From assembly GCF_041915465.1 (NCBI RefSeq), contig NZ_JAYSBK010000004.1, forward strand, positions 13,559 through 77,558: DNA of 64,000 nt, written 5' to 3'. How positions within the stretch are numbered: the stretch's first letter is position 1; every line of letters starts with the position of its first letter. Shown here piece by piece: positions 1 through 64,000 of the stretch. This DNA is from Novosphingobium sp. (lineage in GTDB: Bacteria; Pseudomonadota; Alphaproteobacteria; Sphingomonadales; Sphingomonadaceae). A program made the translations under genes and the position numbers. The notes under the pieces were generated by a model that saw nothing but the letters and a program-made list of their open reading frames with translations, made no database searches and was not told the origin of the DNA.

Positions 1-142
1 CTGGATCGGCAATGTCCTGCGCGAAGGAATAGTGAATGCAGCCATCCTCGGCCAGCGTGGTGGCGACCATGACCTTGGCCTGATCGGCCAGTTTTGCGAA
101 TTCACCCGTTGCCAGCTTCAGCCAGCCTTCAATCAGCAGCAT
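1..142 (-). CDS. Antibiotic biosynthesis monooxygenase (ABM)/putative quinol monooxygenase family protein, 3' end outside window
   Basis: Manual translation from ATG 142: MLLIEGWLKLATGEFAKLADQAKVMVATTLAEDGCIHYSFAQDIADP; the ExGCxxY..D pattern is typical of ABM proteins; RBS-like GAGAGGA upstream. Confidence 0.75.
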   Translation of the reverse strand, partial: MLLIEGWLKLATGEFAKLADQAKVMVATTLAEDGCIHYSFAQDIADP

Positions 143-195
143 AGTTTTGTCCTCTCTCATGGCGCGAATCGCGCCGCGCTGGATCGGTAGCGCGC

Positions 196-585
196 TCACT
201 CGCGGCTTGCCAGCATCGCGCACCAGTTGCTGCGCCTGCCGTGCCAGGGTTCGGCCAGGCCTTCATCCACGAGCTGCGTCCCGATGCTCCGCCCGCCGCG
301 CTCGACCACGCGCAAGGAGCGACCATAACGGTCGGTGGTGCGGCTGCCGCTGACTTTGAGCTCGAACGGCCCGGCGTTGAGCAGCACGATCAGCCGCCTG
401 GTCGCGCGGTCGCCCAGTGCCTGTTCGGAAGCGCAGCCGGCGCCGTGGGTTTCGGGCGCGTTGATATCGGCAATGCGCACCTTTTCGCCATTGAGCCAGA
501 AGGTATCGCCATCGACGACGCAGGTGGTGCGAGGCCCCTCGGCGCAGAGCGCAAAGGTGGCGGCGGCAAGCATGATGATGTCCAT
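196..585 (-). CDS. Thermonuclease (SNase) family protein
   Basis: VVDGDT, RIADINAPE and DRYGRSL motifs; start taken at ATG 585. Confidence 0.9.
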   Translation of the reverse strand: MDIIMLAAATFALCAEGPRTTCVVDGDTFWLNGEKVRIADINAPETHGAGCASEQALGDRATRRLIVLLNAGPFELKVSGSRTTDRYGRSLRVVERGGRSIGTQLVDEGLAEPWHGRRSNWCAMLASRE

Positions 586-679
586 CCCCCTGCCAGACGG
601 CAAACGGGGGCGGAAATGTATTCGGGAAACTACCTGGTTTTGCTCGATTCCGGAGGTTTAAATGCCGGAATTCCGCGCC

Positions 680-1915
680 TTAGGCGAGGGAGAGGAACAG
701 CCCCGCCAGCGCCGCGCTCATCAGGTTAGAAAGGCTGCCAGCGGCTAGCGCCTTCAGCCCGAGCCGCGCGATCACCGGGCGCTGGTTGGGTGCAAGGCCC
801 CCCGTCACCGCCATCTGGATCGCGATCGAGCTGAAGTTGGCAAAGCCGCACAGCGCGAAAGTGACGATCCCCATGGTCTGCGGCGAAAGGTCCTTGGCCG
901 CGCCAAGGTCGATGAAGGCGACGAATTCGTTCAGCACCACTTTCGAGCCGAAAAAGCCGCCCGCGCGCATCGCTTCGGCCCAGTCGGGCGCGCCCAGCAG
1001 CAGGAACACCGGTGCGAAGACATAGCCCAGCACCATCTGGAACGAGAGGTCGGGATAGCCGGCGAGGCCGCCGAGCCAGCCCAGCACGCCGTTCGCCAGC
1101 GCCACCAGCGCCACGAAGGCCAGCACCATCGCGCCAACCGCAACGGCCAGCTTCACGCCGGTCTGCGCGCCCTGCGAAGCGGCCATGATGATGTTGGCGG
1201 GGCGTTCCTCGTCGAGGCTCTGCACCGGCACGTCGTCGGGCTCGATCAGCACTTCGCCTTTGGGATCGGGCATGATGATCTTGGCCATCAGGATCCCACC
1301 CGGGGCCGACATGAAGGCGGCAGCCACAAGGTAATCGATGCGGATGCCCATCGAGGCATAGGCCGCCAGAATCGTGCCCGCGACGCCCGCCATGCCCACG
1401 GTCATCAGGCAGAACAACTGGCTGGGCGTAAGCGCGGCAAGATAAGGCCGGATCACCAGCGGGCTTTCCGACTGGCCGACAAAGATATTCGATGCCGCCG
1501 ACAGGCTTTCGACCTTGGTGATCCCGGTGATCTTTTCCAGGCCCCCGCCAATCCACTTGATCACCAGCTGCATGATCCCGAGGTAGTAAAGCACGGAAAT
1601 CAGCGCGGCGAAGAAGATGATCACCGGCAGTGCCGAAATGGCGAAGCTCTTGCCGCCAATTTCGGGCGAGGCGAGCGGGCCGAACAGGAATTCGATCCCC
1701 GCATGGGCATATCCGAGCAGGCTTTCCACGCCGTGCGCCGCGCCCTGCAACATCGCATTGCCCCAGGGCACGTAGAGCACCAGCGCCGCGAACCCGGCCT
1801 GCAGCGCAAAGGCTGCGCCAACCACGCGCAGGCGGATCGCCTTGCGATCGGAGGAAAGCAGGAAGGCGACGGCAAGGATCAGCGCCATGCCGATCAGGCT
1901 CTTGACGATATGCAT
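680..1915 (-). CDS. nupC: NupC/NupG CNT-family nucleoside transporter
   Basis: Polytopic membrane protein with IFVGQSE, NEFVAF and CGFANFSSIAI CNT motifs; start MHIVKSL at 1915. Confidence 0.92.
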   Translation of the reverse strand: MHIVKSLIGMALILAVAFLLSSDRKAIRLRVVGAAFALQAGFAALVLYVPWGNAMLQGAAHGVESLLGYAHAGIEFLFGPLASPEIGGKSFAISALPVIIFFAALISVLYYLGIMQLVIKWIGGGLEKITGITKVESLSAASNIFVGQSESPLVIRPYLAALTPSQLFCLMTVGMAGVAGTILAAYASMGIRIDYLVAAAFMSAPGGILMAKIIMPDPKGEVLIEPDDVPVQSLDEERPANIIMAASQGAQTGVKLAVAVGAMVLAFVALVALANGVLGWLGGLAGYPDLSFQMVLGYVFAPVFLLLGAPDWAEAMRAGGFFGSKVVLNEFVAFIDLGAAKDLSPQTMGIVTFALCGFANFSSIAIQMAVTGGLAPNQRPVIARLGLKALAAGSLSNLMSAALAGLFLSLA

Positions 1916-2043
1916 GGGTAGGAGGGTTCCCCGAGGAGTTGCTGACCCCAGAGGTAGCGCCTTTCCAAATTCAGTCAATTTCCCGGGCATTCCCGGCTGT
2001 TGAGGACTTGCCCGCGTCCAGCCGCGCGCTAATCCTTTTGCCC

Positions 2044-2715
2044 ATGGAAACCCGCACCATCGCCATGCCGCGCTCGCTCTTCGCTTTTTCGCTGCTTTAC
2101 GGGGGGCTGGCCGTGCTCGCCGGGGTGCTCGGCACCAAGCTGGCATCGCTTGGCCATTGGCCGCTGCTGGGCGATCTGGCGGTGGAAAGCGGGATCTTCG
2201 CCTTCCTGCTGCTGGTGGTGATGTCGAGCGCGGTGGCCGAACTGTTCGGGCAGGACATGGCGAACAAGCTGGTGCGCTTTGGCTTCGTGCCGCTGATCGT
2301 TTCGATGATCATGCTCACGCTGGTGATCCACGCCGTGCCGCCAGCGCCGTTCTGGCAGGATCAGGAAGCCTTTGCCCGGCTGCTGGGGCAGGGGGCGCGG
2401 ATGCAGTTCGCGGGGCTGATTTCCTATGGCACTTCACAGACGCTCAACGTCTACCTGTTCAGCCGGATAGCGGGCGGGCAGGGCAAGGCACTGGTTTTGC
2501 GCGCTTGGATCGCCAGCCTGCTGTCGCAGATCGTCGACACGATCCTGTTCATCACGATCAGCTTCTATGGCCAGGACATGCCGCTGATGCAGATCATGGA
2601 AGGCCAGATCATTTCCAAGCTGGTGCTTTCCACCATCATGGTCCCGCCGCTGATCGTGGTGTTCGTGCGCCTGGGCAACTGGCTCGACCGCGCCCCCCTG
2701 CAGGCGAGGGCCTAA
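2044..2715 (+). CDS. yhhQ: Queuosine precursor transporter (YhhQ/VUT family)
   Basis: Hydrophobic protein with ELFG, SQTLNVYLF and SQIVDTILF motifs. Confidence 0.8.
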   Translation: METRTIAMPRSLFAFSLLYGGLAVLAGVLGTKLASLGHWPLLGDLAVESGIFAFLLLVVMSSAVAELFGQDMANKLVRFGFVPLIVSMIMLTLVIHAVPPAPFWQDQEAFARLLGQGARMQFAGLISYGTSQTLNVYLFSRIAGGQGKALVLRAWIASLLSQIVDTILFITISFYGQDMPLMQIMEGQIISKLVLSTIMVPPLIVVFVRLGNWLDRAPLQARA

Positions 2716-2758
2716 AAAAACTTCAATTCCGCGCGGAGGGGTCTAAAGGGCGCGCATT

Positions 2759-3655
2759 ATGTCAAACTCACACGATCCCGCTCTGCTGGCCAAGGCCGAA
2801 ACGCTGGTCGAGGCGCTGCCTTATCTCCAGCGCTATGCCGGGCGCACCTTCGTGGTGAAGTATGGCGGCCACGCAATGGGCGATCCCGACCTCGCGCACG
2901 ACTTTGCCGAAGACGTGGTGCTGATGAAGGCCGTGGGGATCAACCCGGTGGTGGTCCATGGCGGCGGTCCGCAGATCGGCGCGATGCTCAAGAAGCTGGG
3001 CGTCGAAAGCCGCTTCGTCGATGGCCTGCGGGTGACCGATAAGGCCACGGCGGAAGTCGCCGAAATGGTCCTCTCGGGCGCGATCAATAAGGAAATCGTG
3101 CGCTGGATCGCGGGTGCGGGCGGCAAGGCGCTGGGCATTTCGGGCAAGGACGGCGGGCTCGTCACCGCGCGCAAGGTGCAGCGCACCACCCGCGATCCGG
3201 GCAGCCAGATCGAACAGGTGGTCGACCTCGGCTTCGTGGGCGAACCGCAAACGGTCGATGCCAAGGTGATCAAGACCATTTCCGATGCCGGGATGATTCC
3301 CGTCATTGCGCCGATCGCGGTGGGCGAGGACGGCGAGACCTACAACATCAACGCCGATACCATGGCGGGTGCGATTGCGGCGGCGCTCGGTGCGGCGCGG
3401 CTGTTCCTGCTGACCGACGTTTCAGGCGTGCTCGACAAGAACAAGCAGCTCCTCACCGACCTGCGCCCGGCCGACATCGAAAAGCTGCAGCAGGACGGCA
3501 CGATCAGCGGGGGCATGATCCCCAAGCTGGAAACCTGCGTTCACGCGGTCGAGGCCGGGTGCGAGGCGGCGGTGGTGCTCGACGGGCGCGTGCCGCACGC
3601 AATGCTGCTCGAAATCTTCACCTCGCGCGGCGCGGGCACCCTGATCCGCGCATGA
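2759..3655 (+). CDS. argB: Acetylglutamate kinase
   Basis: [23 protein letters not shown] and YNINAD motifs. Confidence 0.97.
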
Positions 3656-4155
3656 TCCGGCGGGCCATCCCCGCGCTGGCGCTGCTCGTGCTGGCGGCCT
3701 GCGGGGACAAGGCCGAACAAGCGCCTTCGGCTCCCGCCACCACGGCGGCTGCGCCAGTTCCGGCACCGCCCGTTCCGGCACCGACCCCCAGCGCTGTGCC
3801 GCTTCCGTCCGAATCGCGCGATCCGCGCAAGGTGCTGCTCGAATGGGCCAAGGCCGTTTCGCTCAAGGACTGGGACGCGGCCTATCTCTATTGGGGCGAG
3901 CACGGCACGCGCAGCGGACAGAGCCTTGCCCAGTTCAAGGCGCGCTGGGGCAAGCTCAATGCCCCCGAACTCGAAGTGCGCGAAGGTCAGGCCGAAGGCG
4001 CGGCGGGATCGCTGTTCTATACCGCGCCGGTCACGATCATCGATGGCAAGCGGCGCATCATTGGCGAGGTCGTGCTGCGGCGGGTCAACAACGTGCCGGG
4101 CGCCAGCGCGGAGCAACTGCGCTGGCACATCGAAAGCGACAGTTTCGCATTCTGA
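3652..4155 (+). CDS. Putative lipoprotein with Pro/Ala-rich linker
   Basis: Signal peptide with lipobox LAAC; ATGA overlap with argB stop. Confidence 0.7.
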
Positions 4156-4286
4156 TTGCCGGCGCCAACGAGGACTGGACAAATTAGTAAGTGGTGCTTA
4201 CAAAATTGTGCAGGGAACTCCGGTTGCCGGTGCGCATGCCCTTGGGCTATCAGCGCAGCCTTGCAAACCGGAACGAGGATAGGCCT

Positions 4287-4583
4287 GTGCTCGCTTACAC
4301 ACTGATCGACATTATCGGTTATCTGATCTCGATCATCGTCACGCTGGTCATCATCCAGTTCGTGATGTCACTACTGTTGCAGTTCAACGTCATCAATTAT
4401 CACAACAATTTCGTGAATGCGGCCTGGCAGGCAATCAACGCGCTGCTGGAGCCGATCCTTGCCCCTGTTCGCCGGATCATGCCCGATACCGGCGCCATCG
4501 ACTTTTCGCCGATGGTGCTGATCGTTGGCCTGACCATCCTTCAGAAAGTCCTATACGGACTTGCGATTGCGAGTGTGCAATGA
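4287..4583 (+). CDS. yggT: YggT family membrane protein
   Basis: [18 protein letters not shown] motif; GTG start. Confidence 0.88.
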
Positions 4584-5476
4584 CGGCTTCGATTATCGAC
4601 GGGAAAGCTTTTGCAGCCGGGCTTCGTGCCCGTGTGGCGGACTATGCCGCCACCTTTGAACAGGCCGCTGGCCGCAAGGCGGGCCTCGCCGTGGTGCTGG
4701 TGGGCGAAGACCCGGCCAGCCAGGTCTATGTTGCCTCCAAGGGCAAGGCCACGGTCGAATGCGGCATGGCCAGCTTCGAACACAAGCTGCCCGAAAGCAC
4801 GACCCAGGAAGACCTGATCGCGCTGGTCGACCAGCTGAATGCCGATCCGATGGTCGACGGCATCCTCGTCCAGCTGCCGCTGCCAAAGCACCTCGACGAA
4901 CAGGCCGTGGTCGAACGGATCAGCCCCGACAAGGACGTCGATGGCTTGACGCCGACCAGCACCGGCCGTCTCGCGCTGGGCCTGCCGGGTCTCGTACCCT
5001 GTACGCCGCTCGGCAGCCTGATGCTGCTGAAGGATCAGCTCGGCAGCCTTTCGGGCCTCGATGCGGTGGTGATCGGCCGTTCGATCCTGGTCGGCAAGCC
5101 GATGGCGCAGTTGCTGCTCGCCGAAAGCTGCACCGTTACCATCGCGCACAGCCGCACGAAGAACCTGCCCGACGTGGTCCGCCGCGCCGACATCGTCGTG
5201 GCCGCGGTCGGCCGGCCGGAAATGGTCAAGGGCGATTGGCTCAAGCCCGGCGCGACCGTGATCGACGTCGGTATCAACCGCCTGCCGCCTGCCGAGGGCA
5301 AGACCAAGGGGCGCCTGGTGGGCGACGTCGATTATGCCGAGGCGCGCGAAGTCGCTTCTGCCGTTACCCCGGTGCCGGGCGGCGTGGGGCCGATGACCAT
5401 CGCCGTGCTGCTGCGCAATGCGCTGGTTGCCGCGCACCGCAATGCGGGGGTGGCGCTCGCCGAAGGGGCGCTCTAA
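4580..5476 (+). CDS. folD: Bifunctional methylenetetrahydrofolate dehydrogenase/cyclohydrolase
   Basis: [28 protein letters not shown] and [13 protein letters not shown] motifs. Confidence 0.97.
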
Positions 5477-5486
5477 ACAGGCGCGC

Positions 5487-6173
5487 ATGAAGCGTCTGTC
5501 TATAGCACTCGCCCTGGTTGCCCTATCGGGTGCCGCGATCGCCAAGGATCGCGGCCCGCAGGTCAATTATGCCAACCCCAGCGCCGCGATCGCGGCCGAG
5601 ATCGCTTTTGCCCAGCTCGCGCAGGACAAGGGCCAGTGGACGGCGTTTCGCGCCACCGCGACCAAGGACGCGGTGATGTTCGCGCCGCAGCTGGTCTATG
5701 CGCAGGACTTCCTCAAGGACAAGCCTGACCCTGCCGTTGCCGTGAAGTGGCAGCCGCATCAGGTCTGGTCGAGCTGCGACGGTTCGATCGCAGTGACGCG
5801 CGGGGCCTGGCAGCGCCCCGATTCGACCGGCTATTTCACCACTGTCTGGCAGCGCCAGAACGACGGGACCTACAAGTGGGTGATGGATCAGGGCGATAAC
5901 CTCGCCATGCCGCTCGACGCGCCGGAAATGATTGTCGCCAAGGTCGCCGATTGCCCCAAGGGCAAGCCTTCGCGTCCCATGAAGCGCGCCAAGATCAAGA
6001 AACTGCCACCGCTCGATCCCGCCCACCTCGCCGGTCAGTCGGATGACGGCACGCTGACCTATGAAGTCAACGTCCAGCCCAATGGCGCGCGTCAGTTCAC
6101 CGTCAGCCTGATGCTGGGCGGGCAGCTTGCGCCGGTCCAGATGGTCGAAGTCGCCGCGCCCGAAGGCAAATGA
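5487..6173 (+). CDS. Exported hypothetical protein, NTF2/DUF4440-like fold
   Basis: Signal peptide; YFTTVWQRQNDGTYKWVMD strand typical of NTF2-like proteins. Confidence 0.6.
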   Translation: MKRLSIALALVALSGAAIAKDRGPQVNYANPSAAIAAEIAFAQLAQDKGQWTAFRATATKDAVMFAPQLVYAQDFLKDKPDPAVAVKWQPHQVWSSCDGSIAVTRGAWQRPDSTGYFTTVWQRQNDGTYKWVMDQGDNLAMPLDAPEMIVAKVADCPKGKPSRPMKRAKIKKLPPLDPAHLAGQSDDGTLTYEVNVQPNGARQFTVSLMLGGQLAPVQMVEVAAPEGK

Positions 6174-6793
6174 TCGACCTGTTCCTCTCGGCCTTCGTCA
6201 CCCTGTTCGTGGTGATCGATCCACCCGGCTGCGCCCCGATCTATGCCGGTCTGGTCAGCGGTGCGAGCCACCGCCAGGCCGTGTCGATGGCAGTGCGGGC
6301 CTGCTTTATCGCGGCGCTGATCCTGCTGGTCTTTGCCTTGTTCGGCGAGAATCTGCTGGGTGCGCTGCACATCGAGCTCAATTCCTTCCGCATCGCGGGC
6401 GGCATCATGCTGTTCGTGATCGCGCTCGACATGGTCTTCGAAAAGCGCACCCAGCGCCGCGAGGAACGCGCCGACAAGATCCGCGAGGAGCATGTCGAGG
6501 ACGTGTCGGTTTTTCCGATGGCCATGCCGATGATCGCCGGGCCCGGATCGATCGCGACGGTCATGCTGCTCACCGCGCGCGCTCACGGGACCGAGGAAAC
6601 GCTGGTCGTGCTGGCCGCGCTTGGCGCGGTGCTGCTGCTGACGCTTGCCGCCCTCGCCGCGGCGGGGCCGTTGATGCGGCTGCTCGGCACGCGGGTCGAA
6701 GCGGTGATCACGCGCCTGCTGGGCGTGCTGCTGGCCGCGCTTGCCGCGCAATACGTGATCGACGGCGTCAAGGCCGTGCTGACCGCGGTTTGA
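6170..6793 (+). CDS. marC: MarC family membrane protein
   Basis: VIDPPG, FRIAGGIMLF, FPMAMPMIAGPG and TRLLGVLL motifs. Confidence 0.93.
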   Translation: MIDLFLSAFVTLFVVIDPPGCAPIYAGLVSGASHRQAVSMAVRACFIAALILLVFALFGENLLGALHIELNSFRIAGGIMLFVIALDMVFEKRTQRREERADKIREEHVEDVSVFPMAMPMIAGPGSIATVMLLTARAHGTEETLVVLAALGAVLLLTLAALAAAGPLMRLLGTRVEAVITRLLGVLLAALAAQYVIDGVKAVLTAV

Positions 6794-6796
6794 ACC

Positions 6797-7402
6797 TTAC
6801 TGCAAGGTAACCCGGTCGTCGTCGCTGTCGCGCCGGCCGAAGAACTGCATCAGCTGGATCAGCAATTCGCAGCGCTCCGTCAACGTCCGGGTCTCCAGCA
6901 GCGCCTGCTTTGACGCGGGATCGAACGGCACGATCTGGCTGGTGCCGTCGATCAGCGATTCGTCGTCAAGCCGCGTCACCGCGTCCCAGTCCACCGAATA
7001 GCCCTGCATATCGGCAAAGCGGCGCGCCTCGCGCTCAAACCCGGCGCGTTCGATCGCGGAGAGGGAGGCTCCTTCCTCGTCCTCGATCAGTTCGGCCTCG
7101 ACCTGCCGGAAGGGCGTGGTGACATCGAGCTCGCGAATGATGCGAAAACGCGCCTCGCCTTCCAGGATCAGGTTGAAGCGGCCATCCTCCAGCGCCTCGA
7201 CCTCGTCGATCCGGCCAAGGCAGCCCACGGCATAGAGCGGCGCGCCTTCTGCCGCGCGCTGCGGCTGGATCATCCCGATCCGCCGATCGCGCGCCAGCGC
7301 ATCCTTCACCAGAGCGCGGTAACGCGGCTCGAAGATGTGCAAGGGCAGCTGCAATCCCGGAAACAGGATCGCGCCCGGCAAGGGGAAGATCGAGATGCGC
7401 AC
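6797..7402 (-). CDS. LON peptidase substrate-binding domain protein
   Basis: IFPLPGAILFPGLQLPLHIFEPRYRALV motif; GTG start inferred. Confidence 0.9.
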   Translation of the reverse strand: MRISIFPLPGAILFPGLQLPLHIFEPRYRALVKDALARDRRIGMIQPQRAAEGAPLYAVGCLGRIDEVEALEDGRFNLILEGEARFRIIRELDVTTPFRQVEAELIEDEEGASLSAIERAGFEREARRFADMQGYSVDWDAVTRLDDESLIDGTSQIVPFDPASKQALLETRTLTERCELLIQLMQFFGRRDSDDDRVTLQ

Positions 7403-7419
7403 GGCCCGCGCCCCCGGGC

Positions 7420-8319
7420 CTATCCGAACAGGATCAGCGACAGGCGGCGGCGCTGGGCAGCGACCCATGGATCCTCAAGGCCGACGACCTCGAAGATCTG
7501 CAGCAGCTTGGCCCGCGCCGCACCATCATTCCACGCTCGGTCGGCGCCGATCATGGCAAGCAAGGTGTCGGCGGCAGCATCGCGATTGCCTGCCGCAAAG
7601 GCGGCGTTGGCAAAGGCCAACTGCGCCTCCATGTCGGCCGGGCTTGCCTCGGCGGCAAGACGCAGCGCGGCAAGTTCGCTGTCCTCGGGCTTGTCCTTGG
7701 CAAGATCGAGCGCGGCCTTGGCGCGGGCGATTTCGGCGTCTGCGGCCATTTCGGGCGCGACGGCGCCCAGCATGGCCTCGGCGTGTTCGATTTCGCCGGC
7801 AGCCACCAGCGCGCGAATCAGGCCCGCCTGCGCTGCCGGATTGGTCGGCGCGGCTTCGGCGATCTGGGCGAACATGCCCGCCGCCTGCCCGGCATCGCCG
7901 CCGGCCAGCACTTCCTCGGCCATGGCAAGCAACTGGCTGACGTCTTCCTCGATCCCGCCGCCCGGCTGGACCGGCAGCTTGGCGAGCAACTGATCCAGCA
8001 TCGACTTCAGTTGCGATTCGCTGCGCGCGTTGGTCAGGTCGGCAATCGGCTGGCCCTGGAACAGCGCATAGACCGTGGGGATCGAGCGCACCTGGAACTG
8101 CGCGGCAATGAACTGTTCCTCATCGACGTTGACCTTGGCCAGGACCACGCCCTTGTCGGCATATTCGGCCGCAACCTTTTCCAGCACCGGGGCCAGCGCC
8201 TTGCACGGTCCGCACCATTCAGCCCAGAAATCGAGGATGACGAGATTCGTCATCGAAGGTTCGACCACGTTCTTGCGGAATCGGTCGACCGCCTTCTGTT
8301 CGTCGAGGTTGAGGCCCAT
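7420..8319 (-). CDS. ybbN: Thioredoxin-TPR chaperedoxin (YbbN/CnoX)
   Basis: DFWAEWCGPCK active site followed by TPR-like helical C-terminus ending RRRLSLILFG. Confidence 0.92.
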   Translation of the reverse strand: MGLNLDEQKAVDRFRKNVVEPSMTNLVILDFWAEWCGPCKALAPVLEKVAAEYADKGVVLAKVNVDEEQFIAAQFQVRSIPTVYALFQGQPIADLTNARSESQLKSMLDQLLAKLPVQPGGGIEEDVSQLLAMAEEVLAGGDAGQAAGMFAQIAEAAPTNPAAQAGLIRALVAAGEIEHAEAMLGAVAPEMAADAEIARAKAALDLAKDKPEDSELAALRLAAEASPADMEAQLAFANAAFAAGNRDAAADTLLAMIGADRAWNDGAARAKLLQIFEVVGLEDPWVAAQRRRLSLILFG

Positions 8320-8511
8320 GCTTGCCAAGGGAAACTCCATCAGGATTTGGATGTCGGTCCCCAATGTGGGCCTTTGTGCGGGTTTGTGAAGGGAGAAAGC
8401 ACTTCTTGCGCTTTCAGGCAATTTTCCCCTTGGCAAGCACGAACCCCGATGCTAACCGCGCGCCTCACCCCGGCCCACCAGCCACAAGGCAGGCGGGCCG
8501 CGAACGTCAGA

Positions 8512-8586
8512 GCGGGCGTAGCTCAGGGGTAGAGCACAACCTTGCCAAGGTTGGGGTCGAGGGTTCGAATCCCTTCGCCCGCTCCA
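8512..8586 (+). tRNA. tRNA-Gly (anticodon GCC); probable ICE integration site
   Basis: GCGGGCG..CGCCCGC acceptor stem plus encoded CCA, TTGCCAA anticodon loop, GGTTCGAATCC T-loop. Confidence 0.97.
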
Positions 8587-8637
8587 GTTTTCTTCCACAA
8601 TATCAGTAATTTAAACTCAGGAACGGGCTTCCGTCTT

Positions 8638-8684
8638 CGCTTACAGTCATGCAGCAGAACTGCGGTGTAACCAGAATGTAAGCG
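8638..8684. repeat. Inverted and direct repeats next to the att site (candidate integrase arm-type sites)
   Basis: CGCTTACAGTC (8638-8648) and GAATGTAAGCG (8674-8684) form an 11-bp inverted repeat with one mismatch; TGTAA repeated at 8666 and 8677. Confidence 0.55.
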
Positions 8685-9201
8685 CGACAAAATGTGCTGA
8701 TTAAGCGGCGGATTGCTGCGAAGCTTTGGCAACATCCCGCATGCCAAAGCCGAAGAGCGATACTACGGGATGCTGGACGACACACCCATGGCCGCATAAT
8801 TTGAACCAAATGGCCTCCGGCAATCCCGGGGAGTGTGTGGATGCTCCTAGTTTAGCAAGATGATTTTCTGACGTAATGACGGCGTGGCGCTTCTATCGCT
8901 CGTGTGTCAGGCCCCTTGTTGTGGCCTGAAGGTTGCCACGGGCCGGTATGCAGTCCGAAGATCGCGGTCCACATCGGTTCAGCGAGCTTTTATGCTCGAG
9001 CCCCGGGACTGGTTTCCAGGTCCTGAACATTGAAGTCCTTGCCGCATAATCGTCAGTCGATCCCCTTGCGAGGGCTGCAAAGCCCTCAGGCGCGTAGCCC
9101 AATGGTTCGACCGCGAGGCGCACGGCCCCTGGCGGCAAGGCTGGTGAACGCCGACCTCGTCGAGGCGGACGTTCCGACTTCAGGCGTTATCACATTGCGC
9201 C

Positions 9202-9230
9202 TTGCCAATTAAGTCAGGCTAACTTACCAT
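9202..9230 (+). promoter_or_regulatory. Sigma70-type promoter with operator between -35 and -10
   Basis: TTGCCA-N17-TACCAT; contains 21-mer TAAGTCAGGCTAACTTACCAT (9210-9230), related to the sites at 14543, 20096 and 24943. Confidence 0.6.
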
Positions 9231-9273
9231 AAGGCATCTTGACGATAATGAGTCTTTTTCCGTGAGGGGAGCG

Positions 9274-10986
9274 ATGGAGCAGGGAATGATTGAAGATCGG
9301 CACTCAGCGCAGGTGCTGATCGTTGGCGGTGGCATGGTGGGTATGATCGCGGCGCTGGATCTGGCGCAACGCGGGGTGGATGTCATACTCGCCGAGCAGG
9401 ACTCCTCCGAGCCACCCATGGTCCCGCGCGCAAATCACTTGTCGGCGCGGACAATGGAGATTTTCCGTGGTCTCGGTATCGCGGACAAGGTTCGCAGCCA
9501 GGGTCTGCCGGACGGCTTCGCCAATGATGTGGCGTTTGTGACGACCCTAACCGGATACGAGCTTGCACGCCTTCGCATTCCCAGTCGGCGCAAGCGCTTT
9601 AACAGCATCGGCTATATTGATTCCGACTGGCCGACATCCGAACCGGCGCATCGTTGCAACCAGATGTATTTCGAGCCGACGGTTCGCCAGGAAGTCATCG
9701 GCAATCCCCGAATTCGCACGCTCTTTGGGACACGAATCGATAACTTCGAACAGGACGCCGCGGCGGTGTTCGCAACGGGGCGCAATGATGCTGAGAGGAA
9801 GGCGGTTAGCATCCGCGCCGACTACGTGATCGGATGCGATGGTGGCAGCTCGACGGTGCGCAAGAAGATCGGAGGGGTCTTCGAAGGCGTTGACGTCATT
9901 TCCCGCAATCGCATGGCCTTGGTGCGTTCGCCCGAGTTGCTTGGGCGGCTTACTATGGAGCCGGCCTGGATGACTTGGTTCATCCTGCCCGAGGGGCATG
10001 GTTCGGTTCACGCCATCGACGGTAAGGAACTGTGGTGCTTCCACTGCACGCTGCCCGAAGGCGAAGAGGACTTCGAGAAGCTGGATCGCGACAAGGTGAT
10101 CCGGGCGGCGATGGGGCAGGACATACCCTATGAAATCGTTCATACTGAGGACTGGTTCGGCCGCCGCCTGATTTCGGACAGGTTTTCCGATGGTCGCATT
10201 TTCCTGAGCGGCGATGCCTCGCATATCTGGATCCCCATGGCGGGCTACGGCATGAATGCCGGCGTTTCCGACGTCACCAACCTGACGTGGAAGCTGGCGG
10301 CCGTGCTCGATGGCTGGGCCGATCCGGCGATCCTCGACAGCTATGCGGTCGAGCGTCGGCCAGTTACCGAGCAGGTCTCAAAGTTCGTGGCCAACATCGC
10401 CTACGAGAATTACGACGTGGACTTGCGGCAGAACCCGCCGCCGGAACTCTATGAGGACAGTGTCGAGGGTGAAGCAGTGCGCGCCGAGGCGTCGCGCTTC
10501 CTGACCGACGCAAACATGGGCCAGTTCAACTGTCCGGGGCTCAATTTCGGCGCGGTTTACGAAGGATCGTCGATCATCGTCCCCGACGGCGAGGCCCCGC
10601 CGCCGTTCGAGCTGGGCACCTACACGCCCACGACCATCCCCGGATGCCGCACGCCCCATTTTACGCTGGCCGACGGCACGCCGCTCTATGACCGGATGGG
10701 GCCGGGCTATACGCTGCTGCGAACCGATCCCGCCATTGACGTCGCAGCGCTTGTTGCTGCGGCCGAGGCGCGGAGCGTTCCGCTGACCGTGCTGGATATT
10801 TCCGCTGGTGCCGCCGATGGTGCCTATGCGCACAAGCTCGTCCTTTCACGGCCGGACCAATACGTCGCCTGGCGTGGCAATGCCCTGCCCGACGACGTGA
10901 TGGCGCTCGTCGATGTCGTTCGCGGCGTCGTTCCGGCCAATGGCGGAGCCGGACGCAAAGCGGCCCTGGTGGCCACGGCTGGCTGA
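9274..10986 (+). CDS. Single-component FAD-dependent aromatic monooxygenase (PheA/TfdB/RdmE-like, group A)
   Basis: [10 protein letters not shown] Rossmann motif, [28 protein letters not shown] and C-terminal RPDQYVAWR thioredoxin-like domain. Confidence 0.9.
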
Positions 10987-11000
10987 AGCGGAGAAAAGCA

Positions 11001-12011
11001 ATGGGCAACAATCCCAAACTTCGGATCGAGGCCGAGGGCATCAACGGTCTCTGGCCGATCCTGTGCACGCCGGCGAAGGACAATGCGCCGGACTGGTCGC
11101 AGAGCGATACGGTCGACCTCGACGAGACGGCCCGCGTGGTCGAGGCGCTGATCGAAGCGGGCGTCGACGGGCTGCTGAGTCTCGGCACCTACGGCGAAGC
11201 GCACAGCCTCCTCTGGGAGGAAAAGAAGGCCCTTGTCGGCTGCATCCTGGAGACGATCCGGGGGCGCATTCCCTTCTTTGCCGGATCGACGGCGCTCAAC
11301 ACGCGCGAAGTGGTCGCCCAGACGCGTGCGTTCCACGACATGGGCGTCACCGGGACCATGCTCGGCGTGCCGATGTGGTGCAAGGCCGACGTGCCGACCG
11401 CCGTGCGCTTCTATCGGGACGTGACCGAGGCCTGCCCGGATACCGCGTTGGCGATCTATGCGAACAGCGAGGCGTTCAAGTTCGAGTTCGGCCGGCCGTT
11501 CTGGGCCGAGATCGGCAAACTGCCACAGGCAGTCGCGACCAAGTATCTCGGCATCGGGATGCTCGCGACCGATCTCGAACTCGCACCGCGCCTGCGCTTC
11601 CTACCGACCGAAGCCGATTACTATGCCGCCGCGCGGATTGATCCCGAACGGATCACGGCGTTCTGGTCGAGTGGCGCGTTGTGCGGTCCGGCGACGCAAC
11701 TGGCGCTGCGCGACCGCGTCGCGGATGCCAGGCGCACTGGCGACTGGGCACCGGCCAAGGCCGTGGCGGACAAGATCCGCGCGGCCGACGACGGCCTGTT
11801 CCCGAACGGCAGCTTCGCGGACTTTTCCAAGTACAATGTCGGGCTCGAGAAGGGGCGGATGAACGCTGCCGGCTGGATGAAGGCCGGTCCCTCGCGCCCG
11901 CCCTATCATGTCGTACCCGAAGCTTATCTGGAAGGCGCGCAGCGCTCGGGGCGGGCCTTCGCGGCGTTGCACGCGGAGTTCTCGGCGCAAACGGCGGCCG
12001 AACTGGCATGA
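11001..12011 (+). CDS. nahE: trans-o-hydroxybenzylidenepyruvate hydratase-aldolase-like protein (NahE/DHDPS family), copy 1
   Basis: [23 protein letters not shown] and Schiff-base Lys in ATKY. Confidence 0.88.
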
Positions 12012-12074
12012 AGACGAAAGATCGCACGGGCGCGGTTGTGCCCTGGCGGGGTGTCGCGGGGAGGGGAAAGAGGA

Positions 12075-13127
12075 ATGTCCGCAGTTCTCGATAACGACCG
12101 CAAGGCGCAACTGGCCGGGCTGTATGAAGAAATGCAGCCCGACCATCTCTTCCCCCTGTGGGAAGTGCTGGCGAAGCTGGTCGTCCCCGAGCCGCAATCG
12201 CCGGCCATGCCGGCCCGGTGGTCCTATGAAACGATCAGGCGCTTCCTGCTGCGTTCGGGCGACCTGATTTCGGCCGAGGAGGCCGAACGGCGCGTGTTGA
12301 TCCTCGAGAATCCGGGGCTGCCGGGGCAGTCGGCGATCACGCCGCGACTCTATGCCGGCCTGCAACTGATCCTGCCCGGCGAAATCGCGCCCTGCCACCG
12401 GCACAGCCAGTCGGCGCTGCGCTTCGTGATGGAAGGCGAGGGCGCCTATACGGCCGTGGACGGCGAGAAGGCGTTCATGAATCGCTTCGACCTGATCCTC
12501 ACGCCCAACGGCCGCTGGCACGACCATGGGCACCCCGGCAACAAGCCGATGATCTGGCTCGACGGGCTCGACATCCCGATCGTGCGCTACCTCGACGCCG
12601 GCTTTTCCGATCGTCTCGACCAGCCGAGCTTTCCCGAAAGCGCGCCGCCCGCGAGCACGCAGATGCACTATGGCCGCAACATGCGCCCGGTTCGCTCGAT
12701 GGCCGCCGCCGACAAAGCGCCCGACGTGCCCTTGTTCCACTATCCTTACGCGCAATGGTCCGAGGCGCTTGCCGCCGTCTCGGCGCATGACGCACCCGAT
12801 CCTTGGCTCGGCCACGCGCTCGAATTTCTCAACCCGGCCGATGGCGGACCGGTGATGGCGACCGTCTCGGTCGGTGTGCGGCTGATCCCGGCGGGCTTCG
12901 AGACCGGCCTGCGGCGCTCGACCGAAGGCGCCGTCTACGTCGTGGTCGAGGGGGCGGGACAGGTCGAGGTGGACGGCACGGCCATCGAACTGGCCGCTGG
13001 CGACATCGTCGTCGTGCCGAGCTGGTGCGCCGCGCGCTGGCAGGCGCGCCAGCAGCTCGTGCTGTTCACCTATTCCGATCGCGGCGTGCTGGAAAAGCTC
13101 AAACTCTACAAGGAAGCCCTTGCATGA
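12075..13127 (+). CDS. gtdA: Gentisate 1,2-dioxygenase (bicupin)
   Basis: AERRVLILENPG, APCHRHSQSALRF, WHDHG and WLDGLDIP motifs. Confidence 0.92.
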   Translation: MSAVLDNDRKAQLAGLYEEMQPDHLFPLWEVLAKLVVPEPQSPAMPARWSYETIRRFLLRSGDLISAEEAERRVLILENPGLPGQSAITPRLYAGLQLILPGEIAPCHRHSQSALRFVMEGEGAYTAVDGEKAFMNRFDLILTPNGRWHDHGHPGNKPMIWLDGLDIPIVRYLDAGFSDRLDQPSFPESAPPASTQMHYGRNMRPVRSMAAADKAPDVPLFHYPYAQWSEALAAVSAHDAPDPWLGHALEFLNPADGGPVMATVSVGVRLIPAGFETGLRRSTEGAVYVVVEGAGQVEVDGTAIELAAGDIVVVPSWCAARWQARQQLVLFTYSDRGVLEKLKLYKEALA

Positions 13128-13819
13128 CCCTTCTGTTCGCGCCGCCGCCGCCGGTTCTCGTGCCGACCTCCGACGGGCATGACTATCCCGTTCGGCGCAT
13201 ATTCTGCGTAGGCCGCAACTATGCGGAGCACGCCCGCGAGATGGGATTCGATCCCGATCGCGAGCCGCCGTTCTTCTTCACCAAGTGGGCCGAGACCGTG
13301 GTCCTGTCGGACGCTGCCGTGCCCTATCCGCAGGCGACGTCGGACTTCCAGCACGAAGTCGAACTGGTGGTGGCGATCGGGAGCAGCGGTCGCGACATTC
13401 CCGTCGATGCGGCGCTCGACCACGTCTGGGGCTATGCCGTCGGGCTCGACATGACCCGGCGCGATCTGCAGATGGCCGCGCGCGCCAAGGGGCGGCCCTG
13501 GGATACCGGCAAGAACGTCGAGGCGTCCTCGCCGATCGGCACGCTACATCCGCGCGCCGCGCTCGGCGATGCGGCGAGCGGCACCATTGGCTTGACTGTC
13601 AACGGTGCGGTCCGCCAGAGAGCCGATCTTTCCATGCTGATCTGGAGCGTGCCCGAGGTCGTGGCCTTCCTGTCCGGCCTGTACCGGCTCGAGCCGGGAG
13701 ACCTGATCTATACCGGTACGCCCGCCGGTGTCGCGCCGGTGGTTGCCGGCGACGTGCTCGAAGCCAGCATTGCCGGCCTTGCACCGTTGCGCGTCACGAT
13801 AGCCCCCCCCGCGCCATGA
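13124..13819 (+). CDS. Fumarylpyruvate hydrolase (FAH family, NagK-like)
   Basis: RRIFCVGRNYAEH, HEVELV, DMTRRDLQ and DLIYTGTPAGV motifs. Confidence 0.9.
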   Translation: MTLLFAPPPPVLVPTSDGHDYPVRRIFCVGRNYAEHAREMGFDPDREPPFFFTKWAETVVLSDAAVPYPQATSDFQHEVELVVAIGSSGRDIPVDAALDHVWGYAVGLDMTRRDLQMAARAKGRPWDTGKNVEASSPIGTLHPRAALGDAASGTIGLTVNGAVRQRADLSMLIWSVPEVVAFLSGLYRLEPGDLIYTGTPAGVAPVVAGDVLEASIAGLAPLRVTIAPPAP

Positions 13820-14469
13820 CAGGGCCAGTCGCCAACGGCGCCTTGACGCTGCACGGCTATTTCCGGTCGAGCGCTTCGTGGCGCGTGCGGATCGCGCTGG
13901 GCCTGAAGGGGCTGGCCTACGAGCAGCGGACATATCGGTTGCGCGAAGACGATCACCGCAGCGCGGAATTCCTCTCGATCAACCCGCAAGGGCTTGTGCC
14001 GGCCCTTGAGGTTGGTGGGATGGTGCTGACCCAGTCGCTCGCGATTTGCGAATATCTGGATGAGGCGGTGCCCGAACCGCCGCTGCTTCCTGACGGACTC
14101 GTCGAGCGAGCGCTGGTGCGGGCCTTCGCCCAGGTGATCGCATGCGACATTCATCCGGTGCAGAATCTCAAAATTCTGCGCCGACTCAGTTCGCTCTGCG
14201 TTGACGATGCGGCGGTGCAGGGCTGGGCGCGCGACGTCATCGGCGACGGACTGGAGGTTTGCCTGCGCCTTCTGCCCCGGGAACGCGGGCGCTTCTGCTT
14301 CGGCGACTCGCCAACGCTCGCGGACATCTGCCTAATTCCGCAGATGGCAAATGCACGGCGCTTTGGTGTCGAAATGATCTGGCCCGCTCTCGAGAGCATC
14401 GAACAGCATTGCATGGCGCTGCCTGCCTTCGCCGATGCCGTTCCCGGTCAACAACCAGATTGCGAATAA
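13816..14469 (+). CDS. maiA: Maleylpyruvate/maleylacetoacetate isomerase (GST zeta, NagL-like)
   Basis: YFRSSASWRVRIAL, NPQGLVP and CDIHPVQN motifs. Confidence 0.92.
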   Translation: MTGPVANGALTLHGYFRSSASWRVRIALGLKGLAYEQRTYRLREDDHRSAEFLSINPQGLVPALEVGGMVLTQSLAICEYLDEAVPEPPLLPDGLVERALVRAFAQVIACDIHPVQNLKILRRLSSLCVDDAAVQGWARDVIGDGLEVCLRLLPRERGRFCFGDSPTLADICLIPQMANARRFGVEMIWPALESIEQHCMALPAFADAVPGQQPDCE

Positions 14470-14529
14470 TATCAAGCCATAACGATATATTACGAATCTG
14501 TCGGGGCAGCTGGGCATCGAGAAAAATAT

Positions 14530-14594
14530 GTCAGGAAACCATATGGTCAGGTAACCTTTCTATATTGACGAAAGGACCGGAACTGGGGTAATCT
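14530..14594 (+). promoter_or_regulatory. Promoter with operator upstream of the meta-cleavage operon
   Basis: GTCAGGAAACC (14530) and ATGGTCAGGTAACCTTTCTAT (14543-14563) directly before TTGACG (14565)-N18-TAATCT. Confidence 0.65.
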
Positions 14595-14662
14595 TGAACA
14601 GTAGGAAAGCCGCCCTGGCTCGCATTGGAGCCGACAAGAACAAGGGCGGACGCTGGAGGAGG

Positions 14663-14956
14663 ATGGCTGTGAGCAGCTATACGATTGAGAGCATTCTCTT
14701 TTCCCTGCAGTCGGATCCAGACTTCATGGCGCGGTTCAAGGCCGATCCTGAAGCCTCGATTCGCGACTATCCGCTGCGCGACGACGAAAGACAGGCGATC
14801 CTCGATTGGGACGTGCGGGCGATGTCGGATGCCGGCGTCAGCGCCATGTTGCTGATGGTCGCCTTTACCGCGCTCAACGGCCAGCAGGCGATGCCTGACT
14901 ACATGCGGCGCATGAACATGCCCCCCTTGCGGCAGATCGCCAGCGTAACGGCATAA
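14663..14956 (+). CDS. LigA-like small (alpha) subunit of a class III extradiol dioxygenase
   Basis: 97 aa; RFKADPEASIRDYPLRDDERQAILDWDVRAM..GVSAMLL matches the LigA pattern; directly upstream of the LigB-like gene; RBS GGAGGAGG. Confidence 0.8.
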   Translation: MAVSSYTIESILFSLQSDPDFMARFKADPEASIRDYPLRDDERQAILDWDVRAMSDAGVSAMLLMVAFTALNGQQAMPDYMRRMNMPPLRQIASVTA

Positions 14957-14982
14957 GAATAAGGCGGAGAAGGAAACGGGAA

Positions 14983-15816
14983 ATGGCTCAGATCGTCGGT
15001 GGCTTCATTATGCCGCATGCACCCCACTCGGTGGCGACGCCACCGGCCCCGCCGCCGCAAGATAAGTTGGAAGCGTGCCAAGCGGCATTCGATCGGGTCA
15101 AGGAGCGCATACGGGAACTGGAGGTCGATACCGTCATCGTCATCGGTGATGACCATTACACTTTGCATGGCCCACACTGCATTCCGTCGGTCCTGATCGG
15201 GATTGGCGACGTATCTGGGCCGGTTGAACCATGGCTCGATGTACCGCGCGTACCGATCGTGAACAACGAACCGCTGGCGCGTCACATCATGAGTCATGGC
15301 CACAATCATGGTGTGGACTGGGCCTACGCGAAGTCGATGGTTCTTGATCACAGTTGCTATGTTCCATGGCATCACGCGATCCGCGGACTGGACGGCATCA
15401 GCATGATCCCAGTCTATCTAAACGCGGGCGTCGATCCGCTGATCCCGACGCGCCGGTGCTACGAAGTCGGTCAGGCAGTTGCTCGCGCTGTTGCCGAATA
15501 TGAAGGCGCGGACCGGGTCGCGATCTACGGTACTGGCGGCATGAGCCACTGGCCAGGAATGGCGCGGATGGGGCAAGTCAACGAGGAATGGGATCGCCAT
15601 CTCGTCGAATTGATCCGGGGCGGCGACGTCGAGGCGCTGATCGCACTGTCCGATCAGGCAATCCTTGCCGACGGCGGCAACGGCGGGCTCGAGCTGAAGA
15701 ACTGGGTTTGTGCGATGGGCGCCTTCGGCGAATGCACCGGCGACATCATCGCCTATCAGGCGATGTATGAATGGGTGTGCGGTTGCGCCTGGGCGGAACT
15801 GAAGGAGGCCGCATGA
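14983..15816 (+). CDS. Class III (LigB-family) extradiol ring-cleavage dioxygenase, PhnC-like
   Basis: MPH, GDDH, LDHS, GTGGMSHWPG and GGLELKNW metal and catalytic motifs. Confidence 0.9.
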   Translation: MAQIVGGFIMPHAPHSVATPPAPPPQDKLEACQAAFDRVKERIRELEVDTVIVIGDDHYTLHGPHCIPSVLIGIGDVSGPVEPWLDVPRVPIVNNEPLARHIMSHGHNHGVDWAYAKSMVLDHSCYVPWHHAIRGLDGISMIPVYLNAGVDPLIPTRRCYEVGQAVARAVAEYEGADRVAIYGTGGMSHWPGMARMGQVNEEWDRHLVELIRGGDVEALIALSDQAILADGGNGGLELKNWVCAMGAFGECTGDIIAYQAMYEWVCGCAWAELKEAA

Positions 15817-16427
15817 CCGACATTGTCTTCTATTTCGATTTCGGCAGTCCCTACGCCTATTTCGCCCGGCACAAGCTGGTCGAGATCGCCGCGCGGCATG
15901 GCTGCGGGATCGACTATCGTCCGATCGACCTGAAGCGCGCGAAGCTGGAGAGCGGTAACAATGGCCCGCCGACGGTGGCAATCCCCAACAAGCTGGCTTT
16001 CGCGAACAGGGATTTCGCGCGCTGGGCCGAACGGTATGGGGTGCCGTTCAAGTCGATCGGCGGGATCGAGGGCGTGCGCGAGCTCAATATCGGCGCGCTT
16101 TATGCGCTGAACCGGGGGCAGGGCGCGGCCTATATCGAACGTGTATTCGATCATTGCTGGGGCCATGGCGGCCGGCCGGACGACCAGGCATTCGTGGCCG
16201 GGCTGATCGCCGACATGGGCTGGGATGCCGACGATTTCCGCGCTTTCGTGGCCAGCGACGCGGCTGCCGCGAAGTACGAGAGCGTATTCCAGCTTGCCGT
16301 GGCCGATCACGTGTTCGGCGTGCCCGCTTTCGTGATCGGCGACGAGCTGTGGTGGGGCAACGACCGGCTGTTCATGGTCGACGAATACCTCGCCGAACGG
16401 GCGCCAGCGGTTCAGGCCGCCGGGTAA
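15813..16427 (+). CDS. nahD: 2-hydroxychromene-2-carboxylate isomerase (GST-kappa/DsbA family)
   Basis: FYFDFGSPYAYF, VFGVPAF and WWGNDRL motifs. Confidence 0.9.
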   Translation: MTDIVFYFDFGSPYAYFARHKLVEIAARHGCGIDYRPIDLKRAKLESGNNGPPTVAIPNKLAFANRDFARWAERYGVPFKSIGGIEGVRELNIGALYALNRGQGAAYIERVFDHCWGHGGRPDDQAFVAGLIADMGWDADDFRAFVASDAAAAKYESVFQLAVADHVFGVPAFVIGDELWWGNDRLFMVDEYLAERAPAVQAAG

Positions 16428-16443
16428 CATTCTGGAGAATGCA

Positions 16444-17448
16444 ATGACGAAGCGCCTTCGCGCCCCTGCCGACATCAATGGCGTCTGGGCCATCATTCCG
16501 ACGCCGGCCACGCCCGATGCGGGGGATTGGCGCGCGACCGACACGGTCGACGTCGACGAGACCGCGCGCATTGTCGAACTGCTGATCGAGGGCGGCATCA
16601 GCGGCATCCTCTCGATGGGAACGCTCGGCGAGTGCGCGACGCTGACCTGGCCGGAAAAGCAGAAGTTCATGGCGGCGCTGGTGGAATCGGCGCGCGGACG
16701 CGTGCCGGTCTTTGTCGGCACGACCGCGAGCAATACGCGCGATACGATCGAGCAGTCGCGCTATGCCTATGACCTTGGCGCCGATGGCACGATGCTGGGC
16801 CTGCCGCATTGGTGTGCGATCTCGTTGCCCAACGCCGTGCAGTTCTATCGCGACGTTGCCGAGGGCGTTCCCGACCTCAACATCGCCGTCTACGCCAATG
16901 TCGAGGCGTTCAAGTTCGACTTCCCGACGCACTTCTGGGCGCAGATCGCCGACATCCCGCAAGTCGTGACGGCCAAGTACAGCGGCCCCGCCACCCTGCT
17001 GCAGGATCTCCACGCGGTGCAGGGCAAGATCAAGTTCCTGCCCAACGAATACGCCTATTACGGTTGCGCGCGCATGGACGACCGGATCGACTCGTTCTGG
17101 TCGAGCGGCGCGGTCTGCGGTCCCAACGTCGCGATCAGGCTCTACGATCTTGTCGCCGAAGCGCGGCGCACGGGCGACTGGAGCGCGGCGCAGGCCTTCG
17201 CCGGACGGCTGGGGCCTTCGGGAGCAGTGCTGTTCCCCGAAGGCAGCTTCAAGATCTTCTCGACCTACAACATCGCGCTCGAGAAGGTCCGCATGGCGGC
17301 GGGCGGGCTGATCAATCCCGGCCCGGTGCGCCCGCCCTATCGCATCACGCCCGAGCCCTATCTGCAGGGCGCGCGCCGCTCCGGCGAAATGTGGGCGGAA
17401 ATCTCGAAGAGTCTGATTGCCGACGAACAGACCGTCGCGGCTGAGTGA
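16444..17448 (+). CDS. nahE: trans-o-hydroxybenzylidenepyruvate hydratase-aldolase, copy 2
   Basis: GVWAIIPTPA, GTLGECATL, YANVEAFKF and TAKY; follows nahD. Confidence 0.9.
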   Translation: MTKRLRAPADINGVWAIIPTPATPDAGDWRATDTVDVDETARIVELLIEGGISGILSMGTLGECATLTWPEKQKFMAALVESARGRVPVFVGTTASNTRDTIEQSRYAYDLGADGTMLGLPHWCAISLPNAVQFYRDVAEGVPDLNIAVYANVEAFKFDFPTHFWAQIADIPQVVTAKYSGPATLLQDLHAVQGKIKFLPNEYAYYGCARMDDRIDSFWSSGAVCGPNVAIRLYDLVAEARRTGDWSAAQAFAGRLGPSGAVLFPEGSFKIFSTYNIALEKVRMAAGGLINPGPVRPPYRITPEPYLQGARRSGEMWAEISKSLIADEQTVAAE

Positions 17449-17467
17449 AGCACAGGAAAGGCAGATC

Positions 17468-18982
17468 ATGTCCGAAGTCATGGAACAGAAGGCCCCGGCC
17501 GCAGCGAACCCCTTCCAGGCCGAATACGGCCACCTGATCGGCGGCCAGTGGGTCGGTGGTTCGAGCGGCAAGCTGATCGACCAGTTCAACCCGGCGACCG
17601 GGCAGTTGCTCGGCCGGATCCAGGCGGGCAGCGTCGAGGATGCCCGCCGAGCGGTCCAGGCGGCAGCCGATGCCTTCCCGGCATGGTCGAAGACCTCGGC
17701 GGCGGAACGCCAGGCGATCCTGTTCGAAATGCTCCGCCGGCTGAAGGCGCGGGAAGCCGATTTCGCGCGCATGGAAACGCTCGGCAATGGCAAGCACATC
17801 GTCGAATCGACGCACTTCGACCTGGCGATGACCATCGACACGTTCGAATATTTCGCCGGTACGCCGTTCCTTGCCAACAGCGGCGACCTCGAGGCGACGA
17901 AGGACTACACGGCGATGATCTTCCGCCAGCCGATTGGCGTGTGCGCGCAGATCATCCCCTGGAACGTCCCGCTGCTGATGATGTCGATGAAGATCGCTCC
18001 GGCGCTGGCCTGCGGCAACACCGTGGTGCTCAAGCCTGCCGAAACGACCTCGCTGTCGGTGCTCGAGTTCTTCCGCGAAATGGAGGATCTCATCCCGCCC
18101 GGCGTGATCAACGTGCTGACCGGTTACGGCTCGGAGATCGGCGAGGCGCTGGTCACCAATCCGACGGTGCGCAAGGTTGCATTCACCGGCTCGACCATGA
18201 CCGGCCGCAAGATCATCGAATACGCTTCGAAGAACATCATTCCCCAGACGCTCGAGCTAGGCGGGAAGTCGGCGCAGATCGTCTGCAAGTCGGCCAATAT
18301 CGACGCCGCCGTCGAAGGCGTGACGGCCTCGACGGTGTTCAACAAGGGCGAGGTGTGCCTGGCTGGGTCGCGCGTTTTCGTGCACGAGGCGGTGCGCGAC
18401 GAGTTCGTCGAGAAGCTGGTCGCGCAGATCCGCAAGATCCGCATCGGCGATCCGCTCGAGTGGAGTACGCAGCTTGGCGCGATGGCCTCGAAGGCCCAGT
18501 TCGAAAAGGTCAGTTCCTACCTCGACCTGGCGCAGGAGGAAGGCGCGGTGGCGCTGACCGGCGGCAGGCCCGCAGCGGTCGAGGGGCAGGAGCAGGGCTA
18601 TTTCATCGAGCCGACCATCCTCGACAACGTCAACAACCAGATGCGCGTCGCGCGCGAGGAGATCTTCGGCCCCGTCACCAGCCTGCTGACCTGGTCGGAC
18701 GAGGGCGACGTCGTGCGTCAGGCCAACGATTCGCCGTTCGGTCTGGGCGGCGGCGTGTGGAGCCGCGACATCACCGAGGCCAATCGCATTGCGCGCGGGC
18801 TCGACACCGGCTGCGTCTGGATCAACCGCTACTACAACATGAAGTCGGGCATCCCGATCGGCGGTTTCAAGATGAGCGGCTTCGGACGCGAAGGATCGCG
18901 CGAAGTGCTGCAGCACTACACCATTTGCAAGTCCGTCGTGATGAGCACGGACGACGAACCCATGGGTATTTTCGCTCACTGA
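17468..18982 (+). CDS. NAD-dependent aromatic aldehyde dehydrogenase
   Basis: IIPWNVP, FTGST, LELGGKS, catalytic FNKGEVC and EEIFGPV motifs. Confidence 0.93.
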   Translation: MSEVMEQKAPAAANPFQAEYGHLIGGQWVGGSSGKLIDQFNPATGQLLGRIQAGSVEDARRAVQAAADAFPAWSKTSAAERQAILFEMLRRLKAREADFARMETLGNGKHIVESTHFDLAMTIDTFEYFAGTPFLANSGDLEATKDYTAMIFRQPIGVCAQIIPWNVPLLMMSMKIAPALACGNTVVLKPAETTSLSVLEFFREMEDLIPPGVINVLTGYGSEIGEALVTNPTVRKVAFTGSTMTGRKIIEYASKNIIPQTLELGGKSAQIVCKSANIDAAVEGVTASTVFNKGEVCLAGSRVFVHEAVRDEFVEKLVAQIRKIRIGDPLEWSTQLGAMASKAQFEKVSSYLDLAQEEGAVALTGGRPAAVEGQEQGYFIEPTILDNVNNQMRVAREEIFGPVTSLLTWSDEGDVVRQANDSPFGLGGGVWSRDITEANRIARGLDTGCVWINRYYNMKSGIPIGGFKMSGFGREGSREVLQHYTICKSVVMSTDDEPMGIFAH

Positions 18983-19012
18983 ACCGCGGGTTCCATCGAA
19001 AGGATCTGATTG

Positions 19013-20053
19013 ATGCCCTTTGTCCAGAACGCCTGGTACGTGGCCGGCTGGAGCAACGAGGTCGGCAAGGAAGCACCCTGGGGGCGTGTGATCGCTGGTC
19101 GGCCGATTGTCTTCTATCGTGGCGAGGACGGTTCCGTGGTCGCATTGGAGGACCGCTGCAGCCACCGCTGCGCGCCGCTGTCGAAGGGGCGCGTGGAAGG
19201 CGACGCGGTACGCTGCTGGTATCACGGGCTGCTCTTCGGGAACAACGGAGCCTGTCTCGAAATGCCGGGGCAGGACCGGGTGCCGTCGGGCTTCGGGATT
19301 CACGCCTATCCGGCCGTCGAGAAAGAAGGCTGGATATGGGTCTGGCTTGGCAGTGCCGCAGCGGCCGACGAGGCGCTGATTCCCGCCTGCGGCCTGGATG
19401 AGGGCGGGATCGACTATCGGACCGGTCATCTCGACTACGCGGCGAACTACGAACTCATCAACGACAATCTGTGCGACCTCTCGCACGTCGCTTACGTGCA
19501 CGAGCAGACGTTGGCCCGCGATGCGACGGACTGGGTGCAGCGCGAAGCGACCTACACCAACATCGACAATGGCGTGGGCGTGGCCCGGTGGATTCCCGGC
19601 TCGCAGCCGCTGCCATTGCCCGGACTGCCCGAACGGGTCGACATCCGGTCGAGCTATTCGTTCTACGTTCCCGGCGCGATGTCGCTGCTCATCGCCTACT
19701 ATCCGGTCGGCACTGCCGCCGCTGTGGAATACGGCGAGCCGCACGATGCGCCGCTGTTCGCGCTGCGCAACGTTCATGGTATCACGCCGACCGACGAGAA
19801 GTCGTCGCGCTATCATTTCGGGGTGTCGCTGCCGGTCAATCCCTGTCCGCCCGAAGCGCTCGATGCGGCGATCGCGATGGTCACCTTTGCCTTTGGCGAG
19901 GACAAGCAGACGATCGAGGACCAGCAGCGCGCGCTTGACCTGTTTCCCGACGTGGTCCTGCGCAACACGGTTCACGATACCGCGCTCATGCGCATTCGCC
20001 GGCTGATTGCCAACCAGATCAAACGGGAGACGACGATATCGTCGGAAGTCTGA
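19013..20053 (+). CDS. Rieske non-heme iron monooxygenase, VanA/TsaM/DdmC-like (O-demethylase or methyl hydroxylase)
   Basis: Rieske CSH-x16-CWYH and mononuclear iron DNLCDLSHVAYVH; no beta subunit gene adjacent. Confidence 0.88.
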   Translation: MPFVQNAWYVAGWSNEVGKEAPWGRVIAGRPIVFYRGEDGSVVALEDRCSHRCAPLSKGRVEGDAVRCWYHGLLFGNNGACLEMPGQDRVPSGFGIHAYPAVEKEGWIWVWLGSAAAADEALIPACGLDEGGIDYRTGHLDYAANYELINDNLCDLSHVAYVHEQTLARDATDWVQREATYTNIDNGVGVARWIPGSQPLPLPGLPERVDIRSSYSFYVPGAMSLLIAYYPVGTAAAVEYGEPHDAPLFALRNVHGITPTDEKSSRYHFGVSLPVNPCPPEALDAAIAMVTFAFGEDKQTIEDQQRALDLFPDVVLRNTVHDTALMRIRRLIANQIKRETTISSEV

Positions 20054-20095
20054 CTGGGGCTGCGGCGATACGGGTTCTCGACTTTATTCGTCAAT

Positions 20096-20116
20096 ATAGA
20101 CAGGCAGCATGATCAT
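20096..20116. promoter_or_regulatory. Operator copy upstream of the TonB-dependent receptor
   Basis: ATAGACAGGCAGCATGATCAT; the minus strand continues TCTATATTGAC, as at 14559-14569. Confidence 0.55.
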
Positions 20117-20196
20117 CTGGCTATCTTCCAGAATTGGCGGGAGCCGCGATCGGAACGAAGCAGACATTCCAAGCAAGTGACATTGGGGAGGAAAAC

Positions 20197-22602
20197 GTGG
20201 GAAAGTCGATAACAAGTAAGGCATCTTTGACCACCATTGCGATCGCCCTGCTGGCGTGCACGGGGACACCCGCTTTTGCAGAACGGGCCGATGACCAGGC
20301 GCCCGTCGATCAGGGTGATCAGAAGATCGAGGAGATCGTCGTGACGGCGCAGCACCGAACGGAGTCTCTGCAGAAGAGTTCGGTCGACCTCGACGTGCTT
20401 TCCTCTCGGGATCTTGACCGGGCCGGCATTTCCAGTCCCGATGACCTGACGCGTATTGCGCCGACGCTGACCATCGGCACTGCGGCGGTGTCGCCGCAGA
20501 TCTATGTGCGCGGCGTCGGCGATTTCGCGGCTACGCAGGTCAACAACCCGGCGATCGCGGTCAACGTCGACGGTGTCTATGTCGCGCGCACGGCGTCGCT
20601 CTCGACGCAGATGTACGATCTTGAGCGCGTCGAGGTGCTCAAGGGGCCGCAGGGCACGCTCTATGGGCGCAATGCATCCGGCGGCGCCGTCAACCTCATC
20701 ACGCGCGGACCCAGGCTGGGCGTTTTCGAAGGCGACGCGAGCGTCGAGATCGGCAATCTCAACGCGCTCAACCTGACGGCCGCGATCAATATCCCGATTT
20801 CCAGCGACCTTGCGGTGCGCATTGCCGGCAATCATGTACGCCGGGACGGCTACACGTCGGTGGGTCGCGGTGACGCGCAAACCGACGGCGCGCGCGTGCG
20901 CGTGCTGTGGGAGCCGTCGTCGTCGGTGTCGCTGACGGTCAACGGCAGCTATGGCCATGTCGGCGGGCGCGGCCCGGGCAGCGTGATCATCAACGGCCCG
21001 CAGGGACTCGATCCCTATACCGACAACACCAGCCCGGCGGGCATCGCCTATGTCGATTCCAAGGTCTATGTCGGTTCGGGCGTGGACCTGCGCCCGCTGG
21101 TGACCTCGCCGAATTCCGACGACGCCTTCACCGACATGACCTTCTGGACCGCGTCCGCGAAACTTGTCGCGAACCTTGGTTTCGCCGACCTGACGATCAT
21201 CCCGTCGTACCAGAACATGTCGGCGAGTTCGTTTGCCTATCCCTTCCTGAAGGTCGGTTTTGGCGCTGGCTTCGGCAGTTTCCCGGCAAAACCGGAGACG
21301 TCTGATGCCTATACGCTCGAGGTTCGCCTGTCGCGCGATACCGATCACCTGAAGTGGGTCGTCGGCGGCTATTTCTATGACGAGACCCAGCACCTCCAGT
21401 ATACCGCGAACGCCGGTCTGCTGCAGAACACGGGCCGCCTGGCGAATTTCGCCACGCGCGCCTACGCGGTCTTCGGCCAGACCACCGTCAGCCTCACCGA
21501 CACGCTGCGCCTGATCGGGGGCCTGCGCTACACGACCGACCGGCGCGAGATGACGGACGGTGCGACCTATTTCCTCAATCCGTCCTATCTCGGCCTGATT
21601 CCGCTGGATCCGACGCAGCCGGTGGGCCCCACCAATCCGCTCGTCCCGAACATCTTCGCCAGCCCGGATCCGAATGCGACGATCCTTGCAGAGACCTATT
21701 CGGGGAAGAAGACCTTCAACAATACCTCGTGGAAGGTCGGCGTCGAGTTCGACGCCGCGCCGGAAGTGATGCTGTTCGCAACCGCGAGTTCGGGTTTCAA
21801 GGCGGGCGGCTTCAATACCCAGCAGAAGCTCGGTGCGCCCGCCGGCAGCGACGAAGCCTCCTATTTCGAACCGGAAAAGCTCTATTCCTACGATTTCGGG
21901 TTCAGGAGCCGAATGTTCGGGGATCACCTTCAGGTCAATGGCGGCATCTACTACTGGAACTACAAGAACCAGCAGTTCAACCTGTTCGCCATCGGCAACC
22001 GGGGCAACCTGAGCGTGATTTTCGCCAATGCGCAGAAATCGCGCATGTATGGCGCCTACATCGATGTGGAAGCGCACCCGTGGCGCAACGGCGCTTTCAA
22101 TTTCAGCGTTGAGTACGACAACGCCAAGTACCTTCAGTTCACCTACCAGACCGCGCAGTTGCTGCCGGGCGCCACGGGCTGCGTCGCGGCGCCGGCCCAG
22201 CCGGTCGTGATCGGCCCTTCGGGACCGATCATGGCGGTCGACTGCACGGGCAAGCCGGTTCCGCGGGCACCGCGCTGGGCCGGAGCCGCCGGCTACACGC
22301 ACACGCTCGACCTGGCCACCGGCGGCTCGGTCGCGCTGCACGGGGACATGACGTTCGCGTCCGCGCGGGAGCTGACGACCGACTTCATCGCGGCCTCGCG
22401 TGTCGGCGGCTATGCGCTGTTCAACGCGAACGTCAGTTATACCAGTCCCGACGGACATTTCTCGTTGATGGCCTTCGTGCGCAACATCACCGACCAGGCG
22501 CTTTACAACGACGGTGCGGAGCCCAACTATGCGCCGGGCGTCGTCATCGGTTCGATCGGACTGCCGCGCACCTACGGCGCGCGGTTGAGCGTGAAGTTCT
22601 AG
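20197..22602 (+). CDS. TonB-dependent outer membrane receptor
   Basis: Signal peptide, EEIVVTAQ TonB-box region, ERVEVLKGPQGTLYGRNASGG plug, terminal PRTYGARLSVKF. Confidence 0.95.
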   Translation: MGKSITSKASLTTIAIALLACTGTPAFAERADDQAPVDQGDQKIEEIVVTAQHRTESLQKSSVDLDVLSSRDLDRAGISSPDDLTRIAPTLTIGTAAVSPQIYVRGVGDFAATQVNNPAIAVNVDGVYVARTASLSTQMYDLERVEVLKGPQGTLYGRNASGGAVNLITRGPRLGVFEGDASVEIGNLNALNLTAAINIPISSDLAVRIAGNHVRRDGYTSVGRGDAQTDGARVRVLWEPSSSVSLTVNGSYGHVGGRGPGSVIINGPQGLDPYTDNTSPAGIAYVDSKVYVGSGVDLRPLVTSPNSDDAFTDMTFWTASAKLVANLGFADLTIIPSYQNMSASSFAYPFLKVGFGAGFGSFPAKPETSDAYTLEVRLSRDTDHLKWVVGGYFYDETQHLQYTANAGLLQNTGRLANFATRAYAVFGQTTVSLTDTLRLIGGLRYTTDRREMTDGATYFLNPSYLGLIPLDPTQPVGPTNPLVPNIFASPDPNATILAETYSGKKTFNNTSWKVGVEFDAAPEVMLFATASSGFKAGGFNTQQKLGAPAGSDEASYFEPEKLYSYDFGFRSRMFGDHLQVNGGIYYWNYKNQQFNLFAIGNRGNLSVIFANAQKSRMYGAYIDVEAHPWRNGAFNFSVEYDNAKYLQFTYQTAQLLPGATGCVAAPAQPVVIGPSGPIMAVDCTGKPVPRAPRWAGAAGYTHTLDLATGGSVALHGDMTFASARELTTDFIAASRVGGYALFNANVSYTSPDGHFSLMAFVRNITDQALYNDGAEPNYAPGVVIGSIGLPRTYGARLSVKF

Positions 22603-22726
22603 ATGGCGTGTCTATGACGGCACGCTTGTCCGGGGCAAATTGCGCAAGCGGGTGTCCCAGGTTGACCAAAAGCCTGGGACAACGCAGTCTGGCGCTCGTT
22701 CGCATTCAGCTAATGATCATGATGTA

Positions 22727-23215
22727 ATGAGCAAGACGGAAAAACCAGCCACTCCAGCCCTTTCGGTCGGCGATCTGGCATGGCGTCATCGCAGTATGGC
22801 GCGCCTGATGAACCTGGCCGTCCAGCGCCAGCAGGAGCGCGTGATCGCGCTGATGGTCAGCGCGGGTTACACCAAGATGCGGCTTGCCCACGTCAACCTG
22901 ACGCGCAACCTCGATCTGGAAGGGAACACGATCACCGAACTGGCGTTGCGCGCGGCGATGACCAAGCAGGCGATGGGCGAACTGGTCGATCAGTGCGAGA
23001 AGATCAGGATCGTCGAACGGACGGCCGATCCTAAGGATCGGCGCGTCTGGATCGTCAAGTTCACCGATCGCGGCCTTGACTGGCTGAACGAGCTCAAGAA
23101 GGCGGTCGACCGAGTCGAGGCCGAAATGGTCGGCGTCGTCGGCGCGGAGGACTTCCACACGATCGCCGCAGCGCTGATGACCTACAATCGCACCGAGCTT
23201 CCGCCGATCGAATAG
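22727..23215 (+). CDS. MarR family transcriptional regulator
   Basis: ITELALRAAMTKQAMGELVDQCE..VER.ADPKDRR winged-helix motif. Confidence 0.9.
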   Translation: MSKTEKPATPALSVGDLAWRHRSMARLMNLAVQRQQERVIALMVSAGYTKMRLAHVNLTRNLDLEGNTITELALRAAMTKQAMGELVDQCEKIRIVERTADPKDRRVWIVKFTDRGLDWLNELKKAVDRVEAEMVGVVGAEDFHTIAAALMTYNRTELPPIE

Positions 23216-23324
23216 CGACGGCACGGATGTGAGGCATTGCCAACGTCGCGACCGGACCCGCAGGCGGCTCGCCTGCACCGATCCGGTCGCGACGCCGCTT
23301 TCCGCTTCAGTCCCCGCTTTCGCT

Positions 23325-24425
23325 TCAGTCCATGCGCAGGACGGGCTTGACCGCCGTGCCCTTCTCGGCATCGGCGATCGCATCGTTGATCGCCGCGAAG
23401 GAATAGTAGCTGATCAGCCGGTCGAACGGGAATCGGCCTTCGCGCCACAGGCCGATCAGGCGGGGAATGAGCTGCTGTGGATCAGCGCTGCCTTCGACGA
23501 TGCCCATGACCGCGCGCCCGCCCGACATCAGATAGGTCGTATCGAGATCGAGCTTGCTGCCCGGCGGCATCGCTCCGATCAGGCCGCACTTGCCGCGCGG
23601 TGCAAGTGCCGCGACCGCCGTGTGAATCACCCCGAGATTGCCGGTCGTGTCGAGCACGTAGTCGACGCCGACGGGCGAGATCGCGTTGATCGCTTCGAGC
23701 ACGTCCGACGTGCCGGCATTGATGGTGTGCGTCGCGCCAAGGCTGGTGGCCAGCTCCAGGCGATCCGCGTTGAGGTCCACGGCCATGATCGCCGCCGCGC
23801 CCACGACCCTGGCGGCCATGATCGCGCTGAGACCGACCGCGCCGACCCCGAACACCGCGATCGAACGCCCTGCGCGCAATTCGAGGCTGTTGAACACCGA
23901 TCCGGCGCCGGTCAGCACGCCGCAACCCAGCGGGCCGAGCATGTGAAGGTCGAGATCCTTGTCGACCTTCACGACGTTGCGTTCGTTGCACAACGCGTGG
24001 GTCGCGAACGACGACTGGCCGAAGATGTTACCGTGCACCGGACCAGAGGCACCCGAAAGCGGCGTCGAGCCGTCGAGCCGCGCTCCAAGGATGTTGAGCG
24101 GAAAGAAGGCGTGGCAATAGCTCGGCGCGCCATCGACGCAGGCGGGACAGCGCCCGCAGCTATTGAACGACATGACCACGTGATCACCCGGTTCGACCGA
24201 CGTCACCGCCGCGCCGACTCGCTCGACGATGCCGGCGCCTTCGTGGCCGAGGACGGCGGGATGTGGCGTAGGCAGGGCATGGTCGCGCATCACCACGTCG
24301 GTGTGGCAGATGCCGGTGCCGACCACGCGCACGAGGATCTCGTCCGCGCGGGGGTCCTCCAGCTCAAGCTCCTCGATGTCCATCGGCGCGTGTGCCGCAT
24401 GCGTGACGGCAGCCTGAATTTTCAT
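23325..24425 (-). CDS. Zn/NAD-dependent aryl-alcohol dehydrogenase (XylB-like)
   Basis: GICHTD, LGHEGAG, structural CGRCPAC..C, PLGCGVLTGAG, GVGAVG and AVKPVL motifs. Confidence 0.9.
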   Translation of the reverse strand: MKIQAAVTHAAHAPMDIEELELEDPRADEILVRVVGTGICHTDVVMRDHALPTPHPAVLGHEGAGIVERVGAAVTSVEPGDHVVMSFNSCGRCPACVDGAPSYCHAFFPLNILGARLDGSTPLSGASGPVHGNIFGQSSFATHALCNERNVVKVDKDLDLHMLGPLGCGVLTGAGSVFNSLELRAGRSIAVFGVGAVGLSAIMAARVVGAAAIMAVDLNADRLELATSLGATHTINAGTSDVLEAINAISPVGVDYVLDTTGNLGVIHTAVAALAPRGKCGLIGAMPPGSKLDLDTTYLMSGGRAVMGIVEGSADPQQLIPRLIGLWREGRFPFDRLISYYSFAAINDAIADAEKGTAVKPVLRMD

Positions 24426-24494
24426 AGCCTTGAGCCTCTTCCAAGTATCCTGGGGAACTGTCGTGTCGGGACCGGACGCCCGCCCGCCTTGTGG

Positions 24495-24848
24495 TCAGCC
24501 GTCCGGCCGGCCCGCGGATCCATCAGGCGAGGCGATGGTAATCCATCCATCCTCGATCTCGACCGGGTAGGTGCGCACGGGCGTCTGGCAGGGAAACACC
24601 ATCGCTTCGCCGGTACGGATATTGAACGCGCCGCCGTGGAACGGGCACTCGATCTGGCCGCCGTCCTGAAAACCCTCGCTCAGCAATCCGTTGCCGTGGG
24701 TGCATTGGTTGTCGGTCACGAAATAGTCGCCGTCGATCTCGTAAACCGCCAGCGACGGAAAACCGTCGAGGTCGATCGCGACGGGCGCGCCTTCCTCCAC
24801 GTCGGTTGCCGGGCAGAGCCGGACACGATCTGCGGTCGAATTGTGCAA
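24495..24848 (-). CDS. Rieske [2Fe-2S] ferredoxin
   Basis: CTHG..IECPFHGGAF motif. Confidence 0.93.
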   Translation of the reverse strand: MHNSTADRVRLCPATDVEEGAPVAIDLDGFPSLAVYEIDGDYFVTDNQCTHGNGLLSEGFQDGGQIECPFHGGAFNIRTGEAMVFPCQTPVRTYPVEIEDGWITIASPDGSAGRPDG

Positions 24849-24928
24849 ATGCAGGCCTCTGTCTCGCCATGGGCCGGCCTTGCTGGCCGATGCCCTTCGG
24901 AACGAGCAATGATGGACTCGGAAATTTT

Positions 24929-24971
24929 TGTCAAGCCGTAGGATAGTCAGGCAACCTTTCTATACTTGACA
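24929..24971. promoter_or_regulatory. Divergent promoters sharing one operator
   Basis: TTGACA on the minus strand (24929-24934) and plus strand (24966-24971) flank ATAGTCAGGCAACCTTTCTAT (24943-24963). Confidence 0.65.
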
Positions 24972-25068
24972 TAGCTTCAGCGCCTTGGCAGGTTTCGGTT
25001 CGGATCGGGGAAAGCCCCGGCGTTGGCCGGGCCTGTCGTCGGCCGTCAAGGTTGAGGAGATGGAGCAG

Positions 25069-26457
25069 GTGAGCGCTGATATGAATGGCCGGTCCGGTCC
25101 GCTTGACCGGATCAGGGACGGGCTGGACGCCTGGCTGCTGAAGGACGAGGCATCGGGCCGCTATCGGCTCGATCGCGAAGTCTTTACCGACCCGGACCTG
25201 TTCGAGCTCGAGATGAAATACATCTTCGAGCGCAACTGGGTCTTTGTCGCGCACGAGAGCCAGCTTCCCCATACCAATGACTTCCTGGCGACCTATGTCG
25301 GCCGGCAGGCGGTGTTGCTGACGCGCGACCGGCAGGGCAAGCTCGGCTGCTTCATCAATGCCTGTGCGCATCGCGGCGCGCGCGTCTGTCGCCAGCGTCG
25401 CGGCAACAGCCGCAACTTCACCTGTCCATTCCATGGCTGGACCTACGGTAGCAACGGCGCGCTGCTCGACGTGACGGACGAGGCGGAAGGCGGTTACGCT
25501 CAAGGGTTCGACCGCAAGGATCTGGGGCTCGAACCGGTGGCGCGGCTGGAATCCTATCGCGGCTTCCTTTTCGCCAGCCTTTCGCCCGATGTGCCGCCGC
25601 TCACCGATTATCTCGCGGGGGCGACGACATTCATCGACCTGCTGATTGACCAATCCCCGACCGGCGAGCTGGAAGTGCTGCGCGGTTCCACGCGCTATAC
25701 CTACAACGGGAACTGGAAACTGCAGGCCGAGAACGGGCTCGATGGCTATCACGTGGGCTCAGTTCACGGCAACTACGTGATGACGGTGATGCGCCGGGTC
25801 AGCGGCGATTCGTCGAATGACACGCGCACATTCGACTTCACCAAGGTGCCGCAGGCAGAAGGCGGCTTCTTCTCCTTCGACCATGGCCATGCGGTGCTGT
25901 GGGTCGACTATGCCAATTACCGCGACCGGCCGAATTTCGAGCTGCTCGAGGTGCTGCGCGAAAAGCGGGGCGAGCAGAAGGCGAAGTGGATGACCGAGCG
26001 GCTGCGCAACCTGCTGCTGTTCCCCAACCTGTTCCTCATGGACCAGACCAGCACGCAGTTGCGCATCATCCGGCCGATCTCGGTCGACGAGACCGAAGTG
26101 ACGACCTATTGCATCGCGCCGGTCGGCGAGAGCGCCAGGGCGCGGGCAATCCGCATCCGCCAGTACGAGGATTTCTTCAACGCCAGCGGCATGGCGACGC
26201 CGGACGATCTGGCCGAGTTCAACAACTGCCAGATCGGCTTCGGCCGTGGCGGGGGGCGTTACAACGACATGTCGCGCGGTGCTGTGCGCTGGGTGCAGGG
26301 GGCGGGCAAGTATGGCGCGGACCTGAACGTCAACGCGGTGATGAGCAGTTCGGCGCCGGCGGACGAGGGCCTCTACATCTCGATCCACGACGACTGGGCG
26401 AACCGGATGAAGGCCGCCGTCGACCGGGAAATGCTCGACCGGGAGGACGCGGAATGA
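25069..26457 (+). CDS. Ring-hydroxylating dioxygenase alpha subunit, benzoate/toluate/anthranilate 1,2-type (BenA/XylX-like)
   Basis: NACAHRG..TCPFHGW Rieske site, NWKLQAENGLDGYHVGSVH, IRQYEDFFNASGMATPDDLAEF; start uncertain (25060, 25069 or 25081). Confidence 0.92.
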   Translation: MSADMNGRSGPLDRIRDGLDAWLLKDEASGRYRLDREVFTDPDLFELEMKYIFERNWVFVAHESQLPHTNDFLATYVGRQAVLLTRDRQGKLGCFINACAHRGARVCRQRRGNSRNFTCPFHGWTYGSNGALLDVTDEAEGGYAQGFDRKDLGLEPVARLESYRGFLFASLSPDVPPLTDYLAGATTFIDLLIDQSPTGELEVLRGSTRYTYNGNWKLQAENGLDGYHVGSVHGNYVMTVMRRVSGDSSNDTRTFDFTKVPQAEGGFFSFDHGHAVLWVDYANYRDRPNFELLEVLREKRGEQKAKWMTERLRNLLLFPNLFLMDQTSTQLRIIRPISVDETEVTTYCIAPVGESARARAIRIRQYEDFFNASGMATPDDLAEFNNCQIGFGRGGGRYNDMSRGAVRWVQGAGKYGADLNVNAVMSSSAPADEGLYISIHDDWANRMKAAVDREMLDREDAE

Positions 26458-26948
26458 GTGTCGACGATGCCGGCTGGTTGTCGGTGCAGCGGTTTCTGGC
26501 GCGCGAGGCGCTGGCGCTCGATGACAAGGACTGGGACGCCTGGCTGGCGCTCTACCTGCCCGAAGCGGAATACTGGGTGCCCGCCTGGGACGATCTCGGT
26601 GGGCTCACCACCGATCCGCAGACCGAGATCTCGCTCATCTACTACCCCAATCGCGGCGGCCTGGAAGATCGGGTCTTCCGCATCCGCACCGGCCGGTCTT
26701 CCGCGACCATGCCGCTGATGCGGACCTGCCACACGTTCACTCTGCTCGATGTCGAACAGCGTGACGGTGGGGTGCGCGCCCGGACGTCATGGACCGTGCA
26801 GTCGTTCCGCGAGACGGACACGCTCACCTACTTCGGGCATGCGGATTATGATCTGGCGAAGCACGACGAGGGATGGCGGATTGCGCGCAAGAAGACGATC
26901 GTCCTCAACGACATCGCCCGCTCGCTGCTCGACATCTACAGCATCTAG
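26454..26948 (+). CDS. Ring-hydroxylating dioxygenase beta subunit (BenB/XylY-like)
   Basis: EYWVPAWDD..TDPQTEISLIYYPNRGGLEDRVFRIRTGRSSAT motif. Confidence 0.92.
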   Translation: MSVDDAGWLSVQRFLAREALALDDKDWDAWLALYLPEAEYWVPAWDDLGGLTTDPQTEISLIYYPNRGGLEDRVFRIRTGRSSATMPLMRTCHTFTLLDVEQRDGGVRARTSWTVQSFRETDTLTYFGHADYDLAKHDEGWRIARKKTIVLNDIARSLLDIYSI

Positions 26949-26957
26949 GCGGCTGGC

Positions 26958-27944
26958 ATGATGGACCCGCATCGTCCGGTCGTGGGGACGGTCATCGGCG
27001 ATCCCGCCGGTATCGGGCCGGAAGTCGTCGCCATGGCGCTGACCAGCGGCCGCGTGCACGCCTGCTCGGTCCCGCTGCTGATCGGAAGCGCCGCCGCGAT
27101 GGAGCGCGCGGTCATGGCGACCGGCGGCACTGCGCGGGTCCGCGCGATGCGCAGCGTCGAGCCGCTGAGCGACGATCCCGCGATCATCGACATCCTCGAT
27201 ACCGGCGCGCTGCCGGACGATGATCTGCCGCTGGGCGAAGACACCGCGCGTGGTGGCGAGGCGACGGCGCAGTGGCTCGACGAGATGGACCGGCTAGCGC
27301 GCGACGGGACCATCGCGGCCACCGTGCTTGCCCCTATCAGTACCGGATCGCTCAAGCAGGTCGGCAAGCTTTCCAAGGTCATCAGTCCGGCGCCGGGCGA
27401 GACCTATCTGGTGCTCGTCACCGGGCCGTTGCGTGTCGCGCACCTGACCGACCACATGCCGCTGCGGCAGGTCTGCGAGATCATCACCCCCGACCTGATC
27501 CTGCGCGCGTTGCGTGCGCTTGATGCGGCGATGCGCGGTTGGGGACTACCACGGCGACGAATCGCGGTTGCGGGACTCAATCCACACGCCGCGGGCAGCG
27601 AGGAGCTTGACGGCATTGCGCCCGGCATCGAACGCGCGCGCGCCGAGGGGATCGACGCCATTGGCCCGGAGAGCCCCGACGCGGTGTTCCGCCAGTGCAT
27701 CGAGGGCCGGTATGACATGGTGCTCGCGATGTATCACGACCAGGGACACATCGCGGTCAAGACTTGGGGCTTTTCCGGCAACAGCGTGATCATGGTCGGC
27801 GCGCCCTACATCCATGTCTCCGTCGCGCACGGCACCGCCTACGACATCGTCGGAACGGGCAAGGCCGATCCGGCGATGATGCTCAATGCGATGCGCATCG
27901 GCGGCACGCTCGCGAGCGGCGCGGGCTTCCCGGACGATGTCTGA
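26958..27944 (+). CDS. PdxA-family dehydrogenase; candidate decarboxylating cis-dihydrodiol dehydrogenase (TphB-like)
   Basis: GDPAGIGPEV, VAGLNPHA, MYHDQGHI and SVAHGTAYDIVG motifs; co-transcribed with the dioxygenase genes. Confidence 0.8.
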   Translation: MMDPHRPVVGTVIGDPAGIGPEVVAMALTSGRVHACSVPLLIGSAAAMERAVMATGGTARVRAMRSVEPLSDDPAIIDILDTGALPDDDLPLGEDTARGGEATAQWLDEMDRLARDGTIAATVLAPISTGSLKQVGKLSKVISPAPGETYLVLVTGPLRVAHLTDHMPLRQVCEIITPDLILRALRALDAAMRGWGLPRRRIAVAGLNPHAAGSEELDGIAPGIERARAEGIDAIGPESPDAVFRQCIEGRYDMVLAMYHDQGHIAVKTWGFSGNSVIMVGAPYIHVSVAHGTAYDIVGTGKADPAMMLNAMRIGGTLASGAGFPDDV

Positions 27945-29181
27945 CAGCGTTCCCGAAAGCATCGCGATCGTCGGCGCCAACCTTGCCGGCGGCCGTGCCG
28001 CGGAGGAGCTGCGACGGTCTGGGTACGAAGGCAGGCTGGTGCTGATCGGGGAAGAACCCTGGCCGCCCTACGAACGCCCGCCGTTGTCCAAGGAATTCCT
28101 GTGGAACGGCGGCGTGCCGCCCGACCCCTTCTTCCTGCACGACGAGGCTTGGTATCGCAACAATGCCATCGACGTGCGGCTTGGCATGCGGGCCGACGCG
28201 CTCGATCTGGCCGGCGGCGGCGTGCAGCTCGCATCGGGAGAACTGGTCCGCGCCGATCGCATCATGCTGGCGACCGGTGCAAGCGCGCGGCGCTTGCCTG
28301 TTGCCGGTGCTGAGGCCGAAAACGTTCATCACCTGCGTACCCGAAGCGATGCCGAAGGACTGGTCGCCGCGCTGAGGCCCGGCGCGCGCATCGTCGTCGT
28401 CGGGATGGGTGTCATCGGTGCCGAAATCGCCGCGAGTGCGCGCAAGCTCGGCTGCGAGGTCACTGCTATCGAGCCGGGGGCTGCACCGATGGCGCGGATG
28501 CTGGGCGCGCGCTTCGGGACCTGGCTGGCCGGGCTGCACGAAGCACAGGGTGTGTCGCTGCGGCTGGGCGTCGTGCCCGAGGCACTGGTGGTCGACGACG
28601 GCTGGGTGCGGGCGGTCGATTGCTCGGACGGCAGCCGCGTGGACTGCGACGCGGTCGTGGTCGGCATCGGCGTCGCGCCGCGCGTGGAACTGGCGCGCGC
28701 CGCGGGCATCGCGACCGGCAACGGGATCATCGTCGACCGGGCCTGTCGCACCAGCCACCCCGCTGTCTTCGCCGCGGGCGACGTTGCCGATCAGCCCGGC
28801 TTCTTCGGCGGACGGGCGCGGCTCGAAACCTTTCAGAACGCATCCGATCAGGCGACGGCGGCGGCGCAGGCGATGCTGGGCCGTCCGGTCGAATACGTGA
28901 GCTCGGGCTGGGCCTGGACCGACCAGTACGACGTCAATCTCCAGGTCGTCGGACGGGTCGGGGACGGTTTGTCCACGGTCATCAGGGGCTCTGCCGAAGC
29001 GCGCGATTTCTCGGTCTTCTGCCTTGAAGGAAATGTCGTGGTAGGCGCGTTGACGGTCAATCGCCCGCGCGACATGAGCGCCGGCCGCCGTATGGTTGAG
29101 CGCCGTCATGTCGTGGACCGGGCGATGCTGGCGGACGAGGCGGTTCCTCTCATGCAGGTGCTCAAGGCGGCCCGCGGGTGA
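27937..29181 (+). CDS. Glutathione-reductase-type ferredoxin reductase
   Basis: IVGANLAG, PYERPPLSK, VVVGMGVIGAE, FAAGDVA and WTDQYD motifs. Confidence 0.92.
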   Translation: MSDSVPESIAIVGANLAGGRAAEELRRSGYEGRLVLIGEEPWPPYERPPLSKEFLWNGGVPPDPFFLHDEAWYRNNAIDVRLGMRADALDLAGGGVQLASGELVRADRIMLATGASARRLPVAGAEAENVHHLRTRSDAEGLVAALRPGARIVVVGMGVIGAEIAASARKLGCEVTAIEPGAAPMARMLGARFGTWLAGLHEAQGVSLRLGVVPEALVVDDGWVRAVDCSDGSRVDCDAVVVGIGVAPRVELARAAGIATGNGIIVDRACRTSHPAVFAAGDVADQPGFFGGRARLETFQNASDQATAAAQAMLGRPVEYVSSGWAWTDQYDVNLQVVGRVGDGLSTVIRGSAEARDFSVFCLEGNVVVGALTVNRPRDMSAGRRMVERRHVVDRAMLADEAVPLMQVLKAARG

Positions 29182-29440
29182 TGCCGCCCGAACGAACGAT
29201 CCTCGCGCTGCTGCTTGAGCCGCTTGCGGTTCGCGGCAAGACCTTGCCCAATCGAATCATCATGTCGCCGATGTCGCGCACGATTTCGCCCGATGATGTG
29301 CCGGGGGCAGGCCTAGCCGATTTCTATGCCAAGCTCGCCGAAGGCGGCGTTGGCACGATATTCACTGAAGCCGCGCGAATCGAACACATCGGTGCGATCG
29401 GTTACATCGGGCTCAGCGACAACATTGCGCCGTACACTGG
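29178..29440 (+). pseudogene. Truncated NADH:flavin oxidoreductase (Old Yellow Enzyme family), N-terminal fragment only
   Basis: LPNRIIMSPMSR..FYAKLAEGGVGTIFTE matches the OYE N-terminus; similarity is lost after about 85 codons and the ORF is far shorter than an OYE. Confidence 0.75.
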
Positions 29441-29848
29441 GCAGCACCTGCATGATAGCGAGCATCATCGAGAGGTGCTCGCTGTGTTTTCTGGCCCGGC
29501 CACAACCGATGGCCAAGCAGCTACTGAAACCGGTGAACCGACACCGCGAAGTGCTGAGGCTACGGTTTCGTCGAAGCCAGCCATCGAGGTCTGGTACAAT
29601 GAAACGACACTCAGCCCGACACAAGCAGCCTAGTCGACATCCTCGAAGAACTACGACGTCACGATCATTGCAGTCGCGCGATCGTTCACACCGCCGGCAT
29701 TACGTGAAGCGGCATTCTGCGGACGCGTGGCTTACTGTGCGATGGCAGTGCCAGACCTGCATTGAGCGATTGCGCCGGCTTCTATTGCGGCAACGATTGC
29801 GTTGTTGACGCGGGTATGAGTGTTACGAGCCATTGGTAGGGTATGTGC

Positions 29849-30739
29849 ATGGAACTTCGGCAACTGCGATATGCCGTGACAACTGCCGATACGCAGAGCT
29901 TTTCGCGGGCGGCTGACATGCTCAAAGTGAAGCAATCAACTTTGAGCCGACGAGTCATGCAATTGGAGCACAGGCTGGGAATAAAGCTGTTCGAACGGAC
30001 TACGCGTGGTGCAGAGCCGACCGAGACGGGACGAGTCTTCCTGGAGGCTGCGCGTCGCATCCTGATCGACGTAGAGGACCTCCAAACGACTGCTCGCGCG
30101 GTAAACAGTGGCGAACATGGGCGACTTACGATCGGGTATTGCTCGTCGCTCATGGCCGGCCCGTTGAGACTTGCGTTCTCAGACTATTTGACGCGATATC
30201 CCGACGTCCAGTTCGATGGAATCGAAGCTGGAACAGAGAAACTCTTGAACGGCCTGCAAGCGCGTACGATCGATGTTGTGATTGCGCCGGCGGGAAATGA
30301 ACAAAGCGATGTTCAGACGCGCCCGCTTTGGTCCGAGCGCCTGATGGCCGTCCTGACCGGCGAAAACCGGCTGCACGAGAACAAACGCATCTATTGGCAG
30401 GATCTCCGCCGCGAAGTGTTCGTTGTGCCGTCGAACGGCATTGGCCCGAACCTCGCCAACCTGCTTTCCGCACGTTTGTCTGAGCAGGGCTATCGCCCCA
30501 AGATCGTCATCCAGGACACCAGTCTCGAAAGCGCGATCAGCATGGTCGCAGTCAATCGTTACATCACAATCGCGACCGAGGCCTCGCAGGGCGTGACCTG
30601 GCCCAACCTCCACTTCCGCGAAATCTATGATCCCAGCGGTCCGGCGCGCCTCGAATTCGCGCTCTATTGGCGCGAGGGCAACCAAAATCCCGCGCTCCTG
30701 CGCTTCTTCGAACTGATTGAGGAACGCTACCCGGGCTGA
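29849..30739 (+). CDS. LysR family transcriptional regulator
   Basis: MELRQLRY..SFSRAA..QSTLSRRVMQLE..LFERTTRG HTH; position after DUF2274 typical of these ICEs. Confidence 0.93.
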   Translation: MELRQLRYAVTTADTQSFSRAADMLKVKQSTLSRRVMQLEHRLGIKLFERTTRGAEPTETGRVFLEAARRILIDVEDLQTTARAVNSGEHGRLTIGYCSSLMAGPLRLAFSDYLTRYPDVQFDGIEAGTEKLLNGLQARTIDVVIAPAGNEQSDVQTRPLWSERLMAVLTGENRLHENKRIYWQDLRREVFVVPSNGIGPNLANLLSARLSEQGYRPKIVIQDTSLESAISMVAVNRYITIATEASQGVTWPNLHFREIYDPSGPARLEFALYWREGNQNPALLRFFELIEERYPG

Positions 30740-30954
30740 GCGGCGCGCCGGGCCTTGGCAAAGCTGCGATCGGTGGCGATGAACCGCTCTATCATTGGCG
30801 GAATCAACCTTTCTGGCGTGGGAGCTCCCTTAGCTTCTCCGCAATTGAGAACCGTGCCATAGGCGAGCAGCTCCCGGTTCAACCGCGCTGAGACCTCCAC
30901 CGTGAGGCGCACGGGCTTCTCGTCTGCAAGATCGGCCAGCTTCAATCGAGTCAT
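30727..30954 (-). CDS. DUF2274 domain protein
   Basis: MTRLKLADLADEKPVRLTV..LIPPMIERFIATDRSF; usual position after trbI. Confidence 0.85.
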   Translation of the reverse strand: MTRLKLADLADEKPVRLTVEVSARLNRELLAYGTVLNCGEAKGAPTPERLIPPMIERFIATDRSFAKARRAAQPG

Positions 30955-32156
30955 TGCCTGCCTCCCAGAGCCAGGTCGCGGGTCACCAGCACGCGGACCG
31001 GATAACCGGGGCGAATCGTGATTGTCGGCCTGACTTGCAGCTCGCGGCTTACAATCTGCTCGCCGGCCCGGTTGGCGCTGTCCTGGCTCCCTCGGCGCAA
31101 GGCGCGCGTCAGACTGCTATCGCTGCCCGAGCCAAGTTCCGATCCGACACCGAGCAAGGTAGAGACCAGCGCCGCCTTGAGCACACCGCCCCAATGATAG
31201 TCTGTGCCGTCCTGCAAGCCGGCATAGCCGCGCGGGTCGGACGCGGGCTGGCGTTCGAGCACGATAGAGCGGCCATCGGGGAAGATTAGCCGGTTCCAGG
31301 CGAGCAGGATCCGGCTTTGCCCGAACGCGACATCGGCATCATAATCGCCGATCAGCCGCGAGCCCTGTGGAATGAGCAGGATGCGCCCGGTCGGGCTGTC
31401 ATAGACATTCTGGGTGACCTGTGCGGTCACCAGGCCCGGCAGGTCGGAGCGGATGCCGGTGATCAGCGCTGCCGGAATGACCGAACCCGCCTGCAGGATC
31501 GAAGGCGATGCCAGCCCAGTCAGCCGCTCGGCCGACACGGTGCGCCGGTCGCTGGCCCGTTCCAGAAACGCCTGCTTGCGGGCAGCATCGGACTGCGACG
31601 CATCGGACGGCGTTGCAGGTGGGGCCTCAGCGGGCGGCGGAAGTCCGACCAGTCCACCACTCCCACTTCCCGGCGACCCGCCGCCGAAGAACAGGCGACT
31701 GCTGCGCGCGGCTTCACGTTCCTGTTCGGCACGCTGGCGGGCAGCATCGGCGGCAGTGGCTGCGGGGCCCGCCGGAGCCAGAGGTGGTTGCGCTCCGATC
31801 GGCGGCAGGGCTGCTACGTCCCCGCGTCGCTGGGCATCGAGGATCGGTTTACCGAGATCGCCGGGTAGAGGCGGCCCAAGCTTGGGTACCTGGCCGTAAT
31901 CCTTGGGTGCACCCGCGAGGTTGTCGGCCACCGCAACGCCATCGGTGTTGTAGAGTTCCTCCGCGTTCTTCCGGCCTGCAGGCTGGAGCGCATAGATCAG
32001 CGCACCGCCGACCAGTGCAAAGCCACAAGCTGAGGCGATGCCGATGGCTTTCCTCGATAGCCGCATCACGCGCGGCGGATCGCCGCGCAGCTTGACCGCT
32101 GCATCGGGATCGACGGACACTGGCTCGGCGCGTTCGTCCTGGTCCTCGCCCGTCAT
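30951..32156 (-). CDS. trbI: Conjugal transfer protein TrbI/VirB10
   Basis: AGSVIPAALITGIRSDLPG and PTITIRPGY motifs. Confidence 0.95.
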   Translation of the reverse strand: MTGEDQDERAEPVSVDPDAAVKLRGDPPRVMRLSRKAIGIASACGFALVGGALIYALQPAGRKNAEELYNTDGVAVADNLAGAPKDYGQVPKLGPPLPGDLGKPILDAQRRGDVAALPPIGAQPPLAPAGPAATAADAARQRAEQEREAARSSRLFFGGGSPGSGSGGLVGLPPPAEAPPATPSDASQSDAARKQAFLERASDRRTVSAERLTGLASPSILQAGSVIPAALITGIRSDLPGLVTAQVTQNVYDSPTGRILLIPQGSRLIGDYDADVAFGQSRILLAWNRLIFPDGRSIVLERQPASDPRGYAGLQDGTDYHWGGVLKAALVSTLLGVGSELGSGSDSSLTRALRRGSQDSANRAGEQIVSRELQVRPTITIRPGYPVRVLVTRDLALGGRQ

Positions 32157-33187
32157 GCCCGCCCCCGCCGATTGGAGACGATTCGTACCGTCTGCTGGCC
32201 CTTGCGTCCGCCAAGGCGCAGTTCGGCGCGGGCGAACAGCCGATCGACGATCATGTAGCGGCCAGAGACGCGATAGTTGACCAGTTCAGCTTCGCCTTTG
32301 GCGCCGATCACGAACAGCGGCGGCAGTTCGCCTTGGGCGATGCTCTCGGGGAACTCGACGAACACGCGCACCCCGTCGTCGAAGGCGCGCAGCGGTCGCC
32401 ATTCGGGCCGGTCACCCTCGATCGCATAGCGGAAATTGAGCAGCGACAAGTCCATGCCTGCCGCCACCGGTGCCGCGCGTTCGGCTTCGGCGCGCACCTG
32501 GCGCAAGGCAATCAGTTGATCCTGCGGGTAGGTCCAGGAGACCGACGCCATGTAGACCGACGGGTTTGCGCGCAGCTCGAGGTGGTAGGTCCGCCGGTCG
32601 GTGTTGATTACAAGGTTGGTCGCTATGTCGGGCCGGATGGGCTTGACCAGAATGTGGACCCGGGCGGCGGGGCCGATGCCGCTCACCGTATCGCCGATCA
32701 TCCAGCGAACCGTATCCCCGGCCGCGACCGGGCCGGAACCAACCAGCTGCTCTCCTTCTTGCAGCGCGATGTCGCTGACCTGTCCGGGCTTGGCGTAGAT
32801 CTGGTAGAGCGCGCCTTCTGTGAAGGGGAAGACCTGGATCGCGTTGATAAACCCTGTGCGCTCGGGCTGGATGCGTGCCGCCTCCATCGCCGCTCCCACC
32901 CTGTCCTGGAGAGTGGGGCGACTCTGGGACGGGCGGGAGCGGCCCGCAGCGTGGGGAGGGGTGCGCTGCGGAAACGCTTTGAGCTGACCGGGAAGTGGCA
33001 GCGGCACGGGGATCGCAACCACATCGGGCTTGGGATAGGTCGCCTGCGGTGCCTCATTGGGAGCCGCAGGCGATGCAGGCTGGTGCGTTGTTCGATCTTG
33101 GGCCTGCGTAGGGGAAGCAAGCGCCGTGCTTGCGGCAAGCACGGCGGCGGCGACGCGGCGGTTCGCCGCAAAAAGTTTGCTGATCAT
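32153..33187 (-). CDS. trbG: Conjugal transfer protein TrbG/VirB9
   Basis: AAGDTVRW, TNLVINTDRRTYHLEL and YMIVDRLF motifs. Confidence 0.95.
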   Translation of the reverse strand: MISKLFAANRRVAAAVLAASTALASPTQAQDRTTHQPASPAAPNEAPQATYPKPDVVAIPVPLPLPGQLKAFPQRTPPHAAGRSRPSQSRPTLQDRVGAAMEAARIQPERTGFINAIQVFPFTEGALYQIYAKPGQVSDIALQEGEQLVGSGPVAAGDTVRWMIGDTVSGIGPAARVHILVKPIRPDIATNLVINTDRRTYHLELRANPSVYMASVSWTYPQDQLIALRQVRAEAERAAPVAAGMDLSLLNFRYAIEGDRPEWRPLRAFDDGVRVFVEFPESIAQGELPPLFVIGAKGEAELVNYRVSGRYMIVDRLFARAELRLGGRKGQQTVRIVSNRRGRA

Positions 33188-33867
33188 GATCCGAGTTCCT
33201 TCGACCAGTTGATGGCGTTGACGAAAATGCCGAGCGGGTTCTTGCGCAGGGCATCGGGAGTGCGGGGGACCTGAACGACGATCGTCAGGATCGCGGTCCA
33301 GCGGCTCGTTTCGGCAAGGCTGCCGTCGCGGTAGCGGCGTTCGACCCAGGCGACACGGAAGCTCGTCGGCGAGGCGCGGATAACGCTCGTCACGTCCACT
33401 CCGACCTGTTCCCGCCCGATCAGGGCGAACGGATCGTTGGTCCGCGCATAGTCGTTGAGCGCGAGCGCGCCCTTGTCGGTGGCGAAGTCATAGGCGCGCA
33501 ACCAGTTCTGCCGGACGATGATCGGATCGTCGGGCACGGCCCGGACCTGCTCGATGAACCGCGCCAGATGGAACGCGACCTGCGGGTCCGAGGGCGTGTA
33601 GCCGACATCAGCGGGGGCGACGGCCTGCGCCTCGCCGAGCTTGTCTACCTGGACCACCCAGGGCACGATCAATCCGCGCGCGCCCTGCCAGATGATCCCG
33701 ACGGTGAGGAGGCCCGTGAGCCCGAGCGCACCGAAGAAGGCAAGCCGCCAGCTGCGCGCCTGGACGCGGGCCGAGCCAATCCGGTCATCCCAGACCTGTG
33801 CAGCGCGCTGGTAGGGTGTTTCGGGTTCGGGGGTCTTGCCGTAGCGGATCGAGGGTCGTCGAAACAT
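33184..33867 (-). CDS. trbF: Conjugal transfer protein TrbF/VirB8
   Basis: TPYQRAAQVWDDRIG and KNPLGIFVNAINWS motifs. Confidence 0.95.
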   Translation of the reverse strand: MFRRPSIRYGKTPEPETPYQRAAQVWDDRIGSARVQARSWRLAFFGALGLTGLLTVGIIWQGARGLIVPWVVQVDKLGEAQAVAPADVGYTPSDPQVAFHLARFIEQVRAVPDDPIIVRQNWLRAYDFATDKGALALNDYARTNDPFALIGREQVGVDVTSVIRASPTSFRVAWVERRYRDGSLAETSRWTAILTIVVQVPRTPDALRKNPLGIFVNAINWSKELGS

Positions 33868-33870
33868 GCG

Positions 33871-35187
33871 TCAGTCCTTTTCGGAAGTGTCGATGGAAGC
33901 CCCGCCGCCATGGCTGTCGCCGGACTTGAGCGTGTGGGCGGCGATGGTGGCGCCGTGCGCGATGGTCTGCCGGTCCTTCATCGCCTTGGCCCATGCAGGC
34001 TTGCCTTGATCGGCATCGGCGGGCGGCTTGGGCGGCGTATTGCGTCCGGGCGTAATCGTGCCGCCGGTGTTGGTTATCGCGGCGCGGCTGCCTTCGCGGA
34101 ACGACTGTTTCATGCCGTCACCTGCCTTGCGCAGCGGTGAGGTCGCCACACCGACGGCGGCGTCGCCGACCGCAGTCATGCCAGAGCCGACTGCAGCTGC
34201 GCCTGATTTACCTGCCGAGCCCAGTGCATAGGCCATGGTGGCCCCGCCCGCGGCGCGCGAAGTGCCGTGCGCCACGTTGGATGCGGCACTGGCGACCGCG
34301 CCGCCGGCCATCCGCGCGCCGGCAACCGCACCGGCTGCGGCACCGCCAGCAAGCAGCGCGGTTCCTGCGGCAGCACCTGCTCCCAGCTGCGGTCCGCCCG
34401 AGACGATGCCATTGGCAATGCCGGGGCCGAAGATGCCGAGACCGAGCAGCGACAGGCTGGCGAGCACGATCGACAGCGCATCCTCGATGGTGGGTTCGGC
34501 GCCGATCGCGCTGGTAAATTCGGTGAAGATGGTCGAACCGATGCCGACGATCACCGCGAGGACGAGCACCTTGATGCCGGATGAGACGACATTGCCGAGC
34601 ACCCGTTCGGCCATGAACGCGGTCTTGCCGAACAACCCGAACGGGATCAGCACAAAGCCGCAAAGCGTTGTCAGCTTGAACTCGATCAGGGTGATGAACA
34701 GCTGGATTGCAAGGATGAAGAAGGCGATGATCACGATCGCCCAGGCGAGCAGCAGGATCACAATCTGCAGGAAGTTCTCGAAGAAGCTGACGAACCCCAT
34801 CAAGTCCGAGATCGCGTCGATCAACGGGCGGGCGGCATCCATTCCGACCTGCGCCACCCGGCCCGGTTGTAGCAGCTCGGCAGCGGTAAAGCCGGTGCCG
34901 CTGGCCTTGAGGCCCAATCCGGCGAAGCTCTCGAACACGATGCGTGCAAGGTTGTTCCAGTTGCCGATGATGTAAGCGAACACGCCGACAAACAGTGTCT
35001 TCTTGACGAGGCGCGCGAGCACGTCGTCCGTCTCGCCCCAGGACCAGAACAGGGCGGCGAGCGTCACGTCGATGACGATCAGCGTGGTCGCGATAAACGC
35101 GACCTCCCCCGACAGGAGCCCGAACCCACTGTCGATATAGCGTGAGAAGATGTCGAGGAAGTGGTCGACGACGCCGGTGCCACCCAT
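33871..35187 (-). CDS. trbL: Conjugal transfer protein TrbL/VirB6
   Basis: YIDSGFGLL, TLIEFKLTTL and Gly/Ala-rich C-terminus. Confidence 0.95.
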   Translation of the reverse strand: MGGTGVVDHFLDIFSRYIDSGFGLLSGEVAFIATTLIVIDVTLAALFWSWGETDDVLARLVKKTLFVGVFAYIIGNWNNLARIVFESFAGLGLKASGTGFTAAELLQPGRVAQVGMDAARPLIDAISDLMGFVSFFENFLQIVILLLAWAIVIIAFFILAIQLFITLIEFKLTTLCGFVLIPFGLFGKTAFMAERVLGNVVSSGIKVLVLAVIVGIGSTIFTEFTSAIGAEPTIEDALSIVLASLSLLGLGIFGPGIANGIVSGGPQLGAGAAAGTALLAGGAAAGAVAGARMAGGAVASAASNVAHGTSRAAGGATMAYALGSAGKSGAAAVGSGMTAVGDAAVGVATSPLRKAGDGMKQSFREGSRAAITNTGGTITPGRNTPPKPPADADQGKPAWAKAMKDRQTIAHGATIAAHTLKSGDSHGGGASIDTSEKD

Positions 35188-35188
35188 G

Positions 35189-35545
35189 TCAACGGCCTCC
35201 GGTTCCGGACGGCACGACGACCGGTTGTGACTGGGATGGCCGCCCGGAATTGCCGATCATCGGACTGGCTTGCGGGAATCGTTCCATGGGTCGCGCGCCG
35301 GGAGCCAGAAAACGGTGCCGATTCTCGGCCCAGGCCAGACGGCATTCGTTAGTTGTTTCGGCAAGCTGACCGAGTTCGGAGCAAAGCCGCAGCATTTCCG
35401 GCAATGGATCGCCATCGGGTTCGTTGACGGTGACTGCCTCGGTGAGCTCAGGCTTGCGCTCTTCGCGCAGCTGGAGCGCGGTCGTTGTCAGCGCAATGGC
35501 AACGAAGGCTACCGCCCCGATCCGCGCGAAGAGCTTGGTGTCCAT
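35189..35545 (-). CDS. trbK: Putative entry exclusion protein (TrbK-alt)
   Basis: MDTKLFARIGAVAFVAIA..C..LG..C..AWAENRHRFL; lies between trbJ and trbL. Confidence 0.8.
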   Translation of the reverse strand: MDTKLFARIGAVAFVAIALTTTALQLREERKPELTEAVTVNEPDGDPLPEMLRLCSELGQLAETTNECRLAWAENRHRFLAPGARPMERFPQASPMIGNSGRPSQSQPVVVPSGTGGR

Positions 35546-35549
35546 CGTC

Positions 35550-36323
35550 TCAGTTCCGGAACATCTGAGCGGTGGTCGGGACATAGCCCCGTCCTGGCGC
35601 AAGGAAGCGGCGGAGTTGCTCGCGCGCCTGCGCCTTGGCGGCGGCATCGTTGGCGGCATCGAGTGTCTGTGCCCGGCCCATTGCCGTGACACTGGCGATG
35701 AGGTCGGTGAGCTGCTGCGACTGGACGGCGAGCAACTGATTGCCGGCTTGTGCTGCCTGCAGCGCGCCCGTTGCCGATTGGCTCGCGGTGACGATATCGT
35801 TCACCGCGCTCCGGGTGCCTTCGATGTTGGCGACGGCGCCGGCCTGCACCTTCAGCGCATCTTCGAAGGCGGCGACGCTGTTCTGCCAGCGCCCCTCCGC
35901 GCCATCGACCATCGCGCGTTGCGGCGCGGTCAGGTCCATCGACTTGTACTGCCGCAAGAACTCGGTCTGGATCTGCTGGACGTTGTAGGCCATCCGCTGC
36001 GCTTCACCGAGCAGTTGCTGGGTCTGCCGGATCTGCTGCTGGAGCGGCGCGAGTACGCTGGTCGGCAGGCTGGCGAGGTTGCGCGCCTCGTTGATCAGCG
36101 ATGTCGCCTGGTTCTGCAGCTGCCGGATCTGGTTGTTGATCTGCTCGAGCGTGCGCGCGGCGGTCAGCACGTTCTGCGCGTAGTTCGAAGGATCGTAAAC
36201 GATCCCGCCAAACTGGGCATAGGCCGGCGCAGGGACGAGCGCGGTGACGGTCATCGACAGCACGGCGGTGCCGGCGGCGAGCATCTGGCGGAAACCCAGA
36301 GACTTTTGGGGACGCGACTTCAT
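35550..36323 (-). CDS. trbJ: Conjugal transfer protein TrbJ/VirB5
   Basis: VYDPSNYAQNVLTAARTLEQINNQI and GALQAAQAGNQLLA motifs. Confidence 0.95.
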   Translation of the reverse strand: MKSRPQKSLGFRQMLAAGTAVLSMTVTALVPAPAYAQFGGIVYDPSNYAQNVLTAARTLEQINNQIRQLQNQATSLINEARNLASLPTSVLAPLQQQIRQTQQLLGEAQRMAYNVQQIQTEFLRQYKSMDLTAPQRAMVDGAEGRWQNSVAAFEDALKVQAGAVANIEGTRSAVNDIVTASQSATGALQAAQAGNQLLAVQSQQLTDLIASVTAMGRAQTLDAANDAAAKAQAREQLRRFLAPGRGYVPTTAQMFRN

Positions 36324-36327
36324 GGCA

Positions 36328-38784
36328 TTACTCCTTTGGTTGGCCCAATTGGGCGGGGACAATGGGATCGGGGTCTGGGAGCATGTCAGCGGCCCAGCCG
36401 AGGCCGCGATGGCGCAGCCAGGCGGCAGCGAAGCCTGCTGGCCCAAGCGCTTCGGTCAGTTCGGCAATCGCCAGCTGGTCGGTCTTCGACGAGGTGGCGG
36501 TGAAGGCGAGCGCAACTTCGCCCAGTCCCAGCTCGAACAGCCGGTTGCCGCGCGCCGACTGGCAGTAATAGTCGCGCTTGGGGGTCGCCCGTGCGACGAT
36601 CTCGATCTGCCGGTCGTTGAGCCCGAAGCGACGATAGATGCTCAAGATTTGCGGCTCGACTGCGCGCTCATTGGGCAGGAAGATGCGGGTTGGGCAACTT
36701 TCGATGATGGCTGGCGCAATCGCCGAAGTCTCGACGTCAGCAAGGCTTTGGGTCGCAAAGACAACGCTTGCATTCTTCTTGCGCAGCGTCTTCAGCCATT
36801 CGCGCAACTGCGCGGCGAATGCGGGACTGTCGAGCACTAGCCAGCCCTCGTCGATGATGATCATCGTCGGCGAGCCGTCGAGCCTCCCCTCGATCCGGTG
36901 GAACAGGTAGGATAGCACGGCGGGCGCTGCCGCCGATCCGGTCAGGCCTTCGGTCTCGAAGGCCTGGAAGCTGGCTTCGCCCAGATGTTCGACTTCGGCA
37001 TCAAGTAGCCGCCCGAAAGGACCGCCAATGCAATAGGGCGCGAGCGCCTGTTTCAGTGCCTGCGACTGGAGCAGCACCGCAAGGCCGGTCAGCGTGCGCT
37101 CGCCGATTGGTGCAGTTGCAAGCGAAGACAGCGCCGACCAGAGATGCTCCTTGGTGGCAGGATCGACCGTGACGCCCTCGGCGGCCAGGATCGCCTGCAG
37201 CCATTCGGCTGCCCAGTTGCGCTCGGCAGGTTCATTGATCCGTGCCAGCGGCTGCAACAGCACCGCGCCGACACCATCATCGGCCAGACTGGCTCCCAAA
37301 TCCTGCCAGTCGCCGCCGCAGGCGAGAGCGGCCGCCCGGATCGAACCGCCGAAATCAAAGGCGAAAACCTGGGCGCGATCGTAGCGGCGGAACTGCAAGG
37401 CCATCAGCGCGAGCAGCACCGATTTGCCCGCTCCGGTTGGCCCGACGATTAGCGTATGGCCGACATCGCCGACATGGAGCGAAAACCGGAATGGGGTCGA
37501 ACCTTCGGTCCGCGCATAGAAGAGCGGGGCGCTGCGGAAATGCTCATCCCATTCCGGCCCGGCCCACACCGCCGAGAGCGGGATCATGTGGGCAAGATTG
37601 AGCGTGGAGATCGGGGGCTGACGGACATTGGCATAGACATGGCCGGGGAGCGAGCCGAGCCAGGCCTCGACCGAGTTCATACCTTCGGCGATCACGGTGA
37701 AATCGCGGCCCTGGATGATCTTCTCGACGAGGCGCAGCTTCTCGGCGGCAAGCGCAGCGTCCTCGTCCCAGACGGTGACGGTCGCGGTGACATAGGCCTG
37801 GCCGACATGATCGGCGCCCAATTCTTGCAGCGCCGCGTCGGCATCGGCCGCCTTGTTCGAGGCATCGCTATCAACCAGGACCGAAGTCTCGTTGGTCATC
37901 ACCTCCTTGATGATCGCGCCCAACGACTTGCGCTTGGCGAACCATTGCCGCCGGATCTTGCCGAGAAGCTGAGTCGCATCGGTCTTGTCGAGCATCACCG
38001 CGCGGGTCGACCAACGATAGGCGAAGGCGAGCCGATTGAGCTCGTCGAGCAGGCCCGGAAAGGTCGCGCTCGGAAACCCGACCACGGTGAGTGTGCGCAG
38101 ATGCGCACGGCCCAGGCGCGGTTCGAGTCCGCCGGTGAGCGGCTCGTCAGTGAGCAGCGCGTCGAGATGCATCGGCGTTTCGGGCACGCGGACCCGATGG
38201 TTGCGGGTCGAGATGCAACTGTGAAGATAGGTCAGCGTCTCGCTGTCATCGAGCCAGGCGACCTCGGGAACGAAGCCTTCGACTAGGCGCAGCAGCCGGT
38301 CGGTGCGGTCGATGAAGAGGTCGAGCAGCTCCTTCGGGTTGATGCCCTTCTCGGCCTTGCCCTCGTAGAGCCAGCTCTCGGCGCGTGCGGCGTCTTCGGC
38401 GGGCGGCATCCATAGAAGGGTGAGAAAATACCGGCTCTCAAAATGCGCACCTTCCTCGGCGAACTGCGCAGCGCGTTCGCGCTCGACCAGCGCCGAGGCC
38501 GGATCGGGAAAGTCGCTTTCCGGATAGTCCTGCGCTGGGCGGCGCACCGCCTCGACGAAGATTGCCCAACCCGAGCCCAGACGCCGCAGTGCGCTGTTGA
38601 GCCGGGCCGTCGTCGCGATCAGTTCGGCAGGCGTGGCGCTGTCGAGGTCCGGCCCCCGGAAGCGCGCCGAACGCTGGAAGCTACCGTCCTTGTTGAGCAC
38701 GACGCCCGGTGCGACCAGCGCCGCCCAGGGCAGGAAGTCTGCAAGCCGGTCGGCCTTGTCTCTGTATTCGCGAAGCGAGAGCAT
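36328..38784 (-). CDS. trbE: Conjugal transfer ATPase TrbE/VirB4
   Basis: Walker A GPTGAGKS, IIIDEGW and WLKTLRKKN motifs. Confidence 0.96.
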   Translation of the reverse strand: MLSLREYRDKADRLADFLPWAALVAPGVVLNKDGSFQRSARFRGPDLDSATPAELIATTARLNSALRRLGSGWAIFVEAVRRPAQDYPESDFPDPASALVERERAAQFAEEGAHFESRYFLTLLWMPPAEDAARAESWLYEGKAEKGINPKELLDLFIDRTDRLLRLVEGFVPEVAWLDDSETLTYLHSCISTRNHRVRVPETPMHLDALLTDEPLTGGLEPRLGRAHLRTLTVVGFPSATFPGLLDELNRLAFAYRWSTRAVMLDKTDATQLLGKIRRQWFAKRKSLGAIIKEVMTNETSVLVDSDASNKAADADAALQELGADHVGQAYVTATVTVWDEDAALAAEKLRLVEKIIQGRDFTVIAEGMNSVEAWLGSLPGHVYANVRQPPISTLNLAHMIPLSAVWAGPEWDEHFRSAPLFYARTEGSTPFRFSLHVGDVGHTLIVGPTGAGKSVLLALMALQFRRYDRAQVFAFDFGGSIRAAALACGGDWQDLGASLADDGVGAVLLQPLARINEPAERNWAAEWLQAILAAEGVTVDPATKEHLWSALSSLATAPIGERTLTGLAVLLQSQALKQALAPYCIGGPFGRLLDAEVEHLGEASFQAFETEGLTGSAAAPAVLSYLFHRIEGRLDGSPTMIIIDEGWLVLDSPAFAAQLREWLKTLRKKNASVVFATQSLADVETSAIAPAIIESCPTRIFLPNERAVEPQILSIYRRFGLNDRQIEIVARATPKRDYYCQSARGNRLFELGLGEVALAFTATSSKTDQLAIAELTEALGPAGFAAAWLRHRGLGWAADMLPDPDPIVPAQLGQPKE

Positions 38785-38788
38785 TGGC

Positions 38789-39064
38789 TCAGACCCTCAG
38801 ATAGGTTGGAAAGCGCAGATGCCGCCGAGCGACATCGACGAACTGGGGATCGCGCCGCGCCGCCCAGACCGAGACCGCATGGCCAAGCGCGAAGATCACC
38901 ACGCCCGCGATCCACAGCCGCAGGCCCAGCCCGATCGCGGCGGCCAGCGTCGCATTCGCGATCGCAAGGCCCCGCGGTGCGCCGCCGAGCAGGATATGCT
39001 CGGTCAGCGCGCGGTGAACCGGGACGACAAAGCCGGGCACAGCTTCGGGCGGCGCGGTTTCCAT
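38789..39064 (-). CDS. trbD: Conjugal transfer protein TrbD/VirB3
   Basis: VPVHRALTEHILLGGAPR..DPQF motif. Confidence 0.92.
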   Translation of the reverse strand: METAPPEAVPGFVVPVHRALTEHILLGGAPRGLAIANATLAAAIGLGLRLWIAGVVIFALGHAVSVWAARRDPQFVDVARRHLRFPTYLRV

Positions 39065-39396
39065 CAGACGAGCGCTCCGCCGCCGAACGAGAAGAACGAC
39101 AGGAAGAAGGACGAGGCGGCGAAGGCGATCGACAGGCCGAACACGATCTGGATCATCCGGCGCGCACCGCCCGAGGTGTCGCCGAACGCGAGCGCAAGGC
39201 CGGTGGCGATGATGATCATGACCGCGACGATCTTGGCGACCGGTCCCTGGATCGATTCGAGGATCGACTGGAGCGGCGCTTCCCACGGCATTGACGAACC
39301 CGCCGCATGGGCGGGCGTCGCCACGGAAAGGGCAATGAAGCCGCCGAGCATGGCAGCGGACAGGCGGTCACGGGCGCGCGAAATGGTCTGGAACAC
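39064..39396 (-). CDS. trbC: Pilin TrbC/VirB2
   Basis: AGSSMPWEAPLQSILESIQGPVAK..LAFGD motif; GTG start inferred. Confidence 0.92.
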   Translation of the reverse strand: MFQTISRARDRLSAAMLGGFIALSVATPAHAAGSSMPWEAPLQSILESIQGPVAKIVAVMIIIATGLALAFGDTSGGARRMIQIVFGLSIAFAASSFFLSFFSFGGGALV

Positions 39397-39400
39397 GAGT

Positions 39401-40378
39401 TCAATCTCCTTGGGCTTGGGGGGTGACGGGAAGGATGCGGTAGTCGCCTCGGCTATCGAGCCCGGTGACCTCGGCGAGTTCGGCGAGCCGCCGCCCGGTT
39501 CCGTCGCGGACCAGCACGGCGATGACGTCGATGGTCTCGGCAATGAGCGCGCGCGGCACGGTCACCACGCTTTCCTGGATCAGCTGTTCCATGCGCCGCA
39601 GGGTGCCGAGCGCTGATCCGGCATGGATCGTTCCAACCCCGCCGGGATGGCCGGTGCCCCAGGCTTTGAGCAGGTCGAGCGCTTCAGCGCCGCGCACCTC
39701 GCCGATGGGGATACGGTCGGGCCGCAGGCGCAGGGCGGAGCGGACCAGGTCGGAGAGGGTGGCAACGCCGTCCTTGGTGCGCAGCGATACGAGGTTAGGT
39801 GCGGCGCATTGCAGCTCGCGGGTATCCTCGATCAGGACCACCCGGTCGTCGGTCTTGGCAACTTCGGCGAGCAGCGCGTTGGTTAGTGTGGTCTTGCCGG
39901 TCGATGTGCCGCCGGCGACCAGAATGTTCTTGCGGCCCGCAACCGCGCGGGCCAGCGCGTCAGCCTGCCAACGATCCATGATCCCTGCGGCGACGTAGTC
40001 GGCGAGCGCGAACACCGCTACGGCGGGCTTACGGATGGCGAAGCTGGGCGCGGCCACGACCGGCGGCAACAGCCCCTCGAACCGCTCCCCCGTCTCGGGT
40101 AGCTCGGCCGAAACCCGCGGGGCTTTGGCATGGACCTCGGTCCCAACATGGTGCGCGACCAGGCGGATGATCCGCTCGCCATCGGCGGCGGACATTCCGC
40201 TCCCCGTATCGGCGATCCCGGTTCCCAGCCGGTCGATCCACAGCCGCCCGTCGGGATTGAGCATGACCTCGATGACCGAGGCGTCTTCAAGCCAGGCGGC
40301 AATCTCCGGCCCGAGCGCCGTGCGCAGCATACGCGCGCCGCGCGATGATGCTTGGCTTTGGATCGGGATGACGCTCAT
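39401..40378 (-). CDS. trbB: Conjugal transfer ATPase TrbB/VirB11
   Basis: [23 protein letters not shown] and WGTGHPGG motifs. Confidence 0.96.
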
Positions 40379-40665
40379 GAAATGCCTCGTGTGCGCGGAG
40401 CAACCGACCATCGGCTGCGCTCGCGAGGCAGATCAAAAGGGCATCAGAATGGGGGAATGCAACAGCTTGTTGCGGTCAGGGTAGTGTGGCGAAATGGGAG
40501 AAACGGACGGCGACGCTGTGAACTACCCAATGGTAGGTCCCGCCTGAACAGCAGCCATCGTGAAGCCGTTCGTATATCCCCGTTACCTGTCATAGGTTGA
40601 CGCTTGCGCTGCTAGGGATTGGAGTAGACTTACGGGCGCGGACGCCTCGCATTTGCGCAGGCGCG

Positions 40666-43656
40666 TCAATGCTTGGTCTCGGGCCCACCCCATTCCCGTT
40701 TCATCTGCTCGAGTTCACGTTCTGCAATCCGCTGTTCCCATGCCATAGACTGCACCGCCGAGCGCGCCTGGGTTCTGGCGAACGCGGCAACCTTTTCGCG
40801 AGGGTCGTTGATCCAGGCTTGAAGGCGTCCGTGCTGTTCGACCTCAGCCTCGACCCGGCCGAACTGCCCCGTGACCACGCCCGTCTCGCCGAGTACGGCG
40901 ATGACCCGCCCCAGCATGTCGTCGCCCTGCTCAAGACGGTCGACGACGTCCATGCAGACGGCGTAAACCTCTTCGGCACCTTCATAGGGCTGTAGCGTCG
41001 AGAGCACGAACGAAAGGTCGTCGCGATCGCCGTTCGCGACGAAACGTCTCAGAGGATCTGCAATTTCCGGTATGAGCTGGGGGAAGATGTTTGCCACCAG
41101 CTTGCCGCCGAGGAAACGGTGGAGCGAAGGCTTCAGGCCGTACATGCGGCGCGCGGATCGCAGCAGCGTCTCGGGATGGCGCGACAACGGCCGCGGAAGT
41201 TCGTGGAGCCTGAACGGAACGGCGTCGAAGTAGCCACCGTCGCCGCGTCCGCGACCGATCCGGAACTCGAAGAATTCGAGCACCTGCACTGGAAAATTAT
41301 CAGCCGTCCGAGCAAGCGCATACTCGGCATTATGGTCTATCTTGGGCAGCTCGAGAAAAGACACCAAGAAGGCCGCGGTCTGGGCCTCATCCAAGGCCGC
41401 CACCATGCCGCTGTGGGACACCCACCATGCATTGACGATCCAGCCAGGCTGGCGCGCATCAGTAAACGAAGCGACTGCCGGCATCAGCACGTCGGCGATG
41501 AGTGATGGATCACCCTTCTTTTTGAAAGCCTGACCCGCAGCATTGACGAGCGCCAGTACTCCATCGTGCTCGCCAAGCTCACGCGCTCGCATCGAAAGGG
41601 AAGAAAGGCGCTCGGATCCATCACCGTCGCGCTCGCCGAGCCACGCGGCCATTTCCTGGAAGTATCGTCCCTGTCCCGAAAAGCGCGCCACTGCTAGATC
41701 AATGGCGTCGAGCCGCCCTGCAGCCTCGAGGCCGTGGAGCAGCGGCGTCAGTATGAGGCGGAGTGCATCGTCCATCTGATAAAGCAGGTGAACTGCTATA
41801 TCGGGTCTCGTCTCGGCAAGGTGGCGCGAAAAGCCCGACAAGGGAAGCCAATCCCCGATCCCGATCGGCTCTGCAAGATATCGACGCACCAACGCAGTCC
41901 AGGCCTCGGCGCCATCCGTGTCGATCTGCGCGACGATCGCGGGAAAGCCTTCCTCCCGCCACTTCTGCAAGCGCTCGGGGTCAAAATGCTCGGCGTCCCA
42001 CGCATCTGGGTGCACCGAATCGTGCCCTATTAGCGTCTTGTAGAGGATGAAATCCGGATCGGCGTTGAGCGTATCCCTGAGAGCCAGCAGTTCGCCCACG
42101 ATGGCCGTCTGCGCTCCGACCAATTCAGCGTTCGCAACCATGTCTTCGGGCAGTACGTGATACCAGGAATGCACATGGATGGCGTCTACCTCTATCTGCC
42201 TGCGTATCTCCAGGCGGCATTGCGGTGCCAATACGCGCTGGATCGCGGCGACCCGCGCTGCATCGTTCATAACGAGGACCCGAACCGCCTCGCTACCGCC
42301 ATAGTAAGGCGGTCGGCTCGCCTCGCGCAGCGCCGACAATATCTCGCCGCGTTCCTGATCGTCGGCCGAGACAGCAAGCAGGCTCTCGAGCAACCCGATC
42401 GCGTCGGAGCGAACCTGGCGGACGGCATCGGACGCGTTGACCGAGCCCTTGGCAATCTGGAACGTGTGAAAGTCGCCGCGGCTGATTCCGCCGACTTCTG
42501 ACGAAAGCACCTGCTGCATCATTGTGACGACGAGCTCGCGCGCGGCGGTCAAAGCATCAGTGCCGAGAGCGGCGAACACGTTTAGGATGAGGCGCTGAAC
42601 CGCAGGGCCATGTGTCCGCCATGTCCCGACGTCGTTCTCCGCCAAGCGTCGGCCAAGATCAAGCCAGAGGCGCCTTTCCTCGCCTTCCGATCGGCTGAAC
42701 AGGCGGATAAGCGCGTCGAGCGTGCGCGTCGGATCATAAAGCGAGTGGTGCTCGATGACTGGCGCCACCTTGCGCGCGACATCTAACCCATTCTCCCCGT
42801 CGAAAGTGCCGCTCGGATCGACGATCGGCTCCGCCGGCGATCTCCGGGTTCGCTCCACGACGTCGATCAGCACCGGCAGCTGTTCCAGGAAGCGGTCGCC
42901 TCTGTTCTCGAGGCGGGGGAGGACGACGTCGCTCAGCGTGTCCAGGGCCGCCGATAGGGCATTGTTGCTCTTCGAGGTCGAGATCGCCTCGATACACGGC
43001 TCGAAGTTTTGATCGGCCTGAATCAAGAGGGCAAAGTCGCGCGCGATCATGTCGAAGTCGTGCCCTGCGGGGAGCAGATGTTCGCGCATTACAGCGTCCA
43101 TCCGCTCCTTGATGCGTTCAAGCTGCTGCTTGTCCACATGCTTAAGGTCGGGCTCCTTGTAGATGGTGTCGTGACCCATCTCGGCCCAAGCATGCTTGAG
43201 CAGGGTCTGGACTTGGATTTCGATCTTGAGACCCGCGAACGGGCGATATTCCGCGAGAGCGGTTCGGTCGGGCTTGAGCTGGGCGGTATAGTTGGTGCTG
43301 TCGAACAGCCGAGTCTCTGTCTCTGTGCCAGGCACCGGGTGGTGCACGTTCACGTTCGAGACCTCAAAATTCTCGTGAATGATGCCTGATGCCAGGAAGC
43401 GCTCGACCTGCGTATTGGTCAGGAAGACGAGGCGAACGCCGGCCAAATCCCTGAGCTGCTCGTTGATCGCGGTGTCGAGCGAGATGCCGTGCTTCTCGAG
43501 CTTCTTCCTCAAGGATACCGCATCCTTCGCTCGCCCCGTGATGGCATGCGGCGTCATCGCATTCGCTTTGACGGCTCCCGCCAGGATCTGGCGGACCGCT
43601 TCGACAAATTCCGCGTAGAGGGCGCGTCCGCCGAGCTGATATTCCTCGAACGTCAC
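40666..43656 (-). CDS. 996-aa protein with N-terminal RelA/SpoT-type synthetase domain and long helical C-terminal region
   Basis: GRAK..S, DLAGVR, EIQVQT and HAWAEMGHDTIYK motifs in the first 170 aa; GTG start with GGAGG RBS overlapping the upstream stop. Confidence 0.85.
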   Translation of the reverse strand: MTFEEYQLGGRALYAEFVEAVRQILAGAVKANAMTPHAITGRAKDAVSLRKKLEKHGISLDTAINEQLRDLAGVRLVFLTNTQVERFLASGIIHENFEVSNVNVHHPVPGTETETRLFDSTNYTAQLKPDRTALAEYRPFAGLKIEIQVQTLLKHAWAEMGHDTIYKEPDLKHVDKQQLERIKERMDAVMREHLLPAGHDFDMIARDFALLIQADQNFEPCIEAISTSKSNNALSAALDTLSDVVLPRLENRGDRFLEQLPVLIDVVERTRRSPAEPIVDPSGTFDGENGLDVARKVAPVIEHHSLYDPTRTLDALIRLFSRSEGEERRLWLDLGRRLAENDVGTWRTHGPAVQRLILNVFAALGTDALTAARELVVTMMQQVLSSEVGGISRGDFHTFQIAKGSVNASDAVRQVRSDAIGLLESLLAVSADDQERGEILSALREASRPPYYGGSEAVRVLVMNDAARVAAIQRVLAPQCRLEIRRQIEVDAIHVHSWYHVLPEDMVANAELVGAQTAIVGELLALRDTLNADPDFILYKTLIGHDSVHPDAWDAEHFDPERLQKWREEGFPAIVAQIDTDGAEAWTALVRRYLAEPIGIGDWLPLSGFSRHLAETRPDIAVHLLYQMDDALRLILTPLLHGLEAAGRLDAIDLAVARFSGQGRYFQEMAAWLGERDGDGSERLSSLSMRARELGEHDGVLALVNAAGQAFKKKGDPSLIADVLMPAVASFTDARQPGWIVNAWWVSHSGMVAALDEAQTAAFLVSFLELPKIDHNAEYALARTADNFPVQVLEFFEFRIGRGRGDGGYFDAVPFRLHELPRPLSRHPETLLRSARRMYGLKPSLHRFLGGKLVANIFPQLIPEIADPLRRFVANGDRDDLSFVLSTLQPYEGAEEVYAVCMDVVDRLEQGDDMLGRVIAVLGETGVVTGQFGRVEAEVEQHGRLQAWINDPREKVAAFARTQARSAVQSMAWEQRIAERELEQMKREWGGPETKH

Positions 43657-44912
43657 GCAGCGCCTCCGCCTATGTAAATGGGCTCGTAAAGAGCGCCGGA
43701 CTCGTCACCCGTCCAAGTTTCCCCGCTAAAGCCGGTGGACCCGTCCTCGAAGCCGCTTGCGAGCCATAGCGCGTCCAGCATTCGCCGCAGCGCACCTGGC
43801 TGCACGGCATCAGATGAGGGAAGGTCGACCATACCGAGTTCGAGCCCGGGAATCCGGAGCATACGACTCGTAGTGCGAGCGCCCCTGATCTTCACATCCT
43901 GGAGATCATGCACGCTGGCCTCTAACGAAACAGGGCCTGAGGCACCGAGTTCCTTCAGCAGCGCTGCCAGTCGGCGCGCAGTCTCTACAATCGTTCCTTC
44001 CAAACGCCGCCCGTCGACAACGATATCAGGATCGTCCTGGATTCTAGCACCCACCGTGAGCGAGGCTTCGAGGCAACCCGGCTCAACGAGCCTTGTATAC
44101 CAACGGGCTTCGGGATTGAGCCCATCACTCCGCTGTTTGACAGGATCGTAGCTGGCCCATTGCCCGAGGCTCGTGATCGCCTCGGCACGCTCATAGGCTT
44201 CAGGCACGAAATGCAACTTCAGCTTCTTGATCGCTACGGGGTCAAGGTAGGCCACGGGCTTTGCAGGTGCCATCCGCATCACAAGTCTAGGGCCAGGAAC
44301 GATCGCCGGCACATCACCGCGACCCGTACGATTCCGGAGATCGGCTATCATTTCATGGGCAGCGCGCATTGCATCGGGCTGGACAGCGCCAGCCGCGCGC
44401 TTGGCCAGCGCATGGTCTATTGATGCAGCGAGATAGTCTTCCATCTTTTTAGCGAAGACCCCGCGTACCTTGCGCCGCTCGCCATCGGAAGCGCCTTCCG
44501 CAAGTCGCCACGATGCTGGGTGACGCAAATGGGCGAGGTCGAAGGGAAGCGCCGTAGGCTCCCCGAAAGCGGTGTTCATCACCAGGATGATCTGCTCGTC
44601 ATCCAGCAACGCGCGTGCGTACCCATATTCGGTCAAGACGTTCGGATTCGGCACCAGTTTCCCACCGCTTGTTTCGGCAACAAACGAGACATCGCCAACG
44701 AAGACCGCGCAGCGTCGGATCTTGCGAAGAATTGTCTCGCTGACAGGGGGCGTACCGGCGACACCGGCCGTATCGGAGTCGAGCATTAGGTCGAAGGGAA
44801 ACCGGCTCTGGATTGCCCCGATCGCTTCGTTGAGCGCGATGCGGCCGAATCGCCGGCAGACGTCGTCGTCACGATCGCTCTGCCATGAATAAAAGATACG
44901 AATCTCGTCCAA
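43653..44912 (-). CDS. TIR-like/nucleotide-binding domain protein with C-terminal domain of unknown function
   Basis: IFYSWQSD..FVGDVS..PNPNVLTEYGYA..IILVMN..LPFDL flavodoxin-like signature; TTG start at 44912 inferred. Confidence 0.7.
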   Translation of the reverse strand: MDEIRIFYSWQSDRDDDVCRRFGRIALNEAIGAIQSRFPFDLMLDSDTAGVAGTPPVSETILRKIRRCAVFVGDVSFVAETSGGKLVPNPNVLTEYGYARALLDDEQIILVMNTAFGEPTALPFDLAHLRHPASWRLAEGASDGERRKVRGVFAKKMEDYLAASIDHALAKRAAGAVQPDAMRAAHEMIADLRNRTGRGDVPAIVPGPRLVMRMAPAKPVAYLDPVAIKKLKLHFVPEAYERAEAITSLGQWASYDPVKQRSDGLNPEARWYTRLVEPGCLEASLTVGARIQDDPDIVVDGRRLEGTIVETARRLAALLKELGASGPVSLEASVHDLQDVKIRGARTTSRMLRIPGLELGMVDLPSSDAVQPGALRRMLDALWLASGFEDGSTGFSGETWTGDESGALYEPIYIGGGAA

Positions 44913-45108
44913 ATACCTACACCTCTCATTCGATCCTGCGATGATAGGATTGTCACCCGCAAGCACGCAGCGATCGGTATCTTGCCAGATCGGAAGGAGT
45001 TTTCCTGCGCTTTCTATGCACTCGTGTACGCATGTGGGACCGTAGTGCTCATAATCACGGAATTTCAACGCGATTTTGGCATAATGTTTGGCCACGCTCG
45101 CACGCGCG

Positions 45109-46557
45109 TTAGCGCGACAAATCGCTGGGGCGTGCGAGGCCTCCTTGGAGCAGGCAGGTAACAACATAAATCGGACTCGTACCGGTCTCGACCGGGATGA
45201 TCGTCAATCCGTCCGTCACAGGAAACGGAGGGGTTGATTTCACGCTGCAATCCAGCACGCACAACAAGGCGACACGACGGCCGCTTCCAACCGCGTAGCT
45301 CGCCGCTTGCCCGGCAAACTGCTTACAATCGTCCGGTAGGAGACGCTTCGATTGCTCGGATTTAAGCTCGATCCTTATACCCCTGAACGTCAGGTCGACC
45401 TTGCCTCCGGTGACCTGTCCCTGAACCTCAAGCTCACTGCCAATGGCGGCGTTGGCACGCAGGAATGACTGAAAATCGGCTTGGAAAGCGGCTTCATCGA
45501 TGGGCTTGGGATAGCGTTTGTCCTGGACCGCTTGTCCCATCAGATTGCCGACTGGGGTGAGAAGCGCCAAGAGGTCGCAAATATCCGTCTCCGAGATTAG
45601 CGGTTCGAGCCGCAACCGCTCGCGTAACTGAACGATCTTCGCGTCCAGTTCGCCATAACCGGTAAGCGGATGGCGCGACGTGTCGGTCCCATCGAGGCGC
45701 AACGTTCGCTGTCCCGCGACGACGACAGTTTCGTCGCGTTCGAGCCGAGGCTGAAACTCGGCCGCGTAGCGAAATTCGAGCGGTCGCGCGTTGAAGCCCT
45801 GTGACGCATGCAGCGCCATCCGGCCCTGGCGCTGAAATGTGAAGGGCGCGGGTCCGTCAGGGCGGGGAAATTCGAAGGTCGGGAAATCCCATGTGCTTGT
45901 CGGCTCGATTGAAACCGGCGCAATAACCAATCGCTCGGCGTCGTCGGGCCAGCGCGAAACACGGATAGTCAGATCGAGATCGTGAACCTGCCCCGCTGAA
46001 AGACTGTGGCATGTCTCGGCGGGTTTGCCGTCAATAGAAAATTCCAGAAACGCGACGGCAATCTCGTCCGGTTTCACGGGCAGGTCGTCTGCGGCAGGCG
46101 GGCCGAACCCGCCGCGATCCTCGATACCGAAAATTGCGACGGGCATTTCAAGCTCCGCTATCGCGGCGCCGAGAATTGGCACAGCGTCGACGTCGAGCTC
46201 GCCGTCAATGGGCGCGAGGGCCGTGACGAGCGCCACAGCATAGGCACCATGGGCATCGTCGCTAGCGAGACTGCGATAGCGGAGCCGGGCGGCGCGCAGG
46301 AACCGATCAGCGTCGACTGCGGCTATATGGACGGCTTCGCTCCAGTCGGCGAGCAGGCCGAGGATTTCGAGCGCGGCGGCGAAGGTTCGCCAATCCTTCG
46401 CGGCCTCCGCCTTGCCATAGAGCTCGGCCGCTGCCGCAACCGCTTCGGCCCGCGCACGCAACTCGGCGCCCCCGGCATAGCGCGGCTGTGCTGTGACCGC
46501 TTCGATCGCAGCGACCCTAGAAGGGAAGGTTTGAGCGAGCACGACGTTCACGCTCAT
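45109..46557 (-). CDS. Hypothetical protein with C-terminal PD-(D/E)XK nuclease-like domain
   Basis: DEAAFQADF..GGKVDLTF.GIRIELKSE..QAASYA fits the E..D..ExK..QxxxY restriction-like nuclease motif; beta-rich middle region. Confidence 0.65.
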   Translation of the reverse strand: MSVNVVLAQTFPSRVAAIEAVTAQPRYAGGAELRARAEAVAAAAELYGKAEAAKDWRTFAAALEILGLLADWSEAVHIAAVDADRFLRAARLRYRSLASDDAHGAYAVALVTALAPIDGELDVDAVPILGAAIAELEMPVAIFGIEDRGGFGPPAADDLPVKPDEIAVAFLEFSIDGKPAETCHSLSAGQVHDLDLTIRVSRWPDDAERLVIAPVSIEPTSTWDFPTFEFPRPDGPAPFTFQRQGRMALHASQGFNARPLEFRYAAEFQPRLERDETVVVAGQRTLRLDGTDTSRHPLTGYGELDAKIVQLRERLRLEPLISETDICDLLALLTPVGNLMGQAVQDKRYPKPIDEAAFQADFQSFLRANAAIGSELEVQGQVTGGKVDLTFRGIRIELKSEQSKRLLPDDCKQFAGQAASYAVGSGRRVALLCVLDCSVKSTPPFPVTDGLTIIPVETGTSPIYVVTCLLQGGLARPSDLSR

Positions 46558-49123
46558 CCTCCTTATCCCGTGCGTCCGCTGCAGCGGCTTGCGCCCAAGC
46601 GCGGCCGGCCGCCTCGATCGCGTCGAGGTCCCGCGCGGCAACCGCCGCTTCGAAACGGAGCGCGAGCTGCGGCCATTGCAGCAGCGTGCGCCGCCTGCGC
46701 AGCCGCACCGAATCGCCGTTGCTGCTCACCAGGGCAGTCACAAGCGCGTCCGCCTGTTGTGTCATTCCTGCAGCCAGAAATGCGTCGACGACGCCCAGCG
46801 CGGTTTGCAGCTCGATGTCGAGAACCGAGATCGCAGCGTCGTGAAAGGCTTGCGCGTTGGCCTCCAGCCCTTCCGGGCTTACCTTGTGCAGGAGGTTGAG
46901 TGCTTTATCCGAGTTATTGTAGCGGTCCGCCAGATGGGGGATCATGCGCGCGGCTAGCGTGGCAAATTCAGGCTCTGTACCAAGGCTGTAAGAGAGGGAC
47001 AGGATGTCGGATCGCAGGAAGAGCGGGTCGACATCCATCGCGACCTCGATCAGATAGCGCCTGACCGCGCCGCTCGCGTTTCCGAACAGATCGGCCATCC
47101 CGGCGAGGATACGCACGCATTTCGCTAGAAAATGATCCTCGTTGGACTGGACTCGATAATAACGGATCAGGTTCAAAATGGCGTGAGCCGCGTTGACCCG
47201 GTAGGGTTCGGGAAGGATCGACCGGTGAAAGGCTTCAACGGCGGTTTTGTGAACCGCAACATATTGGTCCCACAGCAGTGCGCCGAACGCCTCAAACAGA
47301 AGGTCGGGAACATTAGCCCGACTACGATAAGGGAGTTCACCGACTGCCGTCGCTGCATAAGAGCGACCAAGCACCGACGGTCCGACAAGGGCGGCGTAGA
47401 GATGGGGTAAAAGCTGTTTCAGCCCCGCCAAGTCACGCGAAAGCTCCTTCGTCGCTCCCAATAGGGCACCTCGAAGATTGTCGCGTCCTTCCGGAATCGT
47501 CTCGAACATGCCGATGATTTTCGCCACCGACGGTTCGTCGCCGGCGGCGCCCTCACTCGCCCATTCGACCAACTGCTCCATCAGGCCGCGCATCACCGAG
47601 CGGCGGGTATTTCGTTCGATTGCGACCAGCGTGTTCTCAGCCGGCTCGGTCATCGCCACGTCAAGCTCAGCCAGTCGATCGTCGAGTAGGAACAGAGCAC
47701 CGATGAAGGCCTCGAGCTGTGCGCGAACCACATGCTCCAGCCCTTTCGAACCGGCGCGAAAGGCCGAGGTGACCTCCTCGAGGACCCTGTCATCATGTTC
47801 GATCGTCGGCGCCCAAACGAGCCGGGTCAGCGCGAGCGCGTGCCGATTGGAGGTCGCCGGGACGGAGGGCTTGTCATAGCCCACATGGACGGCAAGCGCA
47901 TAAACTTTCAGGATCCGGGCGCGATGCGATGCGGGCGCCCCCTCGTTCAGCGCTTGGAGCTGCGCGTCGACATCCTCCGGCGCGGCATCGAAAGCATCGT
48001 TCAGCGCCTCGGCGAGATCGGGCAACCGATCATCCTCATCCTTCAGATCGGCGACAAGGCTGGGCGCGCGGACATAGACCGATGTCAAGGTGAGAAGAAT
48101 CGGGGCCGCCGCCTTCGGGTCCTCAGCGTGCAAGACATGGAGACCTCGACCGGCGCGTTCGAGGGAGGACCGCTTTCCGCTCAGCAACATCTGTTCGATG
48201 GCCGCGATGACGGCCGCGGGAAATCGGGAATAGAGCGCGTAAAGGAATGCGGGATCGCGCGGAATCCTGGGCTCGTCATCACCGTAGAAAAATTCTCGAT
48301 CGTCTGGGTCGGCGAGATCGATGGCGGTAGTAAGAATGGACGCGACGCGATCGGGGGAGACGGCGTCGAGACGCGGAAGCAGCTTTTCCACGGCAATGCG
48401 TGCAGGATAGCCGCGACGCAGGACAGTCATCGCCAGCTCGACGATCATGCCATCCTCGGCGCCAACCGCATCGAGAATGACAAGTGCGGCCTCAGCGAAC
48501 CAAGGCTGACTGCCAGCCAGCGCGAAGACATATTGGACCAGCTCGGGCGTGAAATGCTCGGGAGCCAAGCGCGCACTTTGCGTCACGCGTTCGAAATTTT
48601 CTTTTGACCGATCGGCGTCGAACCCGCCGATGTCCTCCAGCAAGGTGCGTGCGATGGGGCCAAGTGTGGGCAACAATCCTGCACGGATTCCCTTGCGTTC
48701 CTCGAGAGCTTGCGCCGCAAGGCGCGCCTCGGTCTCCGCCCGGGCTTCGAGGACAGCTTTCTCACGATCGCGATCAGCAATGATCTCCATGAGGTTCGGC
48801 AACCTAAGAGGCTTGCGATGACCGCAATTCGCGCAATTTCGATCATAGAATTCGACGATGGCGTCCCGCAGATCCCAGCATGCCATGCCGCCCTCGGGTG
48901 CATGGTCGCAGCGCATGCCATGATGGCCGATCGGAAGACCGGTCATCTGCTCGATCATCCCCGTTCCGCCGAACTTCTCCACGCGGGCGTGCGCGCAGTA
49001 ATTGCGGACAAGCGCCATGGTGTCGCGATTACGCTCCCCGGCTTTGATGGTGTCTGCAATGTCGCGCATCTGCCCCGTCGAAATCGTTCCGTGGGATATC
49101 GGTTCGACAGGGCTCGTCTTCAA
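46517..49123 (-). CDS. Large hypothetical protein: Cys/His-rich N-terminus, coiled coil and HEAT-like helical repeats
   Basis: 868-aa open frame with CAH..CDH..C..CANC cluster and Leu/Ala-rich amphipathic helices; start may be ATG 49069. Confidence 0.65.
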   Translation of the reverse strand: MKTSPVEPISHGTISTGQMRDIADTIKAGERNRDTMALVRNYCAHARVEKFGGTGMIEQMTGLPIGHHGMRCDHAPEGGMACWDLRDAIVEFYDRNCANCGHRKPLRLPNLMEIIADRDREKAVLEARAETEARLAAQALEERKGIRAGLLPTLGPIARTLLEDIGGFDADRSKENFERVTQSARLAPEHFTPELVQYVFALAGSQPWFAEAALVILDAVGAEDGMIVELAMTVLRRGYPARIAVEKLLPRLDAVSPDRVASILTTAIDLADPDDREFFYGDDEPRIPRDPAFLYALYSRFPAAVIAAIEQMLLSGKRSSLERAGRGLHVLHAEDPKAAAPILLTLTSVYVRAPSLVADLKDEDDRLPDLAEALNDAFDAAPEDVDAQLQALNEGAPASHRARILKVYALAVHVGYDKPSVPATSNRHALALTRLVWAPTIEHDDRVLEEVTSAFRAGSKGLEHVVRAQLEAFIGALFLLDDRLAELDVAMTEPAENTLVAIERNTRRSVMRGLMEQLVEWASEGAAGDEPSVAKIIGMFETIPEGRDNLRGALLGATKELSRDLAGLKQLLPHLYAALVGPSVLGRSYAATAVGELPYRSRANVPDLLFEAFGALLWDQYVAVHKTAVEAFHRSILPEPYRVNAAHAILNLIRYYRVQSNEDHFLAKCVRILAGMADLFGNASGAVRRYLIEVAMDVDPLFLRSDILSLSYSLGTEPEFATLAARMIPHLADRYNNSDKALNLLHKVSPEGLEANAQAFHDAAISVLDIELQTALGVVDAFLAAGMTQQADALVTALVSSNGDSVRLRRRRTLLQWPQLALRFEAAVAARDLDAIEAAGRAWAQAAAADARDKEDERERRARSNLPF

Positions 49124-49255
49124 TGGTGAGGCGATTTAGCCGGGCGCTCCCTCGTTCATCTTTATCGTCAGGTGCGAAGCCAGGCTAACGATCAGCTGCT
49201 ATCCTGATTTGCTCCTCAATTCCGATCAGTCGCCAAGGTCCAACAGAGCGGGCAA

Positions 49256-49669
49256 TTATCTCCCCTTTCGGCCCATTTCCTCAAACACCCCTTTTCCATT
49301 CTCCAATTTCCGCGCCAACGCCTCGACAAAGCCCTCGTAGCGTTCCCTGCCTTGGGCCTGCGCCGCCGCCATCGCGGATTCCGGTAACGGCGGGTTGGCA
49401 GTGAGCCAGAACCTCACGAACAGCGCCAGAGCCTCATTCGTCACCTCGATCTGAAACTCCAGCCGCTCGTTCTGCTTGGTCAGCCGGTCAAGGCGCCTTG
49501 TGACGGCCGCCTCCATGCGCTCAGAGCCATCGGGCGAAAGGAACGAGGCAATGGCGGCCTCGACAATCGACGCCTGCGTCGCGCGCTTGCGGATCGCGAA
49601 CTCCGCAAGTTGCCGGGAGATGTCCGGCGGTAGACGGAACGTGTGCTTGATGCGGTTGCCGGATTTCAT
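49256..49669 (-). CDS. CopG/ribbon-helix-helix protein of the ICE backbone
   Basis: SIVEAAIASFLSPD..TRRLDRL..EALALFVRFWLT motif; GTG/ATG start overlaps the traG stop. Confidence 0.85.
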   Translation of the reverse strand: MKSGNRIKHTFRLPPDISRQLAEFAIRKRATQASIVEAAIASFLSPDGSERMEAAVTRRLDRLTKQNERLEFQIEVTNEALALFVRFWLTANPPLPESAMAAAQAQGRERYEGFVEALARKLENGKGVFEEMGRKGR

Positions 49670-51660
49670 AGCGCGATCCCATCATCGGGATCGAGGGAGG
49701 CGCGGCGGGCGTTGCCGCGCATCCGCTCCTGCAGGCGTTGGTTGCGCGCGGCATCGTCATCGCCTTGCTCGTCGCGGTCGAAATCGAATTCCCTAGCGAC
49801 CGGCTTAGGCGACGGCGCGATGTCCTCATGGATCGGCAATTCGGGTTCGGTCCGTATCCCAGCATTCTCCGGGTCGGTATCGGGCTGGTCTTTGGGGGTC
49901 GTCCTGCGCTTCGAAGCCGCAGGCGTCCTGGCAATCATGTCCTGCCAATCGTGGGGCGATGCTGCTGCCTTGCCGGCAGCACTGACCTTGGGCGACGAAA
50001 TTACCCGTGCGGCAAGTCGCCTGTCCCGATAATATTGCGCCTTCTTCGCCCGGATCGGATGGGTGCCGGCCATCATCACGATCTCGTCAGTCACAGGCAG
50101 TTCCTGGATTTCGCCAGGAGTAAGGAGCGCGCGGGCGGTTTCCGACTTCGAAATCATCAGGTGGCCCAGCCAGGGCGACAGCCGGTGGCCGGCATAGTTC
50201 TTCATGGCGCGAAGCTCGGTTGCCGTGCCCAGCGATTCCGACACCCGCTTGGCTGTACGCTCGTCGTTGGTCGCAAAACACACCCGGACATGGCAATTGT
50301 CGAGGATCGCGTTGTTCTGACCGTAGGCGTGCTCGATCTGATTGAGGGACTGGGCGATCAGAAAGGCCTTCATCCCGTACCCGGCCATGAACGCCAAAGC
50401 GCTTTCGAAAAAGTCGAGCCGTCCGAGGGCCGGGAACTCATCGAGCATGATCAGCACGCGCTGGCGCTTGGCATCGGGTGCCAGTTCCTCGGTCAGCCGC
50501 CTTCCGAGCTGGTTGAGCAGCAGCCGGATGAGCGGCTTGGTCCGGCTGATGTCGGATGGCGGAATGACGAGATAGAGGGTGGCTGGCCGCTTGGCGTCGA
50601 TGAGATCGGCGATCCGCCAGTCGCACCGGCGCGTCACCTGTGCCACCACCGGATCGCGGTAGAGACCGAGGAACGACATAGCGGTGGAAAGCACACCGGA
50701 TCGTTCATTTTCGGACTTGTTGAGCAGCTCGCGCGCAGCGCTCGCGACCACCGGATGGACACCGCCTTCGCCAAGATGCGGGGTCATCATCATCGCGGCG
50801 AGCGTCGATTCGAACGAGCGCTTGGGATCGGAAAGGAAGGCCGCGACCCCGGCGAGCGTCTTGTCGGGCTCGGCGTAGAGAACGTGGAGGATTGCGCCGA
50901 CCAGCAGCGAATGGCTGGTCTTCTCCCAGTGGTTGCGCTTCTCGAGACTGCCTTCGGGGTCGACCAGTACGTCGGCGACATTCTGGACATCGCGCACCTC
51001 GCAAACGCCGCGCCGCACTTCGAGCAGCGGGTTGTAGGCAGCGGATGCGGAATTGGTCGGGTCGAACAGCAGCACGCGGCTGAACGAAGAGCGGTAGCCC
51101 GCGGTCAGTGTCCAGTTCTCGCCCTTGATGTCATGGACGATGGCCGAGCCCGGCCAGGTGAGCAGGGTCGGGATGACGAGGCCGACTCCCTTGCCGCTGC
51201 GGGTCGGCGCAAAGCAGAGGACATGCTCGGGACCATCATGGCGCAGATACTCGTTGTTGAATTGCCCCAGCACGACACCCTTGTCGTCGAAGAGGCCAGC
51301 GGCCTTGATTTCCTGCCGGTCGGCCCAGCGTGCGGTGCCATAGGTGGCAGCCGTCTTCATTTCGCGAGCCCGCCAGACCGACATGCCGAAGGCGACGACG
51401 ATGGACGTAAAACCGCCCGACGCCGCGATCATCCCGCCGGTGTCGAACACCTTCGGCGCATAGGCATCATAGCTGAACCACCAGCAGAAGAAGTCATAGG
51501 GCCGATAGACCGGCCAACCCAGCAGCATGAACCAGGGGCGGCCGAGTTCGGGCTGGTAGCCAAGCGCTGCAGCAGTCCACTGCGTTGCGGACCAGATCCC
51601 GGTCAACACGAGCAGGAAGACGGCGAGGATCTGTCCCCAGAGGATCTTGATCGCGGCCAT
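49666..51660 (-). CDS. traG: Type IV coupling protein TraG/VirD4
   Basis: APTRSGKGVG, DIKGENW and MLDEFPALG motifs. Confidence 0.95.
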   Translation of the reverse strand: MAAIKILWGQILAVFLLVLTGIWSATQWTAAALGYQPELGRPWFMLLGWPVYRPYDFFCWWFSYDAYAPKVFDTGGMIAASGGFTSIVVAFGMSVWRAREMKTAATYGTARWADRQEIKAAGLFDDKGVVLGQFNNEYLRHDGPEHVLCFAPTRSGKGVGLVIPTLLTWPGSAIVHDIKGENWTLTAGYRSSFSRVLLFDPTNSASAAYNPLLEVRRGVCEVRDVQNVADVLVDPEGSLEKRNHWEKTSHSLLVGAILHVLYAEPDKTLAGVAAFLSDPKRSFESTLAAMMMTPHLGEGGVHPVVASAARELLNKSENERSGVLSTAMSFLGLYRDPVVAQVTRRCDWRIADLIDAKRPATLYLVIPPSDISRTKPLIRLLLNQLGRRLTEELAPDAKRQRVLIMLDEFPALGRLDFFESALAFMAGYGMKAFLIAQSLNQIEHAYGQNNAILDNCHVRVCFATNDERTAKRVSESLGTATELRAMKNYAGHRLSPWLGHLMISKSETARALLTPGEIQELPVTDEIVMMAGTHPIRAKKAQYYRDRRLAARVISSPKVSAAGKAAASPHDWQDMIARTPAASKRRTTPKDQPDTDPENAGIRTEPELPIHEDIAPSPKPVAREFDFDRDEQGDDDAARNQRLQERMRGNARRASLDPDDGIAL

Positions 51661-51782
51661 CTCATTCTCCTTCCGGCTATGTCCAATCGCGGTCGGCGCA
51701 AGTGCGCAAGGTCGGGAAGCCTGCCGGCGCAACCTGGCGAAGAACGACGAGGGCTGGCGAAGGGGCGAGGCGGAACCATCAC

Positions 51783-53537
51783 CTACAACCCCAGCGTGCG
51801 GCTGCGGGTGAAGCTCCAGTCGACTCCGCCGCGCGCATTGATCGTCCCGGCAACCGCCTGCCCCAGATGCCGTTCAAGACTGGGGCGCCATGGCACGAGC
51901 TGGAACCCCGTTCCATCGTCGATCATAGCAAAGCGGCCCGAGGACAGCGTGACGCGTTCCCTGTAGATACCCGCCAGATGGTCGCCGGGTTGTGCGGGCC
52001 TATGGTCCAGCCCCGTTTGCGCGGCAACGGACCTGGCGGTGCCGGCCAGCTCTCGGCTGCGCAGTTCATTGAGCAGGTCTTTGGCAAACACGAACCGCTG
52101 GCCCTGCCGCCGCGCCAGACCTTCGGCTGCCAGATGCTCCGACCGCGCCGCAAGCGCATCGCGCACTTCCGTGCCGAACCCACCGGCGGTCTCGACGGGT
52201 TCGCGGGAAACGAGCTGGCGGTCCAGCCAGGTCGCGCCGGGGGCATGGATCTGCTCGGCAAGCGACAGGTCCGAACGGACAGACAGTGACTGCCGCTCGT
52301 TCCCGTGGGTATCGCGCCACTGGCCAAGCTCGACAATGGCGCCGGGTTTGGCATCGCTCGTCTGGTCGATATCGTCGAACCGGAGATAGTGGGTTCGTCC
52401 ATCGGTCCCATCGACCACGGCATAGGCGCTGCCGCTGAGCTCATCGTGAAGACCGCGCTCGACCAGGCGTCCGATCACGGGATCGGCGGCAAGCCCCTCG
52501 TACAGCGCAAAGCGTCCGGTGTCGGGCCGATGTCCCCCTGCACTCATCGCGCGGTGCATGGTCTTGATGATGTCGCCGCGGATCGAGAGGTCGCGCAATG
52601 TATCCTCAAGGCCGGGCCTCAAGGTCCAGCAGGCGGGGCCGACACGCTCGGCCAGGCCCAGGCGCTCCAGCTTGGCGGCGCGGCCGAGCAAATGATTGTG
52701 GTCGGCGCGGTCATAGCCCGATGGACTGGGGCGCAGGTCGACCACGCCGACTCCTGAGCCTGTCGAAGGATCGTCGGCCAGGCGTTGTAGCGAGCGGTCG
52801 AGACCGGTCCAGCGTTCCGCATCGACCTCGCGGGCCATGGCCCGGGCGATCTCCCGCTCGCTGCGCCGCCCCAGTTCGATGGTGGCCCGCTCCTCGGCGC
52901 GCGATCGGAGCCCCGCGCGAATATAATCGCGGTCGATGACGATGTCCTTGCCGTCCTCGGCGCGGCCCCGGACGAGCACATGGACGTGGGGATTGTTGGT
53001 GTTCCAGTGATCGACGGCCACCCAGTCGAGCCGGGTGTCGAGATCATGGGCCATGTCGTCCATCAGCTCGCGGGTGAAAGTCCGGATGTCTTCGAGTTCG
53101 GCGGCATCCTCGGGCGAGACGATAAAGCGGAAGTGGTGGCGATCCTCTTCGCAGCGCCCGGCGAAGGCATCTCCATCGGCCGCGTCGGACCGGGCATCGA
53201 ATAGCCCTGCGTCCTTGCCGTCGCGGGTGACGCCATCGCGCTTGAGATAGGCGATGTGCCGCGCCAACGGTGCCGCCCGGAAGCGCGCGCCTTTGTGCCG
53301 GACCACGCGCGCTTTGACGATGACGCGCCGATTGGCCCCACAGGACCGTGCCGCAAGTCCGGCTCGCCGCCCGCGCGCCGTCCGCCCCGTCCCGGAATTA
53401 CGCGATCGTGCAGGCCGGTGCCCGCCTTTCATCGAATGGCTGACGACCTGGCCTATGAAGGATTGCGCTCGTCGACCGCTGCCACTGCCCCGGCTGCGCC
53501 CCTTGCCGGGCCGGATATGGAAATCGTCTTCGCTCAT
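51783..53537 (-). CDS. rlxS: VirD2-like relaxase (DUF3363, RlxS)
   Basis: HIAYLKRDGV, HHFRFIVSPED and HWNTNNPHVHVLVRG HUH motif. Confidence 0.93.
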   Translation of the reverse strand: MSEDDFHIRPGKGRSRGSGSGRRAQSFIGQVVSHSMKGGHRPARSRNSGTGRTARGRRAGLAARSCGANRRVIVKARVVRHKGARFRAAPLARHIAYLKRDGVTRDGKDAGLFDARSDAADGDAFAGRCEEDRHHFRFIVSPEDAAELEDIRTFTRELMDDMAHDLDTRLDWVAVDHWNTNNPHVHVLVRGRAEDGKDIVIDRDYIRAGLRSRAEERATIELGRRSEREIARAMAREVDAERWTGLDRSLQRLADDPSTGSGVGVVDLRPSPSGYDRADHNHLLGRAAKLERLGLAERVGPACWTLRPGLEDTLRDLSIRGDIIKTMHRAMSAGGHRPDTGRFALYEGLAADPVIGRLVERGLHDELSGSAYAVVDGTDGRTHYLRFDDIDQTSDAKPGAIVELGQWRDTHGNERQSLSVRSDLSLAEQIHAPGATWLDRQLVSREPVETAGGFGTEVRDALAARSEHLAAEGLARRQGQRFVFAKDLLNELRSRELAGTARSVAAQTGLDHRPAQPGDHLAGIYRERVTLSSGRFAMIDDGTGFQLVPWRPSLERHLGQAVAGTINARGGVDWSFTRSRTLGL

Positions 53538-53690
53538 CGCGACCGGGTCGCGGATCTGAGCCCGCCAGCAGAAGACGGCGCATTTTGCTCTGAAAATATT
53601 GTAGAAATTGAAGGGGGAGCCAGCAGGCTGTTTCGAGCGACGGCTGTCGAAGCCGAGCAATTCCGAGCCTCACCATCCACACCGACGGCG

Positions 53691-53707
53691 GCGCTTTTAT
53701 CTGGCCA
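53691..53707 (+). other. Candidate oriT nick-site motif
   Basis: GCGCTTTTATCTGGCCA resembles the MOBP/IncP YATCCTG^Y nic consensus; in the intergenic region just upstream of the relaxase. Confidence 0.4.
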
Positions 53708-53796
53708 TCCTCCTGAACCTGCTCCTTCTCCTGCTGCCCTTCCGGACTTTCCCACGTCAATCGACGCCATGACACGATCAGGGATCGAAAAGGCGG

Positions 53797-54498
53797 TCAC
53801 TGCGAACGGCTCCCCGAGACGGGCGGGAAGAGGCCGTTCAGGGGAGCGGGCGAAGCGAGAATGGAGGTCTGTGGCGCGGCAGCAGCGAAGCTGCCGGATG
53901 CGGCTGCCGTTGCATCTCCGCGCACGGCAAAAAGCTGGCCCTGTACCCAGGATGTGCGGACCGGCAGCACGGGCGACGCGCTGGCAACGACGGTTGCCGC
54001 ACTGCCCGATTGCAGCATCGGTGCAATCCTGGCGACATAGGCGCGGGTCTCGGCGGGGAGCGCTCGCCCGCGGTCGCGCCAGTCTTCGTAGCGACCCGGC
54101 CCGGCATTATAGGCCGCGAGCATTCCGGTGGTACCGTAGTTTTCGTACATTTCGCGAAGGTAGCTGGTTCCCGCCATGATGTTGTCGCGCGGATCGAACG
54201 GGTCAGCGCCAAGCCCGAACCGGGCGCGCTGACGCGCCCAGGTTCCGGGCATAAGCTGCATCAGCCCCATCGCCCCGGCTGACGAGACTGCGCCGATCCG
54301 GCCCGCACTCTCGGTGCGCATCACCGCATAGATCCAGCCTTCGGGAATGCCGAAGCGCTGCGAGGCTTCGGCTACGTGCGAAGCGATGTCGACGACTTGG
54401 CGCTGCGCCTGTTCGGCAGCGGCCTGCCCGAAGGCAGGCGCGTCACCGAACAGGACAGCTGTGAGGAACGCGGCAAAGCCCAGGCGATTCCAGCGCAT
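53797..54498 (-). CDS. Lytic transglycosylase (SLT)
   Basis: AVMRTES, GAMGLMQLMP and AAYNAGPG motifs. Confidence 0.93.
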   Translation of the reverse strand: MRWNRLGFAAFLTAVLFGDAPAFGQAAAEQAQRQVVDIASHVAEASQRFGIPEGWIYAVMRTESAGRIGAVSSAGAMGLMQLMPGTWARQRARFGLGADPFDPRDNIMAGTSYLREMYENYGTTGMLAAYNAGPGRYEDWRDRGRALPAETRAYVARIAPMLQSGSAATVVASASPVLPVRTSWVQGQLFAVRGDATAAASGSFAAAAPQTSILASPAPLNGLFPPVSGSRSQ

Positions 54499-54502
54499 CG
54501 GC

Positions 54503-54832
54503 TCAGTCCGCCTTGTCGTGCCGGGACGGGCGTGACCAGACCAGGACATGGCCGGCGCCATCGTCGTGGAACAGGTTGGCGCGCAGCGGCTGGACGAACG
54601 AGGGATCGTCGATCTGGAGCGCGACATAGTCGCCGGCCTTCTCGCCCGTGCGCTTCCAGCCCGCGCCGATCTCGCGCGCCTCGTCGCCATCGCCGACGAT
54701 CACCCGGAAGTCGGGTGCGTTCTCGTTGTCGGAAGCATCGGTAGGGAGCAGTACAACTCCAACGTCGAGCGTCAGCGTCGTGATGTGTCCGGCAAAGCCA
54801 TCTTCATCGGTAACAAAATAGCCGATCTTCAT
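54503..54832 (-). CDS. DUF736 family protein, copy 1
   Basis: NAPDFRV..EIGAGW..DYVALQIDDPSF motif. Confidence 0.88.
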   Translation of the reverse strand: MKIGYFVTDEDGFAGHITTLTLDVGVVLLPTDASDNENAPDFRVIVGDGDEAREIGAGWKRTGEKAGDYVALQIDDPSFVQPLRANLFHDDGAGHVLVWSRPSRHDKAD

Positions 54833-55413
54833 CGTTCAGTCTCCTTCGGTTGTTGAACTGGTGGGTGGAGTTGCCGCGGATCGGCGAACCATTTGTGGTC
54901 GCCATCGCCCGCTTCATCGGTCCAGACGGGCGTCGCGCGGCCGATGACATCGGCGAGGCGCAGCACGCCGAAATAGCGGCCATCGAAGCTGTCGGGCGCG
55001 GCCGGGTTCATCACGAACAGCTCGCCCGACTTCATGACGTGGCAGCCCGCCCAGACGGGGAGAGGGCGTCCGAGCCGGTCACGGGCGCGCGCCGCGCCGA
55101 CAAATGCGCCGTCGATGTTTACGCCGTGCGCGAAGCGGCAGACGCGCTGGCCGCTGACGGCGGCGATACTCTTGAGCAGTGGAACGCCGGTCGGCAGGTA
55201 GTGGCGCTCGGCGAGCAGGCGGCGCAGCGGCGGTGGCGGTTCGATCGCCACACGCTCGCCCACGTGTAGGCTCGCCTTGCCGCGGATGGCGTAGAGCCCG
55301 GTCGGCACGGAAGCTGTCGCGTTCCACACCGCGTAGCGCGACACTGGGACGATCATCGTCGCGAGTGTGGCTGCAGCAACGACGCCAGCGAGGAAGTAAC
55401 GACGCCGGATCAT
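54829..55413 (-). CDS. traF: S26 peptidase TraF (pilin maturation)
   Basis: WNATASVPTGLY, LLKSIAA and SFDGRYFG motifs. Confidence 0.92.
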   Translation of the reverse strand: MIRRRYFLAGVVAAATLATMIVPVSRYAVWNATASVPTGLYAIRGKASLHVGERVAIEPPPPLRRLLAERHYLPTGVPLLKSIAAVSGQRVCRFAHGVNIDGAFVGAARARDRLGRPLPVWAGCHVMKSGELFVMNPAAPDSFDGRYFGVLRLADVIGRATPVWTDEAGDGDHKWFADPRQLHPPVQQPKETER

Positions 55414-55949
55414 GGCAAGAGCGCCTTGCGCTGGAGCCAGGCGCGGTGGCGCGCGAGGCTGTAGCCGCGTGGGAGTTCGCGTCCCGCCATGCGATTGTGG
55501 ATGTGCCGCCAATGATCGGGCGCTACCTCACAAGGGTCGATGCCCGATGCCTCGATCGCGTCGATCAGGCGAAAGACCTGGTTGACCTTGGGCCAGCCCC
55601 GGACGGAGAGGAGTAGCTCACCGCCGGGATCGACCTGCGCGATCGGGGTGCAGGACTCGTGCGCTCCGACGGCGCGCACGATGTCGAGCGTCGAGCGGAT
55701 CGTGCCGTAATCGTTGGCAGCCCAGCGCACCAGGCCGAACACCTGGCCTGCCGCATAGCTTTCGACGCGCTGCCTGCGGTCGATGATCCTAGTCGCAACC
55801 GGCTTGCCGAACTTGAGCCAGTCTTCCTGGCTGCCTTCACGCCAGACGAGCGTGACATGGGTCAACTTTGGCCCATCGCTCAACCTCGTCTCGGCTGGCC
55901 TGCGCGGTGGAGCGGCGCCATCCGTCCACAGGCGCTCTGACGTTAGCAA
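55410..55949 (-). CDS. DUF2840 domain protein
   Basis: LTHVTLVW..WLKFG..RWAANDYGT..DPCEVAPDHWRHIHNR motif; start uncertain. Confidence 0.85.
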   Translation of the reverse strand: MLTSERLWTDGAAPPRRPAETRLSDGPKLTHVTLVWREGSQEDWLKFGKPVATRIIDRRQRVESYAAGQVFGLVRWAANDYGTIRSTLDIVRAVGAHESCTPIAQVDPGGELLLSVRGWPKVNQVFRLIDAIEASGIDPCEVAPDHWRHIHNRMAGRELPRGYSLARHRAWLQRKALLP

Positions 55950-56095
55950 GAATCCGAAGGATTCTATGTTAGCATAGTTAAGGGAGCAGGAACGCGAGGC
56001 AATCTGCGGGTTTGCGGGCCATTTCGGTTCCCGATAGTCCGAACTTTGGGTTCCTGATCGTCCGAGTCCGCCGGTTCCTGATAGTCCGTGTTGCA

Positions 56096-56974
56096 TCACG
56101 ACATATCCACAGTGCTAAAGCCCACGCGCCGCATAGCCGCGTCAAACGGATCGACCGGGAGCGCGACGAACATCAGCCGCTCGCGACCGAGCGCGTGTTC
56201 GATGGTGAGCTGGTATCCCGGGAGCGCCTGACGCCGCACGATGTCGCGCAGCTCGAAGGCGAAGCGTTTGGGCGGCGACAGCGCGCCGGACTTCAAATGC
56301 AGGTGCTGGAAGTCGAAGCTCCAGCCACCTTTCTGCTTGCCGCCGTGCTTGCGTACGAGCCGGTAAAGCCAGCGTTCGAGCCCGCCAGTCAGCGCGAAAT
56401 AATCGGGGTCGATGGTCAGGACGAGCGCCTGGTCGATCACGCCTTCGTAGAACCAATCGGGCACGATCATTTCGATCCCGAGAGCGCGGCCCGAATGGTC
56501 GAGGCGTTCCTTCCACTCATTGATCCACGAGAAGCGGTGCCGCCGCCGCGCATCGCGCTGGCGGATCGAGGTCGCGATCGTCGTCGATTGCAGCCGGTCG
56601 AGGCCGGCCTTGAGGCGCTCGTAGCTGGCCTTCCCAGTGCCGCGGCGGGTGAACGCAAGGATCTCATGCGGCGTGGCGGCGATCAGTCGCGAGGTCGGGC
56701 GGCCCATGTCGCGTGCCTCGACGATCTGGCTCGCGACCCAGATCAGAACATCGGCGTCCCAGATGGTCGCCATGCCATGTTCGGCGGTGGCCTCGACCAG
56801 AATTGAGACCTCACCCATCCGGAAGTCGATCGGGCGCACCCGTTTCGATTTGGCGAGGCTGAAAAACGGCCAGGCCATCAGGTCCTGCGCATCACGGGCG
56901 GCGATGTTGCCGCCGTGACTGACGAACAGGTCGAGCTGCTGCGTGCTGGCGGGAAAGGCGGACATGCGACGCAT
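56096..56974 (-). CDS. repA: Replication initiator protein A
   Basis: QDLMAWPFFSLAK, GMATIWDADVLIW and GGLERWLYRLVRKHGG motifs. Confidence 0.92.
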   Translation of the reverse strand: MRRMSAFPASTQQLDLFVSHGGNIAARDAQDLMAWPFFSLAKSKRVRPIDFRMGEVSILVEATAEHGMATIWDADVLIWVASQIVEARDMGRPTSRLIAATPHEILAFTRRGTGKASYERLKAGLDRLQSTTIATSIRQRDARRRHRFSWINEWKERLDHSGRALGIEMIVPDWFYEGVIDQALVLTIDPDYFALTGGLERWLYRLVRKHGGKQKGGWSFDFQHLHLKSGALSPPKRFAFELRDIVRRQALPGYQLTIEHALGRERLMFVALPVDPFDAAMRRVGFSTVDMS

Positions 56975-56982
56975 GGGTTCGC

Positions 56983-57255
56983 TCAGCGCCGCACCGGCGG
57001 AGTGTAGCCGTCGAGCCGCTTGGCAGGATGGACAATCCCCTTGCCCGGATCGCTGGTCGAGCGACGCAGGCCCTGTTCGGCCCAGGCATCGAGATCGGCG
57101 ACCGAGTAGACGATCCGCCCCCCGAGCTTGCGGTAGACCGGCCCGGTCCCGAAGCAGCGGTGCTTCTCAAGCGTGCGGGCAGATAGTCCCAGATGCACAG
57201 CGGCATCGGGTGTTCGCAGGAATCTGGCTATTACAGGTGTGGGTCTGGCATCCAT
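56983..57255 (-). CDS. rdfS: AlpA/MerR-like HTH excisionase (recombination directionality factor)
   Basis: FLRTPDAAVHLGLSARTLEKHRCFGTGPVYRKLGGRIVY..DLDAW; first gene of the repA-traF-rlxS operon. Confidence 0.85.
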   Translation of the reverse strand: MDARPTPVIARFLRTPDAAVHLGLSARTLEKHRCFGTGPVYRKLGGRIVYSVADLDAWAEQGLRRSTSDPGKGIVHPAKRLDGYTPPVRR

Positions 57256-57340
57256 GGGCGGCCTCCGCTGAGGTTCGACCACAGCGGCGGGCTGCCGCTG
57301 GTCGCAGGCAGCATTGGCGAAACTGGAATGGGCTGACGGA

Positions 57341-57371
57341 GTGACAGATTGAGCCGGATGAATTCTGTCAC
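57341..57371. promoter_or_regulatory. Inverted repeat upstream of rdfS (candidate FseA-binding site)
   Basis: GTGACAGA-N15-TCTGTCAC perfect 8-bp arms, 86 bp upstream of the rdfS ATG. Confidence 0.6.
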
Positions 57372-57385
57372 CCCACCGGGTTCGC

Positions 57386-58157
57386 TCAGTCGTGGCGAAG
57401 CAGCTTGCGGTATCCGCCGTTAGCCAGGCGGCGCGCTTCTGCAATCAGTCGGAGAGTGTGTCGGCGTTCTCCCGAACCCTTCCAGGTCGCGCCGACCAGC
57501 GGGTGCTGCCGCGGGAAAACGAGGCTGAAGGCGAGATCGCGAGGGCCAGCGCCGGCGTCAAGCGCGTCATGGATGCTCAGCAGCAAGGCGAGCCGTGAAC
57601 GCCGATAGGCGGACGGCGAGGCCGACCGGTCAGGCCCGAGGCGAATTCCGCGCGTCACCCGCTCGAAGCGGGTCGCAGCGGCGAGCCGGGTAGCCGCGCT
57701 CCGATCGTGCTGAATGATCAAGCAATCGGAGAAACCCGAGGGTGCAGCGCGGAGGCACAGGCGAAGCCTTGCCGCGCCGTAGGCCATGACCAGGTGATGT
57801 TCGGTAGGACTGCTCTCATTTGCCAGCGGCTCAAGGCCGGGCGGCAGCGGGATTGCGGCGATGTCTCTGGTTGCGACAACGACGACGTCGGGCGATGCAA
57901 GCGGTGACCAGAGCGCCGGTGTTCTCCGCGGATCGGCGTCCGGCAAGGTGGGGAAAGCTCAGCCCCCATCGTCCGGCCAGACCCTCCTCTTCGGCTTTAG
58001 CGCTTGCGGAATCTCTGGCGATCCGGTCCTGTGTCTCGGCATAATCTTGCAAGTAGGCGGAATTGCGCTGCAGAAACTCCTGCGCAAAGTCTGCGTAATC
58101 GTGGTGCGCGTATCTCTCTGATACATTTGGCGATCGCCAAGATGATCCACCCGACAC
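57386..58157 (-). CDS. fseA: FseA-like transcriptional activator: DUF6499 ORF (58157-57831) and DUF2285 ORF (57952-57386) joined by a +1 programmed frameshift, about 256 aa
   Basis: WRS..DYADFAQEFLQRN and RWGLSFP in frame 0; DUF2285 HTH (IHDALDAGAGPRDLA..ERRHTLRLIAEARRLANGGYRKLL) in the +1 frame; slippery motif CGA TGG GGG CTG AGC TTT CCC. Confidence 0.85.
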
Positions 58158-58311
58158 ATCCGATCTCCGCGAGTTCAGGTGAAACGGTCTTATGTAAGTA
58201 TTTGAATATCAGAATTTCTTGGCAAGGTCCGTGACTGCAGCGAGTTCTCCGCGCAAAGGTAGAACTATGCAGTCACCTTTCGCGCTTCGATGAGATCCGG
58301 CAGGATGATCA

Positions 58312-58566
58312 TCACTTCTGGAGCAGGTGCCGGAACCCGCTGTCACGCATCCAGTGCGCGCGATCCAGGTGGCTGGAAAAAATGAGCCTTGCATGTTCTG
58401 TGTCTGCATCAGGTTCGATCTCGAAGACGATGCGCACGATCTCGCGCCAGTCCGCCCCTTCAGCCTCGGCATCGAGCAAGCGCAGGTATGTGACGAGGTT
58501 TTGCTCGTCATAAGCGGTTATGCCATCGCCTTGCGGCGGTTCAGTCAGGAAATGCATTTTTGCCAT
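58312..58566 (-). CDS. qseM: QseM-like antiactivator (small DUF2285 protein)
   Basis: EPP..ITAYDE..YLRLLDAEAEGADWREIVRIV..SSHLDRAHWM..GFRHLL. Confidence 0.85.
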   Translation of the reverse strand: MAKMHFLTEPPQGDGITAYDEQNLVTYLRLLDAEAEGADWREIVRIVFEIEPDADTEHARLIFSSHLDRAHWMRDSGFRHLLQK

Positions 58567-58615
58567 TGGACCCGCCGGAGTGGCTCACCCGAATCACGCC
58601 ACCACGCTGATCGTG

Positions 58616-58790
58616 GTGTATACACGATATCAGTGGCTCATACTTAGCCCAGACAGGGGATAAAGACCCCCAACTGAGGGACAACGTCGCTCTCGCGTTG
58701 CGATGAAGCGGACTCGCTGCACGACCACCGGTCGTCTGGCCACTGCCTGAATCAATCGGAGCGACGAGTATACTCCGTGGTTAAATACTC
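58616..58790. promoter_or_regulatory. Palindromic candidate QseC operators in the qseM-qseC intergenic region
   Basis: GTGTATACAC (58616-58625) and GAGTATACTC (58766-58775), plus a second TACTC half-site 15 bp further on (58786-58790). Confidence 0.55.
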
Positions 58791-58813
58791 TGCAATGGCC
58801 GTCATTGCGTGCA

Positions 58814-59023
58814 ATGACTTTGCGCGAGGTCCTTGCAGAGAATTTGAAACGGCACCGGTTGGCAGCGGGTTTGTCGCAGGAAGAGCTCGCCCATCGCGCC
58901 GACATCGACCGGACCTACGTCAGCAGCCTCGAACGCTGCCAATACGCGGCTACCGTTGACGTCATCGAAAAGCTTGCGCGTGAGTTGAAGGTCGACGCCT
59001 CACTTCTGCTGCAGCAGCCCTGA
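58814..59023 (+). CDS. qseC: XRE-family HTH control protein, QseC-like
   Basis: NLKRHRLAAGLSQEELAHRADIDRTYVSSLER; divergent from qseM. Confidence 0.85.
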   Translation: MTLREVLAENLKRHRLAAGLSQEELAHRADIDRTYVSSLERCQYAATVDVIEKLARELKVDASLLLQQP

Positions 59024-59054
59024 GCTTCCGGCGCTGCCGATGAACACGCCGAAG

Positions 59055-59080
59055 CCCCGCCCGGCAGGTGCCGAGCGGGG
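59055..59080 (-). terminator. GC-rich hairpin downstream of DUF736 copy 2 and qseC
   Basis: CCCCGCCCGGCAGGTGCCGAGCGGGG stem-loop between convergent genes. Confidence 0.5.
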
Positions 59081-59092
59081 TTGGCTTGGCGG

Positions 59093-59413
59093 TCAGTCGC
59101 CGTTGGTGCGGCGGGCGCGGGACCAGATCAGGTTGAAGCTCTTGCCGTCTTCGTCGTCGAACAGGTTGGCGAAGATCGGGGCGGTGAAGCTGGGATCGTC
59201 GAGCTTGACCGAGAGATAGTCGCGGCCTTCGTTCGAGGTCTTGGTCCAGGCGGCGCCGATTTCCGCGCGGCCGACGAAGACCCGGTGCGACGGTGCGTTC
59301 TCGTTGTCGCTGGCTTCGGGGACGATGCGGACGTTCTTCTGCTGCACCGACATGGTGACGATCTCGCCCTTGTATTCGTTGCCGGTCTTGGTGAAAGTTC
59401 CGATGTTGGCCAT
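59093..59413 (-). CDS. DUF736 family protein, copy 2
   Basis: MANIGTF..NAPSHRVF..EIGAAW..DYLSVKLDDPSF..LIWSR. Confidence 0.92.
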   Translation of the reverse strand: MANIGTFTKTGNEYKGEIVTMSVQQKNVRIVPEASDNENAPSHRVFVGRAEIGAAWTKTSNEGRDYLSVKLDDPSFTAPIFANLFDDEDGKSFNLIWSRARRTNGD

Positions 59414-59982
59414 GATGATTTCCTTCAAGTTGGTCGAACCCGCGCCCATCGCGGCCTCGATGGCTGGTTGAAGGCAGGGGCTTGTGCCCGCTGCACCGGA
59501 ACGGCCGAAACAGAGTGGAGGACGGTGGCCAGACGGCTTTCTTGCCTCGCGAGGAATGGGCGGCACGCCCAGGGGAAGAAAGTCGGCGCAGGCGGCGTTG
59601 CAGCAAGGGATCAAGCGGCGAAGCCATCCCCTGCCAACCAAAGCCATTGAAGAGGCGGCATTGGGCTCGGGTCGCACTTGACCGGGCGTCATGGCACTTC
59701 CCGGACTTCGCAGACCGGGCTTCGACCGGGCGGATATCGTCACTCAGCGCGCTAGCTGGTCGTTACCGCAGATCCAGACATCGGCAACGGTGATGCGCCA
59801 CCTTCTGCCCTGATCGTGATCCGCGCATTCGGCCCGTTATGGCCCGGACTCCAACTGGCTTGAATTCTCGGTCGCGCTCGGCCCCGGACACCGACCTGAC
59901 CCATCCCAACCGGAACGAGAAAGGCCGAACCTGCCACCTGATCGCAACGCCTGCCTCCTAACGGCTGAACTGACCGCGCCAG

Positions 59983-60008
59983 CCCCGCCCGGCACCTGCC
60001 GGCCGGGG
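59983..60008 (-). terminator. GC-rich hairpin nearly identical to the 59055-59080 hairpin (reverse orientation)
   Basis: CCCCGCCCGGCACCTGCCGGCCGGGG just downstream of the 60026 stop. Confidence 0.45.
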
Positions 60009-60025
60009 CTCGGAAAATGACGAAG

Positions 60026-60430
60026 CTATTGGCGGGCGCGGCTCCACTGTGTCCAGGATGCCGCGGTGACAACTGCAGCGCCGAGCAGCGAAACGGTTGG
60101 CTGCCATGCACCTTGGGGCATGGTCGCAACGGCGATGCCGTGGACGGCGTTATAGCCGGCGACTGCGGCGGGAGCAGCGAAAGCGAAGCCGATCGCTGCC
60201 CGCGTCATCTCGGACTTCGCGAAGGCCAATGCGAGCTGAACGGCAGCGAGCAGGACGACCGCAGCAATGGCTGCGGCGGCGAGCGCAGCGACGATGCCAC
60301 TGTCACTGCGGTAGGTCGCCGAACCAGCCAGAAAGGCCACAAACAGCGGCAGCGCGTAGATCGAAAGGCGGAAAAGCAGCGCGCAGCACATGAAAACCGC
60401 GACAATTATCAGGGCAAAGCCGATCAGCAT
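60026..60430 (-). CDS. Conserved ICE membrane protein
   Basis: Four hydrophobic segments; YALPLFVA and FAAPAAVAGY motifs; GGAGG RBS. Confidence 0.7.
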   Translation of the reverse strand: MLIGFALIIVAVFMCCALLFRLSIYALPLFVAFLAGSATYRSDSGIVAALAAAAIAAVVLLAAVQLALAFAKSEMTRAAIGFAFAAPAAVAGYNAVHGIAVATMPQGAWQPTVSLLGAAVVTAASWTQWSRARQ

Positions 60431-60573
60431 GGCGTCCTCCTTGAAGCCAAGGGCAAGGGACGCGCTCTCCACCTCCACCGCAGCGCATTGTGCAGGAAAT
60501 CCATAGCAGAGACGCCTACCGGCTGGAATACCCGAAGGGCATCCAGCCGTGCGGTACTGCGCGATTTGCGCGG

Positions 60574-60738
60574 TCAGGGATTGAACGGGTCATATTCGCG
60601 AACGATGCTGTCGGCATTGCCATCGAATTCTGAGGTCGGAACGGCGGCGTAGCCGTTGCCGGCGTGGAACAGGGTGACGCAGACCATCAGTGTGCGGGCG
60701 AGGCTCCAGGCGTGACGCTGTGCGATGGTGAGTGACAT
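60574..60738 (-). CDS. Small conserved hypothetical protein
   Basis: 54 aa, AWSLARTLMVCVTLF..EFDGNADSIVREYDPF; GGAG RBS upstream. Confidence 0.65.
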   Translation of the reverse strand: MSLTIAQRHAWSLARTLMVCVTLFHAGNGYAAVPTSEFDGNADSIVREYDPFNP

Positions 60739-60955
60739 GTTCGAGCTCCTGTCTCGAAGCAGGGACCATCCCCGCTCGACAGGCCCCGGACAGACGGCGC
60801 AAAGCCGCAATCACCACGAAGGCGTAGACGCAGTGGCCGCACGCGCAGCGTAGCGGACCCTTCACGGGTTGATTGAAGGAGGCTTTGAGGCGGCCAACGG
60901 ATTGGCCGATGAGAGTGGGGTGGATTCCATGCTTCGAGTTGGATCGAAGTTGGGT

Positions 60956-61657
60956 CTACGTTAGTTTTAGCCAGTCCCAGCCCAGCCAAGCCACCACCCA
61001 AAGCGCAAGTGCGAATCCAATCGGCTTGAGTATAGAAAGAAACGACGCCGTGACGAAGGTGCGGGCTCCGAAGCTTGCTATCCCCAGCAAAACGCTCCAA
61101 CCGGGCGCCTTCCGAAATTTGCCGCCTTCACCGCGACTGCAAACTCGGCGCAACAACCAAATCCGCCATCGCTCACCCAGCGTCGCAGTCATATCAATGC
61201 TTGAGACATGAGCGTAAGCGACTAAGATCTTGAGATCGCGTTCCATCCCTTCGATAATTTTTATGCCGCTGGTAGCGCCGATCTGAAGGAACAAGTGATC
61301 CTCAAAAGTTCGAGCCAAGTCTGATTTGGCGGGATAGAGAATGGTCGCAAATCCAATATCACCCAAGCTGTACACCAATGTTGGGCCATTCTCGGCCGCG
61401 GTCTTTGATCTGTCGGTTGTCAGCCGAAACATGGAGCGATTGCCAAAACTGAACTGAAGTGTGTCGGGGTTTGAGCGATCAATCCAAAAGCTATAGATAC
61501 GCTCAAGTTCGTCAAAGCCTGATACCCGGTGGGCCCTTTCCAGAATTGCCTCATCACTTTGGTTTTGCAGCAATGAAATCTCGTGCCGCATGTCGCGTCG
61601 GCGCTGCCACATTGCTAAAAGCGGGTTACGTCGCGGATCTGGTGAGTGCGCATTCAT
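60956..61657 (-). CDS. Hypothetical protein with C-terminal transmembrane segments (AT-richer than the backbone)
   Basis: 233-aa ORF starting 28 bp after the DUF2493 stop; hydrophobic C-terminus. Confidence 0.6.
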   Translation of the reverse strand: MNAHSPDPRRNPLLAMWQRRRDMRHEISLLQNQSDEAILERAHRVSGFDELERIYSFWIDRSNPDTLQFSFGNRSMFRLTTDRSKTAAENGPTLVYSLGDIGFATILYPAKSDLARTFEDHLFLQIGATSGIKIIEGMERDLKILVAYAHVSSIDMTATLGERWRIWLLRRVCSRGEGGKFRKAPGWSVLLGIASFGARTFVTASFLSILKPIGFALALWVVAWLGWDWLKLT

Positions 61658-61684
61658 AGTCGCTTTCTTGGACCAAAAGCGGGA

Positions 61685-62596
61685 TTATTCAATCGCCCAA
61701 ACCGAAATCCCCATCTTGCGCGCCTTGTCGACTAGGTTGGCATTGATGCCATTGCCCGGACAGGCGACCACGGCCTTGGGCAGCACTTCGAGCATCTGAT
61801 CGTTGCGGCGGAACGGTGCGGCCTTCTTGAACCGCTCCCAGTCCGGCCGGAACGGGACGTGGGTGATCTTGCGTGCGCGTGCCCAGAGCGAGGCGATATG
61901 TTCGCCGCCGGTCGGGTTGCCGCCATGGAACAGGACCATGTCGGGATATTTGGCGAGAACCTTGTCGAGCACGGCCCAGATGCGGCCATGATCCTGATAG
62001 GCAGGTCCGGAGGTGAACGCGATGCGGGTGCCGGTCGGGAGCAAAGGTTCGGTTTCCGCACGACGCTTGGCGGCGAGGAAATCTCGGCTGTCGATCATCG
62101 CGGCAGTCAAGGTGCGGTGATTCACGAGTGATCCGGAGCGCGGGGTCCAGGCCTTGCGGAAATGGGCTTCGAACTGGTCGGAAGCAGCCTCGCGCATGAA
62201 CTCCATCGCGTTGCGCCGTTCGATCAAGCCGATGCCTTCGTTGACGAGACGTTCAAGCTCGACCGATTTGACCTCGGAGCCATCCTGTTCGCGCTGACTG
62301 CGCTTCTGGGCGTCCTCGTTGTCGTCGAGCTCGCGCTGGATGCGACCTTCGGCGCGGTGGAAGAGGTTGGCGAGCGACCAGCACAGGTCTTCAAGGTCGG
62401 GTTCGAGCCTGGTGTCGATCATGGTGGCGATGAGGGCGTCGAACATGTCGGCGACAGCGCCAGCGGCGATGCGCTCTTCGGGCAGTGGCCGGGGGTCGGC
62501 TTCATCCGAGAAGGGGCGATAGCCGTAGAGGGCGACTTCATCGAGGAGATGGGCGGTGGGTGACAATTCGTGATTGGGTTCTTGCTGGTAGGCCAT
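61685..62596 (-). CDS. DUF2493 / YspA-like SLOG domain protein
   Basis: RIAFTSG..LFHGG..WARARKI..PFRRNDQML..VACPGNGINANLVDKARKMGI SLOG motif. Confidence 0.88.
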   Translation of the reverse strand: MAYQQEPNHELSPTAHLLDEVALYGYRPFSDEADPRPLPEERIAAGAVADMFDALIATMIDTRLEPDLEDLCWSLANLFHRAEGRIQRELDDNEDAQKRSQREQDGSEVKSVELERLVNEGIGLIERRNAMEFMREAASDQFEAHFRKAWTPRSGSLVNHRTLTAAMIDSRDFLAAKRRAETEPLLPTGTRIAFTSGPAYQDHGRIWAVLDKVLAKYPDMVLFHGGNPTGGEHIASLWARARKITHVPFRPDWERFKKAAPFRRNDQMLEVLPKAVVACPGNGINANLVDKARKMGISVWAIE

Positions 62597-62830
62597 GATT
62601 GCGGTCCTTGAGGATCTGAGCCGGACACCTCGCCCGGCCTTCCGGCGATCCCTCTGAGCGGTGGCGGGGTGGCCGCACCCTTGTGGTCGCAACGCAGTGG
62701 AGCATGGCGCAGCCATTGCGGCCGCCCCGCCGCCGGTCTTCAGATCGCCCCCAAAGAAGGCCGGGTGCACGGTGTGATGCCCGGACCTGCCTATGCCGCG
62801 GGTCCTGACCCGATCCCGTCTCGGCCAGCC

Positions 62831-63883
62831 TCAGCGACGAAGAAACCTGACCCGGTCGGCGTCGTGCAATTGGGCGATCAAGCGCTCGCCAAGTAACGAT
62901 GACCCATCGCGCCGCAAGTCATCGTTGAAGTCGCCCAGCTCCGGCATGAGCGGGAGAAGTTCGATCCCCACCGCCTGTGCCCGCTCGGCCAGGATCGCAA
63001 AGGCCGCGTCGCCTGCCGCATCGCGATCGCGCGCGACGTAGAGGCGGCGCAGTGTCAGCGGAAACAGGATGGCGGCAAGGTGCGAAGAAGACGTGGCGGC
63101 AGCGAGTGGCAAAGTCGGCAGGACTTGGCGCAACGAGAGCATGGTTTCGATGCCCTCGCCCGCGACCATCATGTCCTCGCACTGGCCGAACCGGATGGCA
63201 TTGCCGAGGATATTGCCCATTGCCCGGCGTGGCGACGCAACATTGGCCTTAGCAGAACCTGCCGGGTCCAGCCAGGTTCGATGTGTGCCGGTTTGGGTGC
63301 CGTCGAGATCGGTGACCTCCGCGATCAGGGCAGGAAATGCTCCGGGCGTTCCTGGCACATCGTCGTCATTGGGCCGATAGAAACAACGCGGATGGAACCG
63401 CAAGGCTGGCAGGTCGGCAAGCTGCGTAATCCCGCGATTTTGCAGGTATCGCGCCGCCAGCGTGCCGATGAGTGGCTTCGACGCAGCGAACAGTTTCTGC
63501 GCGGCAGTGGGCGACCCTGGGCGTGCCGGTGGACCGGGCACAAGTTTGCGCTGCTCGTCGTCATCGTCTGTCGGAGGCAGCGAAAGAAAGCGTTCAGCCT
63601 CCTTAATGGTCTCGGCGAGCCGTCCATGCCGTTGATTTAGCCGGATCAGATCGATGAGATCGCCGTGTTCGCCAGTCGCGGCATCGACCCAGTTTCCGAT
63701 CGCACCGCGCTCGGTCTCGGACAGGCGGACATAAAGACTGCGCCCCGGCGTTCCGACGACATCGCCGATCATCCAGTAGCGCCCCTCGCGCCGCCCGGCG
63801 GGAAGGTAATGGCGGCAGACGGCCTGCGCATTCTGGGCAAGCCGTTCTGACAGGTCTGCCGCGCGGGTGGAAATCCGACTCAT
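62831..63883 (-). CDS. Toprim domain protein (ICE primase-like)
   Basis: N-terminal VCRHYL..GRYW..G region, GTHRTWLDP, VAGEGIETMLS and GDFNDDL motifs. Confidence 0.88.
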   Translation of the reverse strand: MSRISTRAADLSERLAQNAQAVCRHYLPAGRREGRYWMIGDVVGTPGRSLYVRLSETERGAIGNWVDAATGEHGDLIDLIRLNQRHGRLAETIKEAERFLSLPPTDDDDEQRKLVPGPPARPGSPTAAQKLFAASKPLIGTLAARYLQNRGITQLADLPALRFHPRCFYRPNDDDVPGTPGAFPALIAEVTDLDGTQTGTHRTWLDPAGSAKANVASPRRAMGNILGNAIRFGQCEDMMVAGEGIETMLSLRQVLPTLPLAAATSSSHLAAILFPLTLRRLYVARDRDAAGDAAFAILAERAQAVGIELLPLMPELGDFNDDLRRDGSSLLGERLIAQLHDADRVRFLRR

Positions 63884-63884
63884 G

Positions 63885-64000
63885 TCACGCGGCCTTCCGG
63901 TCGATGATGCGCGCGAGTGGATGACGTTCGAACAATCGCTGGATCACTGCCGAACCTGTCACCGCATCGTCAGGGACGAAGAGGCGCAGTTTCCAGCTGA
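63885..64000 (-). CDS. C-terminus of a strawberry-notch-like helicase/methylase ICE protein (partial)
   Basis: Manual translation SWKLRLFVPDDAVTGSAVIQRLFERHPLARIIDRKAA*; usual position upstream of the toprim gene. Confidence 0.65.
   Translation of the reverse strand, partial: SWKLRLFVPDDAVTGSAVIQRLFERHPLARIIDRKAA

Follow-up and report, generated by a model that had tools for sequence, protein, structure and literature searches.

A catabolic cargo of ~20 kb at positions 9274-29181 of the window (the whole 64-kb stretch of DNA analysed here), carried by an integrative conjugative element (ICE) in a sphingomonad, most likely runs carboxylated or methylated naphthalenes through gentisate. We give an even chance to the more specific reading of a single pathway under MarR control that degrades fused-ring aromatic acids, in the simplest case 2-naphthoate (or 1-naphthoate) together with methylnaphthalene precursors. 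All enzyme families involved are familiar, and the proposed route is one without described genes. Every enzyme named in the preliminary description was recovered within the cargo by HMM or PDB matches (Table 1); the family assignments are firm, and synteny and a shared upstream box were observed.

The ICE context was also borne out by the genes in the window. Housekeeping genes lie to the left of the tRNA-Gly (Pfam, left flank), and trbI/G/F/L/E/B, traG, a DUF3363 relaxase gene and RepA lie to the right of the cargo; no integrase or second att repeat was found inside the 64 kb. The Old-Yellow-Enzyme fragment at the right edge covers only positions 2-64 of the 342 in the Oxidored_FMN profile. 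The LysR-family regulator beyond it had no tblastn match in related loci L001-L007, and none was reported in L008/L014.

Table 1 Features of the catabolic cargo and its borders (positions in the window).
Feature	Position	Strand	Remark
tRNA-Gly (GCC)	8512..8586	+	Probable ICE insertion site; ARAGORN
Weak box copy	9208..9246	+	AAGTCAGGCTAAC ... TTGAC; ahead of FMO-gentisate operon
Class A flavin monooxygenase (FMO)	9274..10986	+	PRK06126/RebC-like; C-terminal thioredoxin-like domain
NahE1, trans-o-hydroxybenzylidenepyruvate hydratase-aldolase homologue	11001..12011	+	Within gentisate operon
Gentisate 1,2-dioxygenase (GDO)	12075..13127	+	Bicupin
FAH-family hydrolase	13124..13819	+	Probable fumarylpyruvate hydrolase
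MaiA, maleylpyruvate/maleylacetoacetate isomerase	13816..14469	+	GST-type
Shared box	14540..14572	+	ATGGTCAGGTAACCTTTCTATATTGACGAA; ahead of ligA
LigA, small subunit of extradiol dioxygenase	14663..14956	+	PhnCa-like; Pfam LigA
LigB, catalytic subunit	14983..15816	+	PhnCb-like; Pfam LigB
NahD/PhnD, 2-hydroxychromene-2-carboxylate isomerase homologue	15813..16427	+	DSBA/kappa-GST-type; Pfam DSBA 144 bits
NahE2, second hydratase-aldolase	16444..17448	+	410 bits to NahE
Aromatic aldehyde dehydrogenase (ALDH)	17468..18982	+	Sphingomonad XylC/NahF-like; Aldedh 555 bits
VanA/DdmC-family Rieske monooxygenase	19013..20053	+	Rieske + VanA_C
Shared box, inverted	20087..20125	-	Upstream of TonB receptor gene
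TonB-dependent outer-membrane receptor	20197..22602	+	Plug + beta-barrel
MarR-family regulator	22640..23215	+	
Compound hairpin	23245..23293	.	Between convergent marR and adh; read directly from sequence
Zn-ADH, aryl-alcohol dehydrogenase	23325..24425	-	Benzyl alcohol, XylB-type
Rieske-type ferredoxin	24495..24848	-	55% to KK22 ferredoxin
Shared box	24940..24975	+	GATAGTCAGGCAACCTTTCTATACTTGACATAG; divergent ferredoxin/dioxygenase promoter region
Rieske dioxygenase alpha subunit	25060..26457	+	Sphingomonad XylX clade, BenA-like
Dioxygenase beta subunit	26454..26948	+	TIGR03232 175 bits
PdxA-family NAD-dependent dehydrogenase	26958..27944	+	PdxA 234 bits
Ferredoxin-NAD+ reductase, glutathione-reductase-type	27937..29181	+	Pyr_redox_2 + Reductase_C; HcaD/AndAa-like
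Truncated Old-Yellow-Enzyme fragment	29178..29633	+	Right edge of cargo
LysR-family regulator	29843..30739	+	
trbI	30951..32156	-	First gene of ICE conjugation block; TrbI 212 bits

The scheme that follows is inferred as regards its substrate, its direction of flux and the parts played by the FMO, the VanA-type enzyme and the second NahE. The VanA-family monooxygenase, drawing electrons from the Rieske ferredoxin and reductase of the cluster, would hydroxylate a ring methyl group, which the XylB-type ADH and XylC-type ALDH would take to the carboxylate; alternatively, free naphthoate could enter via the TonB receptor. The XylXY-clade dioxygenase would introduce O2 across the carboxyl-bearing carbon and the adjacent one, and the PdxA-family dehydrogenase would oxidise and decarboxylate the cis-diol acid to 1,2-dihydroxynaphthalene. 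The PhnCaCb-type LigAB would cleave the ring, NahD would isomerise the chromene, a NahE hydratase-aldolase would yield pyruvate and a salicylaldehyde, and the ALDH would form a salicylate. The FMO would then hydroxylate the position para to the phenol to form gentisate, which gentisate dioxygenase, maleylpyruvate isomerase and fumarylpyruvate hydrolase would convert to fumarate and pyruvate. With a 6-hydroxy group already on the substrate, the FMO step would not be needed; the earlier mapping of a 6-substituent onto salicylate C5 is, by deduction, chemically correct. To propose 2,6-naphthalenedicarboxylate (the PEN monomer), methoxy or naproxen-type substrates is speculation. As a point against this scheme, work by Morawski in 1997 is reported to have found that Burkholderia JT1500 degrades 2-naphthoate via 1-hydroxy-2-naphthoate and phthalate, not via 1,2-dihydroxynaphthalene, and to our knowledge this is the only aerobic 2-naphthoate route described biochemically.

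The alpha subunit of the Rieske dioxygenase, a candidate carboxyl-directed 1,2-dioxygenase for a naphthoate, scored 589 bits against the BenA profile TIGR03229 (cutoff 781). It shares 84% identity with its counterpart in L014, 71% with that in L002, 65-67% with KK22, 61-62% with SJTF8/ES2-1, 51% with pWW0 XylX, and 34-35% with NagG and with the salicylate hydroxylase BphA1c. By analogy with XylL and TphB, the PdxA-family protein may be a decarboxylating cis-diol-carboxylate dehydrogenase, an activity known for TphB, itself a PdxA-family enzyme; it scored 110 bits to TphB (4aty) and is 69-70% identical to the gene after xylXY on sphingomonad plasmids. The dioxygenase falls within the carboxylate-directed BenA/XylX family; its nearest tested relative, Sphingobium PNB XylXY, acts on benzoate and p-toluate when combined with a Rieske ferredoxin and reductase (PMC4048848). 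The alpha subunit has diverged only moderately (61-67%) from the benzoate/p-toluate-converting sphingomonad XylX, and since this distance is close to that from the L002 orthologue (71%), it may belong to a plain benzoate/toluate dioxygenase. Furthermore, BenAB and PdxA are normally paired in sphingomonad xylXY modules, and the pairing is not peculiar to this cluster. The naphthoate reading of the preliminary description is partly supported: its logic is coherent, leading from the XylXY-type dioxygenase and PdxA through the 1,2-diol and PhnC-NahD-NahE-ALDH to gentisate, but the closeness to benzoate/p-toluate-converting XylX and the commonness of the BenAB-PdxA pairing weaken it.

These resemblances to sphingomonad XylX and PNB XylXY also favour a mosaic, which we consider possible though unlikely, in which XylXY-PdxA is an ordinary benzoate/toluate dioxygenase with catechols handled elsewhere, and LigAB-NahD-NahE-ALDH plus the gentisate genes constitute the lower part of a naphthalene/phenanthrene pathway whose upper enzymes, a PAH dioxygenase and a diol dehydrogenase, are encoded beyond the window. 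In classic bph/xyl/nah clusters, xylXY is always followed by the gene to which the PdxA-like protein is related, and sphingomonads are known to disperse catabolic genes and to share ferredoxin and reductase (PMC4048848). However, all of the genes have stayed together in several lineages, even though their order has been rearranged. This rare, conserved set of ~20 genes is also present in a single metagenome contig and a single Novosphingobium MAG, and part of it in another metagenome, with identities of 59-92% and a varying gene order; it lies on an ICE here and amid other flanks in the related loci. L002 and L041 have the order RHO-PdxA-reductase-LigAB, so that the dioxygenase module directly adjoins LigAB. 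In addition, no catechol-pathway genes, PAH-type dioxygenase, SDR diol dehydrogenase or NagGH were found in the window or in the related contigs examined. A tblastn search of the whole window with PhnAc/Ad, the PhnB and HcaB SDRs, NagGH, BphC and XylE gave only weak cross-matches, on the XylX-like gene; the reported lack of a PAH-type dioxygenase and SDR dihydrodiol dehydrogenase thus holds for the 64 kb, which also contain no NagGH or type-I extradiol enzyme.

A conserved box also argues against the mosaic and for a single pathway. In all three fuller copies (three organisms), the sequence GATAGTCAGG...TTTCTaTA.TTGAC precedes the LigAB operon, the gene for the TonB receptor and the operon of the Rieske dioxygenase. 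Its core GATAGTCAGG was present in nine of 12 upstream regions from the three organisms, compared with at most 3-4 in shuffled sets. The copy ahead of the FMO-gentisate operon, with 3-4 mismatches to the core, is weaker than the other three sites. Because the same box precedes three operons, the modules appear to behave as one regulon, for which the MarR regulator, conserved in L002 and L014, is the candidate box-binding protein.

The gentisate operon is headed by the FMO (FAD_binding_3 and Rng_hyd_C; PRK06126 619 bits, cutoff 445), and in L007 and L008 this operon likewise begins with an FMO orthologue (69-71% identity). This FMO may be a salicylate 5-hydroxylase or a decarboxylating 4-hydroxyisophthalate hydroxylase, adding the hydroxyl para to the phenol; its subfamily (PRK06126, RebC-like) is uncharacterised, and we know of no flavin-type 5-hydroxylase of free salicylate. 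NahE1 scored 502 bits to NahE (6dao/9frt) and 273 to PhdJ, and shares 75% identity with the NahE encoded in the cluster of Burkholderia sp. BC1 and 80-90% with L007/L008. GDO exceeded the TIGR02272 cutoff (464.5 against 442.1 bits) and scored 327 bits to GDO 2d40 and 218 to salicylate dioxygenase 2phd. MaiA scored 246.6 bits to TIGR01262 (cutoff 171), and the FAH orthologue in L002/L007 carries Pfam FAA_hydrolase.

LigAB, the putative 1,2-dihydroxynaphthalene extradiol dioxygenase, is a PhnCaCb-type enzyme as in the PAH cluster of Burkholderia RP007/FM-2 and has the same neighbouring genes; LigB shares 58-60% identity with proteins of Burkholderia BC1 and of the Paraburkholderia phn cluster. 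The RP007/FM-2 phn cluster, whose phnCa and phnCb have been described, uses the LigAB-NahD-NahE module for PAH diols (PMC12472010). The ligA reading frame opens at 14594, with the likely start at 14663, and LigA is 52% identical to the small ORF preceding PhnCb in L005. NahD shares 45% identity with PhnD of L005 and 70-73% with L002/L008. The ALDH is 61% identical to a KK22 plasmid ALDH that adjoins a diol dehydrogenase, and 32% to PhnF.

Entry by hydroxylated naphthalenes, with the FMO making 1,2-dihydroxynaphthalene from a naphthol (carbaryl-type) or, by decarboxylating hydroxylation, from 1-hydroxy-2- or 2-hydroxy-1-naphthoate, and with the Rieske enzyme as salicylate 5-hydroxylase, is improbable. 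Class A flavin hydroxylases do act on phenols, relatives of the FMO include the phenol-hydroxylase-type TfdB and HbpA, and sphingomonads have three-component Rieske salicylate hydroxylases. Proteins similar to NahE1 and LigB occur in Burkholderia sp. BC1, which, in work attributed to Chowdhury in 2014, reportedly degrades 2-hydroxy-1-naphthoate via 2-naphthol and gentisate. However, the alpha subunit is BenA/XylX-like and distant from NagG and BphA1c, the PdxA-type dehydrogenase would have no role after monooxygenation, the FMO shares its operon with the gentisate genes and not with LigAB, and the ADH and VanA-type oxygenase would be left without function. Least probable are hetero-fused or larger carboxylates or methyl-arenes (methylphenanthrene, methylanthracene, dibenzothiophene/dibenzofuran carboxylates), for which LigAB-NahD-NahE-ALDH would run twice, the NahE paralogues would serve successive rings and the FMO would decarboxylate and hydroxylate a hydroxynaphthoate intermediate: the two conserved NahE paralogues (~50% identity; NahE2 87-92% in L002/L014) are more than our preferred scheme needs, PhnC-type enzymes of phn clusters take naphthalene and phenanthrene diols, and NahG, a known analogue for such a role of the FMO, converts 1-hydroxy-2-naphthoate to 1,2-naphthalenediol (PMC12472010), but gentisate would still require a 5-hydroxylation left without an enzyme, and the extradiol enzyme, the isomerase and the ALDH are each present only once.

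In the preferred naphthoate pathway, the VanA-type enzyme may be a methyl-group monooxygenase (or O-demethylase) that uses the cluster's ferredoxin and reductase; it is without a reductase of its own. Its best PDB match is DdmC (145 bits), and it shares at most 43% identity with anything on plasmids. A relative in the Novosphingobium MAG is 77% identical, and besides that MAG, no relative above 38% was found among 185,579 species genomes. The TonB receptor is 61-70% identical in L002/L014. The Zn-ADH (370 bits to benzyl alcohol dehydrogenase 1f8f) lies directly downstream of the ferredoxin gene in the same orientation, and the hairpin that separates it from marR is possibly a bidirectional terminator.

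Calling of ORFs with GC3 guidance, together with Pfam, NCBIfam and PDB searches, confirmed every gene that the preliminary description had listed for the catabolic cluster. The plus strand carries, in order, genes for a flavin monooxygenase (FMO), NahE1, gentisate 1,2-dioxygenase (GDO), FAH, MaiA, LigA, LigB, NahD, NahE2, an aldehyde dehydrogenase (ALDH), a Rieske oxygenase with a VanA_C domain (VanA-type oxygenase), a TonB receptor and MarR. A benzyl-alcohol-type Zn-dependent alcohol dehydrogenase (ADH) and a Rieske ferredoxin (24495-24848) are encoded on the minus strand, and the genes that diverge from them specify the BenA/XylX-like alpha subunit and the beta subunit of a dioxygenase, a PdxA-family protein and a ferredoxin reductase. 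The FMO (570 aa) is a class A flavin monooxygenase of the PRK06126 subfamily, with RebC as the closest solved structure. The absence of a PAH-type initial dioxygenase and of an SDR dihydrodiol dehydrogenase was also upheld: tblastn of the 64 kb with PhnAc/Ad, PhnB, HcaB, NagGH, BphC, BphA1c and XylE queries gave nothing beyond weak cross-matches on the XylX-like gene. For PhnAcAd and PhnB, the best result in the window was a 31% cross-similarity to the XylX-like alpha, and they were absent also from the metagenome contig SRR26147846_6402 (L002/L007), the two contigs of the Novosphingobium MAG STE_139 (L008, L014) and a further metagenome contig (L041). No catechol-pathway genes were found in any cluster copy examined. 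A sigma70/terminator consensus scan of the region returned fewer sites than shuffles; a compound hairpin at the point where marR and adh converge, with outer arms GTCGCGACCGGA / TCCGGTCGCGAC around GCAGGCG-GCT-CGCCTGC, is a candidate bidirectional terminator overlooked by a simple T-run scan.

Positions of features in the window and in related sequences
Sequence	Feature	Positions	Remark
Window	FMO	9274-10986	
Window	NahE1	11001-12011	
Window	Partial box half-site	14524-14545	
Window	NahE2	16444-17448	
Window	VanA-type oxygenase	19013-20053	
Window	Compound hairpin	23245-23293	
Window	Dioxygenase alpha	25060-26457	
Window	Dioxygenase beta	26454-26948	
Window	PdxA-like protein	26958-27944	
Window	Ferredoxin reductase	27937-29181	
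Window	Truncated Old-Yellow-Enzyme gene	29178-29633	151 aa
Window	Four large non-backbone genes	40666-49123	between trbB and traG
Window	GC3-scanned ORF among these four	40666-43656	996 aa
L001 (sphingomonad plasmid)	PdxA-family gene after xylXY	16782-17798	annotated 4-hydroxythreonine-4-phosphate dehydrogenase
L011 (sphingomonad plasmid)	PdxA-family gene after xylXY	7933-8883	annotated as in L001
L012 (sphingomonad plasmid)	PdxA-family gene after xylXY	10933-11925	annotated as in L001
L003 (Burkholderia sp. BC1 and related contigs)	Compact cluster	1955-7318	ALDH, Rieske dioxygenase, Fer2, reductase, NahE, LigAB, NahD, GDO, FAH, MaiA; no salicylate 5-hydroxylase visible
L004 (Burkholderia sp. 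BC1 and related contigs)	Compact cluster	18-7811	content as in L003
L010 (JGI metagenome contig)	FMO homologue and neighbours	57-9680	

The nearest relatives of LigB (74-81% identity) lie in clusters of the same content. All genes are contiguous in SRR26147846_6402, where FMO-NahE1-GDO-FAH-MaiA is followed by reversed ADH and ferredoxin genes and then by alpha-beta-PdxA-reductase-LigA-LigB-NahD-NahE2-ALDH-VanA-TBDR-MarR-MFS. The Novosphingobium MAG has the set split over two contigs, and L041 begins with a cut ORF, probably the PdxA-like gene, ahead of reductase-LigAB-NahD-NahE2-ALDH-VanA. Protein identity between the window and the other copies ranged from 59% to 92%, with the two NahE paralogues conserved best. 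Gene order and flanks vary among the copies, so what keeps the set intact is selection and not the recent shared ancestry of a single segment. Outside the Novosphingobium MAG, the VanA-type oxygenase had no relative above 38% identity in 185,579 species genomes, and none above 43% on plasmids; it is a good marker for the cluster, and the cluster is rare. The sole megablast match of the whole region among plasmids was the xylXY-pdxA stretch of S. fuliginis KK22 (72%).

Comparison of upstream regions revealed a box of ~30 bp common to ligA (ATGGTCAGGTAACCTTTCTATATTGAC) and the dioxygenase alpha gene (GATAGTCAGGCAACCTTTCTATACTTGAC), at 14540-14572 and 24940-24975, respectively. The metagenome contig has the box at the equivalent places, and upstream of the TonB receptor gene it is inverted. 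When 12-mers were counted without bias across 12 upstream regions of three organisms, with 30 shuffled sets as the control, the core AGATAGTCAGGT (two mismatches or fewer) occurred in nine regions, compared with at most 3-4 in the shuffled sets. Upstream regions of the FMO operon matched the core weakly (3-4 mismatches). We infer that the MarR of the cluster binds the shared box. At the sequence level, the box speaks for joint regulation of the receptor gene and the two operons that encode the dioxygenase and LigAB, pointing towards the co-induction on which the preliminary description had made its naphthoate reading depend. A second, partial half-site (ATATGTCAGGAAACCATATG) lies immediately upstream of the main ligA box, and the same tandem layout of half-site and box is present in the Novosphingobium MAG (TCAGGGGTCCATATGGTCAGGTATCC).

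As in RP007-type phn clusters, LigA and LigB adjoin a DSBA isomerase and a NahE-type aldolase. The LigB protein is 58% identical to the catalytic subunit of Paraburkholderia loci, whose gene order (sigma54 regulator, LysR, ALDH, aldolase, small LigA-like ORF, LigB, DSBA isomerase, PAH dioxygenase alpha and beta, SDR) is that of the phn cluster of RP007, C3 and FM-2, so that the label "PhnC-like" given earlier to LigAB is correct. In that cluster, phnCa/phnCb have been described as encoding an extradiol dioxygenase for PAH diols (PMC12472010). The full phn/nag layout (phnR-S-F-E-Ca-Cb-D-Ac-Ad-B plus nagGH-nagI-maiA) shares with the window cluster a two-subunit LigAB, then DSBA isomerase, NahE-type aldolase, ALDH and a gentisate lower pathway; identities are 60-64% for NahE and 45% for NahD, but just 32% between the ALDH and PhnF. 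However, the window cluster lacks PhnAcAd, the PhnB SDR and the NagGH salicylate 5-hydroxylase, is served by MarR instead of sigma54/LysR regulation, and has in addition the XylXY-PdxA module, the VanA-type oxygenase, the alcohol dehydrogenase, the FMO and a second NahE. Assignment of LigAB as a protocatechuate 4,5-dioxygenase was rejected, as ligC/I/J/K are absent and the neighbours are NahD and NahE. Over their full length, NahE1 and NahE2 scored 502 and 410 bits to NahE, 273 and 254 bits to PhdJ and below 70 bits to DapA; a PhdJ-type carboxybenzalpyruvate aldolase was rejected for both, each being much nearer NahE.

In the lower pathway, the bicupin protein reached the gentisate 1,2-dioxygenase equivalog (TIGR02272, 464.5 vs. 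a cutoff of 442.1), with GDO 2d40 as the top PDB match (327 bits), and MaiA scored 246.6 against a cutoff of 171 (TIGR01262); the FAH-family gene sits directly between the two. A 1-hydroxy-2-naphthoate or salicylate dioxygenase was rejected for the bicupin, given its conventional GDO nearest relative and its MaiA and FAH neighbours. In Burkholderia sp. BC1, too, LigAB-NahD-NahE and gentisate genes form one physical cluster, and the contigs examined carry no NagGH; identity to the window proteins is 75% for NahE (compared with NahE1) and 60% for LigB. Unlike the window cluster, BC1 uses an initial oxygenase that is not BenA-like (~35% identity) with a plant-type ferredoxin, and its cluster lacks the PdxA-like gene, the VanA-type oxygenase, the ADH and the FMO. 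BC1 reportedly employs a 2-naphthol-to-gentisate route, which its compact cluster might encode. That LigAB-NahD-NahE-ALDH and GDO-MaiA-FAH together form a naphthalene-ring-to-gentisate pathway is a conclusion we hold with much more confidence than any reading of the substrate.

The Rieske dioxygenase belongs to the sphingomonad XylXY module: BenA/XylX-family alpha and beta genes are followed by a PdxA-family gene, and a Rieske ferredoxin and a GR-type reductase are present. The order alpha-beta-PdxA is common to pNL1-type plasmids, S. yanoikuyae, Sphingobium PNB and S. fuliginis KK22. The alpha subunit is 65-67% identical to that of KK22, 61-62% to those of S. yanoikuyae SJTF8 and Novosphingobium ES2-1, 51% to XylX of pWW0, ~45% to AntA and 31-35% to PhnAc, NagG and BphA1c; beta (63%) and the PdxA-like protein (69-70%) also resemble their sphingomonad xylXY-module counterparts. 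The BenABC equivalog was not reached (alpha 589 vs. 781, beta 175 vs. 226), and no BenC- or BenD-type gene was found, whereas pWW0 carries both. In classic sphingomonad clusters, the module lies between bphC and salicylate hydroxylase/xylE meta-pathway genes, with benzoate and toluates as its substrates, while here its partners are LigAB-NahD-NahE and gentisate genes without a catechol pathway. The window has no equivalents of bphC, salicylate hydroxylase or xylE beside the module, which is bordered here by the genes for the ferredoxin and the ADH and by the edge of the mobile element. Benzoate and p-toluate are both substrates of XylXY from Sphingobium PNB, which works with a shared Rieske ferredoxin and a shared reductase (PMC4048848).

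The alpha subunits of the window and SRR26147846_6402 are 71% identical, compared with 61-66% between either and XylX, and look like a separate sub-branch. Mapping of the pocket onto naphthalene dioxygenase (NDO) reached only NDO residue 335; near the iron ligands, it showed one suggestive but weak difference, the window and SRR26147846_6402 having NYV and the three sphingomonad XylX having NYF. The window alpha is about equally far from benzoate/toluate-active XylX and from the orthologous alpha of SRR26147846_6402, and by itself its sequence gives no sign of altered specificity.

The pairing with PdxA, regarded earlier as a peculiarity of the cluster, proved to be the normal sphingomonad arrangement, a PdxA-family gene directly following xylXY in all three sphingomonad plasmids examined. 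In sphingomonads, this gene probably encodes the XylL-type decarboxylating diol dehydrogenase that had been missing; we found no functional study of it in the literature. That members of the PdxA family can act as decarboxylating cis-diol-carboxylate dehydrogenases is known from TphB. As is proposed for the window, TphA2A3-TphB pairs a Rieske dioxygenase that attacks the carboxyl-bearing carbon with such a dehydrogenase (TphB 4aty, 110 bits to the PdxA-like protein). However, the window alpha is far nearer BenA than TphA2 (104 bits), and the PdxA-like protein is nearer PdxA2/D-threonate-4-phosphate dehydrogenases (186 bits) than TphB.

The predicted design is shared with the TOL plasmid pWW0 (xylMA-B-C, xylXYZ-L, xylE): oxidation of methyl to alcohol, aldehyde and acid, carboxyl-directed 1,2-dioxygenation, decarboxylating dehydrogenation and extradiol cleavage. 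The ADH is XylB-like (370 bits to Acinetobacter benzyl alcohol dehydrogenase), and the ALDH is 61% identical to a KK22 aldehyde dehydrogenase adjoining the diol dehydrogenase gene. In contrast to pWW0, a VanA-family Rieske enzyme replaces XylMA, the BenC/XylZ reductase is absent, a PdxA-family protein replaces the SDR XylL, and ring cleavage is of the naphthalene rather than the catechol type. The nearest solved relative of the VanA-family enzyme is DdmC (~145 bits), a similarity that leaves methyl hydroxylation and O-demethylation undistinguished. Among the Pfam/NCBIfam-scanned ORFs of the window, no class IA FMN/2Fe-2S reductase (TsaB/VanB) accompanies this oxygenase; DdmC works with a separate ferredoxin and reductase.

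Taken together, the cluster would combine TOL logic with a naphthalene-type ring-cleavage module and a gentisate lower pathway, the TOL-like part oxidizing a methyl group to the acid and converting the acid to a diol. NahD/NahE chemistry needs an o-hydroxyaryl-2-oxobutenoate, which arises only from a diol adjacent to the ring fusion, and the copies lack catechol genes; thus, the simplest candidates are 1,2-dihydroxynaphthalene for the diol and a naphthoate for the acid. This same diol would result from 1-naphthoate as well as from 2-naphthoate. By atom mapping, the C6 substituent of 2-naphthoate should end at C5 of salicylate, so that 6-hydroxy would give gentisate directly, 6-methyl 5-methylsalicylate and 6-carboxy 4-hydroxyisophthalate. 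We consider it about evenly balanced whether a naphthoate, methyl-derived or free, is indeed converted through 1,2-dihydroxynaphthalene to gentisate. The naphthoate core of the preliminary description is plausible and is somewhat strengthened by the conserved set and the shared box, but its specific substrate proposals found no support. Aerobic attack on 2-naphthoate also opens with 1,2-dioxygenation in Burkholderia sp. JT1500, a pathway known from biochemistry only and cited in PMC8006333. In JT1500, the diol acid is reportedly dehydrated to 1-hydroxy-2-naphthoate and passes on via phthalate, whereas the predicted route would decarboxylate it to 1,2-dihydroxynaphthalene and proceed via salicylate and gentisate. 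We know of no genes for the JT1500 pathway. Naphthalenesulfonate was rejected as a substrate, since the dehydrogenase would be superfluous. The TonB receptor, and the MFS transporter of the metagenome copy, suit an anionic substrate without being diagnostic of one, since receptors of this kind also occur in classic sphingomonad PAH clusters.

Should the dioxygenase accept benzoates only, the region would be an ordinary mosaic of sphingomonad catabolic modules. XylXY-PdxA would then be a benzoate/toluate system and LigAB would be fed by a PAH dioxygenase encoded elsewhere, an arrangement we regard as unlikely though deserving of serious weight. Against it speak the shared box and the fact that the set is conserved in its entirety. 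More doubtful is a narrower version of the naphthoate route, in which all parts jointly serve 2,6-disubstituted naphthalenes in a TOL-like aerobic route for alkylnaphthalenes and naphthoic acids (2,6-dimethylnaphthalene, 6-methyl- or 6-hydroxy-2-naphthoate, 2,6-naphthalenedicarboxylate). One side chain would be oxidized to the acid and removed by the dioxygenase and the PdxA-type dehydrogenase; the VanA-type/ADH/ALDH trio would also oxidize the 5-substituted salicylate to 4-hydroxyisophthalate, the FMO would turn this into gentisate by decarboxylative para-hydroxylation, and the two NahE paralogues would take substituted and unsubstituted benzylidenepyruvates. Entry of a naphthol or hydroxynaphthoate via the FMO, with the Rieske enzyme as salicylate 5-hydroxylase, is improbable, being at odds with the BenA-type alpha and the PdxA-like dehydrogenase. 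A tricyclic substrate passing the module twice would account for the two NahE paralogues but explains little else, and its probability is slight.

The FMO and the second NahE fit the naphthoate route poorly. To become gentisate, salicylate must gain a hydroxyl group para to the phenolic one; no recognized gentisate-forming hydroxylase (NagGH salicylate 5-hydroxylase, 3-hydroxybenzoate 6-hydroxylase) was found, the NagGH query giving a weak cross-match on the XylX-like gene. The FMO (PRK06126/RebC-like) belongs to no named hydroxylase equivalog. In the cluster copies examined, it is always first in the gentisate operon and always adjoins NahE1; distant homologues, found in transposons or unrelated settings, shed no light on its function. 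Candidate roles are 5-hydroxylation of salicylate or salicylaldehyde, hydroxylation of benzylidenepyruvate before NahE1, and decarboxylative hydroxylation of 4-hydroxyisophthalate. NahE1 and NahE2 are ~50% identical and both highly conserved, and a simple naphthoate pathway does not require two; the 75% identity to the BC1 aldolase allows the speculation that NahE1 prefers a 5-hydroxylated substrate. A further uncharacterized aromatic cluster that employs the FMO subfamily is found on L010, where a 59% FMO homologue lies near a NahD-like DSBA gene (50% to window NahD) and near genes for a type-I extradiol dioxygenase, a flavin reductase and an oxygenase resembling acyl-CoA dehydrogenases.

None of the enzyme families here is new, and for two of the three modules close counterparts have been described; new are the gene combination, its conservation as a rare regulon, here on an integrative and conjugative element (ICE), and the predicted route. 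Degradation of 2-naphthoate and dimethylnaphthalene is said to have been described physiologically in the 1980s and 1990s. Literature text searches returned no paper describing genes for aerobic naphthoic acid mineralization or the predicted route, and nothing relevant on naphthoate dioxygenase genes, naproxen clusters or naphthalenedicarboxylate degradation. When alkylnaphthalenes and PAHs are degraded, naphthoic acids typically arise as dead-end or signature metabolites (PMC8006333). A conserved, self-transmissible cluster with an inexpensive enzyme test would fill this gap in mineralization genes, would yield the first function for the PdxA-like gene after every sphingomonad xylXY examined, and could bring to light a flavin-dependent route to gentisate. 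If true, the 2,6-disubstituted version would be the first genetic blueprint of its TOL-like route.

Description of the region as an ICE is reasonable: the cluster is flanked by tRNA-Gly, with housekeeping genes to its left, and by a Trb/TraG/relaxase/RepA conjugation backbone, so that Trb T4SS, coupling protein and relaxase genes adjoin a probable tRNA insertion site. Within the window, the tRNA 3' end is not repeated and a second att repeat is absent, the scanned ORFs include no integrase, and the element continues past base 64000. Four large non-backbone genes lie within the backbone. At the junction of the catabolic cargo with the LysR/trbI side, a truncated gene covering just the first ~64 of 342 Old-Yellow-Enzyme profile positions is probably a recombination scar.

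Follow-up and report, generated by a model that had tools for sequence, protein, structure and literature searches.

The DNA analysed here, called the window below, is a 64,000-nucleotide stretch of a Novosphingobium contig. Downstream of a tRNA-Gly gene it carries a catabolic cluster made of four units, namely FMO-nahE1-gtdA-FAH-maiA, in which a flavin monooxygenase (FMO) gene comes first; ligA-ligB-nahD-nahE2-aldh-vanA-like; TonB receptor-marR; and xylX-xylY-pdxA-reductase followed by an old-yellow-enzyme (OYE) stub. A ferredoxin and an alcohol dehydrogenase are encoded on the strand opposite to the four units. The features, in window positions, are the following.

8512-8586, forward strand: tRNA-Gly, likely integration site of the cluster-bearing element
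9202-9230, forward strand: sigma-70-like promoter TTGCCA-17-TACCAT, conserved in three related loci
9213-9243, no strand: tandem pair of palindromic 15-bp operator boxes (9213, 9229) covering the FMO promoter
9274-10986, forward strand: FMO, group A, PRK06126 RebC/DxnD-like subfamily by profile score, domains and model fold
11001-12011, forward strand: NahE1 hydratase-aldolase, about 65% identical to Pseudomonas NahE, of a clade with fixed Tyr64/His68
12075-13127, forward strand: gentisate 1,2-dioxygenase (GtdA), TIGR02272 over cut-off, closest structure the E. coli-type enzyme 2d40
13124-13819, forward strand: fumarylpyruvate hydrolase (FAH family)
13816-14469, forward strand: maleylpyruvate isomerase (MaiA), TIGR01262 over cut-off
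14479-14560, no strand: three operator boxes (14479, 14530, 14546) upstream of ligA
14663-15816 (14663-14956 and 14983-15816), forward strand: LigA/LigB-type extradiol dioxygenase, 40% and 60% identical to the pair of the carbaryl mcb cluster
15813-16427, forward strand: NahD-like 2-hydroxychromene-2-carboxylate isomerase
16444-17448, forward strand: NahE2 hydratase-aldolase
17468-18982, forward strand: aromatic aldehyde dehydrogenase
19013-20053, forward strand: VanA/DdmC-type Rieske monooxygenase (O-demethylase or methyl oxidase)
20099: operator box upstream of the TonB receptor gene
20134-22602, forward strand: TonB-dependent receptor
22727-23215, forward strand: MarR regulator, with a 79% orthologue in the STE_139 cluster
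23325-24425, reverse strand: Zn alcohol dehydrogenase
24495-24848, reverse strand: Rieske ferredoxin
24946: operator box upstream of xylX
25060-26457, forward strand: XylX
26454-26948, forward strand: XylY
26958-27944, forward strand: PdxA/TphB-like dehydrogenase
27937-29181, forward strand: reductase
29181-29633, forward strand: OYE gene, truncated (386 aa in the STE_139 cluster)

Copies of the last 45 bp of the tRNA-Gly are present on host contigs C6 and C12, where no tRNA-Gly was called, and conjugation, relaxase and replication genes lie downstream of the catabolic cluster; this arrangement fits an integrative element that entered at the tRNA-Gly and carries the cluster. In 375 genomes of the genus no FMO orthologue of more than 50% identity was found, which marks the cluster as rare and mobile; none was found in 400 genomes of the order either. 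Inside the element, at 40666-49123, a 996-aa protein whose residues 41-168 form a RelA/SpoT domain is preceded by three ORFs of 504, 510 and 868 aa that have no Pfam match, and this region could be a defence or toxin-antitoxin locus.

The enzymes of the cluster resemble those of sphingomonad clusters for polycyclic aromatic hydrocarbons (PAH), with identities of 61–67% for XylX, 71% for PdxA, 64–68% for NahE2 and 60–62% for the aldehyde dehydrogenase; XylX, XylY and PdxA are 66, 63 and 71% identical to the xylXY-pdxA trio of Croceicoccus PQ-2. In the PAH clusters one finds numerous ring dioxygenases together with BphC, catechol 2,3-dioxygenase and a Rieske salicylate hydroxylase; in the cluster of the window, LigAB, gentisate cleavage and the FMO take their place. 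Its only ring-cleaving enzymes are LigAB and the gentisate dioxygenase; therefore the product of XylXY and PdxA should be a 1,2-dihydroxynaphthalene and the substrate of the cluster should be a naphthoate.

The FMO gene encodes a protein of 570 aa, and its ATG at 9274 is preceded by a purine-rich ribosome site. The protein scores 618.7 bits against NCBIfam PRK06126 (cut-off 445) and thus belongs to that family; among its best 25 family matches no equivalog family is above its cut-off. It has the domains FAD_binding_3 and Rng_hyd_C. The model (pLDDT 89) has the PHBH-type fold, with RebC as the top match (TM 0.85 by query, 0.93 by target) ahead of PieE and HbpA. RebC (PDB 2r0c, 2r0g), from rebeccamycin biosynthesis, shares the three-domain group A fold and is the nearest solved structure by sequence as well (E 1e-78, 33% identity); unlike the FMO, it is a biosynthetic enzyme, and its substrate is an indolocarbazole. 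We therefore describe the FMO as a predicted single-chain FAD/NAD(P)H group A hydroxylase, for which family and fold are computed while substrate and regiochemistry are what we infer. The PRK06126-type subfamily comprises 3285 proteins at E ≤ 1e-100, and none among the matches listed is named by substrate. The protein-cluster names of the relatives likewise gave no substrate-specific annotation, and the literature searched on PRK06126 yielded nothing relevant. The FMO was also considered as a NahG or a 3-hydroxybenzoate 6-hydroxylase; it was rejected as either for its 570-aa length with Rng_hyd_C and for the place of TIGR03219 and PRK08163 outside the best 25 matches.

The initial annotation had called this enzyme PheA/TfdB-like, a label that we replace with PRK06126 RebC/DxnD-like. 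McbC (1-naphthol 2-hydroxylase), HbpA, TfdB and PheA share the fold, but McbC is only 28% identical to the FMO and scores 363 against PRK06126, below the cut-off. The position of HbpA His48, which we take to be catalytic, is His in HbpA, PieE and McbC and Asn54 in the FMO. The next residue, His55, is invariant in 97 relatives, and because of this and its position beside Asn54 it is a possible substitute base. In the phylogeny against group A hydroxylases that had been proposed earlier, the FMO does not group with McbC, which is a long outgroup branch, nor with the DxnD branch (Swit_4892); the FMO and the DxnD branch form separate starred clades. All three fingerprints, GxGxxG, DG and GD, are present in the one chain, as GGGMVG (18–23), CDG (188–190) and GDASH (313–317). 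GGGMVG and GDASH, which had been singled out as variant motifs, are thus real but not very informative: 52 of 270 homologues contain GDASH, and only the replacement of Pro by Met in GGGMVG is specific to the clade, the four closest proteins having Met, Met, Ala and Cys there, with GxGxxG kept.

The three closest proteins are 69–71% identical to the FMO, and the gene of each lies ahead of the same nahE1 and, where the contig extends, ahead of gtdA-FAH-maiA. The order FMO-nahE1-gtdA-FAH-maiA is intact in the window, in the Novosphingobium MAG STE_139 and in a Logan contig, and a short fourth contig has FMO-nahE1-gtdA. STE_139 has nearly the whole cluster at 63–92% identity, and in the Logan contig the cluster is rearranged with its first five genes still together; among these loci the other modules have moved while the FMO operon has stayed together. 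The OYE gene of STE_139 is whole and has its own operator box, followed by a GntR gene and a gene for an HcaE/NDO-like alpha subunit.

In all four FMO promoters a shared tandem pair of 15-bp boxes lies over the −10 region. The TTGCCA-17-TACCAT site itself occurs at chance level in a scan (one match, shuffle mean 1.4). When an operator matrix built from the other loci only was run on the window, it recovered both FMO boxes and five more, ahead of ligA, the TonB receptor gene and xylX; 0.1 matches would be expected in these three other promoters, and 0 of 1000 shuffles reached five. The same sites recur in STE_139 and in the Logan contig, and in the latter also ahead of a divergent sulfatase gene (L085:6320-7822), which has two boxes and shares its regulation with the cluster on that contig. 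This sulfatase hints at an aryl-sulfate substrate in that locus. We infer that MarR (22727-23215) is a candidate binder of the boxes. Since the FMO operon, ligAB-nahD-nahE2-aldh-vanA, the TonB receptor gene and xylXY-pdxA share the operator, the FMO belongs to one naphthoate-type pathway and is not a passenger. It is thus real, conserved and co-regulated, and its branch within the known flavin hydroxylases is so far uncharacterised. Two points of the initial annotation are borne out here: the monooxygenase heads the gentisate operon as the first gene downstream of the promoter-like site, with nahE1 between it and gtdA, and its place in the pathway follows from the conserved operon and the shared operator, with no other dedicated gentisate-forming hydroxylase in the cluster.

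Which reaction, then, does the FMO catalyse? The two leading readings are those that the initial annotation had offered, a para-hydroxylating or decarboxylating enzyme that makes gentisate and a naphthol ortho-hydroxylase. Our preferred reading, to which we give a rough probability of 0.48, is that it forms gentisate from a salicylate-type acid by hydroxylation at C5, the position para to the hydroxyl. All steps of the route that we propose are taken from homology. A 2-naphthoate would be imported by the TonB receptor, and XylXY with the PdxA-type dehydrogenase would dioxygenate and decarboxylate it to a 1,2-dihydroxynaphthalene, which LigAB, NahD, NahE and the aldehyde dehydrogenase would take to a salicylate. 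If the naphthoate carried a 6-methyl or 6-carboxy group, the salicylate would be 5-methylsalicylate or 4-hydroxyisophthalate, with C5 blocked, and the VanA-type oxygenase, the alcohol dehydrogenase and the aldehyde dehydrogenase would convert the methyl to a carboxyl. The flavin hydroperoxide of the FMO could then hydroxylate the carboxyl-bearing C5, CO2 would leave, and the gentisate formed would pass to GtdA, MaiA and FAH. In a simpler sub-case, the same attack at C5 would occur on plain or 4-substituted salicylate, with no leaving group. Taken separately, an ipso-decarboxylating C5-hydroxylation is rather unlikely, and a plain 5-hydroxylase is somewhat less likely than that. The most economical version has 4-hydroxyisophthalate, derived from 6-methyl-2-naphthoate or naphthalene-2,6-dicarboxylate, converted to gentisate by para ipso-decarboxylation; with this step a single-chain FMO would close a mobile, co-regulated pathway for both compounds. 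In that full form the proposal is a little more doubtful than ipso-decarboxylation in general, and it leaves no gene of the cluster without a role but the OYE stub. We found no gene set for these two compounds in the literature searched, an absence that is weakly shown as an unrelated word match swamped the naphthoate search.

Formation of gentisate by the FMO is favoured by the conserved FMO-gtdA operon, by the shared operator and by the host's want of a NagG-type Rieske enzyme. In the genome (95.7% complete) there are three Ring_hydroxyl_A genes; the one in the window is BenA/XylX-like, the other two are not NagG-like, and neither a NagG-type alpha subunit nor a naphthalene dioxygenase is among them. 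The earlier statement that NagGH and NahG are missing thus stands for the window and the cluster, with their sole alpha subunit BenA/XylX-like, but not strictly for the genome, which has a NahG/3HB6H-superfamily gene at C1:7390-8586, below every family cut-off and adjoining its own cupin dioxygenase gene. That part of contig C1 (4312-13009, L206) is a chromosomal group of TonB, FAH, cupin dioxygenase, NahG/3HB6H-like monooxygenase, CoA transferase and HMG-CoA lyase genes, below family cut-offs where scanned. Salicylate-hydroxylase-type Rieske enzymes are found in L003 and L244, two naphthalene-type clusters with more distant PRK06126 genes, and in genome G791, and these too argue for the gentisate reading. 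In L046, an independent naphthalene-type cluster, a DxnD-side PRK06126 gene lies directly ahead of gtdA. The L046 locus (358-11295) comes from a MAG labelled Klebsiella; its 18 ring-hydroxylase matches suggest that the label is wrong.

There are precedents for the chemistry, which stays within known reactions. RebC decarboxylates by hydroxylating a carbon that bears a carboxyl (PMC11350588), and ipso removal of the 5-substituent of 5-sulfosalicylate gives gentisate (PMC8006333). Under the preferred reading the FMO fills the same pathway slot as NagGH, NagX/XlnD (3-hydroxybenzoate 6-hydroxylase) and NahG. Of these, NagGH is a Rieske enzyme made of several components (PMC8006333), and NagX and NahG differ from the FMO as 400-aa flavoproteins that lack the C-terminal thioredoxin-like domain. 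A further precedent is Swit_4892 of Rhizorhabdus wittichii RW1, a PRK06126 protein (745 bits) with 36% identity to the FMO over 553 aa. Both have N54, Q130, W232 and H257, but Swit_4892 lacks H55, H246, R297 and W319, lies on a separate branch and feeds hydroxyquinol cleavage, not gentisate; its gene precedes those for maleylacetate reductase and hydroxyquinol dioxygenase, an arrangement also seen around rhizobial homologues. Swit_4892 is presumably DxnD, which in work by Armengaud of 1999 reportedly converts 4-hydroxysalicylate to hydroxyquinol with decarboxylation. Another RW1 monooxygenase encoded beside a gentisate dioxygenase, Swit_5101, was discarded as a relative (381 aa, no significant match to the FMO). 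All members of the NahE1 clade (36/36) have the polar residues Tyr64 and His68 in place of Phe and Ala, which is consistent with a polar ring substituent, be it a hydroxyl or a carboxyl, and this counts for the gentisate reading as well.

Several observations weigh against it: the relatives at 43–51% identity repeatedly lie beside catechol-cleaving pathways, the DxnD branch is a separate clade, nahE1 stands between the FMO gene and gtdA, and G791 has a NahE1-clade gene and gtdA without the FMO, its salicylate-hydroxylase-type Rieske gene being on another contig. These pathways are represented by homoprotocatechuate genes in two genomes of Novosphingobium and in Variovorax, and by extradiol dioxygenases in L086 and L100. 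At 43–59% identity, the neighbours are homoprotocatechuate genes, extradiol dioxygenases or stilbene-cleaving genes, and since the relatives adjoin catechol-cleaving or related genes, ortho-hydroxylation is suggested as the usual chemistry of the branch.

Hence the FMO may instead be an upper-pathway enzyme that forms a diol, a possibility of real weight though short of an even chance. Its substrate would be a naphthol or hydroxynaphthoate, which it would hydroxylate next to the hydroxyl, at the ortho position, or from which it would displace an ortho carboxyl in the manner of NahG and HipH, to give the 1,2-dihydroxynaphthalene for LigAB. Gentisate would then come straight from gentisaldehyde, because the substrate already has a 6-hydroxy or 6-methoxy group, and the VanA-type enzyme would act as an O-demethylase to unmask the latter (for example in 6-methoxy-2-naphthoate; 2,6-dihydroxynaphthalene is another candidate). 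Consequently the need for a salicylate 5-hydroxylase is weaker than first claimed, since gentisate could be reached from a 6-hydroxy- or 6-methoxy-naphthoate with no such enzyme. Diol formation agrees with the neighbours of the 43–59% relatives and with the role of McbC, which serves a ligAB-nahD-nahE cluster much like that of the window, its LigB being 60% identical. It also agrees with the two NahE genes, which fit two rounds of cleavage, and with the Logan sulfatase, another route to a free phenol. In L244 a 44% relative occurs together with a VanA-type gene, ligAB, gtdA and the salicylate-hydroxylase-type Rieske enzyme; because of that enzyme, the relative is probably not the gentisate maker there. 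The nearest relative outside the clade (P0006) has H246 and C255 as well, and the 13 kb read at its locus contain no gentisate genes. On the other hand, the distance to McbC and the missing His48 speak against a diol-forming role; XylXY and PdxA already give a diol, so the FMO would be a second entry placed first in a lower operon, and the alcohol dehydrogenase is less well explained.

The predicted substrate pocket does not decide between the gentisate and diol readings. Mapped by alignment to RebC, it consists of N54, N212, T234, F236, S244, H246, C255 and H257, and it is more polar than that of the sister clade. F216, R230 and R239 of RebC correspond to T234, H246 and C255; with no Arg at the mapped positions (H246 for R230, C255 for R239), binding of two carboxylates is not evident from the alignment.

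The substrate of the most economical version is also that of HipH, a flavin hydroxylase of Pseudomonas putida NCIMB 9866. HipH converts 4-hydroxyisophthalate to protocatechuate with loss of the ortho carboxyl, and upstream of this step the VanA-like methyl oxidase PmmA1 oxidises the ring methyl to a carboxyl (PMC13599478). HipH is likened to the FMO by its substrate and not by sequence, and its product counts against the gentisate reading. If the FMO acted in the same way, a chromosomal protocatechuate 4,5-dioxygenase of the host would finish the pathway and the gentisate genes would serve a 6-hydroxy substrate. Beyond the HipH precedent, LigAB-like genes on host contigs C2 and C60, outside the cluster, and a 46% relative in Aminobacter with pobA and 4,5-cleavage lower-pathway genes as neighbours are in keeping with this, but the conserved co-transcription is with gtdA and not with protocatechuate genes, and we consider such a role improbable. 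Still less probable is an accessory role outside the main flux, in which gentisate would come from the VanA-type oxygenase or the C1 NahG/3HB6H-like enzyme, or GtdA would cleave salicylate directly. The C1 gene and the G791 arrangement could be read in this way; against it, four loci with 30% divergence have all kept the FMO as first gene behind tandem operators, and GtdA is a conventional, E. coli-type enzyme.

Either main outcome would give a function within a large, almost unannotated hydroxylase subfamily. If the FMO makes gentisate, it would be a one-protein replacement for the unrelated four-part Rieske salicylate 5-hydroxylase, and the route would be complete for carboxylated naphthalenes, common dead-end products of methylnaphthalene oxidation. 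Naphthalene-2,6-dicarboxylate is the acid monomer of the polyester PEN.

Other members of the subfamily have neighbourhoods of their own. PRK06126 relatives of 43–51% identity are the first genes of homoprotocatechuate operons in Variovorax and Novosphingobium (L188:10001-21654, L301:3316-10245 and L302:8365-15266), and by their neighbours they are candidates for a single-component hydroxyphenylacetate hydroxylase. In three sphingomonad genomes (L243:2878-12143, L299:8527-17640 and L300:8301-17372) a PRK06126 monooxygenase occurs with a carotenoid/stilbene-cleaving oxygenase, an aldehyde dehydrogenase, and MFS, TonB and MarR genes. A related unit without the FMO, with VanA-like, aldh, nahD, nahE, ligAB, leuCD and CoA transferase genes, is present on pLA3 of Novosphingobium US6-1 (L242:12944-24475). 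Tandem PRK06126 paralogues, three in L189:10001-15221 and two in L101:2327-5750, lie downstream of a LysR gene and near CoA ligase and hydrolase genes.

Follow-up and report, generated by a model that had tools for sequence, protein, structure and literature searches.

In the benABCD and xylXYZL operons, the 1,6-dihydroxycyclohexa-2,4-diene-1-carboxylate dehydrogenase is an SDR enzyme, BenD or XylL. PdxA, PdxA2, and TphB share another chemistry, in which a hydroxyl beta to a carboxylate is oxidized and the product is decarboxylated. PdxA2, a D-threonate/D-erythronate 4-phosphate dehydrogenase, is paired with DUF1537 kinases. For TphB, Zn-dependent dehydrogenation followed by loss of CO2 is established (PMC13040137).

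A PdxA-like ORF has been reported in gene clusters of PAH degraders since pNL1 (PMC4048848, PMC3946609, PMC8360164, PMC11099662). Studies with PAHs or naphthalene detected homologues or saw them induced (PMC3946609, PMC8360164, PMC11099662), and expression of homologues was high (PMC11099662, PMC3946609). Khara et al. stated that the role of the ORF "could not be determined" (PMC4048848), and we found no assay of any enzyme from this clade in the literature searched. The alpha-beta-PdxA-like arrangement is thus already in databases and papers, and the clade is known yet uncharacterised. The first-pass annotation of the present locus had treated the pairing with PdxA as a departure from the norm; clusters of sphingomonads and other PAH degraders instead share a conserved xylX-xylY-PdxA-like triplet.

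Organization of the operon

The window analyzed here is a 64,000-nt stretch of Novosphingobium sp. contig NZ_JAYSBK010000004.1 (GCF_041915465.1, positions 13,559–77,558). The operon is located at 25069–29181, and its genes and surroundings are summarized in Table 1.

Table 1 Features of the operon and its flanking region (positions in the window).
Feature	Position	Strand	Remarks
Conserved upstream module	17417..23215	+	Pfam matches
Aldehyde dehydrogenase, upstream module	17417–18982	+	Pfam
VanA/DdmC-like alpha-only Rieske oxygenase, upstream module	19010–20053	+	top PDB match DdmC, 145 bits
TonB-dependent receptor, upstream module	20134–22602	+	Pfam
MarR regulator, upstream module	22640–23215	+	Pfam
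Zn-dependent alcohol dehydrogenase, 3' of ferredoxin gene	23325..24425	-	PF08240, PF00107
Rieske-type [2Fe-2S] ferredoxin, divergent from operon	24495..24848	-	PF00355, 67 bits; HcaC-like NF007422, 94 bits
Putative operator, 21-bp pseudo-palindrome	24943..24963	.	divergent promoter region; ATAGTCAGGCAACCTTTCTAT
Rieske oxygenase alpha subunit, BenA/XylX type	25069..26457	+	462 aa from GTG 25069
Rieske oxygenase beta subunit, BenB/XylY type	26454..26948	+	164 aa
PdxA-family paralogue, proposed decarboxylating cis-diol dehydrogenase	26958..27944	+	328 aa; PF04166, 234 bits
Ferredoxin-NAD(P)+ reductase, glutathione-reductase (GR) type	27937..29181	+	414 aa; PF07992 (Pyr_redox_2), PF14759 (Reductase_C), PF00070
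Truncated Old-Yellow-Enzyme (OYE) remnant, end of catabolic module	29178..29633	+	PF00724, residues 12–72 only

The alpha, beta, PdxA-like, and reductase genes form a single translationally coupled operon on the plus strand, and all four were confirmed where the first-pass annotation had placed them. The alpha stop codon and the beta ATG overlap in ATGA, 9 nt separate the beta gene from the ATG of the PdxA-like gene, and the PdxA-like stop codon and the reductase ATG overlap in ATGTCTGA. GAGGAG is located 9 nt upstream of the alpha GTG at 25069; ATG codons at 25060 and 25081 are other possible starts. Profile matches confirmed the alpha-beta-PdxA-like order and with it the earlier claim that a PdxA-fold gene stands where an SDR diol dehydrogenase is expected. 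Over the 9–30 kb part of the window, no SDR gene is present.

The alpha subunit contains PF00355 (Rieske) and PF00848 (Ring_hydroxyl_A), shares 66% identity with an XylX-like protein of Sphingobium fuliginis KK22 p1, and scored 589 bits against TIGR03229 (benA), below the cut-off of 781. The beta subunit scored 149 bits against PF00866 and 175 bits against TIGR03232 (benB, cut-off 226). A genome search found no second BenA-like alpha subunit. Unlike the systems with BenC/XylZ, electron supply here is assigned to the divergent Rieske ferredoxin and the GR-type reductase, which matched HcaD (368 bits) and AndAa (341 bits), each below the cut-off.

The alcohol dehydrogenase gene is syntenic with a Novosphingobium MAG locus (L099), in which the upstream-module genes also adjoin alpha-beta-PdxA-like, at 73–78% nucleotide identity. 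The L099 counterpart of the OYE remnant is full-length, and homology to it ends at 29434. The putative operator has a second copy (19/21 matches; 0 expected by chance) at 14543–14563, upstream of a LigAB-NahD-NahE-ALDH operon, and weaker half-site copies near 9210 and 20096. The dioxygenase and meta-cleavage operons share this putative operator. A conjugative element bears this catabolic operon with its PdxA-like gene, along with genes for a LigAB-type dioxygenase, NahD- and NahE-like enzymes, and an aldehyde dehydrogenase, and a gentisate operon.

The PdxA-like protein is not the vitamin B6 enzyme

We compared the PdxA-like protein with the NCBIfam equivalog profiles for PdxA and PdxA2, and it fell below every cut-off. 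It scored 214 bits against TIGR00557 (cut-off 290), 228 against NF002992 (cut-off 470), 177 against NF003699 (cut-off 378), and 188 against NF002891 (PdxA2, cut-off 583). The other PdxA-family gene of the genome passed with 388 against 290 and 458 against 378; this bona fide pdxA lies on contig C15 in an lptD-surA-pdxA-rsmA context. No pdxJ, surA, or rsmA neighbour was present among the genes scanned around the operon, and a Pfam scan of the genes at 7.4–33.9 kb of the window yielded no kinase-family match.

Residues are numbered according to E. coli PdxA. The metal ligands His166, His211, His266, Asp247, and Asp267 are retained, and the G-H-T-E motif has been lost through an 8-residue deletion. 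R292 is replaced by His, T293 by Val, and D296 by Ala. A second deletion comprises 5 residues, and the protein has SVAHG; together the two deletions have remodelled the active-site region. In E. coli PdxA, R292 and D296 are assigned to phosphate or substrate binding. His136 of E. coli PdxA touches the substrate (PMC10471632). Among the 120 closest homologues, H166, D247, H266, and D267 were kept in all and H211 in 119, G-H-T-E was absent from all, and neither R292 nor D296 was kept in any. Across 60 homologues, 58 positions were invariant, including all metal ligands.

The AlphaFold2 model (pLDDT 90) gave TM-scores of 0.80 to 4jqp/PdxA2, 0.79–0.83 to 1ps6, 1ptm, and 1yxo, and 0.72–0.75 to the TphB structures 8zj*. 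Judged from its sequence and model, the window protein has the PdxA fold and a three-His divalent-metal site. Identity as PdxA, the 4-hydroxythreonine-4-phosphate dehydrogenase of EC 1.1.1.262, was rejected because of the sub-cut-off scores, the deleted GHTE, the replaced R292 and D296, and the true pdxA elsewhere. The earlier view that this is not a vitamin B6 enzyme thus holds on the scores, the separate canonical pdxA, and the loss of GHTE. The prediction that automatic annotation would mislabel the gene as pdxA was also borne out, as public records call its relatives "PdxA".

A clade linked to Rieske oxygenases

In the maximum-likelihood tree, the window protein was placed in the PAH-cluster clade with 99/97 support and in a 100/100 clade of 27 rows. 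The TphB clade (4aty, 8zj3, TpaC) was separate, also at 100/100, and an AU test did not reject a union of the two (p 0.12). The protein is thus no member of the TphB clade; its own clade is separate and nearer to PdxA2-like proteins. Identities to the window protein within the clade were 51–84%, with 84% for a Novosphingobium MAG and about 70% for proteins of KK22, B1, and US6-1.

At 51% identity or above, a Rieske alpha/beta pair was adjacent in every locus examined, whereas none of 75 loci with relatives at or below 42% was linked, apart from one 53-bit match. Linkage is therefore not due to chance. The pair is BenA-like in eight of the linked loci. The alpha subunit is TphA2-like in Polycyclovorans, and the alpha subunits are AndAc-like in Cycloclasticus, which has no co-oriented alpha/beta pair upstream of its PdxA-like gene. 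By sequence type (BenA-, TphA2-, and AndAc-like), all oxygenases adjoining the clade are classed as carboxylate-directed. Linkage was also found in three of four loci of the sister Caballeronia-type clade, and the synteny is kept across Alpha-, Beta-, and Gammaproteobacteria. The window protein belongs to the PAH-cluster clade by identity (at least about 50%), branch support, GHTE deletion, and adjacent Rieske pair.

Other dehydrogenases and oxygenases of the genome

A tblastn search with KK22 XylL detected no BenD/XylL orthologue in the 95.7%-complete genome (best match 37% identity, 100 bits), and such an orthologue was likewise absent from three of five other triplet-bearing genomes. An SDR XylL accompanies the PdxA-like gene in pNL1-type clusters and in two MAGs, one of them from Rugosibacter; the PdxA-like protein may thus act on another substrate there. 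The window protein itself was rejected as BenD/XylL, being of the PdxA fold and not an SDR. The genome contains about 70 SDR genes. Genome searches found neither a NahAc/NahB-type enzyme nor a NahAc/BphA1-type oxygenase, the source of a plain dihydrodiol.

Proposed function and alternatives

We consider it probable, by analogy with TphB and BenD/XylL, that the PdxA-like protein is a decarboxylating cis-diol dehydrogenase that depends on NAD(P)+ and a metal. The analysis shows gene order and coupling, paralogy, loss of the PdxA substrate motif, conserved Rieske linkage, and absence of a BenD/XylL orthologue; the reaction is inferred from the metal site and the context. The response of homologues to PAHs or naphthalene, the missing NahAc/NahB-type enzyme, and the putative operator shared with the meta-cleavage operon also favor this reading. 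A three-component BenA/XylX-type dioxygenase (alpha, beta, Rieske ferredoxin, and GR-type reductase) would place cis-hydroxyls on the carboxyl-bearing carbon of an aromatic acid and on its neighbour. The PdxA-like enzyme would oxidize the C2 hydroxyl by means of its divalent-metal site and NAD(P)+, and the beta-keto acid would shed CO2 and tautomerize to a catechol-type diol. If so, the gene fills the role of SDR-type BenD/XylL in classical operons. More tentatively, the substrate could be a naphthoate-type acid converted to 1,2-dihydroxynaphthalene; this product would then enter the route encoded on the same element by the genes for the LigAB-type dioxygenase, the NahD- and NahE-like enzymes, and the aldehyde dehydrogenase, and by the gentisate operon.

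Against a diol-dehydrogenase role stand the SDR XylL that some clusters also contain and the lack of a co-oriented alpha/beta pair ahead of the Cycloclasticus gene. In addition, Khara et al. reported that XylXY and electron carriers alone gave catechol from benzoate (PMC4048848). This result in E. coli, the uncharacterised state of the clade, and the two deletions that remodel the active-site region would suit a non-redox accessory protein (a metal-only decarboxylase or isomerase, or an oxygenase-stabilising partner) or a decaying passenger gene. We regard this as improbable, as the frame is intact with a codon-position GC of 0.71/0.51/0.84, resembling the neighbouring genes, and coupling is kept at both gene ends; the invariant positions, the confident model, and the high expression of homologues argue likewise. 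Somewhat less improbable, although still unlikely, is action on a different intermediate, either a non-carboxylated arene cis-dihydrodiol (NahB/BphB-like) or a lower-pathway hydroxy-acid, with the carboxylated diol passing to an unrelated SDR or decomposing by itself. The XylL kept in pNL1-type clusters, the number of SDR genes, and the AndAc/salicylate-hydroxylase-like neighbours in Cycloclasticus, where a NahB/BphB-like role is loosely labelled, are compatible with it. However, PdxA, PdxA2, and TphB all decarboxylate, the clade-adjacent oxygenases are carboxylate-directed, PAH clusters already carry a BphB-type SDR, and this genome has no oxygenase of the NahAc/BphA1 type.

It is very hard to credit that this is a genuine PdxA/PdxA2-type enzyme whose substrate is a phosphorylated C4 hydroxy-acid and whose gene merely travels with catabolic genes. 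The PF04166 match, the best PDB sequence matches (PdxA2 6e85, 187 bits, and 4jqp), and the PdxA label of relatives would favor it, but every equivalog cut-off was missed, GHTE, R292, and D296 are gone from 120 of 120 clade members, and a true pdxA is present elsewhere. The lack of a DUF1537 kinase or pdxJ/surA/rsmA neighbour and the Rieske synteny over three proteobacterial classes also oppose it.

Comparison with known systems

TphB was correctly assigned to the PdxA family by the first-pass annotation and has the PdxA fold (PDB 4aty, 8zj3–8zj7). TphB/TpaC, the decarboxylating terephthalate 1,2-cis-dihydrodiol dehydrogenase (PDB 4aty, 8zhy–8zj7), and the window protein both retain the His/Asp metal site and lack PdxA His136, Thr137, Glu138, Arg292, and Asp296. 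Both genes directly follow Rieske alpha/beta and precede a reductase, and the alpha-beta-PdxA-like-reductase order equals that of tphA2-A3-B-A1 and the Rhodococcus tpa operon. However, TphB altered the motif by substitution (CPHSET, GYPG, SSVGHG; F/L292, G296), whereas the window clade did so by deletion (8 and 5 residues, SVAHG). The two share 27–30% identity (110 bits) and are not sisters in the tree, and TphB is partnered by TphA2A3 and TphA1 instead of a BenA/XylX-type oxygenase with ferredoxin and GR-type reductase. The resemblance to TphB counts little, since the window protein is nearer to PdxA2-type structures (187 vs 110 bits). PdxA2 (6e85, 2hi1) and 4jqp, the nearest solved structures (TM 0.80), have the same metal ligands, but PdxA2 keeps NK(E), GHTE, and RTS(V/A)DHG, all absent from the window protein.

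The xylY-overlapping ORFs of sphingomonads (pNL1 AAD04003, orf183_9 of Sphingobium sp. PNB, pLA1 NSU_pLA1120, and KK22 p1 WP_025548176) belong to the clade of the window protein at about 70% identity, with the same gene order and GHTE-less motif state. Their triplet lies between bphC and a salicylate-hydroxylase-like pair, together with the SDR XylL, and draws on a single ferredoxin and reductase that also serve six other oxygenases. In contrast, the operon in the window comes with a ferredoxin and a reductase of its own, lacks an XylL, and is set in another module, with a VanA-like oxygenase, TonB receptor, and alcohol dehydrogenase. BenD/XylL share with the window protein the proposed reaction type, the place in the pathway after BenAB/XylXY, and the operon logic; they are metal-free Rossmann SDRs, whereas the window protein is predicted to be a PdxA/isocitrate-dehydrogenase-like metal enzyme.

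Organization of the dioxygenase operon

Four genes at 25069-29181 are co-oriented on the plus strand, and their junctions show a translationally coupled operon. A GAGGAG motif lies 9 nt before the GTG of the alpha-subunit gene, the alpha and beta genes overlap by ATGA, the ATG of the PdxA-like gene follows the beta gene after a gap of 9 nt, and the PdxA-like gene overlaps the reductase gene by ATGTCTGA. The alpha subunit was nearest to the benzoate 1,2-dioxygenase BenA, followed by the anthranilate dioxygenase AntA. Because a separate ferredoxin and a glutathione-reductase-type reductase are encoded, the oxygenase is a three-component enzyme and not a two-component enzyme of the BenABC/XylXYZ type; three-component oxygenases are usual in sphingomonads, and that of the window is likewise. 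No SDR gene was found in the 20 kb around the operon.

Main features of the window with profile or homology scores
Feature	Position	Orientation	Evidence
FAD monooxygenase (gentisate operon)	9262-10986	same strand as dioxygenase operon	NF004780, 619 bits
NahE-like aldolase (gentisate operon)	within 9262-18982	same strand	
Gentisate 1,2-dioxygenase (gentisate operon)	within 9262-18982	same strand	464 bits (cut-off 442)
FAH-family hydrolase (gentisate operon)	within 9262-18982	same strand	
maiA-type GST (gentisate operon)	within 9262-18982	same strand	247 bits (cut-off 171)
LigA/LigB-type dioxygenase, DSBA-like NahD-type isomerase, second NahE-like aldolase, aldehyde dehydrogenase (meta-cleavage operon)	within 9262-18982	same strand	
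VanA/DdmC-like alpha-only oxygenase (third group)	19010-20053	same strand	DdmC, 145 bits
TonB-dependent receptor (third group)	upstream	same strand	
MarR (third group)	22640-23215	same strand	
Zn alcohol dehydrogenase	23325-24425	divergent from operon	
Rieske-type ferredoxin	24495-24848	divergent from operon	
Rieske oxygenase alpha subunit	from GTG 25069	+	Rieske and Ring_hydroxyl_A domains; TIGR03229 (BenA), 589 bits (cut-off 781)
BenB-like beta subunit	second gene	+	TIGR03232, 175 bits (cut-off 226)
PdxA-family protein, 328 aa	26958-27944 (third gene)	+	PF04166, 234 bits
Glutathione-reductase-type ferredoxin reductase, 414 aa	fourth gene	+	Pyr_redox_2 and Reductase_C; HcaD-like, 368 bits
Truncated Old-Yellow-Enzyme gene	29178-29633		PF00724 over residues 12-72 only
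21-bp pseudo-palindrome	24943-24963		
Second copy (19/21)	14543-14563		
Weaker copies	near 9210-9230; 20096-20116		

Comparison with the vitamin B6 enzyme

The assembly (3.32 Mb, 191 contigs, 95.7% complete) contains exactly two PdxA-family genes. The second, on contig C15, lies in the order lptD-surA-pdxA-rsmA and scored above the curated cut-offs (458 against 378 for NF003699, 388 against 290 for TIGR00557). The window copy shares 33% identity with it and fell under every PdxA and PdxA2 cut-off (228/470, 214/290 and 188/583). The best matches among sequences of solved structures were PdxA2 6e85 (187 bits) and 4jqp (186 bits), and TphB 4aty gave 110 bits. An AlphaFold2 model of the window protein, built with 60 homologues (pLDDT 90, pTM 0.89), was superposed with TM-scores of 0.80 on 4jqp and PdxA2, 0.79-0.83 on PdxA and 0.72-0.75 on TphB complexes of the 8zj series. 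The predicted PdxA fold is beyond doubt, and the fold alone cannot tell the candidate functions apart. Judged from its sequence, the PdxA-like gene is a paralogue and not the B6 enzyme.

The first-pass annotation had described a benzoate-type dioxygenase paired with a PdxA-family gene, which was borne out by gene order, Pfam/NCBIfam profiles and the lack of an SDR gene nearby. Its view that this gene is not a vitamin B6 enzyme agrees in silico with the separate pdxA, the sub-cut-off scores and the deletion of the GHTE loop described below. It had also anticipated mislabelling as pdxA, and relatives are indeed labelled "PdxA" in hundreds of genomes.

Conservation of active-site residues

Residue numbers follow E. 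coli PdxA, as checked against the 1ps6 alignment. In the window protein the metal ligands H166, H211, H266, D247 and D267 are all retained; among its 120 closest homologues, H211 is present in 119 and the other four in all. An 8-residue deletion takes out G135-H136-T137-E138 in 120/120 homologues. The PdxA/PdxA2 segment (H/N)K...PGHTE is thereby remodelled, with S-T-G for the leading NK/HK, and a second deletion of 5 residues follows NPHA. Within the IRTSVDHGTA segment, R292 is replaced by His in 95/120 and is Arg in none, T293 by a hydrophobic residue, and D296 by Ala in 116/120 and otherwise by Gly. Generic PdxA2-like representatives retain H136 in 78/116, R292 in 93/116 and D296 in 72/116. 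Trp106, Trp270 and Phe272 (numbered as in the window protein) are almost invariant and are candidates for the lining of an aromatic pocket. R292 and its neighbours are presumably part of the PdxA phosphate site. In E. coli PdxA, His136 hydrogen-bonds the substrate (PMC10471632).

The TphB clade is altered at the same positions in a different manner, with G-Y-P-G for GHTE, F/L in place of R292 and G in place of D296. The same substrate-binding residues are therefore missing from two lineages linked to oxygenases, both of which keep the catalytic metal site. Since the substrate residues were lost and the metal site was kept, the window protein probably binds something other than a phospho-hydroxy-acid, and this shared loss is the strongest sequence argument for such a substrate.

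Phylogenetic analysis

A maximum-likelihood tree was constructed from 62 PdxA-family proteins (LG+C20), with TpaC taken from the tpaAa-Ab-C-B-K operon. The window protein was placed inside the PAH-cluster clade (support 99/97), which is nested in a 27-member clade (100/100) that also takes in the Caballeronia-type group. The next outward relatives are Dehalococcoidia/SAR202 proteins (99/99) with canonical motifs and without oxygenase genes beside them. A separate long branch elsewhere (100/100) is made up of TphB 4aty, Comamonas-type TphB 8zj3 and Rhodococcus TpaC. The tree suggests two separate recruitments, of the 27-member clade and of TphB, although an AU test did not reject a single origin in which TphB is joined with that clade (p 0.12).

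Linkage to Rieske oxygenase genes

The protein search yielded over 100 homologues with identities of 55-84%, from sources including Novosphingobium, Sphingobium yanoikuyae, Sphingomonas paucimobilis, Alteraurantiacibacter, Hoeflea, Parvibaculum, Rugosibacter, Paraburkholderia, Polycyclovorans, Panacagrimonas and Cycloclasticus. Many of these genera are hydrocarbon degraders. Only 7 records in the plasmid collection exceeded 60% identity, and the next best was at 39%. Plasmid p1 of Sphingobium fuliginis KK22 carries a classic sphingomonad PAH cluster in the order bphC, XylX-like, XylY-like, PdxA-like, a salicylate-hydroxylase-like pair, gstA, xylF, xylE and further genes. A BenA-like alpha subunit (49-66% identity) and a beta subunit adjoin the PdxA-like gene in two Parvibaculum MAGs, one MAG each of Rugosibacter, Porticoccaceae, an unclassified member of Pseudomonadota and Novosphingobium, and a Paraburkholderia assembly. 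Identity values for the PdxA-like protein drop in parallel with those for the alpha subunit across loci (70/66, 68/65, 60/57, 59/62, 57/49 and 51/53), consistent with inheritance as a unit.

A locus search with the PdxA-like protein alone was dominated by the generic MYHDQGHI pattern; it recovered only 5 members of the clade, and the 75 distant PdxA2-like loci among its hits served as a negative control for Rieske linkage. No Rieske neighbour was found among these 75 loci, whose PdxA-family proteins are at most 42% identical, except for one 53-bit match; they belong mostly to Dehalococcoidia and anaerobes.

Other arrangements were also observed. In Cycloclasticus, AndAc/salicylate-hydroxylase-like oxygenases lie on either side of the PdxA-like gene. 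In Polycyclovorans algicola (6317-8990 of its locus), the PdxA-like gene directly follows alpha and beta genes; the best solved relatives of this alpha subunit (390 aa) are TphA2 (TPADO 7q04, 167 bits) and 7vju, not BenA, and the locus is a TphA2A3B-like triplet built with a dehydrogenase of a non-TphB clade. The Caballeronia-type proteins, a second large PdxA-family clade, have the same GHTE deletion, share about 39% identity with the window protein and are labelled PdxA. This group was Rieske-linked in 3 of 4 contexts examined. Plasmid p3 of Caballeronia zhejiangensis (3712-8277) has the order alpha-beta-ferredoxin-PdxA-like-reductase-MFS, and Rieske alpha/beta genes also accompany the clade in a Binataceae MAG and in Polaromonas, with a TctC-type binding protein as partner in the latter.

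Other candidate diol dehydrogenases

A tblastn search for XylL used the annotated KK22 protein as query. No orthologue was detected in this genome, where the best match (37% identity, 100 bits) is ordinary SDR background, and the Porticoccaceae MAG and the two Parvibaculum MAGs likewise gave background matches only. XylL-like genes were found in Rugosibacter (49%) and in one Pseudomonadota MAG (54%, on the same contig as its alpha-beta-PdxA-like triplet), and KK22, pLA1 and PNB also have XylL. Sphingobium yanoikuyae B1 and Novosphingobium aromaticivorans F199 are cultivated strains that carry xylL as well as the PdxA-like ORF. The genome contains 72 SDR genes matching NF009466, a FabG-like model that is uninformative for BenD. 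The PdxA-like gene thus occurs with and without XylL, and in genomes lacking XylL no other dehydrogenase is encoded together with the oxygenase, a count limited by MAG incompleteness.

Genomic context and possible substrate

Three gene groups lie upstream of the operon on the same strand. The alpha-only oxygenase, which is closest to DdmC (dicamba O-demethylase) and adjoins the TonB-dependent receptor gene, lacks its own reductase and presumably shares the dioxygenase operon's single ferredoxin and reductase. No NahAc/BphA1-type (naphthalene dioxygenase-type) oxygenase was found in the genome, its other Rieske alpha subunits being only GbcA-like, and NahB was found neither in the window nor in the genome. 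As no NagGH-type enzyme for conversion of salicylate to gentisate was found, the FAD monooxygenase is the only candidate for this step.

The promoter region of the ferredoxin and alpha-subunit genes contains a 21-bp pseudo-palindrome, ATAGTCAGGCAACCTTTCTAT. The sequence recurs at 19 of 21 positions immediately before the LigA/LigB operon (0 chance matches expected), and weaker copies sharing the left half A-AG-CAGGC lie ahead of both the gentisate operon and the gene for the receptor. This shared sequence suggests that the dioxygenase, LigAB, gentisate and receptor genes form one regulon, for which the MarR gene product is a candidate repressor.

A Novosphingobium MAG carries a syntenic module (ALDH, VanA-like oxygenase, receptor, ADH, alpha, beta and PdxA-like) at 73-78% nucleotide identity. 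Homology to its full-length Old-Yellow-Enzyme gene stops at 29434, and the truncated gene of the window is a scar left by recombination where the catabolic module ends. It is followed by a LysR gene and the type IV secretion genes TrbI/VirB10, VirB9 and VirB8 (30951-33867).

Conversion of a naphthoate-type acid to 1,2-dihydroxynaphthalene would link the upstream gene groups with the dioxygenase operon, although we regard this substrate as rather doubtful.

Proposed function

PdxA oxidizes 4-phosphohydroxythreonine in a reaction of the type considered here. On the basis of family chemistry and context, the BenA-type oxygenase would form a 1-carboxy-cis-1,2-dihydrodiol, whose C2 hydroxyl, beta to the carboxylate, would be oxidized by the metal- and NAD(P)+-dependent PdxA-fold enzyme to a beta-keto acid, which would then lose CO2 and rearomatize. 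TphB performs the same type of reaction on the terephthalate diol, with an essential Zn and a keto intermediate that loses CO2 (PMC13040137). Rearomatization of a carboxylated cis-diol by the window protein, as the first-pass annotation had proposed, is supported in silico. Its comparison with TphB held for an analogue; the phylogeny placed the two on separate 100/100 branches, so the window protein is not a member of the TphB clade. Replacement of BenD/XylL fits this genome, which has no XylL orthologue; some relatives also keep XylL. Nor is the pairing with a PdxA-family enzyme a peculiarity of the window, as it is typical of the whole lineage.

A plain tph operon was discarded as an alternative: the BenA-like alpha subunit (589 bits) gave only 104 bits against TPADO, and the dehydrogenase is placed outside the TphB clade. 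A published result bears on the diol-dehydrogenase role itself. E. coli with sphingomonad xylXY, ferredoxin and reductase alone reportedly converted benzoate and p-toluate to catechols, with no mention of a dehydrogenase in the construct (PMC4048848), which fits awkwardly with such a role; the xylXY reverse primer of Khara et al. is absent from the KK22 homologue. We consider the diol-dehydrogenase function probably well founded and readily testable. The window encodes a compact, self-sufficient system with its own ferredoxin and reductase in a genome without XylL, and is therefore convenient for a functional test.

Taken together, we tentatively propose, as a real possibility short of a firm expectation, that a large unrecognised PdxA-family clade with the GHTE loop deleted and hundreds of members (Proteobacteria, Binataceae) comprises general metal-dependent decarboxylating cis-diol dehydrogenases for carboxylate-directed Rieske dioxygenases, recruited apart from TphB and replacing the SDR XylL/BenD in many hydrocarbon degraders, here converting a naphthoate-type diol to 1,2-dihydroxynaphthalene. 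If so, it would provide a route into the NahD/NahE/gentisate pathway without naphthalene dioxygenase or NahB. The decarboxylating diol-dehydrogenase role by itself, if confirmed, would account for a step in the catabolism of toluate, benzoate and possibly naphthoate by sphingomonads, Cycloclasticus and relatives. It would also correct pathway reconstructions that score such organisms as lacking BenD/XylL, as well as the widespread "PdxA" misannotation, which affects hundreds of genomes from degraders of PAHs and aromatic acids, and would supply another enzyme for engineering routes from aromatic acids to catechols.

Comparison with known systems

The arrangement of dioxygenase and PdxA-like genes is already known, and the window adds a member of a kind without assigned function. 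The overlapping genes xylX-xylY-orf183_9 have been described, with a "4-hydroxythreonine-4-phosphate dehydrogenase" whose role "could not be determined" (PMC4048848); the product of orf183_9 is 100% identical to pNL1 AAD04003 (supplement of PMC4048848). The PdxA-like protein was among those identified in the proteome analysis of pLA1 in PAH-grown cultures (PMC3946609), and its gene was strongly induced in Novosphingobium HR1a (PMC8360164). In Cycloclasticus pugetii grown on naphthalene it was among the most highly expressed genes, loosely labelled dihydrodiol dehydrogenase (PMC11099662). The searchable literature, with subscription journals outside its scope, contained cluster descriptions and omics only and no biochemical characterisation of the clade. 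The ORF has been carried through cluster maps for 25 years without an assigned role, though among the most highly expressed genes of these clusters. If the proposed function is correct, this would be the second case, after TphB, of a PdxA scaffold adapted to an arene diol instead of a phospho-sugar-acid, with the same substrate-binding positions lost.
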